Assembly: GCA_965227295.1 (NCBI GenBank)
Contig: OZ245742.1
Location: 1,472,001-1,536,000 of the forward strand
Direction: 5' to 3'
DNA from: Leptonemataceae bacterium
GTDB lineage: Bacteria; Spirochaetota; Leptospiria; Leptospirales; Leptonemataceae
DNA length: 64,000 nt
Below are positions 1 through 64,000 of the stretch, piece after piece. The notes under the pieces are model-generated. The model made no database searches and had not been told where the DNA came from. It saw nothing but the letters and a program-made list of their open reading frames with translations. Within the stretch, counting starts at the first letter, position 1, and each line of letters begins with the position of its first letter. The position numbers and the translations under genes are program-made.

Positions 1-118
1 TTCGCGCGGACCGCAGCGAAGCGGAGCCCGAAGCAGCGCGGTGCCCCGCCGCCACCGCGGCGCGGCGGGGCAGACGCCCAAACAAATCTTGCCGGAATTA
101 CTATCCTTTGATTCGAGG
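1..118 (+). repeat. Partial copy of a GC-rich multi-hairpin intergenic repeat (REP/MITE-like), cut by the window edge
   Basis: 9-82 matches 42664-42734 (gaccgcagcgaagcggagcc...agcagcgcggtg...ccgccgcc...gggcagacgcccaaa). Flank 75-118 resembles the reverse complement of 42443-42486. Confidence 0.85.
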
Positions 119-166
119 CGTCTTTGATCTGTGCGGCTCTGAATCGCCGCGAACCAAAAGTTAATC

Positions 167-601
167 ATGCCCCTCCGCGAAAACGCCAGTATTTCCGACG
201 AATTGCGGCACGAGATCTTTCGCATTCTGAAGGATTGTCCGGATATTTCGCAGCGAGACCTCGCGGCGCGGCTGGGCGTGAGCCTCGGCAAGGCCAACTA
301 TTGCCTGCGAGCGCTCATTCAAAAGGGCTGGATCAAGGCGCGAAACTTCAAGAACAGCAAGAACAAACTCGCGTACGCCTACTATCTGACCAGCGCCGGC
401 ATCGAGGAAAAAGCCCGGCTTACGTTTCGTTTTCTGAAACGTAAGGTCCGCGAGTACGAGGATCTGGTCGAAGTCATTGAAGATCTGAAGAAAGAAGCCG
501 AGGAGATGGGCGAGCTGCTCTTCGAGACCTCGGGCATTCGCATTACCGAAGAGCGGCTGGAAGAGAGCGAGGACGAGGCGCCGAAACGGAAGGCTCGTTA
601 G
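167..601 (+). CDS. MarR-family EPS-associated transcriptional regulator (TIGR04176-like wHTH)
   Basis: [44 protein letters not shown] signature; first gene of a polysaccharide locus. Confidence 0.9.
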
Positions 602-623
602 CGTACGACAGGAGACGTCTACT

Positions 624-1577
624 ATGGAAAAGTCAGCAAAAATCTACGTGGCCGGCCATCGCGGCTTAGTCGGTTCGGCGATCTGCCGGGTCCTGGCGAA
701 CGAAGGCTACACCAAAGTCGTGCAGCGTACGCACGCGGAGCTGGACCTGGAGTCCCAGAGCGCCGTCGAGAAATTCTTCGAACAGGAGAAACCCGAGTAC
801 GTCTTCATGGCGGCGGCGCGGGTCGGCGGCATTATGGCGAACAAGACCTATCCCGCCGAGTTCATCTACAACAACCTGCAGATTCAGAACAACCTCATCG
901 ACGCCTCGTATCGTCACAAAGTCAAAAAGCTGCTTTTCCTGGGTTCGTCGTGCATCTATCCGAAGTTTGCGAACCAGCCGATCAACGAGGACGAACTGCT
1001 CGCCGGCAAGCTCGAACCCACCAACGAACCCTACGCCATTGCGAAGATCGCCGGCATCATCGCCTGTCAGAGCTACAATCGCCAGTACAACACTAACTTT
1101 CTTTCGGTGATGCCTACGAATCTCTACGGCCCCGGGGACAACTATCACCCGGAAAACTCTCACGTACTGCCGGCGTTGATTCGCCGTTTTCATGAGGCCG
1201 TGCGCGATACAAAACCGGAGATCCAGATCTGGGGTACCGGCAAACCTCTGCGCGAGTTTCTCTACTCCGACGACCTGGCGCGGGCGTGTATCTTTCTCAT
1301 GAACAACTACGATTCCGGTGAGATCCTGAACATCGGCTCCGGCGTCGAGGTTTCCATTCGGGAGCTCGCCGAAACGATTGGACGAGTGCTGGGCTACGAG
1401 GGTCGCATCGTGTTCGATACCACGAAACCCGACGGCACGCCGCGCAAGCTGCTGGACTGCGAGAAGATTCACCGCCTGGGCTGGCGGCACCAGGTGGAAC
1501 TTCAGGACGGCATCCGCCTGGCTTACGACGACTTCCTCAAACGCTACAGTGATGAAACGGAGCAGGCCGCAGGTTAA
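624..1577 (+). CDS. fcl: GDP-L-fucose synthase (GDP-4-keto-6-deoxymannose epimerase/reductase)
   Basis: [63 protein letters not shown]. Confidence 0.93.
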
Positions 1578-1609
1578 GCAGGGTAACTGAAGCTTAGCGG
1601 ATATTAGTA

Positions 1610-2578
1610 ATGCAAGTCTCACTCATTATACCCGTCTACAACGAAGAAGATAACCTGGACGAGCTGTATGGCGAAATCCAGGAACTCTGGAAGGCTTATA
1701 AAAAGCACACGCTGCTTGAACTGATCTTTGTGAACGACGGGAGCCTGGACGGCTCACTGAAAAAGCTCAAAGAGTTGACGAAGAAGGATCGCAAGATCAA
1801 GGTCGTGAACTTCTGGCGCAATTACGGCCAGACCGCAGCACTGTCCGCGGGAATCGATGCGTCACGAGGTGACATCATCCTGTTGATGGATGCGGATTTG
1901 CAGAATGATCCCAACGATATTCCGAAGCTTATCGAAAAGCTGGAACAGGGCTACGAGGTCGCCTCGGGCTGGCGCAAGCATCGCCAGGATAATTCGCTTA
2001 CGCGAACCTTTCCGTCACGCATCGCCAACTGGCTCATCTCGCTGATCTCCAGGGTGAGCCTGCATGACTTCGGTTGCACGCTGAAGGCTTACCGCCGCGA
2101 CGCTCTCGAAGGCGTGCGCCTTTATGGCGAGATGCACCGTTTCATTCCCGTGTTCGCCAGCTGGCAGGGCGCGCGCGTGGCCGAGGTGATCGTGAATCAC
2201 CGGCCGCGCATTCACGGCGTTTCGAAGTACGGCCTGGAGCGGACGGTCAAGGTCTTCCTGGATCTGATCCTGATCGCCTTCATGCATAAGTTTTTGCACC
2301 GGCCCATGCACGCCTTCGGCGGCATCGGTGTGATCGGCATGGTGCTTTCGGTAGCCACATTCATATGGGCGATCATCTGGAAGTTCGAAGGCGTTTCGTT
2401 CATTGAGTCGCCGCTGTTAATATTTTCGACGACCTTCTTTTTGTTCGGAGCGACTTCGATTCTCATGGGACTCCTCGCCGAGATGTTGATGCGCACCTAC
2501 TTCGAAAGTCAGAACAAACATACGTATCGCGTGAAAGAAGTGCTAAACGGCGGCGGGCGATCCAGGAAAAAAGCCTGA
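1610..2578 (+). CDS. GT2 glycosyltransferase (ArnC/polyprenol-phosphate type) with C-terminal TM helices
   Basis: IIPVYNE, VNDGS.D, RNYGQTAAL, MDADLQNDP, GEMHRFIP; two hydrophobic C-terminal segments. Confidence 0.88.
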   Translation: MQVSLIIPVYNEEDNLDELYGEIQELWKAYKKHTLLELIFVNDGSLDGSLKKLKELTKKDRKIKVVNFWRNYGQTAALSAGIDASRGDIILLMDADLQNDPNDIPKLIEKLEQGYEVASGWRKHRQDNSLTRTFPSRIANWLISLISRVSLHDFGCTLKAYRRDALEGVRLYGEMHRFIPVFASWQGARVAEVIVNHRPRIHGVSKYGLERTVKVFLDLILIAFMHKFLHRPMHAFGGIGVIGMVLSVATFIWAIIWKFEGVSFIESPLLIFSTTFFLFGATSILMGLLAEMLMRTYFESQNKHTYRVKEVLNGGGRSRKKA

Positions 2579-2591
2579 ACGCGTTAGGGCA

Positions 2592-3743
2592 TTGAATATC
2601 CTTTTAATCAACTACGAGTATCCGCCCATCGGCGGCGGCGCCGCAAACGCGTGCTGGTTTTTGGCCAGGGAGCTGGCCTCGATGAAACATCGAGTATGCG
2701 TGCTGACTTCGGCCTACGAAGATCTGCGCGGCCTCGCAGAAGACGAAAATGGAGTCACGGTCTTACGCGTGCCCGCGTTTCGCAGGCGCAAAGATCGTGG
2801 CAGTATTTTGCAGATGGTCGCGTTTGTTTTTTTTGCGAATCTGAAGCTACTCGGTCTTGCGAAAAATTTTGAGATAGAGAGGTCGATAGCTTTTTTTACA
2901 ATCCCCTGCGGCCCGCTTGCGCTTCGTTTGAAGCGCCGACGGGAGATCGACTACGTTGTATCCCTGCGCGGGGGAGACGTTCCCGGTCATGTTCCCCGGG
3001 TGAACGCATTCCATCGTCTGATTCGCGGCGTTCGTCGTCGTTCGCTCAAGTACGCAAAGGCCATCGTGGCCAACGGAGAGGGGCTCGCAAAGTCTTCCGA
3101 GGCCGCGGACCCGTTTCCGGTGCACATTATACCGAACGGCGTGGATACGGATTTCTTTCATCCGCCCGAAGAGCGAAATGCGTCGGGAACCGCCGACGGG
3201 CTAACTTTATTTCAGTGCCTCTTTGTGGGGCGGTTGCATCCGGAAAAGAATCTGCCGTTCTTTTTTCGGGCCGCGGCGCCCCTGATTTCGGAGCTGAAAG
3301 GCGAGGGCATTCAGTTCCAACTGCATCTTGTCGGCGACGGTTCGGACCGGGCCGTGCTTGCACGACTCGCCGATGAGCTGCAACTGGAAGTTACGTTCCA
3401 CGGCTGGTGCGAGCGGGAATCCACGGCGCGTCTATACCGTGAAGCGGATTGTTTGATCAATCCCTCGCTCTACGAAGGGATGGCGAACGTGGTGCTGGAA
3501 GGCATGGCGTCGGCCTTGCCGGTCCTCGCCAGCGATGTCCCGGGAAACGCCGGGTTGGTGCGTGAGAATTCGGACGGGCTTCTGTTTGCGCTGCATGACG
3601 AAGTGGACTTGCGTGAAAAATTGGGCGCCCTGGCGCGGGATGCCGGACTCCGTCGACGCCTGGGTGCGAACGGCCGCCGCCGGGTCGTCGAAGAATTTTC
3701 CTGGCGCAGCGTGGCGGAGGGCTATCTAAAGCTGCTTCAGTAA
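2592..3743 (+). CDS. GT4 glycosyltransferase
   Basis: NYEYPPIGGGA, IPNGVD, FVGRL, PSLYEGMANVVLEGMA (E-X7-E). Confidence 0.88.
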   Translation: MNILLINYEYPPIGGGAANACWFLARELASMKHRVCVLTSAYEDLRGLAEDENGVTVLRVPAFRRRKDRGSILQMVAFVFFANLKLLGLAKNFEIERSIAFFTIPCGPLALRLKRRREIDYVVSLRGGDVPGHVPRVNAFHRLIRGVRRRSLKYAKAIVANGEGLAKSSEAADPFPVHIIPNGVDTDFFHPPEERNASGTADGLTLFQCLFVGRLHPEKNLPFFFRAAAPLISELKGEGIQFQLHLVGDGSDRAVLARLADELQLEVTFHGWCERESTARLYREADCLINPSLYEGMANVVLEGMASALPVLASDVPGNAGLVRENSDGLLFALHDEVDLREKLGALARDAGLRRRLGANGRRRVVEEFSWRSVAEGYLKLLQ

Positions 3744-3760
3744 GTATTTGCGGCGAGGTG

Positions 3761-4513
3761 TTAGTCTGCGTTCAGCCAGTACAGTCGACACGAACGCCGC
3801 GCCGCGATGCGCCCCGCGGGAATGCTTTCATCGCCGTCGAGCATGCGCCGAATCATGGCTGCTTTACCACTGCCTTTCAAAAGGAACCAGACCTGCTGCG
3901 CCGCTTCGATCACGGGGTAGTTGATGGTCAGACGCACCTGGTTGTCCTCCGGGCGCCGGGTTACCGCGGTAAGTTCGCTGCCGGTTTCCTGGCCGGGAAA
4001 GAGAGAAGCGGTGTGACCGTCGTGATCCCCCAGGCCGAGGAGGATCAACGGGAACGTCGGAAAGAGGGCGGAAGCCGAAGGCTGTCGGCGCAGCGGCAGA
4101 TGAGCCGCCAGGGACTGAGACATCATGGCGGCCGCGCGTTCCGGGTCGCCGGGATCGTTGTCCGGCGAACTGACCTGCTCCGGATCGCGCCAGCCGTGAA
4201 TGAACGGTGACGAGGGACGTAGCTCCGGCGGCCGAATGATTTGCGCCAGCGCGGTTTCGTTGCGATCGGAATGGCCGAGGGGTACCCAGCGCTCATCGCC
4301 GATCCACCAGCGCACCCCGGCAAGGGCGGGCGCAGGGGATTCGTAGTCCGCGGCCACACGCTGGAAGAAGGGCACCGGGGAGTTTCCGCCGGGAACGGCG
4401 ACGTGAAAGGTTCCGTAAGATTGTTCCTGTACCGCGGCGACAAAATCACGAAAAACATCTTCCAGCCAGGCCCCGGCGCTGTCGTATTCCTTGAGTTCGC
4501 TGCTTCGACTCAT
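3761..4513 (-). CDS. pgl: 6-phosphogluconolactonase
   Basis: PGGNSP, GDERWVP..HSDRN, LGLG.DGHTASLFPG, RLT.....I, G..KA motifs. Confidence 0.82.
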   Translation of the reverse strand: MSRSSELKEYDSAGAWLEDVFRDFVAAVQEQSYGTFHVAVPGGNSPVPFFQRVAADYESPAPALAGVRWWIGDERWVPLGHSDRNETALAQIIRPPELRPSSPFIHGWRDPEQVSSPDNDPGDPERAAAMMSQSLAAHLPLRRQPSASALFPTFPLILLGLGDHDGHTASLFPGQETGSELTAVTRRPEDNQVRLTINYPVIEAAQQVWFLLKGSGKAAMIRRMLDGDESIPAGRIAARRSCRLYWLNAD

Positions 4514-4615
4514 TGTCTTCCGTGTAACGTGTAGAGCGCAAAATAGGCAAGCTCATTTGATTGTTTTTGAATCTGGAGTTGTTACTACTCTAGACAGGTC
4601 TTGTTACTAAGTATT

Positions 4616-6544
4616 ATGTGTGGTATCGCCGGCTTTATTGATCCCGGAATGCGTGGTTCGCAGGCGGAATTCGCGGCTGTTATGAACCGCATGACCGACG
4701 CGATTGCGCACCGCGGCCCGGACGGCTCCGGGGTCTGGAGCGATCCGGAGCGCGGCGTATGCCTGGGACACCGGCGTCTGTCCATCATCGACATTGCCGG
4801 CGGGTCGCAGCCGATGGCTTCCAGCGACGGAGAGCTGATCGTCGTTTTTAACGGAGAGATCTACAATCACGCCGAACTGCGCGACGAATTGATCGCGAAG
4901 GGTCATCGTTTTCAATCGCACCATTCCGATACCGAAGTGCTGCTTTACGGCTGGCGCGAGTGGGGCGAGTCCATGGCCGATCGTTTGAACGGCATGTGGG
5001 CCTTTGCGATCTATGATCGCAAGCACGGTATCGTTCATCTGAGTCGGGACCGTTTCGGGCAGAAGCCGTTTTACTATACGTATCAGAACGGTGTCTTTGC
5101 GTTCGCGTCCGAGCTGAGCGGCATTGAGGCCTTTGCGAAGTCCAGCGAGTCCGTGGCCACGTCGCTTTCGCCCCGGGCGGTGCAGAAGTTCTTCGCCTAC
5201 GGTTACGTACCCGCTCCGCTGTCGCTCTACGAGGGCGTGTACAAACTTCCGGGCGGTCATTGTTTGTCCTTCGAAGTGCGGGAGGCCTCGTTTCGTATCC
5301 GTAAGTGGTGGGACTTCGTCCTGGAACCATTCGCGGGCGGTGAGATTCCGAGAAAAGCCGAAGAAGAATGGGGCGCCGAGATTCGCCGCCTGCTGGATCA
5401 GTCCGTGCGTCGGCGCATGATGTCCGACGTTCCCCTGGGGGTCTTTCTGTCCGGCGGCATCGACAGCTCGGCGATTACGGCCTTTGCTGCCAGGCACGTG
5501 GATGCCGGCAAGTTGGAGACGTTCTGCATTGGATTTGAAGAGGCCTCGTTCGACGAATCGCAGTACGCCCGGGACACGGCGCAACTCTTCGGCACGAAAC
5601 ATCACGATGACGTGCTCTCTATGGAAGGGGCGAGTCCGCTCTTAGCTGAGATTGCGAGTAAGTTAGACGAACCCCTGGGAGATTCCTCGCTGCTGCCGAC
5701 GTACCTGCTCTGCCGGTTTACGCGGCAGCGCGTAACGGTGGCTCTCGGCGGGGACGGCGGCGATGAACTCTTCGCCGGATACGACCCCTTCCGCGCGTTG
5801 CGCTACGCCAATCTCTACAAGACGCTGTTGCCCGCGCCGGTGCACGCCGGTGTGCGCATGCTGATGGCCCGGTTGCCGGTGTCCCACCGGAACATGAGCC
5901 TCGATTTTAAGATCAAGCGGACGCTGCGCGGCATCGGTTACAGGCGCCAGTTCTGGCTGCCCGTCTGGATGGGACCGCTGGATCCCGGCGGCGTGAGCGA
6001 TCTTCTGGATGAACCGGTGGACCTGGAAGATCTCTACTCCGAGGCGATTGAACAGTGGGACGCGTGTCAGAGTAAAGATATAGTAGATAAAACTTTGCAA
6101 TTTTATACGAAGCTCTACTTACAGGACGACATCCTCGTGAAAGTCGACCGTGCGTCCATGATGGTTTCTCTCGAGGCGCGGTCGCCGTTTCTGGACATTG
6201 ATCTCATTAACTTCGTGCGTCGTATTCCCTCGAACTACAAACTTCGCGGCGGGGTCACTAAGTACATCTTGAAGAAGGCGCTGGAACCGGTGTTGCCTGA
6301 GAGTATTCTGTATCGTGCCAAGAAGGGCTTCGGCGTTCCGGTGGGGCGCTGGTTCCGTGACGGTGTGCTGAACGTCGATCCGCAAAGCATGCCCGCGCCG
6401 GTGCAGGCGGATTTCGTGCGCGGGCTGAACGAACGTCATAAACAAAACAAGAGCGACGAGCGCGCCGCGTTGTGGAACGCCTGGTTGCTCGGTGAGTTTC
6501 AGAAGCGTGGTCGCAGTGTGGCGGTGCGGAGTACGGTGTCGTGA
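4616..6544 (+). CDS. asnB: Asparagine synthase-like glutamine amidotransferase (polysaccharide amidation type)
   Basis: MCGIAG start (catalytic Cys2) at 4616, HRGPD, GHRRLSIID, FNGEIYN, LSGGIDS, GGDELFAGY, KVDRASM..SLEARSPFLD. Confidence 0.92.
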   Translation: MCGIAGFIDPGMRGSQAEFAAVMNRMTDAIAHRGPDGSGVWSDPERGVCLGHRRLSIIDIAGGSQPMASSDGELIVVFNGEIYNHAELRDELIAKGHRFQSHHSDTEVLLYGWREWGESMADRLNGMWAFAIYDRKHGIVHLSRDRFGQKPFYYTYQNGVFAFASELSGIEAFAKSSESVATSLSPRAVQKFFAYGYVPAPLSLYEGVYKLPGGHCLSFEVREASFRIRKWWDFVLEPFAGGEIPRKAEEEWGAEIRRLLDQSVRRRMMSDVPLGVFLSGGIDSSAITAFAARHVDAGKLETFCIGFEEASFDESQYARDTAQLFGTKHHDDVLSMEGASPLLAEIASKLDEPLGDSSLLPTYLLCRFTRQRVTVALGGDGGDELFAGYDPFRALRYANLYKTLLPAPVHAGVRMLMARLPVSHRNMSLDFKIKRTLRGIGYRRQFWLPVWMGPLDPGGVSDLLDEPVDLEDLYSEAIEQWDACQSKDIVDKTLQFYTKLYLQDDILVKVDRASMMVSLEARSPFLDIDLINFVRRIPSNYKLRGGVTKYILKKALEPVLPESILYRAKKGFGVPVGRWFRDGVLNVDPQSMPAPVQADFVRGLNERHKQNKSDERAALWNAWLLGEFQKRGRSVAVRSTVS

Positions 6545-7308
6545 GCGGAGGTTCGTCTCATCATGTCGGTGACGACCTGGAAGCGAAGAACGCGGACTGG
6601 TCTTTCGGTCGTGTCAGCGGCGAACGTTTTCAGAAACATCTTCGGAGATCGGTGCCGTTTTATGCGGAAGGTCACGATCTCGTCTGTCGGCTCAGTGATT
6701 TTTTTGTGCGTCAGGATTCGACGTGTTATGAGCTCGGTACATCCAACGGTGTTCTGCTGGAGCAACTCGTCCGTCGGCATTCCGTGAAGCCCGGAACGCG
6801 CTGGATCGGTGTCGATCGTGAGAAGGCCATGATCGCTTCGGCGCGCGAGCGTTTGGATACCTGCATTGATGCCCTGGTGCCGCAGCACGAACAGGGCGGT
6901 GTTCCGGATGTGCGTCTTGTTGCGGAAGATGCGTCGCAACTGGAGTTCGAAAGCACGGACTTCGTTGTAGCTTACTATACGTTACAGTTTATGGCGCCGA
7001 AGTCACGGCAGGAAACCGTGGCAAGAATCTACGAGGCACTGAATCCGGGCGGCGCGTTTCTGCTGTTCGAGAAAGTCCGGGCCCCGGACGCCCGCTTCCA
7101 GGACATTGCGAACGCCCTGTATACGGAGTACAAACTCGACCAGGGATTTTCGCCGGACGAGATTACCGCAAAGGCCAGAAGCCTCAAGGGCGTGCTGGAG
7201 CCTTTTTCCACGGCGGCCAATCTGGATCTTCTGGGCCGGGCCGGTTTCGTTGACGTGGTAAGTGTGTATAAATATATCTGCTTTGAAGGCTTTCTGGCGA
7301 TCAAGTAA
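6541..7308 (+). CDS. Class I SAM-dependent methyltransferase, CmoA-like
   Basis: RSVPFY, YELGTSNG, YTLQF, LNPGGAFLLFEK; GTGA overlap with asnB. Confidence 0.75.
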   Translation: MSGGSSHHVGDDLEAKNADWSFGRVSGERFQKHLRRSVPFYAEGHDLVCRLSDFFVRQDSTCYELGTSNGVLLEQLVRRHSVKPGTRWIGVDREKAMIASARERLDTCIDALVPQHEQGGVPDVRLVAEDASQLEFESTDFVVAYYTLQFMAPKSRQETVARIYEALNPGGAFLLFEKVRAPDARFQDIANALYTEYKLDQGFSPDEITAKARSLKGVLEPFSTAANLDLLGRAGFVDVVSVYKYICFEGFLAIK

Positions 7309-7334
7309 GCCGACTCTCTCCAACGGAGATCAAC

Positions 7335-8387
7335 ATGAAACAACTCGTACAGGAAATTGAAATCGCGGGCCGTAAGATCGGACCCGATCATCCGCCGTTT
7401 GTCATTGCCGAGGTGGGCATCAATCACGAGGGCGAATACGATAAAGCCGTTCAGATGGTGGACGCCGCCTGTGATGCCGGAGCGGACTGCGTAAAGTTCC
7501 AGTGCCACATTACGGAACAGGAAATGATTCCCTCCGACATTCCGCCGGGCAAACTTTCGGACGAACCACTCTACGATATCATCAAGCGCTGCGAACTTAC
7601 CGAAGAAGAAGAACGTAATCTTCAGAAATACTGTGCGGATAAAGGAATCATCTATCTCAGCACGCCGTTCTCGCGCGAAGCGGCGAACCGCCTGGAAGGC
7701 ATGGGCGTGCCGGGTTACAAGATCGGATCCGGTGAGTGTAACAACTATCCGTTGCTGGAACACGTCGCGAAATTCGGCAAGCCCATGATTCTCTCCACCG
7801 GTATGAATGATGTGTCGATGATTCACAAGTCCGTCGAAGCGATCATGAAGCACAATCAACAGTTGATCCTCATGCATTGCACCTCGATGTACCCGACGCC
7901 GTACGAAAAGGTTCGCCTCGGCGCCATCAAAGAACTGCAAGAGGAGTTCGGTCTCCCGGTGGGTTTGAGCGATCACTCGATGAACGTATACACGTGTCTC
8001 GGCGCTGTCGCTCTGGGAGCGGTGGCCCTCGAAAAACACTTCACGATCACCCGGAGCTGGCCGGGGCCGGACGTTCCGATTTCCATTGAACCCCACGAAC
8101 TCAAAGAGATGGTGGACGGCTCGCGCGCAATCTTCGCGGCCCGGGGTGGAGCGAAGACGATCCTGCCGGAAGAACAGCCGGTCATCGATTTCGCGTACGC
8201 CAGTGTCGTAACCATCAAACCGGTGAAGGCCGGAGAAACCTTTTCGCTGGATAACATCTGGGTCAAGCGGCCGGGCACGGGACAACTGCTGGCCGATCAA
8301 CTCGAAAACGTGCTCGGCAAAAAAGCCGCCGCGGATCTTGAATTGAACGAACAACTGGAACCGAAACACATCGAGGGTTGGTCCTGA
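7335..8387 (+). CDS. neuB: Nonulosonic acid synthase (NeuB family) #1 with SAF domain
   Basis: IAEVGINHEG, VKFQ, KIGSGE, MHCTSMYPT, GLSDH, LEKHFT, VKRPGTG. Confidence 0.9.
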   Translation: MKQLVQEIEIAGRKIGPDHPPFVIAEVGINHEGEYDKAVQMVDAACDAGADCVKFQCHITEQEMIPSDIPPGKLSDEPLYDIIKRCELTEEEERNLQKYCADKGIIYLSTPFSREAANRLEGMGVPGYKIGSGECNNYPLLEHVAKFGKPMILSTGMNDVSMIHKSVEAIMKHNQQLILMHCTSMYPTPYEKVRLGAIKELQEEFGLPVGLSDHSMNVYTCLGAVALGAVALEKHFTITRSWPGPDVPISIEPHELKEMVDGSRAIFAARGGAKTILPEEQPVIDFAYASVVTIKPVKAGETFSLDNIWVKRPGTGQLLADQLENVLGKKAAADLELNEQLEPKHIEGWS

Positions 8388-9109
8388 GTTTCGTTCTCGG
8401 TGTGATTCCCGCGCGGGGCGGATCGAAAGGCGTAAAGAAAAAGAACATCCGCCCCGTTCTCGGAAAACCGCTCCTGGCCCACGCGATTCGCTGCGGCCGG
8501 CGCGTAACGGAACTGGACCGGCTCATCGTTTCTACGGACAGTGAAGAGTTCGCGGAAATCGCGAGAGAGCACGGCGCGGAAGTCCCGTTCCTCAGGCCCG
8601 CTCCGCTCGCCGCCGACACCGCGCCGATGTTGCCGGTTCTGGAGCATGCCATCTTAGAAACGGAAAAGATCTATAACGACAGAGTGGAGTGCGTGGTGTT
8701 GCTCGATCCCACGGGCGTGCTTCGCATCCCTGCCGACATTGAAGGCTGCCTGAAGATGTTTCGCGAGTCCGATTGCGATTGCGTCATCTCCGGTCATCCG
8801 GCGCATCGTAATCCTTACTTTAACATGGTAACCGAGCGCGACGGTTACTTTAATCTGGTCTGTCTCGAAGGGCGCGGGGTCGGTCGGCGCCAGGACGCTC
8901 CGGTGTGCTACGATCTGAATACCGTGGTGTGGATCTGGTCCCGGGCGGCGGTCGTCGATCAAAAAGAACGCCTCCCGGAGAAAACTCTACTGTACGAGAT
9001 TCCCGTGGAGCGCGCCATGGACCTGGATCACGAGTTCGACTTCGAACTCCTGGAAATGATCCTCGATAAGAAGCGCGGCCAGGCCGGCTTTGAGTTCTTT
9101 TTCGATTAA
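8378..9109 (+). CDS. neuA: Acylneuraminate cytidylyltransferase (NeuA family) #1
   Basis: IPARGGSKG..KKN, GKPLL, VSTDS, VPFLRP..LA.D, RRQD. Confidence 0.87.
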   Translation: MVLSFVLGVIPARGGSKGVKKKNIRPVLGKPLLAHAIRCGRRVTELDRLIVSTDSEEFAEIAREHGAEVPFLRPAPLAADTAPMLPVLEHAILETEKIYNDRVECVVLLDPTGVLRIPADIEGCLKMFRESDCDCVISGHPAHRNPYFNMVTERDGYFNLVCLEGRGVGRRQDAPVCYDLNTVVWIWSRAAVVDQKERLPEKTLLYEIPVERAMDLDHEFDFELLEMILDKKRGQAGFEFFFD

Positions 9110-9124
9110 GTTAGCGATCTTCCT

Positions 9125-10276
9125 ATGACTGATACCTCACGACGTACTATCGCCTGTGTCACCGGAACCCGGGCGGACTATCCGCGGGTGAAGTCCGTGC
9201 TGCGGGAAATCGTCGCACGGCCGAACCTGGACCTTCGCTTGATCGTGACCGGTGCGCATCTTTCGAAGGCGTTCGGTTACACGATCACCGAGATCGAAGC
9301 GGACGGTTTTGAGATCGCGGAAAAGTTCGAAATCTACGATGAAGACGATACGCCCTACGGAATGGCGAAAGCCGCGGCCCGCTGCGCCGAGGGTACGGCT
9401 CACGCTCTGAAACGGATCGATCCGGATATTGTGTTGATCACCGTCGATCGCATGGAGACCCTGGCGGCGACGCAGTCCGCGGCGCTCATGAACTTCCCCA
9501 TCGCCCACGTTCAGGGCGGCGAGGTCACCGGTACCATCGACGAAAGCATTCGTCATGCAGTGACGAAACTTTCGCACATTCACTTTCCGGCTTCGCCCGA
9601 CGCCGCCGAACGTATCGTAAAGATGGGCGAGGACCCGCGGCACGTCCACCAGGTCGGCTGTCCGTATCTCGACATCATTACCGGGCTGGAGTACAAGAGC
9701 AAGGCCGAGATGGCCGCGAAGTACGGCTTCGATGCGGACAAACCGCTCGTCTTGTTTACGCAGCATCCGGTGACCACGGAGTTCGGCGAGGGCGGTGAGC
9801 AGGTAAAGAAAACCATCGAGGCGCTGAACGGTTTCCCGGACGTCGAGGTCTTCGCACTCTACTCGAACACCGACGCCGGCGGCCGGGAGATCGTCGAGAT
9901 CATGAAGCAGCAATCACGATATAAGATTTTTCCGAACATTGATTCGGCCGACTTTTTGAACATTATGAAGCACGCGGACCTCATGCTCGGCAATTCTTCG
10001 GCGGGTATTCGTGAGGCGCCGAGTTTCGAGCTCCCCGTGGTCAACGTCGGTTCGCGTCAGCAAGGCCGCGAACGCGCGGCGAACGTGATCGACGTGCCGC
10101 ACGAGGTCGGCGCCATTCGCGAAGCGATTCGGAAGGGATTGTCGAAGCCGTTTCGGGATTCTCTTAAGGGTGTTGTCAATCCCTACGGCGACGGTAAGTC
10201 CGCGAAACGAATCGTGGACATCCTGGAATCCGTTACGATTGATCGCGACCTGGTGCAAAAAATCATTCACTACTAA
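9125..10276 (+). CDS. neuC: UDP-N-acetylglucosamine 2-epimerase (hydrolysing, NeuC family) #1
   Basis: TGTRADY, HVQGGEVTGTIDESIRHAVTKLSHIHF, QHPVT, GNSSAGI.EAP, YGDGKSA.RI. Confidence 0.88.
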   Translation: MTDTSRRTIACVTGTRADYPRVKSVLREIVARPNLDLRLIVTGAHLSKAFGYTITEIEADGFEIAEKFEIYDEDDTPYGMAKAAARCAEGTAHALKRIDPDIVLITVDRMETLAATQSAALMNFPIAHVQGGEVTGTIDESIRHAVTKLSHIHFPASPDAAERIVKMGEDPRHVHQVGCPYLDIITGLEYKSKAEMAAKYGFDADKPLVLFTQHPVTTEFGEGGEQVKKTIEALNGFPDVEVFALYSNTDAGGREIVEIMKQQSRYKIFPNIDSADFLNIMKHADLMLGNSSAGIREAPSFELPVVNVGSRQQGRERAANVIDVPHEVGAIREAIRKGLSKPFRDSLKGVVNPYGDGKSAKRIVDILESVTIDRDLVQKIIHY

Positions 10277-10282
10277 CTTCAT

Positions 10283-11317
10283 ATGAGCTACGATTACAAG
10301 TCCATTCTGGTGACCGGCGGCGCCGGTTGCATCGGCATGCAGGTGTGCGCGGAACTGAGGCGCCGCGGTGCGAAGGTCCGTCTGTTTGATTTGCCGGAGC
10401 AGATTTCCCGCGTGCGGGAGTTTATTCCGGAAGATGTCGACATCTACTACGGTTCGATCCTCGACATGTCTTCCCTGCGCGACGGTATGGCCGGCTGTGA
10501 CGCGGTGATTCACCTTGCCGCGTACCTCGGTGTGATGCGCACGGAAACGAATCGCCTGCGGTGTCTGGATATCAACATGACGGGCACGCGCAACGTCCTC
10601 GACTGCGCCGTGCAGCATCGCGTGGAGAAGATCGTCTTCGCATCCTCCTCGGAAGTCTACGGCGAGCCCGTCGAAAATCCGGTGCGAGAAACGACTCTGA
10701 CCCAGGGCAAGACGGTCTACGCCGTAAGTAAACTTGCCGGGGAAGAACTCTGCAAGGCCTACAGTCAGCGCTATCCGCACCTTAAACATACCGTGTTGCG
10801 CTACTTCAACGCTTACGGTCCGTATCAAATTACACAATTCGTCATTCCGAAATTCGTCTACAACGTGCAGCACGATCGGCCGCCCATTATCTACGGCACC
10901 GGTGAGCAAATGCGTTCGTTTTGTTATTCCAGCGATACTGCCAGAGGGACCGTGGACGCCCTCTACAAACCTGAGGCGGACGGGCAGACCATCAATATCG
11001 GCAACAGCGAGTCCCTGGTCTCGCTGAAGGACCTGGCGAAACTCGTCATTGAGGTCGGCGGCAAAGAGGGCAAGATCGAAGCTGTCATCAATACCGAGTT
11101 TTCGAAGACGGACCGCGAAGAAAGTCGGGAGATCCATCGCCGCTACTGCGACACTTCCCTGGCGCTGAACCTGCTGGATTTTCGGCCGCGGGTCTCACTG
11201 CGCGACGGCATTGCGAACGTTTTTTCCGAGGGGCGCCTCTTTGACCGCTGGGAATCCAGCGACATTAAGTACACCCTCGACGAATGGATCGAAGACGACG
11301 GCGGCAACGATCGCTAA
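10283..11317 (+). CDS. NAD-dependent epimerase/dehydratase
   Basis: TGGAGCIG, HLAA, SSSEVYG, YAVSK, LRYFNAYGP. Confidence 0.88.
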   Translation: MSYDYKSILVTGGAGCIGMQVCAELRRRGAKVRLFDLPEQISRVREFIPEDVDIYYGSILDMSSLRDGMAGCDAVIHLAAYLGVMRTETNRLRCLDINMTGTRNVLDCAVQHRVEKIVFASSSEVYGEPVENPVRETTLTQGKTVYAVSKLAGEELCKAYSQRYPHLKHTVLRYFNAYGPYQITQFVIPKFVYNVQHDRPPIIYGTGEQMRSFCYSSDTARGTVDALYKPEADGQTINIGNSESLVSLKDLAKLVIEVGGKEGKIEAVINTEFSKTDREESREIHRRYCDTSLALNLLDFRPRVSLRDGIANVFSEGRLFDRWESSDIKYTLDEWIEDDGGNDR

Positions 11318-11338
11318 AGTTCTTCGACTATAACTTAG
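11314..11338. promoter_or_regulatory. Perfect CTAA-N17-TTAG copy of the dispersed palindromic motif, spanning a stop codon and ending next to the following start
   Basis: ctaa agttcttcgactataac ttag; function unknown. Confidence 0.6.
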
Positions 11339-11339
11339 C

Positions 11340-12926
11340 ATGAAAGCTCTTTTTGTAAGCCAGAGCAATTCGCTGCGGCTGTTTTTCGATCTTTACCGCG
11401 ATATGCACGGGGCCGGTAAGATCGAAGCTTGCGGATTCTACGTTTCCGGCTCGGATTTCTACCGGAAGTTCGAGCACCGGGAGGCTCTGGATCAATTGCC
11501 GCTCTTGAAAGAGTGGGAGATCCTGGAGAGGGCTTCGCAGCGCAGCCCCGACCTCGACAAACTCAGAGTGTATGAGGAACGTTACGAGGATGTGACGCTC
11601 TGGCGAGCCTTAAATGCGGATCGGCGTATTTACTTCGGACGGGACGCGACATTCATCCAGGACTATCCGGCGCGGTTCGGACACGATCGTATGCTCGCGA
11701 TTCTTCAGACCGCCGTCGAAGACATCGAAGACTTCTTCGATCGTGTGCAGCCGGATTTCGTGGCGTCGTTTATTTGCGTCACCCTCGGCGAGTACCTCAT
11801 CTATCTCGTCGCGAAACGACGCGGCGTTCCCGTGGTCAACATGCGTCCGACGCGCCTGCGGAATTACTTCTTCGGAGGCGAGACGATTTTCGAGCCGTCC
11901 CTGGACTTACAATCAGAGTACGAGAAGTTGTTAAGAGACGGCTTGCCGGAGATGCAGCGCGAAGACCTTGAGGCTTATCTGGAAGGCGTGCGCGGCAGCC
12001 ACGCCATGTACGAGGGGGTGATGCCGGTTTCCGCCGTATATCGTGCCCGCATCTTCGCAGCGATCGGCGGATTGATCAGGAGCGGCTTTCGTTTTCTGGC
12101 GCACATCCCGGCGCTCATTAGAGAATGGTACGCTTATTCGTTTGGAGAGTATCGCCATGACAACAGCCACGTCCCGCGCACCCGACTCTCGCGCTTTCTT
12201 TTGATTCTGAAACCCTACCGACGTTTGGCGGAGCGCCGCGCCCTGAACCGGCACTACGCCGCGGTAAACAAGCTTCCGGCGGGCAGCTTCGTCTTTTATC
12301 CGCTGCATAAGGAGCCGGAACAAACCATGCAGGTCTACAGCCGGCCGTTTCAGAATCAGATCGAAGTCATTCGCAATCTTGCTCTGAATCTGCCCGTCAG
12401 TATGCGGTTGGTCGTCAAAGAACATCCGGTATCCGTAGGCTATCGACCGTTAACTTTCTATAAAAAGATATTAGCCATCCCCAATGTGATGATGGCCGCT
12501 CCGGAGACTAAAAGCAGCGCGCTCATCGAAAAAGCGAAGCTCGTGGCGGTGATCAGCGGTTCCGGCGCCCTGGAAGCGATTATGATGCGTAAACCCGCGT
12601 TGCACCTGGGGCGAGTCCCGTTTTCCATGCTGCCGGATTCCATGATCTCTCGGGCGGTGGACCTGTTTGAACTCGGCGAACTCATGCGCCGTATGATGCA
12701 TGAGCACAGTCACGACGAGGAAGCGTTGCTTGCTTATCTGGCCGCCGTGCAGAATCTTTCCGTTTCCGTAGATTGGTATACGCGCCTGCTGGGACGCGGC
12801 GAGGGTTTTCGCTTCGGCAACGGAAAGGAAAGCGCGGAAGAGTCGCGGGCAGCGCGCGCACAACAGATTCGCGATCTCGGAGATTACATATTGCGTCGGG
12901 CCGGCGTCAACAATGTGAGCGTTTGA
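11340..12926 (+). CDS. Putative capsule-biosynthesis (KpsS/Capsule_synth-like) glycosyltransferase
   Basis: FYPLHKEPE, VVKEHP, VISGSGALEA in the C-terminal domain; located beside neuBAC. Confidence 0.6.
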   Translation: MKALFVSQSNSLRLFFDLYRDMHGAGKIEACGFYVSGSDFYRKFEHREALDQLPLLKEWEILERASQRSPDLDKLRVYEERYEDVTLWRALNADRRIYFGRDATFIQDYPARFGHDRMLAILQTAVEDIEDFFDRVQPDFVASFICVTLGEYLIYLVAKRRGVPVVNMRPTRLRNYFFGGETIFEPSLDLQSEYEKLLRDGLPEMQREDLEAYLEGVRGSHAMYEGVMPVSAVYRARIFAAIGGLIRSGFRFLAHIPALIREWYAYSFGEYRHDNSHVPRTRLSRFLLILKPYRRLAERRALNRHYAAVNKLPAGSFVFYPLHKEPEQTMQVYSRPFQNQIEVIRNLALNLPVSMRLVVKEHPVSVGYRPLTFYKKILAIPNVMMAAPETKSSALIEKAKLVAVISGSGALEAIMMRKPALHLGRVPFSMLPDSMISRAVDLFELGELMRRMMHEHSHDEEALLAYLAAVQNLSVSVDWYTRLLGRGEGFRFGNGKESAEESRAARAQQIRDLGDYILRRAGVNNVSV

Positions 12927-12930
12927 TCTT

Positions 12931-14001
12931 ATGAACGAACCAGGCACAGTTCAGATCGGTGATGCGGTAGTCGGTCCCGGGCGGCCGTGCTTCGTCATTG
13001 CCGAGGTGGCTCAGGCCCACGACGGTTCGCTGGGTTTCGCGCACAGCTACATCGACGCCGCGGCGGACGCCGGGGCGGACGCGATCAAGTTTCAGACGCA
13101 CATCGCCGGTGAAGAGAGCACCCGGGACGAACAGTGGCGCGTTAAGTTTTCGTACGAAGACGACAGCCGCTACGACTACTGGAAGCGCATGGAGTTTCTG
13201 CCGGAGCACTGGGTCGGCCTGGCCGAGCATGCCCGGAAGCGCGACCTTGTCTTTCTCAGCTCGGCCTTCTCGAAGCAAGCGGTGGAGTTGCTGGAGCGCC
13301 TGGAGATGCCGGCCTACAAGGTCGCCTCGGGCGAAACCGGAAGCGCGGCCCTGCTGGATATTATGATTCGCACGGGCAAACCGATCCTGATCAGCACGGG
13401 TATGTCGCCCTGGTCCGAGATCGACGCCTGCGTGGAGCGGGTGCGGGGCGCGGGCAACGCTGCGGCCGTGTTCCAGTGCACCAGCAAGTATCCGACGCCC
13501 CTTGATCAGGTCGGCCTCAACGTGCTCGAAGAAATAACGACGCGCTACAGTCTTCCGTCCGGTCTTTCGGATCATACGGGCACGGTGCATCCGGCTCTGG
13601 CCGCCATCTCAGCCGGTACGGCGCACCTTCTGGAAGTGCATGTTACCTTTCACCGGGGCATGTTCGGCCCGGATGTGCCGGCCTCCTTAACATTCGAAGA
13701 GTTAAAGCTAGTATGCGATCATCGTAACGCCGTCGAGCGTATGCGCCGGAATCCCGTGGATAAGGACGCCCTGGCCGCGGAGCTGGCGACCATGCGGGCG
13801 CTGTTCAACAAGAGCGTCGCGCTTAAAGAGGATCAGCCGGCGGGTACGATTCTAACCGAAGACATGCTCACAATCAAGAAGCCCGGTTCCGGCATCCCCG
13901 GCGGGCGCCTGCGTGAAGTGATCGGGCGGAAGCTCCGCGCTCCGGCGGCGGCGGATATGCTACTGGATCCGGCGCAGCTCGATCCGGAAATGCAATTATG
14001 A
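12931..14001 (+). CDS. neuB: Nonulosonic acid synthase (NeuB family) #2
   Basis: IAEVAQAHDGSLG, IKFQTH, KVASGE, QCTSKYPT, GLSDH, IKKPGSGI. Confidence 0.88.
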   Translation: MNEPGTVQIGDAVVGPGRPCFVIAEVAQAHDGSLGFAHSYIDAAADAGADAIKFQTHIAGEESTRDEQWRVKFSYEDDSRYDYWKRMEFLPEHWVGLAEHARKRDLVFLSSAFSKQAVELLERLEMPAYKVASGETGSAALLDIMIRTGKPILISTGMSPWSEIDACVERVRGAGNAAAVFQCTSKYPTPLDQVGLNVLEEITTRYSLPSGLSDHTGTVHPALAAISAGTAHLLEVHVTFHRGMFGPDVPASLTFEELKLVCDHRNAVERMRRNPVDKDALAAELATMRALFNKSVALKEDQPAGTILTEDMLTIKKPGSGIPGGRLREVIGRKLRAPAAADMLLDPAQLDPEMQL

Positions 14002-15197
14002 CAAACACCGACACCTCAGGTTCGCGACCGAGACGAGTTTGCGTGGTTCTGACTGACCGGGCGAACTACGGTCGACTATGGCCGGTGATGCGTGCCATTG
14101 ACAACGACGATCGCCTGGAGATGGTCACGGTCTGTACCGGCACCATGCTGTTGGAACGATTCGGCAAGGCTGAACGGATCGTGGAGCAGGACGGCTTCCG
14201 GATCGACGGGCGCATCTACATGGAACTGGAAGGCAGCGTTCCGGAGACCATGACTAAGTCCATCGGCTTCGGAATCAGCGAGTTTTCTTCCGAGTTCATG
14301 CGGCTGAAGCCGGACCTGGTCCTGGTGATCGGTGACCGCTACGAGGCCCTGGCCGCGGTGATTGCAGCGGCGTATCAAAACATCTGCATCGCGCACATTC
14401 AGGGCGGCGAGGTCAGTGGTTCCATCGACGAGAGTACCCGCCACGCGATAACGAAGTTCGCACACTATCATTTTCCTGCTACGGTACGAGCGGCGGAGTA
14501 CATCGTACGGATGGGGGAGAATCCCGATCATGTCTTTCATGTCGGCTGCCCCTGTGGCGATTTCATTCGTCCGCTGGAAGCCGATTTACCGGAGGATTTA
14601 TTTCAACGGACGGGCAGCGGGGCGACGTTGAGCCCGAACAAACCGTTCATACTCGTGATCTTTCATCCGGTTACGACCGGCTTCGGCAGTGAACTTCCGC
14701 AAACCGAAGAACTGCTGGCGGCCCTGTCCGGGCAAGAACACTCCGTGGTCTGGCTGTGGCCGAACATCGACGCCGGGGCCGATCATATCAGCAAAGCGCT
14801 CAGGCAGTATCGCGAGAAAAACAAGTCCGACGACTGGCTTTACTTCGCGAAGAACTTCGATCCGATCACGTTTCAAAAATTACTCAAGCGCACCGTCTGC
14901 GCCGTGGGCAACTCTTCGTCCTTCGTACGCGATTCGACTTTCTCCGGCACGCCGGTTGTGTTGATCGGTAATCGCCAGGAAGGCCGGGAGACCGGGAGCA
15001 ATCTTGTACACGTTAGACCGGAACGGGCTGAGATCAAAGCCGCCATCGATCGGCAATTGCGGCACGGTCGTTACGAACCGGATTCGTTATACGGAGACGG
15101 CAACGCCGCAGAACGCATCGCGGAGCATCTCAGAGAATTGAAGCTCTTCACGCAGAAACGTTTGCATTATATTTACGATGAGGGCGGTTCCGCTTGA
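13998..15197 (+). CDS. neuC: UDP-N-acetylglucosamine 2-epimerase (hydrolysing, NeuC family) #2
   Basis: RANYGR, IGDRYE, HIQGGEVSGSIDE..RHAITK, FHPVT, WPNIDAG, GNSSS, YGDG.A. Confidence 0.87.
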   Translation: MTNTDTSGSRPRRVCVVLTDRANYGRLWPVMRAIDNDDRLEMVTVCTGTMLLERFGKAERIVEQDGFRIDGRIYMELEGSVPETMTKSIGFGISEFSSEFMRLKPDLVLVIGDRYEALAAVIAAAYQNICIAHIQGGEVSGSIDESTRHAITKFAHYHFPATVRAAEYIVRMGENPDHVFHVGCPCGDFIRPLEADLPEDLFQRTGSGATLSPNKPFILVIFHPVTTGFGSELPQTEELLAALSGQEHSVVWLWPNIDAGADHISKALRQYREKNKSDDWLYFAKNFDPITFQKLLKRTVCAVGNSSSFVRDSTFSGTPVVLIGNRQEGRETGSNLVHVRPERAEIKAAIDRQLRHGRYEPDSLYGDGNAAERIAEHLRELKLFTQKRLHYIYDEGGSA

Positions 15198-15931
15198 GCG
15201 CCTCGCAGTCGTCTCCGGAAGGCGCCGTGCTTGGATTGATTGTGGCCCGGGGCGGATCGAAGGGGCTGCCCGGAAAAAACGTGCGGGACCTGCTCGGCAA
15301 ACCGCTCATCGGCTGGGTGAGCGAGAGTGCCGCAAACAGTGAGCGCATCGACGAGGTCGCAGTCTCCACCGACGACGATGACATCCGTACCGCCGCCGTG
15401 AACCACGGAGCCCGGGCGCCGTTTGTGCGGCCGCCCGAACTGGCAACGGACAGCGCTCTCGTGATCGACGTTATTCTGCATGCCCTGGACTGGTTCGAAG
15501 AGCACGAGCAAAAATTTTTTAAGTATGTCTGTCTCGCGCAGCCCACTTCTCCGGTGACCTCCGCCGGGGATTACGATCGAGCCATTGATCTCGCGTTTCG
15601 CGAAAATGCCGACACGGTTATATCGGTCTACCCGGTGGACCATCATCCGCACTTTCACTTTACGCTCGAAGAAACTACGTTCCGGGCGCAGTGGTTGTTC
15701 GGCGCCCCGGACGGAGCCATGCGTCGCCGTCAGGACCTCGGCGAGATCTACGCGCGCACCGGCAATGTCTACGTCTTTCGTACCGCGCTCTTGCGAGAGA
15801 AACGTTCTCTGTACGGCGATCGGATTCACGCCGTCATCGTTCCCAGGGAACGAGCAGTGACCATCGATACGGAGTACGACTTCGCGGTGGCCGAGCTGCA
15901 AATGAAACGCTACCTGGAACATCAAACATGA
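15194..15931 (+). CDS. neuA: Acylneuraminate cytidylyltransferase (NeuA family) #2
   Basis: ARGGSKGLPGKN, VSTDD, PFVRP.ELATD, QPTSP, RRQD, IDT.YD. Confidence 0.87.
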   Translation: MSASQSSPEGAVLGLIVARGGSKGLPGKNVRDLLGKPLIGWVSESAANSERIDEVAVSTDDDDIRTAAVNHGARAPFVRPPELATDSALVIDVILHALDWFEEHEQKFFKYVCLAQPTSPVTSAGDYDRAIDLAFRENADTVISVYPVDHHPHFHFTLEETTFRAQWLFGAPDGAMRRRQDLGEIYARTGNVYVFRTALLREKRSLYGDRIHAVIVPRERAVTIDTEYDFAVAELQMKRYLEHQT

Positions 15932-17433
15932 ATGCCGGCAACAACGGGGACTCACCGGCGGGGCCGGTGATCTTAATCGCCACCAGCCGAAACTTTACGA
16001 TTCGCTATCTGCTCTACTCGGACATCATGAGCACGCTGGAGCAGGCGGGAGCGCGTTTCGTCCTGGTGTTGCGAGACGGGGACCTGGACTACTACAGAGA
16101 AAAATTCAGCGGCCGTAACGTGGTGTTGGAGCCGCTGATGATCAATGCCAGTCGGAGCCTCATTCGTAGCACCGCCTTCGGCCGCATCTTTACGATGGCC
16201 CGGGGTATCATGAACGGCGGCGGTGGGGAAGTGAAGAATACCACCGTCGGCGTGCGGCGCAGTCAGATTCAACTGAGCGGAGCGATCGGTGTTCGCGCGC
16301 TGTTGGAACGTTTCACGGCCATCGTCCTCGGCAGCCTGGGAAGCCGCCTGCGCTTCCTCCGGAATTTCTTCGTTCGTCTCGAAGGATGGCTTATGCCGGG
16401 CCGCAATTACGATGACCTCTTTCGCCGGCACGCTCCGGACACGGCCATTGTTTCTTCGCTCGGTTTCGGAATCGATCCGTTGATCATGCGCAGCGCGCGG
16501 CGTAACGGATGTCCGGTGATTTCGATCATCCACAGCTGGGACAATCCGTCGACGAAAGGCTATCGCGGGGCCGATGCCGATCTGGTCATCACCTGGAACG
16601 AGGCCATGAAGCAGGAATTGCGTTACTTTCACGACATTCCGGAGCGCAACATAGAAATCGGCGGTGTGGCGCATTGGGACTTTTACTTCGACGGCCGGTT
16701 CGAAAAGCAAGCCAGCAGCCGTGACGAGTTCTTTCGCCGGTACGATCTGGATCCGCGGCGCCGGCTCTTGTTTTACGGTGCGGGCAGTAACAAGAATTTT
16801 CCGCGAACCTTTGATGTGATCGAAGGGCTCCTCGAACGCATGGCGGCCGGAGAGCTTGCGGAGCCCGCTCAGGTTTTGATGCGGCTGCATCCCGCGTACC
16901 TGGACCGCGGTCGTGTTCTCAAAGATGCCATCGTCCTGGACGAGTACAGAGATCGCATGGAACAACTTTCCCGGCGCTTTCCGGAGTTGGTTCGATTTAA
17001 CATTCCCCGGATGAAAGTGCTGACCGAAGACATCGACATGCCGCCGGAAGATATGCAGGACCTCGCCGAGATGATACACTTCTGCGACGCGCTCCTCAAC
17101 GAATACTCCACGCTCATGATCGAAGGCGCCGTTTTTGACGTGCCGGTCATCAATGTGGGCCTGTTTCATTTTCGAGATACGAATCTGCCGGCGAAGCATT
17201 TCGAAGAGTACTATCACATTCGACGCATTCTCGATACCGAAGCCTTCGACGCGGCGTACTCCTTCGAGGATCTGGTCGACCGGATCAACAGCGCGTTTCA
17301 AGATCCCGGGGCGCGGCAGGCCGGACGTCGGCGCCTGGTGGATCGCGAGTTGGCCTGGAATCGCGGAACCGCGGGGCGACGGATTGCATCGATGATCCTG
17401 GACCGGGTCGGTGCAGGTGGTAATAAATCGTGA
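15928..17433 (+). CDS. Putative GT-B fold transferase (TagF/CDP-glycerol-transferase-like); paralog of 51881-53359
   Basis: ATG at 15928 overlaps the neuA stop (ATGA); SWDN..TKG, GGVAHWD, RLHP, STL.IE motifs shared with 51881. Confidence 0.55.
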   Translation: MNAGNNGDSPAGPVILIATSRNFTIRYLLYSDIMSTLEQAGARFVLVLRDGDLDYYREKFSGRNVVLEPLMINASRSLIRSTAFGRIFTMARGIMNGGGGEVKNTTVGVRRSQIQLSGAIGVRALLERFTAIVLGSLGSRLRFLRNFFVRLEGWLMPGRNYDDLFRRHAPDTAIVSSLGFGIDPLIMRSARRNGCPVISIIHSWDNPSTKGYRGADADLVITWNEAMKQELRYFHDIPERNIEIGGVAHWDFYFDGRFEKQASSRDEFFRRYDLDPRRRLLFYGAGSNKNFPRTFDVIEGLLERMAAGELAEPAQVLMRLHPAYLDRGRVLKDAIVLDEYRDRMEQLSRRFPELVRFNIPRMKVLTEDIDMPPEDMQDLAEMIHFCDALLNEYSTLMIEGAVFDVPVINVGLFHFRDTNLPAKHFEEYYHIRRILDTEAFDAAYSFEDLVDRINSAFQDPGARQAGRRRLVDRELAWNRGTAGRRIASMILDRVGAGGNKS

Positions 17434-17451
17434 GTAGAAGTTAGAGAGCTT

Positions 17452-18201
17452 ATGCTGAAGTCCAGGCTGAAAAACAACGAGCAAACCATCGGATCCTGGG
17501 TCACGCTGGCGCATCCGCTCGTGCCCGAACTGCTGGCCCACGGCGGTTACGACTGGCTCTGTGTGGATCTGGAGCACAGCTCCATCGAACTCGGGGATCT
17601 CCTGCCGTTGCTCATTTCCATCGAAGCGAAGGGCATGGTTCCCCTGGTGCGCGTCGGTGAGAACGATGCGAATTTGATCAAACGCGTCATGGACGCCGGT
17701 GCTCACGGCGTGATCGTGGCGAACGTGCGCACGCCCGACGAAGCGAAGCGAGCCGTCAGCGCGGTGAAGTATCCCCCCAAAGGCAGGCGCGGTGTCGGTT
17801 TGTACCGCGCCCAGGACTACGGTCGGCGTTTCGATGACTACATTCGCTGGATGGAAGACGAGAGCGTGGTCATCGTGCAGATCGAACATATCGACGCCGT
17901 CGAGCATATCGACGATATCCTGAGCGTGGACGGGGTGGACGCGTTTATGATCGGGCCGTACGATCTTTCGGGTTCTCTGGGGATGCCCGGTAAATTAGAC
18001 GCACCAGAAGTTAGCGGGGCTGTCGAGCGCGTGCTGGAAGCGGGCCGCCGCCTGGGTGTGCCCGCCGGGTATCATGCCGTGCAACCGCAGCCGGACCTGG
18101 CCCGTTCGTGCATGGAACGCGGCTTTCGTTTCCTGGCCTACAGCACCGATGCGATCCTCCTGAGCACAGCCGCGGCTAAATCTATGGAGGGTCTGCGCTG
18201 A
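17452..18201 (+). CDS. HpcH/HpaI-family class II pyruvate aldolase
   Basis: DWLCVDLEHS, PLVRV, KRVMDAGA.G, YPPKGRRG, QIEH, IGPYDLS.S.G. Confidence 0.88.
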   Translation: MLKSRLKNNEQTIGSWVTLAHPLVPELLAHGGYDWLCVDLEHSSIELGDLLPLLISIEAKGMVPLVRVGENDANLIKRVMDAGAHGVIVANVRTPDEAKRAVSAVKYPPKGRRGVGLYRAQDYGRRFDDYIRWMEDESVVIVQIEHIDAVEHIDDILSVDGVDAFMIGPYDLSGSLGMPGKLDAPEVSGAVERVLEAGRRLGVPAGYHAVQPQPDLARSCMERGFRFLAYSTDAILLSTAAAKSMEGLR

Positions 18202-18209
18202 GCCGTCCG

Positions 18210-19133
18210 TTGATCCGCGTCACGGCCAACGCGTTCTCGAAGAACGAAGCGTTGCGCGCACGGCTCGCCGATGCTTTTCCCGGTTGCGCCTTTAATGAAA
18301 CCGGGAAGCGTTTCACTCGCGGCGAGTTGATCGAGTTTCTGAGCGAGGCCGACGGAGCCGTCGTAGGTCTGGACGTAATCGACGACGACGTGCTTGCGGA
18401 GTTGCCGAAGTTACGCTGCATTGCGAAGTACGGTGTCGGACTGAACAACATCGACCTCGACGCCGCAAAAAAACGCAACGTCAGCATTCAATGGCGCGGC
18501 GGGGTGAATCGTCGCTCGGTGAGTGAACTGGCCCTGGCCTTCATGCTCGGCCTCGCGCGCAATGTCTTTCGTACCGGTTATCAGTTAAAGAGTGACGGCA
18601 CCTGGAATAAAAGCGGCGGCTTGCAGTTGAGCGAGAAAACCGTCGGCATCATCGGTTGCGGTTATATTGGAACGGACCTTTTGCAATTGCTGCAAGCGTT
18701 TCATTGCAACGTCTTGATCCACGACATCGTCGATAAGAGCGAAACGGCGACGCGCTTCGGTGCGCGGCTGAGTTCTTTCAACGATGTTTTGCGCAGCGCG
18801 GATTTCGTAACGTTGCACGTCCCGCTTACGAACCTGACGCATCACATGATCCGTACCGAAACGCTGGAGATGATGAAGCCGACGGCGTACTTAATTAACA
18901 CGGCCCGGGGCGAAATCGTGGACCAGGCGGCGCTGAAAGCGGCGCTTCAGAACGGGACGCTCGCCGGGGCGGCGTTGGACGTCTTTGACGAAGAACCTCC
19001 GGGAGATCTGGAGTTTCTGGCGTTGCCGAACCTCATGGTGAGCCCGCACATCGGCGGCAACGCTCGCGAAGCCGTGCTGGCCATGGGCGAGGCGGCCATC
19101 CAGGGGCTGCAAGATTATTTTTCGAATGACTGA
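18210..19133 (+). CDS. D-isomer 2-hydroxyacid (phosphoglycerate-dehydrogenase-like) dehydrogenase
   Basis: KYGVG.NNID, GIIGCGYIG, LHVPLT, INTARG, AALDVF..EP, PHIGG. Confidence 0.88.
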   Translation: MIRVTANAFSKNEALRARLADAFPGCAFNETGKRFTRGELIEFLSEADGAVVGLDVIDDDVLAELPKLRCIAKYGVGLNNIDLDAAKKRNVSIQWRGGVNRRSVSELALAFMLGLARNVFRTGYQLKSDGTWNKSGGLQLSEKTVGIIGCGYIGTDLLQLLQAFHCNVLIHDIVDKSETATRFGARLSSFNDVLRSADFVTLHVPLTNLTHHMIRTETLEMMKPTAYLINTARGEIVDQAALKAALQNGTLAGAALDVFDEEPPGDLEFLALPNLMVSPHIGGNAREAVLAMGEAAIQGLQDYFSND

Positions 19134-20193
19134 CTCGCAAACTTCAAATAATCAAAAGCTAAGAACAGGCATTGCGGGATTCGGCGTGGTCGGGTCCCGA
19201 CGCAAAACCTTTCTGGATCGAAACGCGGACTTCGAAGTCGTCGCGGTGTGCGATCAGAACTACCGGGAACGCACCGCGCTTCCGGAGCACGGCGGTATTC
19301 CGGCCTATCCGAACTACGAACAACTGCTTGAGAATCACGACCTGGACGTGCTCTTTGTTTGCCTTCCTAACAATATCGCGGCAGAAGTTACGATTGCAGG
19401 TCTGGAACGGCGCATGCACGTCTTCTGCGAGAAACCGCCGGGGCGCACCGTCGAAGATATTCGGGGCGTTATTGCTGCCGAACAAAGTCAAAGCGGCGTG
19501 AAGTTGAAGTACGGCTTCAATCACCGCTATCACGATTCGGTGCGAGAAGCGTATCGCATCATTCGCAGCGGGGAACTGGGCCGCATCATCAACCTGCGCG
19601 GGGTCTATGGGAAGTCGCGCATCGTTCCCTTTCACGGTAACTGGCGATCGGAGCGCAAGTTCGCCGGCGGCGGCATTCTGCTGGACCAGGGCATTCACAT
19701 GGTGGATCTCATGCGGCTCTTCTGCGGGGAGTTTGTCGAGGTGAAGAGCTTTGTCAGCAACGACTACTGGAACGAGGACGTCGAGGACAACGCCTACGCC
19801 CTCATGCGCGACGATCAGGGCCGTTTCGCGATTCTGCACAGCACGGCAACCGAGTGGGAGCATCATTTTTCGCTGCACATTTCTCTAACGGAAGGTTATT
19901 TAAAGTTACACGGCCTGCTTACCGGCTCGAAGAGTTACGGCGAGGAGGAACTGACCATCGGCCGCCGCGACGAGGAGACGGCCACCGGCAGTTCGCGCAA
20001 AGAAACGGTGAAGTACCTCGAGGACAACTCGTGGCGCGACGAGATCGCCGAGTTCGGTGACGCGATTCGCGGCCGCGGTGAGATCCAGAGCGGTAGCAGC
20101 GCCGACGCCCTGGCCACGATGCAACTGGTGTATCGCATCTACTGCGCGGACCCGGCCTGGAAACAGCGCTATGATATTGCGGAGCCGGGCTGA
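19126..20193 (+). CDS. Gfo/Idh/MocA oxidoreductase
   Basis: GIAGFGVVG, HVFCEKP, YGFNHRY, GGGILLDQGIH. Confidence 0.88.
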   Translation: MTDSQTSNNQKLRTGIAGFGVVGSRRKTFLDRNADFEVVAVCDQNYRERTALPEHGGIPAYPNYEQLLENHDLDVLFVCLPNNIAAEVTIAGLERRMHVFCEKPPGRTVEDIRGVIAAEQSQSGVKLKYGFNHRYHDSVREAYRIIRSGELGRIINLRGVYGKSRIVPFHGNWRSERKFAGGGILLDQGIHMVDLMRLFCGEFVEVKSFVSNDYWNEDVEDNAYALMRDDQGRFAILHSTATEWEHHFSLHISLTEGYLKLHGLLTGSKSYGEEELTIGRRDEETATGSSRKETVKYLEDNSWRDEIAEFGDAIRGRGEIQSGSSADALATMQLVYRIYCADPAWKQRYDIAEPG

Positions 20194-20205
20194 CTTCCTC
20201 TATAT

Positions 20206-20300
20206 CTTCGCGCCAGGGATTGGGATTCAAGAAGATAACTTTTATCCAGGAAAGATTTACAAGGGCGTTCCCCTCGCTGCGCTACGGTCCTCCGGGCTGC
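20206..20300. repeat. Two degenerate fragments of the intergenic hairpin repeat family
   Basis: cttcgcgccagggattg (20206-20222) is identical to 56406-56422; gggcgttcccctcgctgcgc...ccgggct (20263-20298) resembles the reverse complement of 56494-56526. Confidence 0.7.
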
Positions 20301-20330
20301 GCCCTCGGGACGCGCGCCTAATGCAAGAAA

Positions 20331-21074
20331 ATGCAGCTAAGATTCGAAAACAGAACCGCGCTCGTGACCGGCGGCAGTCGCGGCATCGGTGAAGCCGCGG
20401 TAGAGGCTTTGCACGCGGCCGGGGCGAACGTCATTGCCACGGCCACCGGCGCGGACGCCGTCGCGAAACTCAACGAAGAACGCGGCGGGGAGCGCTTAAC
20501 ATACGTTGCACTGGACTTCAGGGACGAGGCGTCCGTCACGAAGGCGTTCGGAGAGTTCAAGGAGCTGCGGCGCATCGACGTTCTCGTAAACAATGCGGGC
20601 ATTAATAAGATTAATCCGATCACCGAGATGGACGACGACGACTGGGATCGCATCTACACCGTGAATCTGGAAGGAGTCTACCGGCTTACGAAGCTAGCGG
20701 CAAAAAAGATGAGTGCGCAGAAGTACGGTCGCATCGTGAACATCTCTTCGATCTTCGGCGTGGTGAGCAAGGAACAGCGCTCCGCGTACTCGGCGACAAA
20801 GTTCGGTCTGCTCGGATTTACGAAAGGAATCGCCCTCGATCTGGCGCCGGCCGGTGTGCTGGTGAACTGCCTTGCCCCCGGCTTCGTGGACACCGAGTTG
20901 ACGCGCAGCGTCCTGGGTGATGAAGGCATGGCGCAGATGGCCGCCCAGGTTCCCCTGGGACGATTGGCGCAACCGACGGAGATTGCCGACGCGATTTTGT
21001 TTCTCGCTCACGAGAAAAACAGCTTTATTACGGGGCAGAACATCGTTATCGACGGAGGTTTCGTCAGTGCCTGA
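20331..21074 (+). CDS. Short-chain dehydrogenase/reductase (FabG-like)
   Basis: TGGSRGIG, VNNAGI, NISS, YSATK, PGFVDT, TGQ.I.IDGG. Confidence 0.88.
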   Translation: MQLRFENRTALVTGGSRGIGEAAVEALHAAGANVIATATGADAVAKLNEERGGERLTYVALDFRDEASVTKAFGEFKELRRIDVLVNNAGINKINPITEMDDDDWDRIYTVNLEGVYRLTKLAAKKMSAQKYGRIVNISSIFGVVSKEQRSAYSATKFGLLGFTKGIALDLAPAGVLVNCLAPGFVDTELTRSVLGDEGMAQMAAQVPLGRLAQPTEIADAILFLAHEKNSFITGQNIVIDGGFVSA

Positions 21075-22149
21075 GAGCATTCAGATCAAATCGAACATCC
21101 AGGATTACGGCGTCTCGTTTTCGCCGGACTTCACGCAAGAACTCGCGCGGGACATCGCCGGAGACGCCGGGGCCGTGCTCATCGACGCGAAGGTTTACGA
21201 TCTTTACAAAGATCGCCTGGAAGCGGTACTCGGGGATTTCCCGACGCTGCGCATCGAGGCGACGGAACGCAACAAAGGTCTGGCTTACGTCGAGAACGTC
21301 GTGGACTTTCTCATGCGGTCCGGCTTCAAAAAAAGCAAGGCCCTCATTGCGATCGGCGGCGGCATCATCCAGGACCTTACGTGTTTTACGGCGTCGACAT
21401 TGTTTCGCGGCATCGACTGGATCTTTTATCCGACGACTCTGCTGGCTCAGTGCGACAGTTGCATCGGCAGCAAGAGTTCCATCAACGTCGGTCCGTACAA
21501 GAATCAACTCGGCACGTTTTATCCGCCGCGCCACATCGTCATCGATGTCGGGTTCACGCGCACCCTGGATCCGCGAGACGTCGTCTCCGGCCTCGGAGAA
21601 GCCATCAAGGTTCATTATCTCGACGATCAACTGCGCAACGAAGCGATCTTTCAAAAATACGACGGCTACGCGGACCCGGCGGTGCTCGAAGAAATCATCT
21701 ACGACAGCCTTCTGATTAAGAAAGACGTGATTGAGAAAGACGAGTACGACCGCGACTATCGCAACATCATGAATTACGGGCACACCTTCGGCCATGCCAT
21801 CGAGAGCGCGTCGAACTACGGACTGCCCCACGGCGTGGCGGTCAGCGTCGGCATGGGCCTCGCGAACAGTCTGTCCCGGGAGCTGGATTTGCTCTCGCAG
21901 GGCGACTACGAAAAGATGGACGGTCTCATCCGCAAGAACGTCGGCGATACGAAGATCGCGAGCTTCGATTACCAGGCCTTCTGGTCTGCCATGGCGCGGG
22001 ACAAAAAGAACGTGGACTCCCGGGTTACGTTCATTCTCACGCGCGGTTTCGGTCAAATGTTCAAGAACCGCCTGGAGCTGGACGATCCGCTCAAGGGTTC
22101 TATTCGTAACTATCTGGAATCGTACGTTAGCCTGGTCGAAACGAAATGA
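21067..22149 (+). CDS. AroB-like sugar-phosphate cyclase (3-dehydroquinate synthase superfamily)
   Basis: GGGIIQD, PTTLLAQCDSCIGSK..IN, KNQLGTFYPP, E.IK, NYGHTFGHAIE, HG.AV; GTG start inferred at 21067. Confidence 0.82.
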   Translation: MPESIQIKSNIQDYGVSFSPDFTQELARDIAGDAGAVLIDAKVYDLYKDRLEAVLGDFPTLRIEATERNKGLAYVENVVDFLMRSGFKKSKALIAIGGGIIQDLTCFTASTLFRGIDWIFYPTTLLAQCDSCIGSKSSINVGPYKNQLGTFYPPRHIVIDVGFTRTLDPRDVVSGLGEAIKVHYLDDQLRNEAIFQKYDGYADPAVLEEIIYDSLLIKKDVIEKDEYDRDYRNIMNYGHTFGHAIESASNYGLPHGVAVSVGMGLANSLSRELDLLSQGDYEKMDGLIRKNVGDTKIASFDYQAFWSAMARDKKNVDSRVTFILTRGFGQMFKNRLELDDPLKGSIRNYLESYVSLVETK

Positions 22150-23444
22150 TTGTATTCGTACTGCGTCGCTACAACGACGTCGACCACGTCGTGCCGGTGA
22201 TCGATCGCCTGGTGCGCGACGAGGGTCCCGACGCCGTGCGCGTTTTTTCCGCGAATCCGCTGATGGATGTGGACGCAGACTTTCGGCTGGCGCATCTTAA
22301 GAAACTCGGTGTAAACGTTGGCTACCTGTACGCGGTCGGTCGGCGCGGGTTGATGCATCGTTTTTCGGCATGGTGGGGCCGCCGCCTGTTGATCGGACAC
22401 ACGGAGAAACGCGGCCGTTTGCGAGAAGCATTGTTGCAGATGCTCATGAATCGCAGCAAATGGTTCAGCATACGCTGGGCCGAGTCGGTGCTGGAAGAGT
22501 GCAATGCTGCGACCCTGGTCTACGACTGGCACCGTCCGCGCACCCGGGCGACGATGCAACTTTTGCGTGCGGCGCGGCGCAAAGGTGTGCGCAGTTGCAG
22601 TTTGCCCCACGGCATCACACTATTCTCGAATGAACTGGTAAACGTAAAGGCCGTGCGTCGCGGCAGCGATCAGGACTACGCCCGGGACTGGAAATATTAC
22701 GATACCAGCGTTGTGAACTCGAAGGCCATGTTCGATCGTGTTACCGGTGCGGGACTGTCCGCCGGGCGTGTGCGCGTGATCGGCAGCGCGCGTTACTGTA
22801 GCGAATGGCGGCGGAAGTACGAAAGTCTTTGTCCGCCGGAACATGTGGAGTCCGATCCGACCAGGAAGCTTCGGCTGGTGTTCATGGATCATGCGGCGGC
22901 CTATCGCCACGACGTCGAGCGCACCCTGGAAAGCATCCGGCGCATTCAGACCCTGGGTTTCGTGGACTTAATCGTAAAACCCAGCACCGCCGGCCTGCTG
23001 AGCCCGAAAATCGGCCGCAAATCAATGACGTCGCACGAGATCTATCATCTGGCCCGGGTCGAAGAACAACTTTCCTCGTACCGGCTCATTGAATGGGCCG
23101 ATGCAATCCTATGCGCCACGTCGAGCATTTGCGTGGAAGCGTTGCAGCAAAACAAGGTCTTTCTGTATCCCTCTTACTTCGTCGAGAATACGATGATCTT
23201 CGACGAACTGAATGCTTGCTGGCGTTTGAACGACGAGGACGAACTCTTAGAAGCCCTTCGGCGTTTGAGCGAAGATCCCGGTTATCGCCCGTACCGGGAT
23301 GCGGACGTGGAACGATTCATCGTCGAAACGATCTACGGCGGGCGCGCCGACCGGGACGTCCTCGGTGAGTTTCTCGACGTCATTCGCGGAGAAGAGCAAA
23401 CCACTGCGGGCTCTAATGTACGCTATACAGAGATTAGTGAATGA
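22146..23444 (+). CDS. Hypothetical protein, possibly GT-B fold transferase
   Basis: Long ORF coupled by ATGA overlap; LPHG, GSARY, IVKP, SS..VEAL motifs; sits next to a KdsB-like gene. Confidence 0.5.
   Translation: MIVFVLRRYNDVDHVVPVIDRLVRDEGPDAVRVFSANPLMDVDADFRLAHLKKLGVNVGYLYAVGRRGLMHRFSAWWGRRLLIGHTEKRGRLREALLQMLMNRSKWFSIRWAESVLEECNAATLVYDWHRPRTRATMQLLRAARRKGVRSCSLPHGITLFSNELVNVKAVRRGSDQDYARDWKYYDTSVVNSKAMFDRVTGAGLSAGRVRVIGSARYCSEWRRKYESLCPPEHVESDPTRKLRLVFMDHAAAYRHDVERTLESIRRIQTLGFVDLIVKPSTAGLLSPKIGRKSMTSHEIYHLARVEEQLSSYRLIEWADAILCATSSICVEALQQNKVFLYPSYFVENTMIFDELNACWRLNDEDELLEALRRLSEDPGYRPYRDADVERFIVETIYGGRADRDVLGEFLDVIRGEEQTTAGSNVRYTEISE
23413..23437. promoter_or_regulatory. Perfect CTAA-N17-TTAG copy of the dispersed motif at a gene junction
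   Basis: ctaa tgtacgctatacagaga ttag, ending 3 nt before the kdsB-like start. Confidence 0.6.
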
Positions 23445-24196
23445 AAACCGTTGCCATGATCCCCGCCCGGATGGCGGCCACTCGCTTCCCGAACAAACCG
23501 CTCGCGCCGATTTTGGGCCTGCCCATGATCGAACACGTCCGCCGGCGCGTGGCCTTGTGCGAGGATCTCGACGAGGTCATCGTGGCCACCTGCGACGACG
23601 AGATTCGCGCGGCTGTCGAGCAATACGGCGGGCGGGTTGTGATGACCGGCGATCACCACGAGCGCTGCACGGATCGTATCGCCGAGGGCGCGGAACATCT
23701 GAAGGGCTTCGACATCGTCGTCAACGTACAGGGGGATGAACCTCTGGTCATTCCCGAGGCGATCAGCAGCGTTGTGCGTCCCCTGCTGGAAGATCCGGGC
23801 CTGGTTTCCGCGAACCTCGCGGCGCCCATCCTGAGCGACGAAGAGTTTCAGGATCCGAACGCGCCGAAACTGGTGCAGAACCTGGCCGGTGATTTGCTCT
23901 ACATCTCCCGTGAGCCCATTCCGTCGCGCAAGAAGTATCACAGCGACGATTACAAAAAGCTCAAACAACTCGGCATCATTTCGTTTCGCGCGGACTTTCT
24001 GCAAACGTTCAGCAAGCTGGAGCCCACTCCCCTGGAACAGATCGAGTCGTGTGACATGATGCGTGCCGTGGAGCACGGCTATCGAGTGCGTGTGGTGGAG
24101 TTTGTCGGTGAGTTTATCGGCGTCGATCTGCCGCGGGACATCGATCGCGTGGAAGCGAAACTGCGCAACGATCCGCTCCTCCCGCGGTACGCCTGA
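23441..24196 (+). CDS. kdsB: KdsB-like 3-deoxy-ulosonate cytidylyltransferase
   Basis: IPAR.AATRFPNKPL, VATCD, TDRIAE, VNVQGDEP, Y.SR.PIP, LE.IE, GVD...D. Confidence 0.82.
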   Translation: MKTVAMIPARMAATRFPNKPLAPILGLPMIEHVRRRVALCEDLDEVIVATCDDEIRAAVEQYGGRVVMTGDHHERCTDRIAEGAEHLKGFDIVVNVQGDEPLVIPEAISSVVRPLLEDPGLVSANLAAPILSDEEFQDPNAPKLVQNLAGDLLYISREPIPSRKKYHSDDYKKLKQLGIISFRADFLQTFSKLEPTPLEQIESCDMMRAVEHGYRVRVVEFVGEFIGVDLPRDIDRVEAKLRNDPLLPRYA

Positions 24197-24209
24197 ACCA
24201 GTGTTCTCC

Positions 24210-24237
24210 TTGACAGGGCGTCGGCGGGGAAAACCTT
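24210..24237 (+). promoter_or_regulatory. Possible internal sigma70-type promoter upstream of wzm
   Basis: Perfect TTGACA at 24210-24215 in a 73-bp gap; the -10 match (AACCTT at 24232, 16-nt spacer) is weak. Confidence 0.3.
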
Positions 24238-24269
24238 ACCAGATCTCCGGACACCTCGACTTTGTATTC

Positions 24270-25133
24270 ATGCACGTACCCGACACAAACACGGTCGAAG
24301 GCCTGAACGAAAAGGACTTCGAACATGTCCTGCGCCCGGCCAAACGCGTCAGTGCGCCGAACCTTGCGGACCTCTGGAGATACCGCAGCCTCGTGTACAT
24401 GCTCGTCATTCGAGAGGTGCAGGGCAAGTACCGGCAATCGGTCTTAGGATTTGCCTGGGCGTTCATGCCTGCCTTAACGCAAATGCTCATCTTCACCGTA
24501 TTGTTCGGTGAAGTGGCCCAACTCGGGCCGGACAACATTCCGTATCCCATCTTCTCCTATGCCGCGCTGTTGCCCTGGACGTTCTTCGCGACGGCGCTCA
24601 CTTCCGCCGGGGGGAGCGTTGTTTCCGGTCGCGGCCTGTTTACGAAAGTATACTTTCCGAGGCTGGTCCTTCCCCTCGCGGGAGTCTGCGCCGCCCTGGT
24701 CGATCTCGCCATCTCGTCGGTGATCATGGGACTGCTGATGCTCTACTTCGGAGTCGTTCCGGGGATTGAGATTCTGCTGCTGCCTGTGTTTATTCTAATT
24801 GCGATTGGAACTGCGCTGGGTGTCGGGCTGTGGCTAACCGCGGCCAGCGTAAAGTACCGTGATGTGAAGTTTGCAACTCCGTTCATGGTGCAGATCTGGA
24901 TGTACATAACACCGGTCATCTTTTCCCTGGATAAAATTCCCGAGGAATATCGTTACCTGCTCTGGTTGAATCCCATGACCGGCGTCATCGAAGGCTTTCG
25001 CTGGGCCCTGGTCGGTCAGGCGCCGCCGGAGTGGTCGCTCATGGGCCTGAGCCTCGGCGTGATCGCGGTGATCTTAATCGGCGGCGTCATTTACTTCACG
25101 TCCTTCGAACGCAAGTTCGCCGACATCGTATAA
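24270..25133 (+). CDS. wzm: Polysaccharide ABC transporter permease
   Basis: LWRYR.L, KYRQSVLG.AW, KVYFPR, KYRD, YITPVIF, NPMTG.IEGFR, ERKFAD. Confidence 0.9.
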   Translation: MHVPDTNTVEGLNEKDFEHVLRPAKRVSAPNLADLWRYRSLVYMLVIREVQGKYRQSVLGFAWAFMPALTQMLIFTVLFGEVAQLGPDNIPYPIFSYAALLPWTFFATALTSAGGSVVSGRGLFTKVYFPRLVLPLAGVCAALVDLAISSVIMGLLMLYFGVVPGIEILLLPVFILIAIGTALGVGLWLTAASVKYRDVKFATPFMVQIWMYITPVIFSLDKIPEEYRYLLWLNPMTGVIEGFRWALVGQAPPEWSLMGLSLGVIAVILIGGVIYFTSFERKFADIV

Positions 25134-25134
25134 C

Positions 25135-28279
<3,145 letters not shown>

Positions 28280-28306
28280 ATCATTAGCTTTGGTTTACAT
28301 AAACTT

Positions 28307-29497
28307 ATGAAACGATTCACCGATCTTGAAAAAAAATACGTCCTCGAAGCCCTGGAGAACGAGTTTCAGACTTCGAAAAACGGCATCTACAATCGTCGCC
28401 TGGAAGACGCCTTCGCCGCGAAGTTCGGTGTCGGTTACGCCCTGGGCCACGTCAACGGAACGGCCACCATGCATACGGCGTTGGCCGCCCTGGGCGTGAA
28501 GCCCGGCGACGAAGTCATCGTGCCGCCGCTGACCATGTCGGCCACTTCCCTCGCGGTCTTGCAAAACGGATCGATCCCGGTCTACGCTGACGTGGACCCG
28601 GACACGTGCAACATCGACGCGGCTTCCATCGAAAAATGCGTCACCGATAAAACTCGCGCGATCATTAGCGTCGCCCTGTTCGGCCTCGCCCCGGATTACG
28701 ACGCGATCCTGGCAGTGTGCCGCAAACATGATCTCTTCTTAATTGAAGACAACGCCGAGTGTTTTCTGGGGATGTACAAAGGTAAACCCGCCGGATGTTT
28801 CGGCGACTTCGCGAGCTACTCGTTCCAGGCGAGCAAACACATGACCTGCGGCGAGGGCGGCATGTTGATTACGGACAGCGAGGAGCTTGCGGATCGCGGG
28901 CGGCGCTTCAGTACCCTGGGCTACGCCAACGTCAGTTCGAAGGTGAACAAGATTTCCAAAGAGGACATTCAGTCGCCGGACTTCGATCGTCACGTGGCGC
29001 TGGGATTCAATTATCGTATGTCCGAGCTACAGGCGGCCGTGGCCCTGGGCCAGTTGGAACGACTGGACGACCTCGTGGCCGCGCGCGTACATGCTGCGAA
29101 GCTCTTTGATCAGGTCCTCGCCGAAGAGAAGGTCTCGTACCTGCGCCGTCAGGCCGAACCCGAGGGGTACGTAAACTCCTACTGGGCCTGGGCGGTGGTG
29201 CTCGAAACCACGAAACCGGAAACCGATTGGTTTACGTTTCGTAAGATTTTTCGCGGCCACGGCGGCGACGGTTACTACGCTGCCTGGAAGCTTTCGTACA
29301 TGGAGCCGTACTTCAAGAACGACGTGCAGAAACTTCCCGGCGTTACGCAACAGTACGCGCCGGGTCTCTGTCCGAACGCAGAACATCTACAGTCTCGACT
29401 CAAGCTGTTCAAAACGAATTACTGGGACCCGGCCGAGGCCGAGGCCCAGGCGGAAATTTTACGCAAGACCGTGCGGGAGTTCGCTCCCGAGGATTGA
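28307..29497 (+). CDS. DegT/DnrJ/EryC1/StrS PLP aminotransferase
   Basis: NGTATMH.AL, PGDEVIVP, IEDNA, SFQASKHMTCGEGG (catalytic Lys), GFNYRMSE.QAA. Confidence 0.88.
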   Translation: MKRFTDLEKKYVLEALENEFQTSKNGIYNRRLEDAFAAKFGVGYALGHVNGTATMHTALAALGVKPGDEVIVPPLTMSATSLAVLQNGSIPVYADVDPDTCNIDAASIEKCVTDKTRAIISVALFGLAPDYDAILAVCRKHDLFLIEDNAECFLGMYKGKPAGCFGDFASYSFQASKHMTCGEGGMLITDSEELADRGRRFSTLGYANVSSKVNKISKEDIQSPDFDRHVALGFNYRMSELQAAVALGQLERLDDLVAARVHAAKLFDQVLAEEKVSYLRRQAEPEGYVNSYWAWAVVLETTKPETDWFTFRKIFRGHGGDGYYAAWKLSYMEPYFKNDVQKLPGVTQQYAPGLCPNAEHLQSRLKLFKTNYWDPAEAEAQAEILRKTVREFAPED

Positions 29498-29503
29498 ACG
29501 CGC

Positions 29504-30409
29504 ATGCGAATCCTCGTCACAGGATACACCGGGATGCTCGGCCGGCGCGTGCGCGAAAGCCTCGGCCGTGCCGGAGGCGGTGTCGAGGTCTTCGGCGCGT
29601 CTCGTTCGCCTTCGGAGGATCTGCCGAAAAATCGCAGCTTTCAGGGAGACGTCTCCGATCCGTCCTTTATGCGTCGGATCATGATTGATCTGCGCCCGGC
29701 GGCGGTGGTGCACTGTGCGGCACTCACGGACGTGAACGCCTGCGAGAGCCGGCGCGACGAAGCCTGGCAACTGCACGTGGACAGTACGCAAATCTTAGCC
29801 GAGTATAACTTAAAGTTAGTCTACATTTCCACGGACTCCGTTTTTGACGGTCGCCGGGGCAACTACCTCGAAGGCGATGAAACGAATCCGTTGAACCACT
29901 ACGCGGCCACGAAGCTGGCCGGCGAAAAAGCGGCCGCGGGAGACCAGGCCGAGGCCGTCATCTTGCGTACGAACATTTACGGTTCGCATTCGGCGCGGCA
30001 TCCAGGCAAGTCCCTGGCCGAGTGGGCCCTGGGCGCGCTGGAGAAACAAGAAGAGATTCGCGGCTTTCACGACGTTTACTTTAACCCCCTCTACACCGGC
30101 CAGGTGGCCGAACTGGTGCACGAGGCGGTCATCGGCAAACGTTTCCCGGCGGGTACGTACCACGCCGGGAGCACGCAAAGCATCAGCAAGTACGAGTTCC
30201 TTTGCGTCCTCGCCCGTTGCTTCGGCTACGACGACACATTGATTCAGAGCGTTTCCATCGACGAGATGGGCTTCGATGCCGAACGGCCGAAAAACACCGT
30301 GCTGAACATCGAGCGTATGTGCGCGCATCTTTCCGGTTCGGAGGCCCTGGATCTACGCAGCGGCCTGGATCGCTTTCGTGCGGACTATCAGCAAGAACGC
30401 GGCGAGTAA
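29504..30409 (+). CDS. RmlD-like (dTDP-4-dehydrorhamnose reductase family) oxidoreductase
   Basis: TGYTGMLG, HCAA.T.V, YISTD.VFDG, P.N.Y..TK. Confidence 0.82.
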   Translation: MRILVTGYTGMLGRRVRESLGRAGGGVEVFGASRSPSEDLPKNRSFQGDVSDPSFMRRIMIDLRPAAVVHCAALTDVNACESRRDEAWQLHVDSTQILAEYNLKLVYISTDSVFDGRRGNYLEGDETNPLNHYAATKLAGEKAAAGDQAEAVILRTNIYGSHSARHPGKSLAEWALGALEKQEEIRGFHDVYFNPLYTGQVAELVHEAVIGKRFPAGTYHAGSTQSISKYEFLCVLARCFGYDDTLIQSVSIDEMGFDAERPKNTVLNIERMCAHLSGSEALDLRSGLDRFRADYQQERGE

Positions 30410-30442
30410 CTTGTAAGAAGCGCCGGCTACAGGAGAAAATCC

Positions 30443-31513
30443 ATGACGAACACCATAAACATCGGTAAACGCAAGTTAGGCCCCGGGCATCCGTTGTACT
30501 TTATTGCGGATGTCGCCGCGAATCACGACGGCGATCTGGACCGCGCGTTTCGATTGATTGAACTCGCGAAAGAAGCGGGGGCGGACGCGGCGAAGTTCCA
30601 GAACTTCAAGGCGCCGAAGATCGTATCGCGCAAGGGCTTCGACAGCCTGGGCGGGCAACTGTCGCACCAGGCATCCTGGAAAAAGTCCGTCTTCGAAGTG
30701 TACGAGGACGCCAGCGTCGCCGACGAGTGGACGACGAAACTCAAGGCGAAGTGCGACGAGGTGGGCATCGACTACTTCACGTCGCCGTACGACTTCGAGT
30801 CGGTGGATCATGCCGACCCGTACGTGGATGTTTATAAGATCGGCTCAGGCGATGTTACGTGGTTGGAGATCATCGAGTACATCGCGCAAAAGGGCAAGCC
30901 GGTGATCATTGCCACCGGAGCTTCGACCATGGACGACGTGGATCGGGCCATGGCATCTTTGCAAAAGCATACGAACGACATTGTGCTCATGCAGTGCAAC
31001 ACGAACTACACGGCGAGCCCGGAGAACTTCAAGCACATCAATCTGAACGTGTTGCGTTCGTTCAAAGAAAAATATCCGGACGTGATCCTGGGGTTGTCGG
31101 ATCACACCCACGGTCACGCCACGATCCTGGGCGCCGTGGCTCTCGGCGCGCTGGCTTTTGAGAAACACTTCACGGACGACAACAATCGCGAGGGCCCGGA
31201 TCACAAGTTCGCCATGAATCCGAAAACCTGGCGGGAGATGGTGGATCGTTCCAACGAACTGTACGCGGCCCTGGGCGACGGCGTGAAGCGCATTGAGGAC
31301 AACGAGAAAGATACGGCGAGCATTCAACGCCGCGGCCTGCGTTTCGCGAAGGATCTGCCGGCCGGCCACGTTCTTCAGGAAGGCGATCTGTTCCCGCTGC
31401 GCCCCATTCACGACGACGGCGTGCCGCCGTACGAGGTCGTTAAGTTCATTGGAAAGAAACTTAAAGTGGCCCGCAATGCCGACGACCACCTGGTCGCCGC
31501 CGATGTGGAATAG
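30443..31513 (+). CDS. Nonulosonic acid synthase (NeuB/PseI family) #3
   Basis: FIADVAANHDG, AKFQ, KIGSGD, QCNTNYT, GLSDHT, FEKHFTD, DHKF. Confidence 0.87.
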   Translation: MTNTINIGKRKLGPGHPLYFIADVAANHDGDLDRAFRLIELAKEAGADAAKFQNFKAPKIVSRKGFDSLGGQLSHQASWKKSVFEVYEDASVADEWTTKLKAKCDEVGIDYFTSPYDFESVDHADPYVDVYKIGSGDVTWLEIIEYIAQKGKPVIIATGASTMDDVDRAMASLQKHTNDIVLMQCNTNYTASPENFKHINLNVLRSFKEKYPDVILGLSDHTHGHATILGAVALGALAFEKHFTDDNNREGPDHKFAMNPKTWREMVDRSNELYAALGDGVKRIEDNEKDTASIQRRGLRFAKDLPAGHVLQEGDLFPLRPIHDDGVPPYEVVKFIGKKLKVARNADDHLVAADVE

Positions 31514-31564
31514 GCGGCGCCGGGCGGCCGCGAATCCCTGCCCGGAATAGACAGGCATAACAAA

Positions 31565-32101
31565 ATGTTAAAAGGAAAGTTAGTAGGCATCACCGCCGTG
31601 GAGCGCGAGGATCTGCCGGACCTCATGCGCTGGCGGAACAATCCTGATTTGCGCAAGCACTTCCGGGAGTTTCGTGAGTTGAACAGTGACATGCAGGAGT
31701 CGTGGTTTACCGAGAAGGTCATCAAGGACCCGACGACGATCATGTTTTCGATCCGCCGGCTTTCGGACAACGAGCTGCTCGGTTGCTGCGGCCTGGTGTA
31801 CATCAACTGGGTGCATCGCAACGCCGACCTGTCGCTGTACATCGGCTGGAACGACGCCTACATCGACGACGAGGGCTACGCCGAGGAAGCCTGCCGCCTC
31901 ACGCTGCGCTACGGATTCAACGAGCTGTGCCTGCACCGAATCTGGACGGAGATCTACGTCTTCGATGAACCGAAGAAGAAGCTCTACGACAAGTTCGGCT
32001 TTCATCAGGACGGCCTGTTCCGGGAGACCTACTGGTACGATGGAAAGTGGTGGGACTCGCGCATCATTTCGCTGCTCGCCTCCGAATTCAAAGACGTATG
32101 A
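31565..32101 (+). CDS. GNAT N-acetyltransferase (RimL/PseH-like)
   Basis: WRN.P, YGFNEL.LHRI..E, LY.KFGF..DG. Confidence 0.8.
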   Translation: MLKGKLVGITAVEREDLPDLMRWRNNPDLRKHFREFRELNSDMQESWFTEKVIKDPTTIMFSIRRLSDNELLGCCGLVYINWVHRNADLSLYIGWNDAYIDDEGYAEEACRLTLRYGFNELCLHRIWTEIYVFDEPKKKLYDKFGFHQDGLFRETYWYDGKWWDSRIISLLASEFKDV

Positions 32102-33828
32102 AACTAGAAATCATCGCCGAACTGGCGGCCGGGCACATGGGGCACGTGGATCGCTGCGTGCAACTGATCGAAGCGGCACATGGGGCCGGGGCGGGCGCCG
32201 TCAAGTTCCAGTTCTACATCGCCGACGAACTCTGTCCGCCCGAACATCCGGACTACCGGATCTTCAAAGACCTGGAGTTCACAAATGCGCAATGGGATGA
32301 AGTTACCGGAGTCGCCCGCAAGCTCGACCTGGGCGTTTACGGCGACGTCTTCGGTGACAGCTCATTCGCGGCGGCCGCCCGTCTGGCTCTGGACGGTTTT
32401 AAGGTCCACGCGGCGGATACGGACAACCGGTTGTTGATCGAAAAGATCGCGCAGACCGGCAAAGCCGTGTTGATCAGCACCGGCGGCCGGCGACGCATCG
32501 AGATCTACGAGGCGATTAAGTTAATTCGAACGTATTCTAAGCAAGCGCGCATTGTGATTATGCCCGGGCATCAGTTGTTTCCGACACCGATCGAGGAGCA
32601 CAGCCTGGAGGAAATCAGCTGGTTTGCGGCGCAGTACGCGGACCTGGGCGTGGGCGTCGGCTGTTCCGATCACATCGACGGCGACCAGGAACTGGCGGTG
32701 ATCTATCCCGCCGCCGCCGCCGGAGCGGGGGCCGCGGTTATCGAAAAACACCTGACCATGAACCGCGCCGACAAATGGGAGGACTACGAGGCCGCCCTGG
32801 AGCCGGCCGCCTTCGAACGCATGGTGCAGTACCTGCGATCCCTCGAAAAAACACTGCCGTATCCGGTGTGGACCGAGGGGCGCGCTAACTATCGTAAAAA
32901 GATGGTTAAGAGCTACGCCGCCGCGCGGGACATCGCCGCCGGTGAAAACGTCGCGTTCGACGATCTGAAGTACCTTCAGTTTCGGGACGGGGCCGAGCCG
33001 GTACCCTCGCGCTACGTGAAGGAGAGCAAGGCCGCGCAGAAGATCGCCCGGGAAGCAATCCTGACCGGCACCGATCTCAAACAAAACATCGGCGTGCTTG
33101 TTTACGCTCGATCGACATCGACACGCCTGCCCGCCAAGGCGCTGCACAAGATCCAGGGGCGCGAAACCGTGGCGTTGCTCATGGAACGCATGCGCGCGTG
33201 CTCCGTGCCCGATCAGGTCGTCCTCTGTACCACGGATGAAAGCGCCGACGACGTGCTCGAAGAACTCGGCCGTCGCGAAGGCGTGCCGGTGTTTCGGGGC
33301 TCGAACGAAAACGTGGCGTTGCGTTTGCTCGGCGCGGCTCGCGAGTTCGGTTTCGATCACATCGTCCGTGTCACCGGCGACGATCTTCTGCGTGACGTCG
33401 ATTCCGTGGATGCGGCGTTGACCTCGCATCTGCACAAGAATGCGGACTATACGTGCATGGAAAACCTGCCGTACGGTTGCGATTCCGAAATCATCAGCGT
33501 GCGTGCATTAGAAGCCATCGTCGAACGCTGCGTCGTTCCGGAGAACACCGAGTATCTCTCGTGGTACCTGGACGATCCGACCGCTTTTGTACAGAACGTA
33601 TACGATGCCGGTAAAGATATGCAGCGCGACTATCGCTTGAGCCTGGATACCGGGGAAGATCTCGCGGTCTTCGAAGCGATCTTTGCGGCGCTCTACAGAC
33701 CGCCGGAAGTCCCGGCGCTACGGGATATTCTGGCGTGGCTGGATCAACATCCGGAGACGGCGCGGCTGAATCAACACATCCGGCCGAAGCTGGATCGCAG
33801 CAGCCTCGATCTTACAATCAGGATATAA
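32098..33828 (+). CDS. Fusion of a divergent NeuB-like domain and an SpsF/PseF-type cytidylyltransferase
   Basis: N-terminal IAE..AGH.G, VKFQ, SDH, IEKH; C-terminal AR..STRLP.K, FRGS..NV..R, VRVTGD, P.G...E, RL.LDT.ED. Confidence 0.8.
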   Translation: MKLEIIAELAAGHMGHVDRCVQLIEAAHGAGAGAVKFQFYIADELCPPEHPDYRIFKDLEFTNAQWDEVTGVARKLDLGVYGDVFGDSSFAAAARLALDGFKVHAADTDNRLLIEKIAQTGKAVLISTGGRRRIEIYEAIKLIRTYSKQARIVIMPGHQLFPTPIEEHSLEEISWFAAQYADLGVGVGCSDHIDGDQELAVIYPAAAAGAGAAVIEKHLTMNRADKWEDYEAALEPAAFERMVQYLRSLEKTLPYPVWTEGRANYRKKMVKSYAAARDIAAGENVAFDDLKYLQFRDGAEPVPSRYVKESKAAQKIAREAILTGTDLKQNIGVLVYARSTSTRLPAKALHKIQGRETVALLMERMRACSVPDQVVLCTTDESADDVLEELGRREGVPVFRGSNENVALRLLGAAREFGFDHIVRVTGDDLLRDVDSVDAALTSHLHKNADYTCMENLPYGCDSEIISVRALEAIVERCVVPENTEYLSWYLDDPTAFVQNVYDAGKDMQRDYRLSLDTGEDLAVFEAIFAALYRPPEVPALRDILAWLDQHPETARLNQHIRPKLDRSSLDLTIRI

Positions 33829-34559
33829 CACTGGCTAAAACGCAGACAACAGCATCGGACAATCCGGATTATTTTCTGAGACAGTTCGATCAACCGTACC
33901 GAAGCACCATTCGTTTCGCCGATTTTTTGGAACGGCAGTCGGGCTGGGAACGTTGTCGACGTGTCGTCGATGTGGGCTGCGGCAGCGGTGCGGCGTTGTA
34001 TTATCTGGCCGGGCGTTTTCCCGAAAAGGAATTCATCGGCGCGGAGGTGGACGAGCACCTCGTCGCACAGGGCAATGATCTGCTGCAAGCCCGCGGGAGT
34101 TCGGCGCGCATCGTTCAAAGTGATCTGTTTGCGTTGCCGGACGATGCGCCGGAAGATTTGCGTGATTGCGACGCCGTCCTCAGTTTGCAAACACTCTCGT
34201 GGATGCCCGGATTGTACGAACCCCTGGAGCGCATGCTGTCGCTGCGGCCGAAGTTCAGCGCGCATTCGTCACTCTTCTACGAGGGCCCGGTTTCCTGTGA
34301 GATTCGCGTAACCGAGCACATCGTCGGAGAAACTTTTTTCTATAACGTCTACTCCCTCGACGAACTGCGCAAGTTCCTGGAACAACGCGACGGCAGGTTG
34401 ACGTTCGAAGCGTTCGAAATCGACCTCGACCTTCCGAAGCCGGACGATAAACGCATGCGTACTTACACCGTTCGCACGGAAGCAGGCAAACGCCTTCAGC
34501 TTTCCGGTCCGCTCCTGATGCCGTGGTACTTCACGGCGATGGAATTCATGATCTCATGA
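33825..34559 (+). CDS. Class I SAM-dependent methyltransferase (start uncertain)
   Basis: VDVGCGSGA motif I, LQTLSW; no ATG near the 5' end, so the start may be ATA 33825, CTG 33831 or the overlapping GTG 33735. Confidence 0.72.
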   Translation: MTLAKTQTTASDNPDYFLRQFDQPYRSTIRFADFLERQSGWERCRRVVDVGCGSGAALYYLAGRFPEKEFIGAEVDEHLVAQGNDLLQARGSSARIVQSDLFALPDDAPEDLRDCDAVLSLQTLSWMPGLYEPLERMLSLRPKFSAHSSLFYEGPVSCEIRVTEHIVGETFFYNVYSLDELRKFLEQRDGRLTFEAFEIDLDLPKPDDKRMRTYTVRTEAGKRLQLSGPLLMPWYFTAMEFMIS

Positions 34560-35596
34560 AAATCTATTTCGTGCAAAACTTTCAGATGATTCGGGCCCTG
34601 TTGTCCGTCGTGGATCTGGAGTCGCCGGGCGTATTCGTAACGAACGGCGAGGGCAGTCTCACGGATTTTCTGAAACGCCTGGCCCCGGACTTTGAACACA
34701 TCGTAACTCCGGAAATAGCCGGTATGCTCAGGGCGCCGGACCTCCGCGGCATTCTGCCGGCGATGCTTCGCATCTACGTGTGGCGCCGGCGCCATCTGCG
34801 CAAGTTCCGCGGGATTCGAGCCGGGGACGCATACTACTTCAATGATTACGGTACCGTACACATCTACGCGGTCCTTGGATATCTGAAGCGGCGCGGCGTC
34901 CGCGTGCAATTCGTGGAGCAGGACATCGGGCTGCGGAGTCAAGCCCGGGAGTGGTCCCGTCTGGGCCCAATGACGCGGCTGTGTCTGCGTCTGCTGAGCG
35001 CCGCCGTAGGCGACGGCATTACGATCTACGACAGCAGCATTCGCAGGGGCAATCCCGGCCGCCGCCATTCAGGCCCTGTCGTCCGCGAACTCGCCGATTG
35101 GCCGGAACTGCGTCGGCGTTTCGATCTGAGTCGTTTTATGGAGCCGCCACCGGACGGAGCCGTACTGTTCGTGGACGATCCGCTTCAGTACGCGTATAAA
35201 GGAATCGACCTGGAGCAGAGCCGCGAAAATCTGGTCCGGTACTTCGAAGCGGAGCTTCAAGGCGGACGGCGAGTCTATGTTAAGCCGCGACCCCGAGAAG
35301 ATTACGCGGCGGAGCACTCGTTGAGCGGCACGCGCATTGAAGATCGTCTGGAAGTAGTCGAAGCTAACTTCCCGGCGGAATTGGTTATGGATTTGTTTGA
35401 TCGGGTCGTACTGTTTTACTCGACGGCATTCCTGGCGCCGACGCGTGCGGCGAAGATTTCGGTGTTCGAGCTGATCGTATTTACCGACGAAAGGAATGCG
35501 CGGCGTTACCGCGAAGTAATGATGCAACAACTCGGTGACACGGCGAGAAACGTCGCGTTTGTGAAGCCCGAGACATTGGCAAGGCTGCCGCGATGA
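34556..35596 (+). CDS. Putative sialyltransferase-like GT-B protein
   Basis: C-terminal VKPRPRE, PAEL, YSTA resemble the K.HP / P.E / S(S/T) motifs of bacterial sialyltransferases; ends the Pse-like module. Confidence 0.5.
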   Translation: MKIYFVQNFQMIRALLSVVDLESPGVFVTNGEGSLTDFLKRLAPDFEHIVTPEIAGMLRAPDLRGILPAMLRIYVWRRRHLRKFRGIRAGDAYYFNDYGTVHIYAVLGYLKRRGVRVQFVEQDIGLRSQAREWSRLGPMTRLCLRLLSAAVGDGITIYDSSIRRGNPGRRHSGPVVRELADWPELRRRFDLSRFMEPPPDGAVLFVDDPLQYAYKGIDLEQSRENLVRYFEAELQGGRRVYVKPRPREDYAAEHSLSGTRIEDRLEVVEANFPAELVMDLFDRVVLFYSTAFLAPTRAAKISVFELIVFTDERNARRYREVMMQQLGDTARNVAFVKPETLARLPR

Positions 35597-35618
35597 GCCT
35601 GTGCCGGGAAAACAAGGT

Positions 35619-36563
35619 ATGGCAGACAAACTCAAAATCCTCGTAACCGGCGGCGCCGGATACTTAGGCTCCGTAATGGTGCCGCACTTCCTGTCCCTGG
35701 GGCACCGCGTGACCGTGCTCGACAACTTTCTGTTCGAACACAACTCGCTGGCCGCATGCTGTCACCTGGACGCCTTCGATGTTCGCCACGGCGACGCCCG
35801 GAACGAGGCATTGCTGCGCGAACTCTCGAAAGACGCGGACGTCGTCATCCCCCTGGCGGCTCTGGTCGGCGCGCCCATGTGTAAGATGGACCCCGTGGGC
35901 GCGGAGACCATCAACCGCGAGGCGGTGCGCTCGCTGACGAAAATCCTGTCGAAGGAGCAACGCATCGTCATTCCGATTACAAACAGTGGTTACGGTGTCG
36001 GAGAGCAGGGCAAGTTCTGCACCGAAGAGTCCCCGTTGAATCCGATCTCGCTCTACGGTACCACGAAGGTCGAGGCGGAGAAGATCGCCCTGGATCGCGG
36101 GAACGCCATCTCGTTGCGCCTGGCCACGGTCTTCGGCATGTCGCCGCGCATGCGCATCGATCTGCTCGTCAACGACTTCACCCATCGCGCGGTGAAGGAT
36201 CGCTTCATCGTCATTTTCGAAGGCCACTTTAAGCGAAACTACATCCACGTGCGCGACGTGGCCCGGGCCTTTACGCACGCCATCGACAACTTCGACGCCA
36301 TGAAAAACGAGCCCTACAACGTCGGTCTCTCCGACGCTAACCTCTCGAAACTTGAGCTTTGTGCAGAGATCAAGAAGCAGGTCCCCGAGTTCACCATCGT
36401 GGAGGCCGAGGTCGGAGAAGATCCGGACAAGCGCGACTACATTGTCTCCAACGAGAAGATCGAAAAGACCGGCTATAAACCGGCGCACTCGTTGCAAATG
36501 GGCATTGCGGAACTGATCAAGGGCTATCGCATGATCAAAAACAGTGTGTACTCGAATGTCTGA
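35619..36563 (+). CDS. NAD-dependent epimerase/dehydratase
   Basis: TGGAGYLG, LAALVG.P.C, YG.TK, RLATVFG.SPRMR.DLLVNDF. Confidence 0.85.
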   Translation: MADKLKILVTGGAGYLGSVMVPHFLSLGHRVTVLDNFLFEHNSLAACCHLDAFDVRHGDARNEALLRELSKDADVVIPLAALVGAPMCKMDPVGAETINREAVRSLTKILSKEQRIVIPITNSGYGVGEQGKFCTEESPLNPISLYGTTKVEAEKIALDRGNAISLRLATVFGMSPRMRIDLLVNDFTHRAVKDRFIVIFEGHFKRNYIHVRDVARAFTHAIDNFDAMKNEPYNVGLSDANLSKLELCAEIKKQVPEFTIVEAEVGEDPDKRDYIVSNEKIEKTGYKPAHSLQMGIAELIKGYRMIKNSVYSNV

Positions 36564-37738
36564 TGCTTAGTCTCGTTTTTCCGACATACAATCGGCCGGA
36601 CTTCGCCCTGAGGCAGTTGGCTTACTACGACTCGCTACCTTTCGATCGTAACGTACTGAAGATTCTCATTGGAGATTCCAGTACCGGCCGCGACGAAGAG
36701 CTGATGCGGGAATTGGTGCGGGTCTATGGGGAGCGGGGTCTGCAAGTCAGCTACGTGCCGTGTCCGAAAAAAAACGTCGTTCAGGCGACGCAGGACCTCA
36801 TGGAGGCCGTGGATACGCCCTACGCCGCCTGGACCGGGGACGACGATTTCCTGGTGCCCGAGGCAATGTTCGAGGCGGTGGAGTATCTGGAGCAGCATCG
36901 GGACTACAGCTCCGCGTTGGGGCACTGCGTGAAGTTTTTTACGCAGGACAACGAAGCCTTTGCCCCGATTCACATGGTCAAGTATCGGCGCCAGCAACCG
37001 GAGATCGGTGAGGACGGAGCCGGAGACCGCATGCTGCACTTCTTCGAGCTCCATCCGAACTACGAGCCGCTGTTCTCCGTCCATCGAACCGACGTGCAGC
37101 GGGATTTGTACCGCTACGCCTACACTTCGAAGTACGTTAAGTTCGCTGCCACGTTCTTTCCGAACTTACTCTCCGTAGTTGCCGGTAAATCAAAGTTACT
37201 CGATGGCCTGGCCGTCATTCGCCAGAAGAACTATTCGAACATAATCTACGCGAGTAGTGCGGAGACCTGCGCCTGGATGCTGCGGGAAGACTGGAGCAGC
37301 GAAGCGGCCTTCTTCCGGGACGAGATCGTTCGGGCCGTTGCGGCCCGGGACGGCGACGAAGAAGCCGCGCGCGTAAAATTTCAACTGGGCTTCGCCAATC
37401 GTTTCTCCCGCATGCTCGCGAAAGAGTACACTGCGGCGAAACCGGACACACAGTTTCAGATGCATGCCCGCGGCGCCGCCGTGCCGGTCTTTGAAGAAGC
37501 GCCTCCGGCGAGAGCCGGTCTCCGGGAACGACTGGCACAGCGCTGGAGCTCCCTGCGCCGCCGACCCTCGTTGCAGTACCGCACGTTCGACTACCTCATG
37601 CAATCATCCGGAGCGGACCATCGCCGGTTCATGGAAGCGCACCGGATTGTCGGTAGCGATCTCAAATCGCTTCCGTTCGGTGAGGAAATTGCGAAGCGCG
37701 AGCGACGACCCATCGGCGGGCGTCGCATCGAAGAGTAG
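36563..37738 (+). CDS. GT2-like glycosyltransferase (TIGR00180-like)
   Basis: PTYNRP, IGDSS, TPY..W.GDDDF; paralog of 38226-39368. Confidence 0.72.
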   Translation: MLSLVFPTYNRPDFALRQLAYYDSLPFDRNVLKILIGDSSTGRDEELMRELVRVYGERGLQVSYVPCPKKNVVQATQDLMEAVDTPYAAWTGDDDFLVPEAMFEAVEYLEQHRDYSSALGHCVKFFTQDNEAFAPIHMVKYRRQQPEIGEDGAGDRMLHFFELHPNYEPLFSVHRTDVQRDLYRYAYTSKYVKFAATFFPNLLSVVAGKSKLLDGLAVIRQKNYSNIIYASSAETCAWMLREDWSSEAAFFRDEIVRAVAARDGDEEAARVKFQLGFANRFSRMLAKEYTAAKPDTQFQMHARGAAVPVFEEAPPARAGLRERLAQRWSSLRRRPSLQYRTFDYLMQSSGADHRRFMEAHRIVGSDLKSLPFGEEIAKRERRPIGGRRIEE

Positions 37739-37763
37739 TCCGAACCTGTTTCTCAGTCTCTTA

Positions 37764-38219
37764 ATGCAACACGTTCAGCCGGAAAGTTACGAAGGTGCGT
37801 ATACGAAAGCCGGAGTGGGTTTGATCATCCACGACGACGCCGGGCGCATCGTACTGGAACTGCGCAAGGACTGCGGCGAATGGGGGCTGCCGGGCGGCAA
37901 GATCGATCCGGGCGAGTCCGCGAGTGCGGCGGCCTTGCGTGAAACCCTGGAAGAGACCGGTTTGCTCGTAGAGCTTGAGTACATTCTGGGCGTTTATTCG
38001 GACCCGGCGGAACGCACGGTTTTGTACGAGGGCCGGGACCTGGCCCATCTCATCGACGTCATCTTCGTTGCCCGGGTGACCGGCGGAGAATTGCGTGATA
38101 GTGAAGAAAGCCTGTCCGTGAAATTCTTTGAGCCGGACCATCTACCCGACAACCTGGTCGTTCCCGCTCTCGCGCCGCTCGCCGATTATCGCAGCGGCGG
38201 GCGGGCGCTCATTCGCTAA
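37764..38219 (+). CDS. NUDIX hydrolase
   Basis: GGKIDPGESASAAALRETLEETG Nudix box. Confidence 0.88.
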   Translation: MQHVQPESYEGAYTKAGVGLIIHDDAGRIVLELRKDCGEWGLPGGKIDPGESASAAALRETLEETGLLVELEYILGVYSDPAERTVLYEGRDLAHLIDVIFVARVTGGELRDSEESLSVKFFEPDHLPDNLVVPALAPLADYRSGGRALIR

Positions 38220-38225
38220 CAAGAT

Positions 38226-39368
38226 ATGATTACACTTATTATGCCGACATACAACCGGGCGAATTTCGTGCGCCGGCACCTGGCGTACCTGGACAGCGTG
38301 GAATTCGATCGGGATAAGATTACGATCATCGTTGGAGACTCCAGCGAGGGCGAAGAGGAGGCCGCCACACGCAAGGCGGTGGAGGACTTTGCCGGTTCCC
38401 TGAACATTGAGCACCAGTCGCACCCCAAACGCAACGTTGCTAAGGCCTCCCTGGAAATGGCCCGGACCGTACGGACGCCGTACGCGGCCTGGGTCGGCGA
38501 CGATGACTTTCAGATCCCCCGTGGGCTCATCGCTTCCGCGGAGTATCTTGAGAAGAACGCGGACTATTCTTCGGCCAGCGGGGTTTGTGTTTCGTTGATT
38601 ACCGAAAACAGTGATCCTTTCGGCCAGGTCGTTGCCTGCAAGTATCGCTACCAGCCGGTCCGCGAAGAAGAACGTTTCGCCGAGCGCTATCTTCGCTGCA
38701 TGCAGGAAGGCATCGACACCCTGTTCTATGTGCATCGCCGAGACGAGATGGAACGTCTCTTTCAGTGCGCGTACGAGATCGACGACATTCGCTTTGCCGG
38801 CCTCATATTTCCGAGGGTGTTTTCCGTGGCGACGGGCAAAAGCAAGGTCTTCCCTGACCTGAGGCTGGTGCGTCACAAGAACGAGAATCGATACGCCTAC
38901 AGTTACACGGACGAACTGGACTGGTTCTGTGATCCGGACTTCGCGAAGGACCTTCGTCTGCTGGAGGAACGCGTCGTGAATACGATCATGGAAGTGGACG
39001 GTCTGTCGCGCGAAGAGGCGACGCTCTACTTTAAGAAAGGCTTCTCATACGATTTAATTCGCGAACTTCATCTGGAGTATTTTGGAAAGTCCTTCAACTC
39101 CGGCCAGGACTTCTACATGGTCCCGAACCTGATGGCCACAGCGAGCCGGCAATGGATGGAGTCGGAGAGCTATATACACAGCTGGAATAAATCCCTGACC
39201 TCACTGCGCCGGGCCTGGAAGAAGTTGAGCGGCAAACAGGAGACAAGTCGCGTGGAATTGTTTCATGCCCTGCTGGAACCGGGCCATCCGTATCACGCGG
39301 ACTTCATGCCGATCTATAACTCGATTATGTCCGGCGCCCAAAAAATGGAAGTCGAGGCCCCCCGGTGA
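38226..39368 (+). CDS. GT2-like glycosyltransferase (TIGR00180-like)
   Basis: PTYNR, VGDSS, TPYAAWVGDDDF, DYSSA.G. Confidence 0.72.
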   Translation: MITLIMPTYNRANFVRRHLAYLDSVEFDRDKITIIVGDSSEGEEEAATRKAVEDFAGSLNIEHQSHPKRNVAKASLEMARTVRTPYAAWVGDDDFQIPRGLIASAEYLEKNADYSSASGVCVSLITENSDPFGQVVACKYRYQPVREEERFAERYLRCMQEGIDTLFYVHRRDEMERLFQCAYEIDDIRFAGLIFPRVFSVATGKSKVFPDLRLVRHKNENRYAYSYTDELDWFCDPDFAKDLRLLEERVVNTIMEVDGLSREEATLYFKKGFSYDLIRELHLEYFGKSFNSGQDFYMVPNLMATASRQWMESESYIHSWNKSLTSLRRAWKKLSGKQETSRVELFHALLEPGHPYHADFMPIYNSIMSGAQKMEVEAPR

Positions 39369-40363
39369 TCATCTCACGAACTCCGCATCGAATCTCTTTT
39401 TTCGGCGGCGGCACTGATTACCCGGCCTACTATCGCGAACACGGCGGCCGTGTGCTCGGAACGACCATCGACAAGTACTCGTACATCAGCGTGCGCCGGC
39501 TGCCGCCTTTCTTCGATCACAAACATCGCATTGTATACTCGCGCCAGGAGAACGTTTCCGAACTCCATGAGATCCAACATCCCTCGGTGCGGGAGACCAT
39601 GCGTTACCTGGGCATCGACTACGGTCTGTCGATTCATCACGACGGGGACATTCCCGCGCGCAGCGGCATGGGATCCAGTTCCGCGTTTACCGTGGGATTG
39701 TTGAACGCCGTCTACGCTCTCGAAGGCAAGCGCGTGTCCCGGGAAAAGTTAAGCATGCAGGCCATTGAAATCGAGCAGGAGTGGATCAAGGAGAACGTGG
39801 GCTCGCAGGATCAAACCTTCGCGGCCCACGGCGGGCTCAACCGCATTGAATTTCTCCAGTCCGGAAAGATCATCGTATCGCCGATCATCATGCAGCAGGC
39901 GCGGGTGGATCGTTTCAGTGAGTGCTTTTTATTGTACTTCACCGGACTTTCGCGGACCGCTTCGGACATCGCCGCCGAACAAATTCAAAAAACTAAGTCC
40001 AATCGCAGCGACCTGGATACCATGAAAGGACTCGTGGACGAGGCCTGTGAAATTCTAACGTCGAACTCGCCGCTGAGTGACTTCGGCAAGCTCCTTCACG
40101 AAACCTGGCAGATCAAGCGGCGTCTGTCGTCGCGCATCTCCGACGAACAGATCGACGGCATGTACGAACAGGCGCGGAAGGCCGGTGCCCTGGGCGGAAA
40201 ATTGCTCGGTGCCGGCGGCGGCGGTTTTATGGTATTCTACGTCGAAGAAGAGTACCGGGCATCCGTGCGCCGTGCGCTTCAGGACTACCTGGAAGTGCCG
40301 TTCCGCTTCGACTGGGGCGGATCCAACATCGTCGTCTACGAGCCGAACTACGAAGCAAAGTAA
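39365..40363 (+). CDS. hddA: GHMP sugar kinase, D-glycero-D-manno-heptose-7-phosphate kinase-like
   Basis: SRTP.RISFFGGGTD, PARSGMGSSSAF, VG.QDQ, GGKLLGAGGGGF. Confidence 0.85.
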   Translation: MIISRTPHRISFFGGGTDYPAYYREHGGRVLGTTIDKYSYISVRRLPPFFDHKHRIVYSRQENVSELHEIQHPSVRETMRYLGIDYGLSIHHDGDIPARSGMGSSSAFTVGLLNAVYALEGKRVSREKLSMQAIEIEQEWIKENVGSQDQTFAAHGGLNRIEFLQSGKIIVSPIIMQQARVDRFSECFLLYFTGLSRTASDIAAEQIQKTKSNRSDLDTMKGLVDEACEILTSNSPLSDFGKLLHETWQIKRRLSSRISDEQIDGMYEQARKAGALGGKLLGAGGGGFMVFYVEEEYRASVRRALQDYLEVPFRFDWGGSNIVVYEPNYEAK

Positions 40364-40369
40364 TTGCAT

Positions 40370-41332
40370 ATGAACACACAAGCCACCACCAACGAATTCC
40401 GGCCCGAGCTCGCCGACGAGTACGAGCGCATGTTCTATGAAACGTTGCGCATTCGGATCGTGGAAGAGAAGATCGCCGACATCTACAGCAGCGATAAGAT
40501 CCAGAGCCCGGTGCATTTGAGCATCGGCCAGGAGCACATCTCCGTCGGCGTCTCAGCCGCCCTGCGACCGCACGACATGACCTTCGGAACGTATCGATCC
40601 CACGCTTTGTATCTTTCGCGCGGCGGGAGCATGAACGCGTTTATGGCCGAACTCTACGGCAAGCGCACCGGTTGCGGCGGCGGCAAGGCCGGCTCCATGC
40701 ACCTGAGCGCGCCCGAGGTCGGCTTCATGGGATCCTCGGCGGTCGTGGCGAGCACCATTCCCCACGGCGTCGGCGCGGCCCTCGCGGCGAAACTGCAGAA
40801 GAAGGATCAGGTGATTGTCGTGTTCTTCGGTGAAGGCGCGGCCGGCGAGGGCGTGTACCACGAGTCGCTGAACTTTGCGGCGTCGCACAAACTACCGGTG
40901 CTGTTCGTCTGCGAAAACAACGACATGTCCATCTTCACGATCTCCAGCGACATGCACAACTTCGAGATCGTCCCCCACGCGCAGTCCTACGGCATCGACG
41001 CCGCCCACGAGCCCGAGGGCATGGACCTGAACGTCATCCGTAAAACCGCGGGAGATCGCATCGACGCGATTCGCCGCGGCGAAGGGCCGAAGCTCATCGA
41101 GTATCGTACGTATCGTTATCGGCAGCACGTCGGCCCCGGCGACGATCACAAGGACGGCCACCGGCCCATGGCGGACCTGGAAGCCTGGATGGCGAAGGAC
41201 CCCGTCGTCCAGGATCGCGAACGCATTGAAAAGTATCGCCCGTTCATCGAACGCGAAATCGAAGCAGCCATGCAATACGCCGAAGAGAGTGCCTTCCCGG
41301 ACGCCGGGGACTTGCTGAAAGACGTCTATTGA
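40370..41332 (+). CDS. TPP-dependent dehydrogenase E1 alpha-like subunit
   Basis: HLSIGQE, YRSH, GK.GSMH, FGEGA..EG..HESLN, CENN, TYRY..HVGP. Confidence 0.87.
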   Translation: MNTQATTNEFRPELADEYERMFYETLRIRIVEEKIADIYSSDKIQSPVHLSIGQEHISVGVSAALRPHDMTFGTYRSHALYLSRGGSMNAFMAELYGKRTGCGGGKAGSMHLSAPEVGFMGSSAVVASTIPHGVGAALAAKLQKKDQVIVVFFGEGAAGEGVYHESLNFAASHKLPVLFVCENNDMSIFTISSDMHNFEIVPHAQSYGIDAAHEPEGMDLNVIRKTAGDRIDAIRRGEGPKLIEYRTYRYRQHVGPGDDHKDGHRPMADLEAWMAKDPVVQDRERIEKYRPFIEREIEAAMQYAEESAFPDAGDLLKDVY

Positions 41333-41366
41333 AACACGGAATACTAACATCACACGAGTAATACTT

Positions 41367-42431
41367 ATGAGCACCACTACCGGCACCGAAACCATGAGCT
41401 ACCGCGAGGCCCTGAGCCTGTCCATGCGGGAGGCCATGACGAATCATCCGCAGACTCTGCTCATGGGCCAGGGCGTGAACGACGCCACGCGCATCTTCGG
41501 TACCACCGACGGCCTGCACGAACTCTTCGCCGACCGGGTTCTGGACATGCCCATCGCCGAAGAGGGCATGACCGGTTTCGCCGTCGGCGCCGCTCTGAAC
41601 GGCATGTATCCGATCCAGACGCACATTCGTGTGGACTTCATGCTGCTCGCCATGAATCAGATCGTCAACATGGCCGCGAAGTACTCGTACATGTACGGCG
41701 GTACCATGAAGACGCCCATGTTGATTCGCGCCGTCGTCGGGCGCTCGTGGGGGCAGGGGCCGCAGCATTCGCAGTCGTTGCAGGCCATGGTGAGCCACAT
41801 CCCCGGTCTCAAGGTGATCATGCCGGCTTCGGCGGACAGCGTTCTGGAAAGCTACGCCCATGCCGTGGCCAACTACGGCGGCCCCGTGATTTCCATTGAA
41901 CACCGTCTGCTCTACGACATGACCTTTTATCGACGCGAGCCCAACGCCGATCCCTTCGGCGCACGCTACGTGGAACGCGGAGACGCCGCGACCATCGTGG
42001 CGACCAGCTACATGGTGGAAGAAGCCCAGAAGGCCCAGCTATGGATGAAAGAAAAAAGCGGCCTCACCTGCGATATCATCGACCTCCACGACGTAAGTGA
42101 TATTGATCACGACTTAGTCTTTGAGAGCGTGAGCCGCACCGGTCGCCTTATTATTGCCGACACGTCCTGGCTGCCCTACGGCGTCTGTGCCGAGGTCAGC
42201 CGCGGCCTGGTCGCGCGCGACCCGTCGATCCTCAAGGCCCCGGTGAAGCAGGTCGGCATGGCCGACGCCCCGTGTCCCACGTCCCACGCTCTGGAAGATC
42301 TGTTTTATCCCGGCATGAACACGATCGTCGGCGCGGTCTACGATCTGGTGCACGGCGCAGGTCACGGCGAAGAAGTGCCGACCGTGGAATTCGCTAAGTC
42401 ACAGAAAAAGCAATTTAAGGGGCCGTTCTAA
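41367..42431 (+). CDS. TPP-dependent dehydrogenase E1 beta-like subunit
   Basis: RV.DMPIAEE...G.A.GAAL.G, NQIVN.AAK, WGQGPQHSQS, HIPGLKV..P, EHR.LY. Confidence 0.87.
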   Translation: MSTTTGTETMSYREALSLSMREAMTNHPQTLLMGQGVNDATRIFGTTDGLHELFADRVLDMPIAEEGMTGFAVGAALNGMYPIQTHIRVDFMLLAMNQIVNMAAKYSYMYGGTMKTPMLIRAVVGRSWGQGPQHSQSLQAMVSHIPGLKVIMPASADSVLESYAHAVANYGGPVISIEHRLLYDMTFYRREPNADPFGARYVERGDAATIVATSYMVEEAQKAQLWMKEKSGLTCDIIDLHDVSDIDHDLVFESVSRTGRLIIADTSWLPYGVCAEVSRGLVARDPSILKAPVKQVGMADAPCPTSHALEDLFYPGMNTIVGAVYDLVHGAGHGEEVPTVEFAKSQKKQFKGPF

Positions 42432-42442
42432 AATCCTGGCCG

Positions 42443-42600
42443 CCCCGAATCATGTTGTAATAGATCGGGTAAGAATTTTTTGGGCGCCTCCACGGCCTTC
42501 GGCCGCGGTCGGGCTGCTACGGGCTCGCGCATTCGCGCTCGTTCCTCCGCGCTTCGCGCTCCGGAATTGCGCTGCGCGCAACCCTTCGCATCCCTGGCGC
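42443..42600 (-). repeat. Full copy of the multi-hairpin repeat, left arm of an inverted doublet
   Basis: Reverse complement aligns with 56410-56531 (gcgccagggat..aagggttgcg..cgcaa.tccggagc...agcccg...ggcgcccaaaaa). Confidence 0.85.
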
Positions 42601-42610
42601 TTGTAAATCG

Positions 42611-42735
42611 AGGCTCTTCGCGTCAGCGATGCGGAGGGGGCCGAAGGCCGTCGCGCGAAGCGCGACCGCAGCGAAGCGGAGCCTGGAGCAGCGCGGTGTC
42701 CGCCGCCTGGGCCTGGCGGCGGGCAGACGCCCAAA
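42611..42735 (+). repeat. Copy of the multi-hairpin repeat, right arm of the inverted doublet
   Basis: Begins aggctcttcgcg like 56401; its 3' half matches 9-82; ends cgcccaaaa. Confidence 0.85.
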
Positions 42736-42866
42736 AGAAAAATACCCTGTCATGCCCCCTTTCGTCTCAGGGCGGCGGCGTTTTTCTGTCACTTTGATCA
42801 AGCGAAAAATCGTTTGACCGGGGCGTTTTTCGGCATTTTTCTACCTTTTCCAGCGGAGTCTGCCCT

Positions 42867-44867
42867 ATGAGTGCAACCATAACCCAGGACAAAGTCAAGA
42901 TCGGCCTCGCCCAGATCAACAACAGCTTTTCCGGAGCCAGCTACTTCCCCTACGCGGTGGGAATGCTACAAACCTACGCGCAGAAGCATGCGGAGCATCC
43001 GGAGCGCTACGAGTTCCACATCCCCGTATACCGCCGGGAGAACGTGGAGACGGCCGTAGAGAAACTCCTCGGCAACGACATTGTCGGCTTCAGTACGTAT
43101 GTGTGGAACGTTCGACTGTCGCTGGAAATCGCGCGGCGCATTAAGGAGCGCCGACCGGAAACGACCATCATCTTTGGCGGGCCCCAGGTTCCGGATCGCG
43201 CCGAACAGTTCATGCTGGACTATCGCTTCATCGACATCGGTGTCCACGCCGAGGGCGAACAGGTCTTCCTCAAAATTCTCGAAAGTTACCCAAACGTGGA
43301 CCTCGAAAACATTCCGTCCATTTCCTGGGTCGACGAGAGCGGAACCTTCCGCACGAACCCGAAACTGGACCGCCTCAAGGATCTCGAAGAGATTCCGTCC
43401 CCGTACCTGGAAGGCGTGTTCGATCATCTCATGGAGGCGGACCCGGAAGCCGAGTGGCTGGCGCTCTGGGAGACCAACCGCGGCTGCCCGTTCTCGTGTA
43501 CATTCTGCGACTGGGGCTCCGCCACCGTGGCGAAGGTGAATCGTTTCGACATCGAACGCCTGTACAAAGAGGTCGATTGGTTCTCGAATAAAAAGATTGA
43601 ATTCATCTTCTGTTGCGACGCGAACTTCGGCATTCTGCCGCGGGACATGGACATCGCCAACTACGTCGCCGACATCAAAGAAAAGACCGGCTACCCGCGC
43701 GCGCTGTCCGTGCAGAACACGAAGAACCGCGTCGAGCGCGCCTACGAGGTCCAGAAGAAGCTGGCCACGAGCGGCTTGAATAAGGGCGTCACGCTCTCGC
43801 TGCAATCCGTGGACGAACAAACACTCACGGACATCCGCCGGCAGAACATCTCGTCCGAATCGTACGAAATCTTACAGAAACGCTTCACCGAGGATCGCAT
43901 CGAAACTTACAGCGATGTGATCTTAGCGCTTCCCGGTGAGACTTACGAAACGTTCACGAAAGGCGTGTCGACGATCATCAACCAGGGGCAGCACAACCGC
44001 ATTCAGTTCAACAACCTCTCGATTCTGCCGAACGCCGAGATGGGCGATCCCGAGTATCAGAAAAAGTACGGCATGAAGATGGTGGAATCGCGCATCATCA
44101 ACATCCACGGCTCGCTCACGGATCGCGAAGAGTTCGACGAGGCCATTCAGGAAATGCAGGAGTTGGTGATCGGTACGGACGCCATGCCGGAGCCGGACTG
44201 GGTACGCGTGCGCGTCTTCTCCTGGATGATGGCGCTGCTTCATTTCAACAAGGTCTTTCAGATTCCCATGGTCATCACCAACGCGGTGAGCGGCCTGCCC
44301 TGGCACGAGATCGTCGAGCTGTTCACCGAGGGTGACCTCGGCCAGTATCCGAACCTGCGCCGCATCCGTGAGTTCCTGGTGGCAACGGCCGAAGACATCC
44401 AGCAGGGCGGACCGGAGTACGTGCCGTCCAGAGAATGGCTGAACATCTACTGGCCGGCGGACGAGTACATTTTGATCGAACTCATCGCCACCGAAAAGCT
44501 CGGCCGTTTCTATCAGGAGGCCGGCGAACTGATCCTCGACTATCTCGAAAAAGAGCACCTGGACGTACCGAAGAAAATCATCGAGGACGCCATCTCGCTG
44601 AACTTCGGCCTCATGAAGCTGCCCTTTCAGACGGAAGACCTTGAGGTACACACCTCCTACAACATCTGGGAGTACTACCGCTCGCTGCTCGTGAAGGGAT
44701 CGGTGCAACTCGTCGAACAGGATACGCGCTATCACATCGATCGTACCACGGAGACCTGGAACTCCTGGGATCATTACTGCAAAGAAGTGATCTGGTACGG
44801 CAACAAGAAGGGCGCCTACCTCTACACGAACAAAAACCTGGAAATGCAGCTCGCCGGTCACTTCTGA
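42867..44867 (+). CDS. Cobalamin-binding radical SAM protein
   Basis: N-terminal B12-binding-like domain (GFSTYVWN, IFGGPQ, EGE), ETNRGCPFSCTFCDWG (CxxxCxxC), DANFG, LPGET. Confidence 0.88.
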   Translation: MSATITQDKVKIGLAQINNSFSGASYFPYAVGMLQTYAQKHAEHPERYEFHIPVYRRENVETAVEKLLGNDIVGFSTYVWNVRLSLEIARRIKERRPETTIIFGGPQVPDRAEQFMLDYRFIDIGVHAEGEQVFLKILESYPNVDLENIPSISWVDESGTFRTNPKLDRLKDLEEIPSPYLEGVFDHLMEADPEAEWLALWETNRGCPFSCTFCDWGSATVAKVNRFDIERLYKEVDWFSNKKIEFIFCCDANFGILPRDMDIANYVADIKEKTGYPRALSVQNTKNRVERAYEVQKKLATSGLNKGVTLSLQSVDEQTLTDIRRQNISSESYEILQKRFTEDRIETYSDVILALPGETYETFTKGVSTIINQGQHNRIQFNNLSILPNAEMGDPEYQKKYGMKMVESRIINIHGSLTDREEFDEAIQEMQELVIGTDAMPEPDWVRVRVFSWMMALLHFNKVFQIPMVITNAVSGLPWHEIVELFTEGDLGQYPNLRRIREFLVATAEDIQQGGPEYVPSREWLNIYWPADEYILIELIATEKLGRFYQEAGELILDYLEKEHLDVPKKIIEDAISLNFGLMKLPFQTEDLEVHTSYNIWEYYRSLLVKGSVQLVEQDTRYHIDRTTETWNSWDHYCKEVIWYGNKKGAYLYTNKNLEMQLAGHF

Positions 44868-44878
44868 TCGGCGGTCGT

Positions 44879-45874
44879 TTGCCGCTAACCTTGAAATATC
44901 GCACATTAGGAAACACGGAGCTCTCCGTTTCGGAGATCGGCTTCGGCTGCTGGGGCATCGGCGGGGACCACAAGGGCGCGGTGGCCTACGGCAAAACCGA
45001 CGACGTTCAATCCCTGCGCGCCCTCCAGGCCGCGGTAGACGAAGGCATCAACTTCTTCGATACCTCGGACTTTTACGGCTACGGCCACAGCGAGGAGTTG
45101 CTGGGCCGCGCTTTCGAAACGCCGGCGTTGCAAGAGCAGACCGTCATCGCTTCGAAGGGCGGCATGCTGGACCCCGACGGGAACCAGGATTTTTCTAAGC
45201 ATCATATCCAGACAGTCCTGGAAGGCAGCCTGCGCCGGCTCAAGCGAGAACGCATCGACCTCTATCAACTGCACAGCCCGGCCGCGGCGGATCTCGGCGG
45301 AGCGCAGCTCCAGGAGACGATCGGTTTTCTGGAAGATGCGCGGAGCGGCGGCAAGATCGGCGTGCTCGGCTTCAGCGCGCGTTCACCCCAGGAGGCTGTC
45401 GCCGCCCTGGAGCTCTATCCGTTCGCGGCGGTGCAGGTAAACTTCAACCTGACGGACCAGCGTGCCCGTGATTGCAATCTGTTCGAGGTCTGCGCGGAAC
45501 GCGGAGCGGGCATCATCGTCCGTACGCCGCTGTGCTTCGGTTTTTTGACCGGCGACTACAACGAAAACACGGGCTTTCCCGAGGGCGACCATCGCAATCG
45601 CTGGCCGGAAGCGCAAAAGAAACTCTGGTTCGGTGCGCTGAAGACTTACGAGTCTATCTACGACGATTACTCCGAGTTCATGAACCGTACGCAGTTTGCG
45701 CTGCAATACTGCCTGAGTTACGCCGGCGTCGCGACGACGATTCCGGGGATGCTCACCGAAGAACACGTGCGGGACAACGCCGCGGCGTCCGACGTGCGGC
45801 GCAAGCTCGGCAAGGCGGACCTGGGGAAGATTGAAGCGACCTATGCGAGCACGAACTTCGTGAGCGGGCGCTGA
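44879..45874 (+). CDS. Aldo/keto reductase (start may be TTG 44891)
   Basis: YR.LG.T.L.VSEIGFGCWGIGG, FFDT.D.YG.G.SE, SL.RL....IDLYQLH, IPG. Confidence 0.87.
   Translation: MPLTLKYRTLGNTELSVSEIGFGCWGIGGDHKGAVAYGKTDDVQSLRALQAAVDEGINFFDTSDFYGYGHSEELLGRAFETPALQEQTVIASKGGMLDPDGNQDFSKHHIQTVLEGSLRRLKRERIDLYQLHSPAAADLGGAQLQETIGFLEDARSGGKIGVLGFSARSPQEAVAALELYPFAAVQVNFNLTDQRARDCNLFEVCAERGAGIIVRTPLCFGFLTGDYNENTGFPEGDHRNRWPEAQKKLWFGALKTYESIYDDYSEFMNRTQFALQYCLSYAGVATTIPGMLTEEHVRDNAAASDVRRKLGKADLGKIEATYASTNFVSGR
44885..44909. promoter_or_regulatory. Perfect CTAA-N17-TTAG copy of the dispersed motif at a gene start
   Basis: ctaa ccttgaaatatcgcaca ttag. Confidence 0.6.
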
Positions 45875-45895
45875 GCCGGGCATATCAAAACAAGC

Positions 45896-46837
45896 ATGGT
45901 ATCTGGTAAGATTCTCGTTGCCGGCGCTTCCGGGCTGATCGGCTCCAATCTTCTGCGCCGCCTGCGGGACGACGGGCGGGATGCAAAGGGAACTTACTTT
46001 GCGAACGCGCCGCAGCCGGAAACAGGACTAACTTTCGAACAGCATGACTTTACGAAGTTCGACGATTGCCTGGCTGCCGTCAAAGACTGTGAGACGGTAA
46101 TTCTCTGCGCGAACTCCGTTGCCGGCGCGCAGGCCATGCGCGCGAATCCTACGGCGACGTTGCGACCGAATCTGGCAATTACGGCCGGCCTGTTGGAAGC
46201 CGCATCCCGCAGTAAAGTACAGCGCGTGGTGTTGATCAGCAGCTCGACGGTATATCAAGAAGCGGAACGCGCGCTGAAGGAGAGCGACCTGGACTTGAAC
46301 GTGCAGCCGTATCCGCTCTATCGCGGGGTGGCCTGGTTCCATCGCTACACCGAGCAACTGGCGTTATTTTATCATCAACTGGAAAGGTTCGCCGTGGGTA
46401 TCGTCCGGCCGACGGCGGTCTTCGGTCCGTTCGATCACTTTGAGGACGGCCGGTCACAGATCATTCCGGCGAACATCAAACGTGCCCTGGCGAAAGAAAA
46501 TCCCTACGTCGTTTGGGGTGACGGAACGCCGGTGCGGGATTTCTTGTTTGTAGAGGACTTCGTCAACGACCTGATGCAGTTGATGGACGGCGGCTGCACC
46601 GGCGCGGTGCTGAACTGCGCGAACGGAACGACCATGACCATAGGCGAGGCCGTGCGCGATATACTCGCAGCCTGCGAACACGACGCGGAGGTCCGGTACG
46701 ATCCTTCGAAGCCGTCGGCGATTCCCTATCGTGCGCTGAGCATGGAACGCTGGACCGAAGTCTTCGGTGAGCCGCGGCGCACGCCCTTCGTTGAAGCTGT
46801 TCGGCGCACGGTGGACTGGTATCGCGATCAAGCTTAA
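45896..46837 (+). CDS. NAD-dependent epimerase/reductase (Fcl-like; catalytic YxxxK appears altered)
   Basis: AGASGLIG, SSSTVY, RP..VFGP.D, WGDG.PVRDFL.V.D. Confidence 0.78.
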   Translation: MVSGKILVAGASGLIGSNLLRRLRDDGRDAKGTYFANAPQPETGLTFEQHDFTKFDDCLAAVKDCETVILCANSVAGAQAMRANPTATLRPNLAITAGLLEAASRSKVQRVVLISSSTVYQEAERALKESDLDLNVQPYPLYRGVAWFHRYTEQLALFYHQLERFAVGIVRPTAVFGPFDHFEDGRSQIIPANIKRALAKENPYVVWGDGTPVRDFLFVEDFVNDLMQLMDGGCTGAVLNCANGTTMTIGEAVRDILAACEHDAEVRYDPSKPSAIPYRALSMERWTEVFGEPRRTPFVEAVRRTVDWYRDQA

Positions 46838-46839
46838 GT

Positions 46840-47805
46840 ATGAACAAACGTAACTTACTGATTACCGGGGCCACGGGTTTCATCGGCCGTAACCTGGTGG
46901 AGTACTACGCCGGCCGGGACGACGTAAACGTCTACGCCGTGAACTTTACGCGGCCGGCCTACGACGTGCCCGGCGTAACCTGGATTCAGGCCGATCTTAC
47001 GAAGCAGGACCAGGTGGACGCGCTCTTTTCGAAATTCGCCGTCGACGAGGTGGTGCACGCCGCGGCCACGACTTCCGGCGCGGCGCAGATTGTGGAGAAG
47101 CCTTATATTCACGTGGCCGATAACGCGATCATGAACTCGATGATGCTGCGCGCGACGTTCGACTACTCGGTGAAACATTTCGTTTTTTTCAGCTGTACGA
47201 TCATGTATCCCCCCGGCGATCGTCCCCTGCGCGAGGACGACCTTGATCTGAACCGGGAATTGCAGAAAAACTATTTTCCCGCCGGCTGGACGAAGATGTA
47301 CATCGAAAAGATGTGCGAATTTTACGCGCGCCTGGGACGCACGCGGTATACGGTACTGCGGCACAGCAACGTCTTCGGACCCCACGATAAGTTCGATCCG
47401 GAACGCTCGCACGTCTTCGGCGGCACGGTTACGAAAGTAATGCGCGCCGAGGAGAACTCGAACATCCAGGTGTGGGGTACCGGCGAAGAGGGACGGGATC
47501 TTCTGTTCGTGGACGACCTCGTGCGTTGCGTGGACGTCGTGCTGGATAAACAGAACCAGCCATATGCCATGTACAACGTCGGCTCGGAACGCACGATCCA
47601 GGTCAAACAGCTCGTGCAAAAGGTCATCGAGCTTTCCGGAAAACGGCTCGGCACCGAACACGATCTCAGCAAGCCGACGATTCCGACGACCATCAGCATC
47701 GATTGCTCCCGCATTCGCGAGGATCTGGGCTGGTCCGCCGGGGCCGACTTCGACGAGGCCGTCCGGAAAACCCTGCACTGGTACAAAGAGAACATTCTAA
47801 ATTAA
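46840..47805 (+). CDS. NAD-dependent epimerase/reductase (Fcl-like)
   Basis: TGATGFIG, AATTSGA, RHSN.FGPHDK, WGTG.E.RDLL. Confidence 0.8.
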   Translation: MNKRNLLITGATGFIGRNLVEYYAGRDDVNVYAVNFTRPAYDVPGVTWIQADLTKQDQVDALFSKFAVDEVVHAAATTSGAAQIVEKPYIHVADNAIMNSMMLRATFDYSVKHFVFFSCTIMYPPGDRPLREDDLDLNRELQKNYFPAGWTKMYIEKMCEFYARLGRTRYTVLRHSNVFGPHDKFDPERSHVFGGTVTKVMRAEENSNIQVWGTGEEGRDLLFVDDLVRCVDVVLDKQNQPYAMYNVGSERTIQVKQLVQKVIELSGKRLGTEHDLSKPTIPTTISIDCSRIREDLGWSAGADFDEAVRKTLHWYKENILN

Positions 47806-47819
47806 GAGAGTAGCACAAC

Positions 47820-48818
47820 ATGCCCGAAGCGAGAAAATTTCAGCGCGCCCTGATTACCGGCATTACCGGTTCCGGGAGCTCCTACCTGGCGGAGTACATC
47901 GCCGAACATCAGCCGAACGTGGAGATTCACGGCATCGCGCGCTGGCACAGTACCACCGGCAATCAGAACCTGGAAAACATCGCCGATCGCGTTAAGGTTC
48001 ACGAATGTGATCTTACGGATCTCAGTGCCGTGTTTCGTACGCTGGAAGAGGTGCAGCCGGACGTGATTTTCCACCTGGCGTCCCATGCGAACGTGCGCGC
48101 TGGTTTTACCACGCCCCTCGCCGTGATCAACAACAACGTCATGTCCACGGCGAATCTGCTGGAAGGCGTACGCATGACGAAGATCGATCCGGTCTTCAAG
48201 CTGTGCAGCACTTCGGAGGTTTACGGCCAGGTGGATCCGAAGAACGTTCCCATCAACGAAGAATGTCCCATCCAACCGTCGAGCCCGTACGCCGTCTCCA
48301 AGACGACCCAGGATTTCCTGGGCCTCGCTTACTTTCGCAGCTACGGCATGAAGATCATTCGCACGCGCATGTTCGCGTACCTCAATCCGCGCCGGGCCGA
48401 TCTGTTCGCCACCTCTTTCGCGAGACAGGTAGCGCGCATCGAGGCCGGCTATCAAAAAGAGCTGCGCCACGGAAACCTGGAATCCACGCGCACGCTGATC
48501 GATGTGCGGGACGCCATGGAGGCCTACTGGATTGCGGCGGCGTGTTGCGAGCCTGGTGAGGCCTACAACATGGGCGGAACCACCGTCATTAAAGTGGGAG
48601 AATTCCTGGACGTGCTCAAGAAGCTGGCGAAAACGGAGATTCCCAGCAGCGTGGACCCGGCGTTGTTGCGCCCGGCGGACGTAACGTTGCAGATTCCGGA
48701 CTGCAGCAAATTCGAGCGGGCTACCGGATGGAAAACGAAGTACTCTTTCGAGCAGAGCGTGGACTTCTTGCTCTCTCACTGGCGGGAGAAAGTCCAACGA
48801 GAAGGCGAGAAGGCCTGA
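47820..48818 (+). CDS. GDP-sugar 4,6-dehydratase (Gmd/DmhA-like)
   Basis: LITGITG..SYLAE, FHLAS.ANV, STSEVYG, PYAVSK, GNL...R...DVRD, LLRPADV. Confidence 0.8.
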   Translation: MPEARKFQRALITGITGSGSSYLAEYIAEHQPNVEIHGIARWHSTTGNQNLENIADRVKVHECDLTDLSAVFRTLEEVQPDVIFHLASHANVRAGFTTPLAVINNNVMSTANLLEGVRMTKIDPVFKLCSTSEVYGQVDPKNVPINEECPIQPSSPYAVSKTTQDFLGLAYFRSYGMKIIRTRMFAYLNPRRADLFATSFARQVARIEAGYQKELRHGNLESTRTLIDVRDAMEAYWIAAACCEPGEAYNMGGTTVIKVGEFLDVLKKLAKTEIPSSVDPALLRPADVTLQIPDCSKFERATGWKTKYSFEQSVDFLLSHWREKVQREGEKA

Positions 48819-48845
48819 AGCACTAACATATTGTAAAACAATCTT

Positions 48846-50042
48846 ATGAGCACGAACACGAACGCTACCAAACTCGACTGGCCGCTCATGGCCAACAACA
48901 TCACCAGGGAAGACCTGGATCTTCTCATCGACTTCCTGAAACAGGACGATCCGATTCTCACCCAATCGAAGAACGTAAAGGCCTTCGAGGCCGAGTGGTC
49001 CGAGTGGGTCGGCATGAAGTACAGCGTCTTTGTAAATTCCGGATCGTCGGCGAACCTGCTGGCCGTGGCGGCGCTCAAGGCCGTCCGGGGCGAAGGTGAA
49101 GTGATCGTTTCCCCGTTCGGCTGGGTGAGCGACATCGCTTCGGTCATTCAGTGCGGATACAAGCCGGTGTTCGCGGACATTAACCCGCGGACGTTGTGTA
49201 TGGACGACGAGGCCGTAATCGCGAAGCTGAACGACCACACGAAGGGCGTACTCTTCGTGCACGCCCAGGGCTTCAACGGACTCAGTGACCGTCTGCTCGA
49301 CGAACTTAAAAAACGCGACATCCCGTTGATCGAAGACGTGTGCGAGTCTCACGGTGCCACGTTCAAAGGACGCAGGCTGGGATCGTTCGGACTCATGTCG
49401 TGTTTTTCGTTTTACTACGCGCACCACATGTCCACGATCGAAGGCGGCATGATCTGCACGAACGACGAAGAGGTGTATCAGATTCTGCGTATGTACCGCT
49501 CTCACGGCATGGTCCGCGAGGTAACCGACGAGGCCGTCAAGCAGCGCCACATTTCAGAAAACCCGGAGCTGAACCCGCAGTTCATCTTCGCGTATCCGGC
49601 GTACAACGTGCGCAGTACGGAGATCAACGCCGTCATCGGCCGCAATCAACTCAAGCGCCTGGATGGAAACAACGAGAAGCGCCGCAAAAACTTCAAGCTC
49701 TTCCTGGACCTGCTCGATTCAAAGAAGTATCGCACGGATTTCGAACTGGAGGGCAGTTCCAATTACGCCTTCAACTTGATCTTAAACGAGGCGGATTTCG
49801 ACTTCTGCAATCGGGTGATGGCCGCCCTGGACGAGGCGAACGTGGAGTACCGTCGCGGCAGTGCCGGCGGCGGCAATCAACTGCGCCAGCCCTATCTCAA
49901 AGACTACATCAAGGCCGAAGAGTACAAGGATCTGAAAGAGCTGGATCACGTGCACTTCTTCGGATTCTACATCGGAAACTATCCCGACCTGCCCGAAGAA
50001 AAGATCCATCGCCTCTGCGAACTTCTGAACGCGGTGCAGTGA
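48846..50042 (+). CDS. PLP-dependent NDP-4-keto-6-deoxysugar 3-dehydratase (ColD/DdhC-like)
   Basis: FVNSGSSANL, EDVCES.GA, SFYYAHHMSTIEGG with His at the position of the aminotransferase Lys, RSHG, YN.R.TEI.A. Confidence 0.78.
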   Translation: MSTNTNATKLDWPLMANNITREDLDLLIDFLKQDDPILTQSKNVKAFEAEWSEWVGMKYSVFVNSGSSANLLAVAALKAVRGEGEVIVSPFGWVSDIASVIQCGYKPVFADINPRTLCMDDEAVIAKLNDHTKGVLFVHAQGFNGLSDRLLDELKKRDIPLIEDVCESHGATFKGRRLGSFGLMSCFSFYYAHHMSTIEGGMICTNDEEVYQILRMYRSHGMVREVTDEAVKQRHISENPELNPQFIFAYPAYNVRSTEINAVIGRNQLKRLDGNNEKRRKNFKLFLDLLDSKKYRTDFELEGSSNYAFNLILNEADFDFCNRVMAALDEANVEYRRGSAGGGNQLRQPYLKDYIKAEEYKDLKELDHVHFFGFYIGNYPDLPEEKIHRLCELLNAVQ

Positions 50043-50076
50043 GCGCCGCCGGGAATCCGACGTAATTCTCTGATCA

Positions 50077-50814
50077 ATGCCGAAAACGCAGTTCGATCAA
50101 ACAGACGCCGTCATCCTCTGCGGCGGCTTCGGCACCCGGTTGCGTTCGGTGGTGAGCGACGTTCCCAAGGGACTCGCGCGCATCGGCGGGCGCCCGTTCC
50201 TGGATATTCTGGTCGATCATCTCAAAGGATACGGCCTGCGCCGGTTCGTCTTCTGTGTCGGCTATCTCAAGGAACAGGTGGTCGAACACTTTCAGAGTCG
50301 CGGCGCTACGGAACCGGACACGGAATACGCATACTCCGAGGAAAACGAACCGCTCGGCACCGGCGGGGCATTAACCAATGCCCGGAAGAAGTTTGTGAAT
50401 GAAAGCTTGCTTGTGCTGAACGGCGACTCGTTCTGCGATGCGGACCTGGCGGCGTTCGCGGAAAGCCACGCTGATCGGGAGGCGGAACTTTCCATCGTAC
50501 TGTATCGCAACGAGGAAACCGGTGACTACGGTACGGTGGATATCGACGCAGAGCAACGCCTCACGGCATTTCGCGAAAAGCAGTATCAATCCGGCGGCGG
50601 ATTGATCAACGCCGGCATTTACCTCATGCCCCGCGCGCTCGTCGACGCTATGCCCCCGGCGCCGTTTTCCCTGGAGAAAGACTTCTTTCCGAACGTGATC
50701 GGCGGGCGTCGCTCATACGGTTTTCTCACCGACGCGCCGGTACTGGACATCGGCACGCCGGAACGGTATGAACAGATCGATCAAATCTTCCGAAGTAAGC
50801 AGCAGTCTTCTTAA
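50077..50814 (+). CDS. hddC: Heptose-1-phosphate guanylyltransferase-like nucleotidyltransferase
   Basis: LCGGFGTRLRSVV.DVPK, GRPFL, E..PLGTGGA, NGDS, INAG.Y, SLEKD, DIGTPE.Y. Confidence 0.8.
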   Translation: MPKTQFDQTDAVILCGGFGTRLRSVVSDVPKGLARIGGRPFLDILVDHLKGYGLRRFVFCVGYLKEQVVEHFQSRGATEPDTEYAYSEENEPLGTGGALTNARKKFVNESLLVLNGDSFCDADLAAFAESHADREAELSIVLYRNEETGDYGTVDIDAEQRLTAFREKQYQSGGGLINAGIYLMPRALVDAMPPAPFSLEKDFFPNVIGGRRSYGFLTDAPVLDIGTPERYEQIDQIFRSKQQSS

Positions 50815-50822
50815 ATTTTTTC

Positions 50823-51884
50823 ATGAAAGCATTGATCGTCGGCCTCGGTTCCATCGGCGCGCGCCACGCGAATAATCTCCATGCGTTGGGCGTGCACGAC
50901 CTCAGCGTCTATCGCACCAGTGATAGACCGCCGCCGCGATCCATTCCGGACGAGGTCCGCACCTTCCACGACTATAACGAGGCGCTCAACGAGAAGCCGG
51001 ACATCGTCATCATCGCGAATCCGACGTCATTGCACCTGGACTTCGCGCTGGAAGCTGCACGCCGGGGTTGTCATCTCTACTTAGAAAAACCCGTGTCGCA
51101 TACCATGAAAGGTGTTGCCGAACTTACGGAGGCTGTGCGTGCAAACGGTTGTACGGCCATCGTCGGTTGCCAGTTGCGTTATCATCCCGGTCTGCGGAAG
51201 GTGAAAGACTGGATTGACGAAGGCCTGGCCGGTCGCATCATGACCGCCCAGGTCGACCTCGGCGAGTACCTCCCCGGCTGGCATCCCTGGGAAGACTATC
51301 GCACGAGCTACGCGGCAAAGTCGGGGATGGGCGGCGGAGTGATACTCACACTCATTCACGAACTGGACTATTGCCATTGGTTGTTCGGTCGCGCACGACG
51401 GATCTTTGCCATGGGCGGGCATCGCACGCTGCTTGAAGTCGGCGAAGACCTGGACGACACGGCGATGATCTCCCTGGAAACCGAGTCCGGTGTGCTGGTG
51501 CAGCTTCGCATGGATTACTGGCGCCGGCCGCCCGTGCGCAGGTTCGCCGCCGCCGGGGATCGAGGCTGTATCCACTGGGACTATACGCACGGAACGGCCG
51601 TGCTTGTGCGCCATCCTGCTGCCGATGCACCCGGCGCCATTCCGGCCGCGGACTGGCAGGACGACATCGTGCAGGAGGCCTTCGCCCTTCCGGACGACTT
51701 TGATCGCAACGAGCTTTTTCTTGATGCTATGAATGATTTTCTGGAATCGATTCGCACCGGGAAGGAGCCGGCGGTGCCCCTGTCCGAGGGCGTGGCCGTG
51801 CTGGAAACGGCCCTGGCCGCGAAGGCTTCGATCCAGGACGGCCAGGTTCACGGCGGAGCCGGGGAGCATTCGTCGGCCCGGTGA
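50823..51884 (+). CDS. Gfo/Idh/MocA oxidoreductase
   Basis: GLGSIG.RH, ANPT.LH, EKP, YLP.WHPWEDYR.SY, GGGV...L.HE.D. Confidence 0.87.
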   Translation: MKALIVGLGSIGARHANNLHALGVHDLSVYRTSDRPPPRSIPDEVRTFHDYNEALNEKPDIVIIANPTSLHLDFALEAARRGCHLYLEKPVSHTMKGVAELTEAVRANGCTAIVGCQLRYHPGLRKVKDWIDEGLAGRIMTAQVDLGEYLPGWHPWEDYRTSYAAKSGMGGGVILTLIHELDYCHWLFGRARRIFAMGGHRTLLEVGEDLDDTAMISLETESGVLVQLRMDYWRRPPVRRFAAAGDRGCIHWDYTHGTAVLVRHPAADAPGAIPAADWQDDIVQEAFALPDDFDRNELFLDAMNDFLESIRTGKEPAVPLSEGVAVLETALAAKASIQDGQVHGGAGEHSSAR

Positions 51885-53359
51885 GCGTTCCGGAGAATCA
51901 CACATACTTCCTGGCCATGAACCAGGGTTTCATGATCCGCTATTTCTTGCAGACGGATATCTTTCCGACTTTGCAGCAGTCCGGGCACACCATCGTCATC
52001 CTTACGCCGGAGCCCGAAGCGGAAGAGTTTCGCAGCTACGGTGCGTTCGAGAACGTCGTCCTCGAAAAGTACGAAGAAGAACGCTATCGCAATTATCTGC
52101 GCGGCTCCTGGACGGAGCAGTGGTTGAAACAACTACGGCTGTTCGTGCAAAACGCGAACGGAGGCGACATTACAACGACGACGGACGTCTATCGCGCATA
52201 CTTAAAGGACAACGAAGAGTTCCACCGGACGTTCAAAGGACGCATCGCCTACATTGTGTTTCACGTCGCGGTCACGCTGTTTCGGCGGAGTCGCTTGCTG
52301 CGCCGCTTGCTCTTGTGGAGCGAGCATCGATTCTTTACGCCGCGAATTCACGAGGCGCTTTTCCAGAAGTACAGGCCGCAGGCTTTAATTACTGCGAGCC
52401 TGGGCACCTTCGACTACGATCAATTTCTGATGCGAGAGGCCCGGCGTCACGGAACAAAAACCGTCTCGGTAGTCCTGAGCTGGGATAATACCACCACTCG
52501 CGGCATGCCGGGGGCCGTGCCGGATCACGTCGTCGCCTGGACCGAGGCCATGCGCCGGGAACTCGTGGATCTCAACGACATTCCCGATCGCAAGATCAGC
52601 GTCGGTGGGGTGGCGCACTTCGATCATTACTATCGCGCAGAGACCTTTTTGGATCGCACGACGTTCTGCAAACAACTGGGGCTGGATCCTGCTAAGAAGA
52701 TTTTATTTTATGTTACGAAGTCCCCGAACGGTTACGCCTATAACGCCGATATCGCTGAAATGATGCTCCGGGCCTTGCGCGAGGGGCGCATTGAACATGC
52801 GGACGGCGTACAGCTTTTGGTGCGTCTGCATCCGATCTATCTTCGCCGCGGGCCGGACGGGAAACTGAACTTCCAGTACTTTTTGAATCAGTTCGACCGG
52901 CTTGCGGAGCAATATCCGGAACTGATTATCAACCGCCCACGGATGGGTTCCGGGAGTGTGAACTTCTTAATGCCGCGGGAAGAGATCAACCTGCTCGCAT
53001 CGATTCTCAAACACAGCTCCGTCGTGATCAACTGCTTCTCTACGCTGAACATCGAAGCGAGCATCTTCGACGTGCCCATGGTAAACGTCACCTTCGAAGG
53101 TACTTCGTACGACGGCCCGGCGAAGGGGCGCTACAACATCGACATCGACCTCCGGCAGACCCATAACCAGCGCGTGGTGAAAACGGGCGGTCTGGCAATG
53201 GTCTACAACGAGGACGAGTTAATTGCCGCGGTGAACGAGGGACTCCAGGAGCCCGCCCGCCGCAGCGCCGAACGCGATCAAATCCGCCGCAACGAATGCG
53301 GGCCCTTTCCGGGCCGTGCCGGCCGCAATATCGCGGAGACGATTCTTAGTATTACATGA
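51881..53359 (+). CDS. Putative GT-B fold transferase; paralog of 15928-17433
   Basis: SWDN.TTRG, GGVAHFD.Y, RLHP, STL.IEA..FDVP. Confidence 0.55.
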   Translation: MSVPENHTYFLAMNQGFMIRYFLQTDIFPTLQQSGHTIVILTPEPEAEEFRSYGAFENVVLEKYEEERYRNYLRGSWTEQWLKQLRLFVQNANGGDITTTTDVYRAYLKDNEEFHRTFKGRIAYIVFHVAVTLFRRSRLLRRLLLWSEHRFFTPRIHEALFQKYRPQALITASLGTFDYDQFLMREARRHGTKTVSVVLSWDNTTTRGMPGAVPDHVVAWTEAMRRELVDLNDIPDRKISVGGVAHFDHYYRAETFLDRTTFCKQLGLDPAKKILFYVTKSPNGYAYNADIAEMMLRALREGRIEHADGVQLLVRLHPIYLRRGPDGKLNFQYFLNQFDRLAEQYPELIINRPRMGSGSVNFLMPREEINLLASILKHSSVVINCFSTLNIEASIFDVPMVNVTFEGTSYDGPAKGRYNIDIDLRQTHNQRVVKTGGLAMVYNEDELIAAVNEGLQEPARRSAERDQIRRNECGPFPGRAGRNIAETILSIT

Positions 53360-54504
53360 AGTTATTCTACGTCACCGAGGGACAGGTGCCCTCGCACAGC
53401 GCGCACAGCGTGCACGTCATGAAGATGTGTCAGGCCTTCGTGCAGTGCGGTTGCGAGGTAACGTTGATCGCGCCGAATGACGATCCGCAGGGAACCCTTC
53501 CGAACGTCGAGGAGGTCCAGAATGAGTACGGCATTCGCGATCCTTTCGACATCCGCTGGCTGAGCCGCAGTCCGCGCTTTTCGGGCACCGCGCGTTTTGC
53601 CCGGGCCGCCGTGCGCACGGCCCGCGCCCAGGGAGCCGATGTGATCTTTTCCCGGGCGCTCTTTGCGGCGTTTTGGGGCGGCTTCGGCGCAACGCAGCGC
53701 GCCCCGGTGATTCTGGAATGGCACCTGCCGCCGCGCTCGCTTCAGGAAAAGATCGTCTTCGCCGTTGCGAAACAAAGCGAGCGTGGGGTGCCCTTCGCCG
53801 TGGTCATTACCGAGGCCCTCGCGGAGTTGTATCGTGCGGCCGGTTGGCCGGCGGAACGTTTGATGGTCCTGGCCGATGCGGTGGACCTGGAACGTTTTCC
53901 GGAACCGCGGGACGTGACTTCGGAAAACGGGCGAACCGTCGTCGGCTACACCGGACATCTCTACGACGGCCGTGGCGTGGACGTGTTGCTGGAAACCGCA
54001 CGGCGCCTGCCCGAGGCGCACTTCGTCTTCGTCGGCGGTCGCGACCAGGATGTAGATCACTGGCGACAAGAATCTAACAAAATGAACTTAGGGAACGTCG
54101 AGTTTACCGGGCATCGGCCGAACCGGGAGTTGCCGGAACTGCTCAGCAAAATGGACGTCCTGGTCATGCCGTACCAGAACGTGGTGCGCGTACATAACAA
54201 TAAGGCCGACACGGCCCGGTGGATGTCGCCGATGAAGATGTTCGAGTACATGGCGGCGGGCAAGCCGATCCTCTCCTCCGACCTGCCGGTGCTTCGCGAA
54301 GTACTGGAAGACCGGCGCAACGCCATGCTCGTTCCGTGCGACGAACCCGGGGCCTGGGCCTCGGCCATTCGGGAACTCCGGGAGCGGCCGGACTTCGCGC
54401 GCCGACTCGGCCGGGCGGCCCGCGCCGACGTGGCGGAGAGATATACCTGGAAGAAACGGGCGGAAGCCGTGCTTGCGCGCCTGAAAGACGAGGGCCGATT
54501 GTGA
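53356..54504 (+). CDS. GT4 glycosyltransferase
   Basis: A.SVHVMKMCQA, GYTGHLY.GRG, SPMKMFEYMA.G.PI.SSDLP...EVL. Confidence 0.87.
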   Translation: MKLFYVTEGQVPSHSAHSVHVMKMCQAFVQCGCEVTLIAPNDDPQGTLPNVEEVQNEYGIRDPFDIRWLSRSPRFSGTARFARAAVRTARAQGADVIFSRALFAAFWGGFGATQRAPVILEWHLPPRSLQEKIVFAVAKQSERGVPFAVVITEALAELYRAAGWPAERLMVLADAVDLERFPEPRDVTSENGRTVVGYTGHLYDGRGVDVLLETARRLPEAHFVFVGGRDQDVDHWRQESNKMNLGNVEFTGHRPNRELPELLSKMDVLVMPYQNVVRVHNNKADTARWMSPMKMFEYMAAGKPILSSDLPVLREVLEDRRNAMLVPCDEPGAWASAIRELRERPDFARRLGRAARADVAERYTWKKRAEAVLARLKDEGRL

Positions 54505-55220
54505 GCAAGGCGAACGTTCTTGCGGTGATACCGGCGCGGGGCGGTTCCAAAGGATTGCCCCGCAAGAATTTGCATCCCCTGGCCGGTAAACCGTTGATTG
54601 CGCACAGCATTGCCACGGCCCAGGCCTGTCCGTCCATCGATCGAACCATCGTCACCACCGACGACGAAGAGATCGCGAGCGTGGCGCGAGAGTACGGGGC
54701 AGAGACGCCGTTTCTGCGGCCGCCGGAGCTCGCCCGGGACGACACGCTCGATTTTCCGGTGTTCGTCCACGTTCTCGAATGGCTTGCTGAAAACGAGGAT
54801 GAACATCCGGAGATCATTGTGCAGTTGCGGCCGACGTCGCCCCTGCGTCGCCCGGAAGTCGTAGAATCATCTGTGCAGAAGTTAAAGGAAGATCCGAAGG
54901 CCGACAGCGTGCGCGTGGTCTGTTCGCCCGCGCAAAATCCGTTTAAGATGTGGAAGTTCGTCGAGGGCAGCCCGTACATGCAGCCGCTCATCGACACGGA
55001 CATTCCCGAGCAGTACAACCAGCCGCGGCAGAAGCTGCCGCAGGTATACTGGCAGATCGGCTACGTGGACGCCATCCGCCGCGCGACGATCCTCGAACAA
55101 CGCTCCATGTCCGGCAAAAACATCCTGCCGCTGGTGCTGGAACACGCCAACGTCGTGGACATCGACGACGCCGTGTCGCTGGAAATCGCGGAGATACTCA
55201 TTAAACGCGGCGCTTTTTAA
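54501..55220 (+). CDS. neuA: Acylneuraminate cytidylyltransferase (NeuA family) #3
   Basis: IPARGGSKGLPRKN, PFLRP.ELA.D, LRPTSP.R, PRQ.LP, DID. Confidence 0.87.
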   Translation: MSKANVLAVIPARGGSKGLPRKNLHPLAGKPLIAHSIATAQACPSIDRTIVTTDDEEIASVAREYGAETPFLRPPELARDDTLDFPVFVHVLEWLAENEDEHPEIIVQLRPTSPLRRPEVVESSVQKLKEDPKADSVRVVCSPAQNPFKMWKFVEGSPYMQPLIDTDIPEQYNQPRQKLPQVYWQIGYVDAIRRATILEQRSMSGKNILPLVLEHANVVDIDDAVSLEIAEILIKRGAF

Positions 55221-55240
55221 GAGCAGTGGTTCGTGGCGTT

Positions 55241-55293
55241 GGCCGTGAGAATCATAGTGTAAGTTGAGAGATAGTACGGGGAATTTTTTGGGT
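55241..55293 (-). repeat. Remnant of the distal flank of the repeat family
   Basis: tggccg..gaatcat..tgtaa...cggg.gaattttttggg resembles 42437-42484. Confidence 0.45.
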
Positions 55294-55524
55294 ACAACTT
55301 GCGGGAGATGCGGATAGTCGTTTTGCAAAGAGTGGTTACTTCGGCCCGGAACGCTGGTTAGAGGCTCCAGTGATTACGGCGAAGACGCCATTCCTGTCCG
55401 CGCCCCACATATCCCCCGCCCAACAACCGTGGTCGCCTGGAACCAGCCGTACCCATAAAAAGCTTAATCCACATTGGCCGCAACTTACCTCACAGTTCGG
55501 GGCGGCTACGAATATTGATAAGTT

Positions 55525-56358
55525 ATGAATTACAAAGATACAGTCTTCGATCTCAGCGGCCGCGTCGCGTGTGTCAGCGGCGGTGCGGGATTACTGGGGC
55601 GGGAGTTCTGCCGCGCCCTGCTCGACGGCGGTGCCCGGGTGGCCTTGCTGGACCTCGATCGCGCACGCGCCGAAGAGGCGGCCCGCTCTATCGGCGGCGG
55701 AGATGCGCTGAGAGTCGTGGCGGCGGACATCACCGATTCAGAGAGCGTCGGCGCGGCCGTGGCTTCGATTGCCGAAGCCTGGGACGACGTCGACGTGCTC
55801 GTAAACAGCGCCGCCATCGATCCCAAGTTCGATCCGGAAACGCAGAAGCAACGCGCGCGGGGCGGATTCCCGGATTTTCCACTGAGCAACTGGGAGCTGT
55901 CGTTGCGCGTGAATCTTACGGGCACGTATCTGTTGACCCAGGCCGTGTGCCGCGGCCTCGAAAAAAAAGGCAAAGGCTCCATCATCAACATCGCTTCGAT
56001 GTACGGCATCTGCGGGCCGAATCAGGCCCTCTATGAACGTGATGATCGCGGCCCGGACGACCCGCCGGTCTACAAGCCCGCGGACTATACCGTAACAAAA
56101 GCCGGCATGGTCGGTTTTACGAAGTACCTGGCCGCGTACTACGCCGGCACGAATATTCGCGTAAACACGCTGACGCCGGGCGGAGTATTTAATAATCACG
56201 ATGAACAATTTTTGAAGCGTTATCGGGAGCGCGTCATCATGGGACGCATGGCGAACCGTGAGGAGTTCCACGGGGCGATCTTGTTCCTGGCGAGCGATGC
56301 GTCGTCGTACATGACCGGCGCCAACCTGGTCGTCGACGGCGGCTGGAGCGCGTGGTGA
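55525..56358 (+). CDS. Short-chain dehydrogenase/reductase (PtmA-like)
   Basis: SGGAGLLG, VNSAAIDPK, NIASMYG, Y.VTK.G...TKYLA.Y, PGGV, YMTG.NL.VDGGW. Confidence 0.85.
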   Translation: MNYKDTVFDLSGRVACVSGGAGLLGREFCRALLDGGARVALLDLDRARAEEAARSIGGGDALRVVAADITDSESVGAAVASIAEAWDDVDVLVNSAAIDPKFDPETQKQRARGGFPDFPLSNWELSLRVNLTGTYLLTQAVCRGLEKKGKGSIINIASMYGICGPNQALYERDDRGPDDPPVYKPADYTVTKAGMVGFTKYLAAYYAGTNIRVNTLTPGGVFNNHDEQFLKRYRERVIMGRMANREEFHGAILFLASDASSYMTGANLVVDGGWSAW

Positions 56359-56400
56359 TAGCTTTGAAACCTTTTGCCACAGAGGCAATGCATGATGCCC

Positions 56401-56531
56401 AGGCTCTTCGCGCCAGGGATTGTAAGGGTTGCGGCGTAGCCGCAAGTCCGGAGCAAAGCGTAGGACCGAAGCGCGTAGCGCGAAGCCCTGGAAAGCCCGG
56501 TCCCTCGCGCAGCGAGGGGGGCGCCCAAAAA
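56401..56531 (+). repeat. Full copy of the multi-hairpin repeat
   Basis: aggctcttcgcgccagggat ... ggcgcccaaaaa, with three GNA-loop hairpins. Confidence 0.85.
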
Positions 56532-56826
56532 GGCATTCCGATATTACTTGTTTTTCAGTAGAAAAATGAGACGTTAGATCAGGATCAAGGAATACTTAAA
56601 TGGGCGTTCCCCTCCGCGCCTATCGGCGCGTTTGTGCTCCCGTGGAGGTTTTTCAACAGCCTCGGCCCCGACAGTTCATCTTCCCCCCGGAGCAGCCCGG
56701 TCTCGCAAAACGCCGACGCACCCAAATGAATATTATTGCCTCTACTTCCCTTCGATTCGAGGCATGCCGGATAGAAAAGAGATGACGCGTCATGGTGATC
56801 GCGTGGTAAGGATGTGACTTCGCATT

Positions 56827-58113
56827 ATGAGTAGTTCTGAAAAATTCGCAGTGTTGGGTCTGGGCTACGTGGGCCTCCCCGTGGCGCTGGCCCTGGCCGA
56901 GCAGTTCGGCGACGTCGTCGGCTTCGACATCAGCAATGAGCGCATCCAGGAACTGAAGTCGGGACACGACCGTACCGGCGAGACGGAACCGGGAGAACTC
57001 GAGCGCAGTTCGCTGAAGTTCAGCGCAGACGCTGGCGATCTGAAGGACCGCACGTTCTACATCGTCACCGTACCGACGCCCATCGACGAGAACCGCCAGC
57101 CCCGCCTCGAACCGTTACGCAAAGCGTGCGAGCTCATCGGGCCGTTGCTGCAAAAGGGCGACCTGGTCGTCTTCGAATCTACGGTCTATCCCGGGCTCAC
57201 CGAGGAGATTTGCGGGCCGTGGCTGGAGCGGCACGCGAATCTTAAGGCCGGCACGGACTTTAAACTGGGCTACGCTCCGGAGCGCATGAATCCGGGGGAC
57301 AAAGAACATACGTTGCAGAAGATCATTCGTGTGGTGGCCGGCCAGGATGCGGAAACCCTGGAGCGGGTCGCGCGGGTGTACGACGCGATCGTTCCCGCGG
57401 GAGTTCACAGGGCGACTTCCATCCGCGTGGCCGAGGCGGCGAAGGTCATCGAGAACACCCAGCGCGACTTGAACATCGCGCTCATGAACGAACTCGCCGT
57501 AATATTCGATCGCCTTGGGTTAAGGACGAAGGACGTTCTCGACGCCGCGCGTACCAAGTGGAACTTCCTGCCGTTCTCGCCGGGCCTCGTCGGCGGTCAC
57601 TGCATCGGCGTGGACCCGTACTATTTAACCAGCAAAGCCGAGGCCGTCGGCTATCATCCTCAGGTCATCCTGGCCGGACGGCGCATTAATGATCACATGG
57701 GCGCGTTCGTGGCTCAGAAGCTTGTGAAGCTCATGATCGGTCGCAATCTTCCGGTGAAGGACGCGCGCGTGGGCGTGCTCGGACTGACGTTCAAGGAAAA
57801 CGTTCCCGACCTGCGCAACTCCCGCGTACCGGATATTCTGAACGAACTCAGGCAGTTCGGCATTGAACCCGCGGTGCACGATCCGCTGGCATCCATGGAA
57901 GAGGCGCGCCATGAGTACGATGTCGAACTTTCGGATTTCCGCAACTGGAGCGAGCTGGATGGTCTCATCCTCGCGGTACCGCACCGGGCCTACCTCGACA
58001 ACCTGGACGAACTTACGGGCGTCGTGAAAAAGGGCGGCGTGCTGATCGACGTGAAGTCCGTGCTGGAACCGGGTACCGGCCGCGAGCGCGAACTCGTGTA
58101 CTGGAGCCTCTGA
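56827..58113 (+). CDS. UDP-N-acetylhexosamine/nucleotide-sugar dehydrogenase (WbpO/TviB-like)
   Basis: GLGYVGLP, VPTP, ESTVYPG, PER.NPGD, AEAAKVIENTQRD.NIA, PGLVGGHCIGVDPYYL, FKEN.PDLRNS. Confidence 0.9.
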   Translation: MSSSEKFAVLGLGYVGLPVALALAEQFGDVVGFDISNERIQELKSGHDRTGETEPGELERSSLKFSADAGDLKDRTFYIVTVPTPIDENRQPRLEPLRKACELIGPLLQKGDLVVFESTVYPGLTEEICGPWLERHANLKAGTDFKLGYAPERMNPGDKEHTLQKIIRVVAGQDAETLERVARVYDAIVPAGVHRATSIRVAEAAKVIENTQRDLNIALMNELAVIFDRLGLRTKDVLDAARTKWNFLPFSPGLVGGHCIGVDPYYLTSKAEAVGYHPQVILAGRRINDHMGAFVAQKLVKLMIGRNLPVKDARVGVLGLTFKENVPDLRNSRVPDILNELRQFGIEPAVHDPLASMEEARHEYDVELSDFRNWSELDGLILAVPHRAYLDNLDELTGVVKKGGVLIDVKSVLEPGTGRERELVYWSL

Positions 58114-58149
58114 GGCCGGGGCCGGGCAGCGGTCCGCGTTTTATCTGCT

Positions 58150-59169
58150 ATGAAAAAAGTCTTACTCACCGGCACGGCTGGATTCATCGGCTTTCATTTT
58201 TGCCGGCGTCTGCTGGATGAGGGCTACGCCGTCGTCGGCTTCGACAGTGTCAACGACTACTACGATGTTAACTTAAAGCGGGCGCGCCTTAAGAAAATTG
58301 CCGAACACGAGCATGCCTCCCGTTTTTTGCAGATCGAAGCGGATCTGGGAGATCGTGGGGCCGTAGAACGGGCCTTTGCCGATCACAAACCGGACCTCGT
58401 CGTAAACCTGGCGGCCCAGGCCGGTGTGCGCTACTCGCTCACAAATCCGCACGCATACACGCATTCGAACATCACGGGTTTTCTGAATATTCTCGAAGGC
58501 TGTCGCCACGGCAACGTGGAGCACCTGGTCTTCGCGTCCTCGTCTTCGGTCTACGGCGCGAATAAAAGCATGCCGTTTTCGATCCACGATAACATCGATC
58601 ATCCGCTGAGTTTGTACGCCGCGAGTAAGAAAGCCAACGAACTCATGGCCCACAGCTACTCGCATCTCTACAATCTGCCCGTGACCGGTTTGCGTTTTTT
58701 TACCGTCTACGGCCCCTGGGGCCGGCCGGACATGGCGATGTTTCTGTTTATGAAGGCCATCCTCGAAGATCGACCCATCGACGTCTTCAATCATGGCAAC
58801 ATGATGCGCGACTTTACATACATTGACGACATCGTCGAGGGCATCTTTAGGGTGATGCGCAACACGGCCGCACCGAATCCCGACTGGTCCGGAGAGAATC
58901 CGGATCCCGGGACGGGCAAGGGGCCGTATCGTATTTATAACATCGGCAACAACAAACCCGTGAAGCTGATGTACATGATCGAGGTGCTGGAAAAGTGCCT
59001 GGGCAAAACCGCCGAGAAGAACATGCTGCCCATGCAACCCGGCGACGTGCCCGAGACCTACGCCGACATTGACGACCTGGTGCGGGACGTGGGCTTTCAA
59101 CCATCCACGCCGATCGAAACGGGCATTGAACGATTTGTGGCCTGGTATCGTGAGTTTTACGGGATGTAA
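58150..59169 (+). CDS. UDP-glucuronate 4-epimerase-like (CapI/WbnF) NAD epimerase
   Basis: TG.AGFIGFH, NLAAQAGVRYS, ASSSSVYG, YAASKK.NE, RFFTVYGPWGRPDMA, MQPGDV. Confidence 0.9.
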   Translation: MKKVLLTGTAGFIGFHFCRRLLDEGYAVVGFDSVNDYYDVNLKRARLKKIAEHEHASRFLQIEADLGDRGAVERAFADHKPDLVVNLAAQAGVRYSLTNPHAYTHSNITGFLNILEGCRHGNVEHLVFASSSSVYGANKSMPFSIHDNIDHPLSLYAASKKANELMAHSYSHLYNLPVTGLRFFTVYGPWGRPDMAMFLFMKAILEDRPIDVFNHGNMMRDFTYIDDIVEGIFRVMRNTAAPNPDWSGENPDPGTGKGPYRIYNIGNNKPVKLMYMIEVLEKCLGKTAEKNMLPMQPGDVPETYADIDDLVRDVGFQPSTPIETGIERFVAWYREFYGM

Positions 59170-59208
59170 TTCTTGCGTTAGCGATTACTTCTATAGCTAT
59201 AATACCTT

Positions 59209-61467
59209 ATGGCGATGATCATCGAAAAAAACGTAAAGAAGCTGATCGTCTTCGTCGAAGAAAGCGTGCACGTCGCGCTGCAACGCATCGACGACAACCA
59301 GCATCGCTTCGTCTTCGCGGTGGCGGAGTCCGGTGTGCTCGAAGGCGTGCTGTCCGACGGCGACTTTCGGCGCTGGGCCACGCGGCAAAGCAACATCGAT
59401 CTTTCGCAGCGTGTGGGGGACGTCATCAATCGCGACTTCAAGTACGCGAATATCGACGACGATCCGGATCGCATTAAGGAACTCTTCTCGGAAAGAGTCC
59501 AGTTTGTCCCGCTCATTGACCACAACCGTCGCCTGGTGGCCGTGGCCCGGGAACGCAGTCCTTACGACGGCGTTCGTATCGGCGATCGAATCATCGACGA
59601 CGGCTCGCCCGTGTTCATGATCGCCGAGATCGGCAACAATCATAACGGGGACCTGGAACTGGCGAAACGCCTCATCGACGCCGCGGCGGACGCCGGCGCG
59701 GATTGTGCGAAGTTTCAGATGCGCGACATGGACGCCCTGTACCGCAAATCCGAGATGATGCAAGAGGATCTGGGCGCGCAGTACACCCTGGATCTGCTGA
59801 GCCGCTTCCAGCTTTCGAAAGACGAGTTGATCCAGGCCTTCGATTATACGAAGTCGCGCGGTCTCATTCCCATGTGCACTCCCTGGGACCTGGCGTCCCT
59901 GGCCGTGCTGGAAGACTATGGCATGATCGCGTATAAACTCGCCTCGGCCGATCTTACCAACCACGAACTGCTTACGGCCATGGCGAAGACCGGCAAGCCG
60001 CTCATCTGCTCGACGGGCATGTCCACCGAGAACGAGATCGTGCAGTCCGTGGGGCTGTTGCAACGTTACGGTTCTTCGTATGCGCTCCTGCACTGTAACT
60101 CCACGTATCCGACGCCGTTCAAGGACGTGAACTTAAAGTACATGGATCATCTGCGCGAGATCGGCAATTGTCCCATTGGTTATTCCGGGCACGAGCGCGG
60201 TTATGCGGTGCCCGTGGCGAGCGTGGCCCGGGGCGCTCGCATCATCGAAAAACATCTTACGGTGGACCGTAACTTAGAAGGAAACGATCATAAGGTTAGC
60301 TTGCTCCCGGACGAATTTAAGCTGATGGTGGACGCCGTTCGCAACGTCGAGCAGGCCCTCGGCACCGGCGGCAGCCGTACCATTTCCCAGGGCGAGCTGA
60401 TGAACCGCGAGACCCTGGCGAAGTCCCTCGTGATCAACACCGACCTGGCCGCGGGCCAAATCATCACCGACGACATGATCGAAGTCAAAAGTCCCGGCAA
60501 CGGCCTGCAACCGAACCGCCGCCGCGAACTGGTGGGCCGTCCGGCGCGGCGGGACTTTGCGGCCGGGGACTTCTTTTTCCCCAGCGATCTCGGTGACGGG
60601 GAAGAACACGTGGTCCGTGCGCGGCACTACGATTTTCGAAGGCCCTGGGGTTTGCCGGTACGCTACCACGATTTTAAAAAACTCGCGCAGCAGTCGAACC
60701 CGGACCTGCTGGAATTTCACATGTCCTACAAAGACCTGGAGATCGATGTCGATACGATCTTTTCCGGCGCGCAGGACATCGACTTTGTCGTACACAGTCC
60801 CGAGTTGTTTGCAGGCGATCACGTCCTCGACCTGGCCTCGAGCGATGATGCCTATCGTGCGCAGTCCGTGCGCGAACTACAGCGGGTGATCGACGTTACG
60901 CGTTCGCTGAAACGATATTTTCCGAAAACGCAGCGCCCCCTCATTGTACTGAACGCCGGCGGTTTTTCTCACGATGGCGCGCTACCGCCTTCGTCGCGGC
61001 CGAAGCTCTACGAACGCCTGCTGAAGAGCCTCGCAGAAATTGATGCCGACGGAGTGGAACTGATTCCGCAGACGATGCCGCCGTTTCCCTGGCACTTCGG
61101 CGGCCAGCAATTTCACAATCTCTTTCTCGATCCCGAGGATACAGAGGCCTTCTGCAAAGAGCACGGCTATCGTTTGTGTCTGGACATTTCGCATTCACGC
61201 CTGGCGTGCAACGAACGTCACGCCTCGTTCCAGGAATTTCTGGAACGGATCGCTCCGTTTGCCGCGCATATGCACGTCGTGGATGCGCAGGGTGTCGACG
61301 GCGAGGGTTTGCAGATCGGTGAGGGGGACATCGACTTCGCCGCGCTCGCGGATGTGCTCGATCGTTGCGCTCCGCAGGCCTCGTTTATTCCCGAGATCTG
61401 GCAGGGTCACAAGAACGACGGCGAAGGTTTCTGGATCGCGCTGGAAAGATTGGAAAAGAATTTCTAG
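59209..61467 (+). CDS. Multidomain CBS-NeuB-SAF-TIM barrel (AP-endonuclease-2-like) nonulosonate synthase
   Basis: N-terminal CBS-like G..SDGD.RR; IAEIGNNHNG, HCNSTYP, GYSGHERG, IEKH; C-terminal HSPELF, PQTMPPFPWHFGGQ, D.SH, PEIWQGH. Confidence 0.85.
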   Translation: MAMIIEKNVKKLIVFVEESVHVALQRIDDNQHRFVFAVAESGVLEGVLSDGDFRRWATRQSNIDLSQRVGDVINRDFKYANIDDDPDRIKELFSERVQFVPLIDHNRRLVAVARERSPYDGVRIGDRIIDDGSPVFMIAEIGNNHNGDLELAKRLIDAAADAGADCAKFQMRDMDALYRKSEMMQEDLGAQYTLDLLSRFQLSKDELIQAFDYTKSRGLIPMCTPWDLASLAVLEDYGMIAYKLASADLTNHELLTAMAKTGKPLICSTGMSTENEIVQSVGLLQRYGSSYALLHCNSTYPTPFKDVNLKYMDHLREIGNCPIGYSGHERGYAVPVASVARGARIIEKHLTVDRNLEGNDHKVSLLPDEFKLMVDAVRNVEQALGTGGSRTISQGELMNRETLAKSLVINTDLAAGQIITDDMIEVKSPGNGLQPNRRRELVGRPARRDFAAGDFFFPSDLGDGEEHVVRARHYDFRRPWGLPVRYHDFKKLAQQSNPDLLEFHMSYKDLEIDVDTIFSGAQDIDFVVHSPELFAGDHVLDLASSDDAYRAQSVRELQRVIDVTRSLKRYFPKTQRPLIVLNAGGFSHDGALPPSSRPKLYERLLKSLAEIDADGVELIPQTMPPFPWHFGGQQFHNLFLDPEDTEAFCKEHGYRLCLDISHSRLACNERHASFQEFLERIAPFAAHMHVVDAQGVDGEGLQIGEGDIDFAALADVLDRCAPQASFIPEIWQGHKNDGEGFWIALERLEKNF

Positions 61468-61506
61468 TTTCTTGAGTGCTGCTGACTGACATTTAGTGGA
61501 AATCTC

Positions 61507-62640
61507 TTGTCAAAAGAAGTCCGTAACATCGTATACATCATTGATTCCCTGGGCCGCGGCGGAAGCCAGGCGATCTTAAAAGATCTTACCGCCGGCCTCG
61601 GCGAAACCGGGCGTTACGAACAACTCGTTCTGGGACTCAACGACGAGTACAGCGACGAGATCGTAGAGGCTATGCGCCGGCACGCGCGGGTGCGGGTCGT
61701 CGGCAAACTTGCGTTGCTATTGGGTTACGGATTGTGGTCGGTATTTAGGGCCTGTCGTCAGGCGGATATCGTCGTGACTTATCTGCCGCGTTCGGATATC
61801 GTCGGCCGGTTGCTTGCCTGGCTGGCCCGGACGCCTGTAATCGTAACGACGATCCACGCGCGGAACATCAACAAACATTGGTGGGAGTTTTTCCTGGATC
61901 GCTTAACGATGCCCATTGCCCGGCGCGTCATTTTCAACAGCAGCTCCGTGATCCCGTTCGCCGTCGAGCACGAGGGCGTACGCGAGGAGCGGGCCGTGTA
62001 CATTCCCAACGGCATTCGCATCAACGGCGCGGTACATGAAAGTTTTCAGAGAGAGTTCTTAAGGATATATCCCGGAAAGTTAAGGATCGGCAGCGCCGGG
62101 CGTCTGGTTCCGCAAAAGGCTTTCCCGGTTTTGCTGAGAGCATTTGCGCGGATCGCCATGGATCGTCCGGATCTGCGGCTGTATCTGGCTGGCCGGGGCC
62201 CCCTGGAACAAGAACTGCGGGCCCTCGCCGACGAACTGGGCATTGCGGATCGAATGTACTTTGTCGGGTCGATACCCATGGATGATATTGTTTCCTTTCT
62301 GGATCTCCTCGACGTCTACGTGCAGTCATCGGATTTCGAAGGCATGTCCGTGGCGCTCATGCAGGCCATGGACAGCGGTTCCGCGGCGGTGGCCACCCGG
62401 GTGGACGGAACGCTGGAGGTCATTCGGGAGGACGGTGATTGCGGTCGTCTGGTAGATCCGGGAGACGTAGCCGGTCTTGCGGATGCTATGGAGGAACTGT
62501 GTGATGACCCGAAGCGCCGACGTCGTATCGCCGAGGCCGGTCGCGCACGCATACGCGACGAGTTTTCGCTGGAGTTGATGATTCGCCGTCACGACGAACT
62601 CTTTCGCGAATTGTGGATGCGGCACGGGAGAGCTGCGTGA
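61507..62640 (+). CDS. GT4 glycosyltransferase
   Basis: GGSQ, IPNG, GRL.PQK, S.FEGMSVALMQAM (second Glu replaced by Gln). Confidence 0.85.
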   Translation: MSKEVRNIVYIIDSLGRGGSQAILKDLTAGLGETGRYEQLVLGLNDEYSDEIVEAMRRHARVRVVGKLALLLGYGLWSVFRACRQADIVVTYLPRSDIVGRLLAWLARTPVIVTTIHARNINKHWWEFFLDRLTMPIARRVIFNSSSVIPFAVEHEGVREERAVYIPNGIRINGAVHESFQREFLRIYPGKLRIGSAGRLVPQKAFPVLLRAFARIAMDRPDLRLYLAGRGPLEQELRALADELGIADRMYFVGSIPMDDIVSFLDLLDVYVQSSDFEGMSVALMQAMDSGSAAVATRVDGTLEVIREDGDCGRLVDPGDVAGLADAMEELCDDPKRRRRIAEAGRARIRDEFSLELMIRRHDELFRELWMRHGRAA

Positions 62641-63563
62641 GCCAGGAGCGCGTCGTCGTACTCGGCGCGGCCGGTTACCTGGGACGTCCGCTGGTGAGCG
62701 CCCTGGCGGCAAGGGGCTACGACGTGCGGGCCTTTGATCGTCTGAAGCCGACGGATGCCGGCGACAAAGGGGAGTGGATCAGCGGTGACTTTTTTAACGA
62801 AACGCATCTATGCGAGGCTCTGCGTGAACGAGACGTCGTCTACCACCTCATTGCCACGCGATTGCCGGCACCGTCCAATGAAGACCCCCTGGCGGACGCA
62901 GCGGAGAATATCGTCGGCTCGCTGCGCTTGTTAAACCTGTGCGTTGCGGAAGGCGTTAAAAGGATCGTTTTTGTTTCTTCGGGCGGCGGGATCTACGGTA
63001 ATATTCAGGCAGAGTATCTTAGCGAAGATCTGAACGTTCGGCCGGTTTGTGCCTACGGAATATCCAAACTGGCTGTCGAGAAATACCTGGCGCTTTATCA
63101 TCATTTGCATGGAATGCAGTATTGCGCCTTACGCGTCGGTAATCCCTACGGCGGGGAGCAGCGTCTGGATCGTCCTCAGGGCCTCGTAACTCAGAGCCTC
63201 GCGAAGGCCCTGCGCGATGAGGCCGTAGAAATCTGGGGTGACGGTAGCGTCGTTCGTGATTTTTTGCACATCGACGATGTGGTGGAGGCGCTACTGCGCG
63301 CGATGCATTACGCAGGCGAGGCGAGAGTGATGAACGTCGCCAGCGGGATCGGCCGTAGTGTGAACGAGGTGCTCGACGCCGTCGACGCTGTGCTCGGACG
63401 TAAGCTGCGGCGTAAGTATTTGCCCGGCCGGCCGGCGGATGCCCGACGTGTGGTGCTGGACTGTTCCCTGGCGGAGCGAGAGTTGCACTGGCGTGCCGGG
63501 GTCGAATTTGAAGACGGTCTGCGCCGCAGCGCTGAAGAGATGCGGGCACGGATTTCCGGTTAA
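62637..63563 (+). CDS. NAD-dependent epimerase/dehydratase
   Basis: GAAGYLG, SSGG.IYG, YGISK, LR..NPYG, IWGDGSVVRDF. Confidence 0.85.
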   Translation: MSQERVVVLGAAGYLGRPLVSALAARGYDVRAFDRLKPTDAGDKGEWISGDFFNETHLCEALRERDVVYHLIATRLPAPSNEDPLADAAENIVGSLRLLNLCVAEGVKRIVFVSSGGGIYGNIQAEYLSEDLNVRPVCAYGISKLAVEKYLALYHHLHGMQYCALRVGNPYGGEQRLDRPQGLVTQSLAKALRDEAVEIWGDGSVVRDFLHIDDVVEALLRAMHYAGEARVMNVASGIGRSVNEVLDAVDAVLGRKLRRKYLPGRPADARRVVLDCSLAERELHWRAGVEFEDGLRRSAEEMRARISG

Positions 63564-63573
63564 GTTACTCTAA

Positions 63574-64000
63574 ATGAATTCTAAAATGAAAAGCGTACTT
63601 GTGACCGGGGGCGCGGGATTCATCGGCGCCAACTTCGTACATTACGTGTTGCGAAACGAACTCGTTGATCGGCTTACGGTTCTGGACAAACTTACGTATG
63701 CCGGAAATCTAAAATCGCTGGCGCAATTCGAAGACGACGCACGACTGAGTTTTGTCCAGGGCGACATCGGCGATGCCGGAGCCGTTCGGGAGTTGCTTGG
63801 CAAGAGCGATTTTTCTCACGTTGCCCACTTCGCTGCGGAATCCCACGTCGATCGTTCGATTCTGGGCCCCGAGGAATTCATTCGTACGAACGTGCTGGGT
63901 ACGTTTCATCTGCTCGAAGAACTGCGCCGCGCCGGCTGGCAGAGCGGTGACGGTCGTCGCTGCCTGCACGTCTCCACGGACGAGGTCTACGGCTCGCTGG
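63574..64000 (+). CDS. rfbB: dTDP-glucose 4,6-dehydratase, 5' part (cut by the window end; absent from the ORF track)
   Basis: Translated by hand: MNSKMKSVLVTGGAGFIGANFV...DKLTYAGNL...HFAAESHVDRSI.GP..FI.TNV.GT..LLE...HVSTDEVYGSL. Confidence 0.92.
   Translation, partial: MNSKMKSVLVTGGAGFIGANFVHYVLRNELVDRLTVLDKLTYAGNLKSLAQFEDDARLSFVQGDIGDAGAVRELLGKSDFSHVAHFAAESHVDRSILGPEEFIRTNVLGTFHLLEELRRAGWQSGDGRRCLHVSTDEVYGSL

What the first reader, a model, noticed from the sequence alone, without database searches (positions are those of the whole stretch)
1583..63022. Dispersed palindrome TAA-N17-TTA (consensus about CTAAC-N15-GTTAG) repeated 30 times across the locus
SEEN: TAA and TTA are rare in this GC-rich DNA, yet they pair at one fixed spacing. 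Exact TAA-N17-TTA sites (position of the first T, hand scan, some may be missed): 1584, 3741, 10274, 11315, 12451, 17421, 17991, 19368, 19886, 22107, 23414, 26395, 27660, 30456, 31441, 32886, 35365, 35644, 41345, 42094, 42395, 44886, 46835, 48824, 52693, 55465, 57500, 58269, 62060, 62999. One-mismatch sites include 1094, 5643, 13688, 22298, 28285, 29796, 32517, 37176 and 63561. Other spacers (14, 16, 18, 19) gave only a handful each. Flank preferences are mirror-symmetric: C follows TAA in 15/30, G precedes TTA in 13/30, and A precedes TAA in only 1/30. The spacer is not self-complementary. My rough chance expectation is 1-2 sites (not computed). INFERENCE: half-sites two helical turns apart suggest a site for a dimeric dsDNA-binding protein that marks a >60-kb operon about every 2 kb. 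Possible roles are locus-wide silencing or anti-silencing, looping, processivity support or recombination. I do not recognise this motif from any described system.
Basis: partly seen in the sequence, partly recalled or inferred. Interest (0 to 1): 0.92.

Follow-up and report, generated by a model that had tools for sequence, protein, structure and literature searches.

The report
Genome-wide TAA-N17-TTA dyad motif
The TAA-N17-TTA palindrome is real, but it does not mark this sugar-gene cluster: it is a hyper-abundant motif spread over the whole chromosome of one spirochaete genus, most likely the site of an unidentified two-fold symmetric DNA-binding factor.

Summary
Other spacings give 0-12, and codon-preserving shuffles give 5.0 +/- 1.9.

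Locus specificity is refuted.
- The 5.94-Mb genome has 2,547 such sites (about 12x over same-phase spacings; mean 27 per 64 kb) and a weaker k=18 class (672).
- Sites are spread evenly and Poisson-like around the chromosome.

Properties of the motif:
- Recognition is sharp: TAA 11.4x, TAG 4.5x, AAA 1.9x (mostly overlap with the k=18 class), other single changes 0.8-1.0x.
- Weaker preferences run across all 23 bp, in intergenic and coding sites alike.
- The two halves do not covary, so it is not a hairpin.
- Sites arise by point substitution: only 4 of 45 are shared with a congener at about 71% DNA identity.
- They avoid promoter regions and gene 5' ends and are scarce in atypical low-GC genes.
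- Enrichment is confined to this genus: 17.6x here, about 3x in two congeners, about 1x in 18 other relatives, and no clear outlier in a 300-genome phylum sample.

Type I restriction, the methyltransferases found, EbfC-type sites and RNA structure do not explain it. ComEA was not found. The binding factor is unidentified.

The parts
1584..1606 (.). exact TAA-N17-TTA site; intergenic between genes 624-1577 and 1610-2578
   Evidence: gene limits from my own crude gene caller
3741..3763 (.). exact site; its TAA is the stop codon of gene 2592-3743
10274..10296 (.). exact site; its TAA is the stop codon of the gene ending at 10276, and the site spans the start of gene 10283-11317
11315..11337 (.). 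exact site; its TAA is the stop codon of gene 10283-11317; the site ends 2 nt before the ATG at 11340
12451..12473 (.). exact site inside CDS 11340-12926
17421..17443 (.). exact site overlapping the 3' end of CDS 15928-17433
17991..18013 (.). exact site inside CDS 17452-18201
19368..19390 (.). exact site inside CDS 19186-20193
19886..19908 (.). exact site inside CDS 19186-20193
22107..22129 (.). exact site near the 3' end of CDS 21067-22149
23414..23436 (.). exact site near the 3' end of CDS 22146-23444
26395..26417 (.). exact site; its TAA is the stop codon of gene 25135-26397; the site covers the start at 26412
27660..27682 (.). exact site inside CDS 27398-28279
30456..30478 (.). exact site at the 5' end of the NeuB-family CDS 30443-31513
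31441..31463 (.). exact site inside CDS 30443-31513
32886..32908 (.). exact site inside CDS 32098-33828
35365..35387 (.). exact site inside CDS 34523-35596
35644..35666 (.). exact site at the 5' end of CDS 35619-36563
41345..41367 (.). exact site, intergenic; its last A is the A of the ATG at 41367
42094..42116 (.). exact site inside CDS 41367-42431
42395..42417 (.). exact site near the 3' end of CDS 41367-42431
44886..44908 (.). exact site bridging the junction between genes 42867-44867 and 44891-45874
46835..46857 (.). exact site; its TAA is the stop codon of gene 45896-46837; the site covers the start at 46840
48824..48846 (.). exact site, intergenic; its last A is the A of the ATG at 48846
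52693..52715 (.). exact site inside CDS 51881-53359
55465..55487 (.). exact site, intergenic; lies inside the window's one copy of the 235-copy dispersed repeat
57500..57522 (.). exact site inside the UDP-glucose dehydrogenase CDS 56851-58113
58269..58291 (.). exact site inside CDS 58150-59169
62060..62082 (.). exact site inside CDS 61507-62640
62999..63021 (.). exact site inside CDS 62637-63563
1094..1116 (.). tolerated variant TAA-N17-CTA
5643..5665 (.). tolerated variant TAG-N17-TTA
13688..13710 (.). tolerated variant TAA-N17-CTA
28285..28307 (.). tolerated variant TAG-N17-TTA
29796..29818 (.). tolerated variant TAG-N17-TTA
32517..32539 (.). tolerated variant TAA-N17-CTA
37176..37198 (.). 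tolerated variant TAG-N17-TTA
63561..63583 (.). tolerated variant TAA-N17-CTA
55382..55503 (-). the window's copy (78% identity over 126 aligned columns) of the conserved core of a non-coding dispersed repeat with 235 copies in this genome; it carries site 55465

Best explanation
TAA-N17-TTA is the core of a dyad-symmetric recognition site of about 23-25 bp, roughly B-TAA-B-T-T-n-C-R-n-T-S-A-n-Y-G-n-A-A-V-TTA-V. It is read as double-stranded DNA by a sequence-specific factor with two-fold symmetry. That factor would be a dimer with widely spaced reading heads, or a tetramer of the NikR type, and it is peculiar to this spirochaete genus.

The site is a chromosome-wide signature, not a gene-regulatory operator and not a mark of this locus. 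There are about 2,340 excess exact sites, about 670 excess TAG/CTA variants and about 460 excess k=18 sites. Together that is roughly one per 1.7 kb.

Sites are created in place by point substitutions wherever the cost is low:
- downstream intergenic DNA
- operon junctions, where a TAA stop codon or the A of an ATG supplies part of a half-site
- variable parts of genes

They are kept out of promoter regions and gene 5' ends. They build up with residence time, so atypical low-GC genes carry few.

Shown: the anatomy, specificity, distribution, mode of origin and phyletic range. Inferred: that a protein binds the site, and that weak selection for a chromosome-level role maintains the class. That role could be nucleoid organisation or recognition of resident DNA.

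The window's polysaccharide locus carries the motif at about the normal genomic density.
For: Strength and uniqueness of the signal:
- It is the strongest spaced trinucleotide-pair signal in the genome: 2,547 observed against 202 expected from same-phase spacings, Z = 164.
- Spacing is tolerant to +1 (k=18: 672 against 208) but not to -1 (k=16: 160).

Specificity and symmetry:
- TAA is 11.4x enriched and TAG 4.5x. Other single substitutions are 0.8-1.0x, apart from AAA at 1.9x, which largely reflects overlap with the k=18 class.
- The double variant TAG...CTA is only 1.5x. One weak half is tolerated, as expected for cooperative two-half binding.
- Mutual information between the halves is nil, e.g. 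positions 3/19 give C-G 370, G-C 198, G-G 332, C-C 323.

DNA-level constraint:
- The same non-core preferences appear in 500 wholly intergenic and 1,771 wholly coding sites.
1,053 of 7,882 in-frame TTA codons (13.4%) belong to sites.

Origin by substitution:
- Of 45 G000 sites in regions alignable to G001, 4 are shared and 29 align without gaps.
- Of 17 G001 sites in aligned regions, 4 are shared.

Avoidance pattern, sites per kb: convergent intergenic 1.29, tandem 0.98, divergent 0.37, CDS 0.36.
- Enrichment over control pairs is 3.4x in divergent regions and 3.5-4x in tandem intergenic regions longer than 120 bp.
- It is 10-21x at short (0-60 bp) operon junctions and 16.7x in CDS.
- The first ~200 bp of genes hold about half the density of the 3' parts.

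Residence-time signature: enrichment is 3.7-7.6x in the lowest-GC genes and 23-36x in GC-rich genes.

One specificity across the genus:
- k17/k20 counts are 2547/145, 647/212 and 756/233 in G000, G001 and G002. The other 18 relatives are near 1, though G007 (88/68) and G012 (8/14) have too few sites to judge.
- G000's non-core matrix scores G001 k=17 sites at 0.33 against -3.75 for controls (p = 6e-7). G002 scores 1.46 against -3.15 (p = 0.003).

Internal constraint: in a 235-copy repeat the six core bases are 0.93-1.00 conserved, against a spacer mean of 0.82. 187 of the 213 copies covering the motif are intact.
Against: - No binding protein was identified. The genes behind 9 of the best promoter-side sites are unrelated and none is a DNA-binding protein.
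- Individual sites are not conserved beyond the neutral expectation: 4 of 45 against about 0.13 expected at 71% identity. The sample is small. This fits interchangeable, weakly selected sites, but it fits a neutral drive equally well.
- A 12x excess of an exact motif is unusual for known nucleoid proteins. This comparison is recalled, not tested.
- G000 has about five times the excess of its congeners, and that is unexplained.
- Gene positions come from my own crude codon-usage gene caller. The start-related statistics are therefore approximate.
Confidence: 0.5

Rival explanations
1. Uptake-signal-like molecular drive. The motif is preferred by a DNA-uptake or recombination machinery, so alleles that gain it spread by transformation, as with DUS and USS.
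For: The behaviour matches what Findlay & Redfield 2009 report for uptake sequences (PMC2817400, abstract read):
- thousands of copies in coding and non-coding DNA
- accumulation after genes arrive (few in atypical genes)
- location in poorly conserved, gapped sequence (16 of 45 sites against a 20% background, p = 0.014)

Sites turn over between species, and the motif is clade-specific. ComEC, DprA and a PilM-like protein are encoded.
Against: - No ComEA-type DNA receptor was found in this closed genome with two models, PF12836 and TIGR00426.
- ComEC and DprA are common in bacteria that are not transformable (recalled).
- Known uptake signals are contiguous and asymmetric, not a bipartite dyad (recalled).
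- Avoidance of promoters and gene 5' ends suggests that something occupies the sites in the cell. Constraint alone could also give this pattern.
Confidence: 0.15
2. A by-product of DNA modification or biased repair, as proposed for HIP1 in cyanobacteria. A methyltransferase or mismatch-nicking activity tied to the motif would steadily convert near-cognate sequences into it.
For: - Recognition is enzyme-like in its sharpness, and near-cognate single mismatches are slightly depleted at 0.8-1.0x.
- HIP1 is a precedent for a hyper-abundant palindrome linked to orphan methyltransferases (PMC4390886, search listing only; PMC5861425, abstract).
- G000 encodes beta-class N6/N4 methyltransferases.
Against: - No HsdS (PF01420), no HsdM-type (PF02384) and no Dam-type (PF02086) gene was found.
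- The Type III Mod (626 aa, beside ResIII) was found only in G000, not in G001 or G002, which share the motif.
- The stand-alone 376-aa methyltransferase has orthologues at 55-58% identity in G004, G006 and G007 and a partial match in G008, and none of these genomes is enriched.
- The motif has no cytosine in its core, so a deamination-repair route of the Vsr kind does not apply (inference).
Confidence: 0.1
3. One reading: a locus-specific mark of the >60-kb polysaccharide operon, serving silencing, anti-silencing, looping or processivity.
For: The window has 34 sites among 58 complete genes, 57 of them on the + strand. About a dozen sites touch gene junctions.
Against: - The genome-wide mean is 27.4 per 64-kb bin and the maximum is 48. 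The window is ordinary.
- 72% of sites lie in CDS.
- There is no fixed register with start codons. The only spike, at offset -1 (34 sites), is matched by the controls at the global ratio.
- Junction enrichment (10-21x) equals the general enrichment.
Confidence: 0.01
4. Spread of a mobile or repeated element (MITE, REP or IS) that carries the motif.
For: 589 of 2,547 sites share flanking sequence with another site. These include a 235-copy repeat and IS5-like transposase genes.
Against: - About 1,960 sites have unique contexts, against about 200 expected.
- Sites in conserved genes mostly align without gaps to a congener and differ by point substitutions at the core bases.
- A 23-bp insertion would break reading frames.
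Confidence: 0.03
5. An RNA-level element, such as a hairpin, terminator or processing site, or a promoter (-35/-10 pair with a 17-bp spacer).
For: The spacing of 17 equals the optimal sigma-70 spacer. Many window sites lie between genes.
Against: - The halves do not covary.
- The pattern is its own reverse complement and lies mostly inside genes, in genes on either strand.
- Sites are least enriched exactly where promoters lie.
Confidence: 0.02

Closest known systems
DNA uptake sequences (DUS of Neisseriaceae, USS of Pasteurellaceae)
   Same: - Thousands of copies, about one per 1-2 kb, in coding and non-coding DNA.
- Clade-specific.
- Accumulate after genes are acquired.
- Prefer poorly conserved positions and measurably distort codon or peptide usage.

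Sources: PMC2817400, abstract.
   Different: - Known uptake signals are contiguous 9-12-mers without dyad symmetry (recalled). This motif is a bipartite dyad with 17 unspecified-to-weakly-specified bases.
- No ComEA was found.
- Competence of this organism is unknown.
HIP1, the highly iterated palindrome GCGATCGC of cyanobacteria
   Same: - A hyper-abundant palindrome found within and between genes.
- No peptide, RNA or gene-regulatory role.
- Lineage-specific, and its function has been debated for decades.

Source: PMC5861425, abstract.
   Different: - HIP1 is a contiguous GC-rich octamer that contains methyltransferase sites.
- Its sites are conserved between genomes and periodically spaced (same abstract).
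- Here sites are not conserved beyond the neutral expectation (4 of 45).
- Spacing here is Poisson-like with no significant periodicity.
- No methyltransferase tracks the motif.
NikR-type operators (GTATGA-N16-TCATAC)
   Same: A dyad with short half-sites about two helical turns apart, read by a symmetric oligomer. The operator sequence comes from a passage in PMC7055735; the tetramer architecture is recalled.
   Different: A NikR operator is a single regulatory site in a promoter. This motif has thousands of copies, avoids promoters, and also shows preferences at its centre. No NikR homologue was sought.
Repeats that carry host-factor sites (REP/BIME/RIP elements of enterobacteria)
   Same: One 235-copy non-coding repeat in G000 carries the motif at a fixed, conserved position. 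This resembles repeats that carry IHF or gyrase sites (recalled).
   Different: REP-type elements are extragenic and form hairpins. About 1,960 of the sites here are unique, mostly intragenic and made by substitution.
EbfC/YbaB, a spirochaete nucleoid protein with the site GTnAC
   Same: A nucleoid-associated protein of spirochaetes with a short palindromic preference (PMC2665219, abstract start as shown in the search listing).
   Different: Only about 10% of half-sites read GTAAC or GTTAC (246 and 236 of 2,547). GT.AC-N15-GT.AC is barely enriched, at 52 against 27-48 for control spacings.

Membership tests
DNA uptake signal sequences (DUS/USS) | Genome-wide hyper-abundance in both coding and non-coding DNA of one clade | tested here: met
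   2,547 sites against about 200 expected; 72% in CDS; confined to the genus
DNA uptake signal sequences (DUS/USS) | Sequence-biased DNA uptake by naturally competent cells | not testable with these tools
   Needs an uptake or transformation assay
DNA uptake signal sequences (DUS/USS) | Complete competence machinery, including the periplasmic DNA receptor ComEA | tested here: not met
   ComEC, DprA and PilM_2 are present. No match to PF12836 or TIGR00426 in the closed genome. A divergent receptor cannot be excluded.
DNA uptake signal sequences (DUS/USS) | Contiguous asymmetric core of about 9-12 nt (recalled definition) | tested here: not met
   Bipartite dyad with 3 + 3 invariant bases and a 17-bp spacer
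HIP1-type highly iterated palindromes | Contiguous palindrome embedding the sites of orphan methyltransferases that co-occur with it | tested here: not met
   The motif is bipartite. No HsdS, HsdM or Dam genes were found. The two PF01555 enzymes do not track the motif.
HIP1-type highly iterated palindromes | Sites conserved between genomes (selection on individual sites) | tested here: not met
   4 of 45 G000 sites are shared with G001, about the neutral expectation at 71% identity. The sample is small.
HIP1-type highly iterated palindromes | Periodic chromosomal distribution (10-90 kb) | tested here: not met
   The top spectral peak (26,164) is below the 95th percentile of random placement (27,807). 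The spacing CV is 1.03.
Type I restriction-modification target | Bipartite site specified by HsdS together with HsdM | tested here: not met
   No PF01420 and no PF02384 match in the closed genome. Known spacers are 5-8 bp (recalled).
REP/MITE-type dispersed repeats | Inserted extragenic elements with hairpin potential | tested here: not met
   No covariation between halves. 72% of sites are intragenic. Most sites align without gaps and differ by point substitutions from the orthologous sequence.
Integron attC sites (considered because CTAAC...GTTAG resembles the R''/R' boxes; recalled) | Imperfect hairpin of about 55-140 nt between the two boxes, flanking gene cassettes | tested here: not met
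   The boxes are only 15 nt apart and the spacer is not self-complementary. Most sites are inside genes. An integron integrase was not sought.
Transcription-factor operator or regulon | Sites concentrated in promoters of functionally related genes | tested here: not met
   Enrichment is lowest in divergent and long intergenic regions. The genes behind 9 of the best promoter-side sites are unrelated.
EbfC/YbaB binding sites | GTnAC core | tested here: not met
   About 10% of half-sites fit. GT.AC-N15-GT.AC gives 52 against 27-48 at control spacings.

The most novel reading that the evidence does not exclude
A new class of hyper-abundant genome signature. It is a bipartite, two-turn dyad (TAA-N17-TTA) written about 3,000 times into the chromosome of one spirochaete genus by point substitution. 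It overrides codon preference and is maintained by a dedicated, still unknown symmetric DNA-binding factor that organises or identifies resident DNA. This would be a spaced counterpart of DUS/USS, HIP1 or Chi, and one that k-mer surveys cannot see.
Probability: 0.45. Interest if true: 0.75.

Novelty: new variant of a known kind. Interest (0 to 1): 0.6.

Why it matters
Only a handful of hyper-abundant, lineage-specific DNA words are known: uptake sequences, Chi, HIP1 and segregation-guiding motifs. Each has exposed a chromosome-level process. All of them are contiguous words found by k-mer counting.

A bipartite motif with only 3 + 3 invariant bases is invisible to such counts. Even so, it is the strongest spaced signal in this genome. 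It accounts for 13% of all in-frame TTA codons and shapes thousands of genes.

If a dedicated binding factor exists, the genus offers three things:
- a tractable natural system for how a sequence-specific nucleoid or self-recognition protein and its sites co-evolve
- three species carrying different loads of the same motif
- a reason to scan other genomes for spaced dyads

For the window itself the lesson is negative. The motif says nothing specific about the polysaccharide locus.

Tried and rejected
- **Taxon.** The search for related loci with a window protein found nothing. The taxon was therefore inferred from FlaA (4 matches, none in 14 control genomes) and from the make-up of the relatives.
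- **Earlier notes of this scan.** Nothing was found by words or by place.
- **Literature.** Six spellings of the motif gave 0 papers. A search on spaced dyad, over-represented, two helical turns and related terms listed 10 of 90 papers, and none describes such a motif by title or abstract start. Supplementary files were not consulted.
- **RNA evidence.** No RNA holder was listed. Only assembled DNA contigs of 2 runs from one study hold the stretch.
- **Hairpin or structured RNA.** No covariation in the motif. For the 235-copy repeat there was no Rfam match at E <= 0.1, and 0 of 16 predicted pairs showed compensatory changes among 80 sampled copies. The minus-strand part of that script crashed after the plus-strand result.
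- **Type I restriction-modification.** Rejected.
- **Methyltransferases.** Rejected as drivers.
- **EbfC-type GTnAC.** Rejected.
- **Register with start codons.** None beyond TTATG re-use.
- **Periodicity.** None.
- **Candidate binder from autoregulation logic.** The 9 proteins behind top promoter-side sites are DUF1554, an alpha/beta-hydrolase, a DksA-like protein, GrpE, a thioesterase, DJ-1/PfpI and 3 without a family. None is a DNA-binding candidate.
- **Tandem sites.** Sites 21 bp apart that share a TTAA occur 15 times. By a rough estimate of my own, about 6 would be expected, so I make nothing of it.
- **Three-way gain/loss dating.** Abandoned, because G002 is as distant from G000 (about 69% identity over 4 kb aligned of 63 kb fetched) as G001 is (about 71%).

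Full report
**1. The observation**

The window (G000:C1:1472001-1536000; the genome is 5.94 Mb, 59.8% G+C, one contig) contains 34 exact TAA-N17-TTA sites. Every other spacing from 0 to 60 gives 0-12.

I ran 300 shuffles that keep each gene's protein and the codon pool and permute intergenic bases. These give 5.0 +/- 1.9 at k=17 (maximum 11). The same-frame controls k=14 and k=20 have 3 and 0 sites.

**2. It is not a property of the locus**

Genome-wide there are 2,547 sites at k=17 and 672 at k=18, against 145-407 at the other spacings from 5 to 40. Per 64-kb bin the mean is 27.4 and the maximum is 48, so the window's 34 is unremarkable.

I compared all 4,096 trinucleotide pairs at spacings 0-45, each against spacings in the same codon phase, and ranked those at spacing 6 or more. 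TAA-N17-TTA is the top signal of the genome (2,547 against 202, Z = 164). The next signals (TAA-N18-TAA, CTA-N18-TTA, TAG-N17-TTA, TTA-N19-TAA) all place two TA steps 21 bp apart, and they are flank or one-mismatch versions of the same site.

Sites are spread evenly around the chromosome: 24-65 per full 100-kb bin, with no ori/ter pattern. Spacing is Poisson-like (CV 1.03) and there is no significant periodicity.

**3. Anatomy**

The averaged logo is a 23-25-bp dyad:
- not-A before TAA and not-A after it
- T at +4 and +5
- C (and not G) at +7, R at +8
- T-S-A at the centre
- the mirror image on the other side

The same preferences appear in 500 wholly intergenic sites and in 1,771 wholly coding sites. 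They are therefore read at the DNA level and are not a by-product of coding. Mutual information is confined to neighbouring bases. The two halves do not covary, so the site is not a hairpin.

Recognition is sharp. With the other half fixed, TAA is 11.4x enriched and TAG 4.5x. AAA is 1.9x, which largely reflects overlap with the k=18 class. All other single substitutions are 0.8-1.0x. The double variant TAG...CTA is only 1.5x.

**4. Where the sites lie**

I used a crude codon-usage gene caller of my own (4,666 genes, 86.5% coding).
- 72% of sites lie in CDS. Random TAA/TTA pairs at other spacings are 43-51% intergenic.
- 1,053 of 7,882 in-frame TTA codons (13.4%) are half-sites.

| Region | Sites per kb | Enrichment over control pairs |
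|---|---|---|
| Convergent intergenic | 1.29 | 6.9x |
| Tandem intergenic | 0.98 | 6.9x |
| Divergent intergenic | 0.37 | 3.4x |
| CDS | 0.36 | 16.7x |

The first ~200 bp of genes hold about half the density of the 3' parts. 176 sites use a stop codon as a half-site. This produces a peak of 202 site centres within 0-9 nt after stops.

Relative to start codons, the only spike is at offset -1 (34 sites, TTATG). It is matched by the controls at the global ratio, and otherwise the offsets are broad. Short operon junctions (0-60 bp) carry a site in 8-19% of cases, at 10-21x over control. Tandem intergenic regions longer than 120 bp show only 3.5-4x.

This explains the window. Its 58 complete genes (57 on the + strand) are tightly packed sugar-nucleotide and polysaccharide genes: NeuB x3, DegT, epimerases, asparagine synthase, radical SAM and UDP-glucose dehydrogenase. 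Five sites re-use a TAA stop and two re-use the A of an ATG.

**5. How the sites arise**

G001 is in the same genus, is syntenic, and is about 71% identical in alignable DNA. In 144 kb of best alignments, 4 of 45 G000 sites are shared, and these are the same 4 among the 17 G001 sites. 29 of the 45 align without gaps, and in these the differences fall on the TAA or TTA bases.

Sharing is about what six unconstrained bases would give at this divergence (0.71^6 = 0.13). The sites sit in gapped, variable stretches more often than chance: 16 of 45 against 20%, p = 0.014.

Enrichment is 3.7-7.6x in the lowest-GC genes, which are probably acquired, and 23-36x in GC-rich genes. The most codon-biased genes are somewhat poorer, at 0.25 sites per kb against 0.42.

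About 589 sites share flanks with another site. These include a 235-copy repeat, IS5-like transposase genes and small families. About 1,960 sites are unique.

**6. Phyletic range**

| Genome(s) | k=17 / k=20 |
|---|---|
| G000 | 2547 / 145 |
| G001 (same genus) | 647 / 212 |
| G002 (same genus) | 756 / 233 |
| G007 | 88 / 68 (too few to judge) |
| G012 | 8 / 14 (too few to judge) |
| other 16 relatives (11 other genera of the family, and a second family) | ratios 0.89-1.10 |

In a 300-genome sample of the phylum, only G000 has a high ratio to the tool's own control. The five next-highest gave k17/k20 = 1.04-1.10. A weak enrichment in AT-rich genomes could be hidden by their high background.

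G000's non-core matrix scores k=17 sites of G001 and G002 far above their control spacings (p = 6e-7 and 0.003). One specificity is therefore shared by the genus.

The organism is a spirochaete: FlaA has 4 matches here and none in the 14 control genomes.

**7. Mechanisms tested**

- Type I restriction-modification: no HsdS and no HsdM-type gene.
- Dam-type methyltransferase: none.
- Beta-class methyltransferases: a 626-aa Mod beside ResIII (Type III) occurs only in G000. A stand-alone 376-aa enzyme also occurs in unenriched genera. Neither tracks the motif.
- Uptake: ComEC, DprA and a PilM-like gene are present. ComEA was not found with two models.
- EbfC-type GTnAC: fits about 10% of half-sites only.
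- Regulon: the genes behind 9 top promoter-side sites are unrelated.
- RNA data: none are listed.

**8. Reading**

The features are these:
- a sharp dyad
- tolerance of one weak half
- tolerance of +1 bp but not -1 bp in the spacer
- continuous weak preferences across two turns
- avoidance of promoters and gene 5' ends
- build-up with residence time
- restriction to one genus

Together they fit a site for a genus-specific, two-fold symmetric, sequence-specific DNA-binding factor acting at the scale of the chromosome (confidence 0.5). A NikR-type operator (GTATGA-N16-TCATAC; passage in PMC7055735) shows that half-sites two turns apart can be read by one oligomer.

The population behaviour resembles uptake sequences (PMC2817400, abstract) more than HIP1 (PMC5861425, abstract). 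Without ComEA, I give the uptake reading 0.15 and a modification/repair drive 0.10.

The binder, the selective benefit and the five-fold higher load in G000 remain unknown.

**9. Novelty**

I found no description of this motif. Hyper-abundant genome words are a known kind of feature. A bipartite two-turn dyad of this abundance is, as far as these searches go, a new variant.

Its structural inference is retained.

Noticed in passing
window 55382-55503 (- strand); elsewhere e.g. G000:C1 508070, 508399, 508786 (tandem) and 298125, 298558: A non-coding dispersed and tandem repeat with 235 copies in G000. It has a conserved core of about 126 bp, then about 75 variable bp, then a second conserved part. 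It carries the motif at a fixed position: 187 of the 213 copies that cover the motif keep it intact. There is no convincing ORF, no Rfam match and no covariation. None was found in 400 kb of G001 or 63 kb of G002. Its nature is unknown.
   Followed up: partly
genome-wide (G000): A second spacing class, TAA-N18-TTA (672 against about 208 expected), has somewhat different flanks (G before TAA, C after TTA, inner T/A pairs shifted by one). There is no excess at k=16 (160). I did not establish whether this is the same factor binding with a stretched spacer.
   Followed up: partly
G000:C1:2843501-2848000 (L110): A Type III restriction-modification pair (626-aa Mod with PF01555, and a ResIII helicase) lies next to a UvrD_C/PD-(D/E)XK (AddB-like or Cas4-like) nuclease gene. 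With this query, the Mod was found in G000 but not in its two congeners.
   Followed up: partly
G000, e.g. C1:39097, 1846063, 2780206, 4560957, 5237234, 5697870: At least six copies of an IS5-like transposase gene carry a motif instance inside the coding sequence. A 9-copy and a 6-copy REP-like family also contain CTAAC...GTTAG-type instances.
   Followed up: no
window 30443-31513, 32098-33828, 59209-61467: Three NeuB-family (nonulosonic acid synthase) genes lie in one co-directional cluster. One is fused to a cytidylyltransferase domain and one to a TIM-barrel (AP_endonuc_2) domain. This suggests that more than one nonulosonic-acid pathway is encoded in the locus.
   Followed up: no
G000 compared with G001 and G002: The three species placed in one genus share only about 69-71% nucleotide identity in alignable genes while keeping synteny. 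G000 carries about five times the motif excess of the other two.
   Followed up: partly
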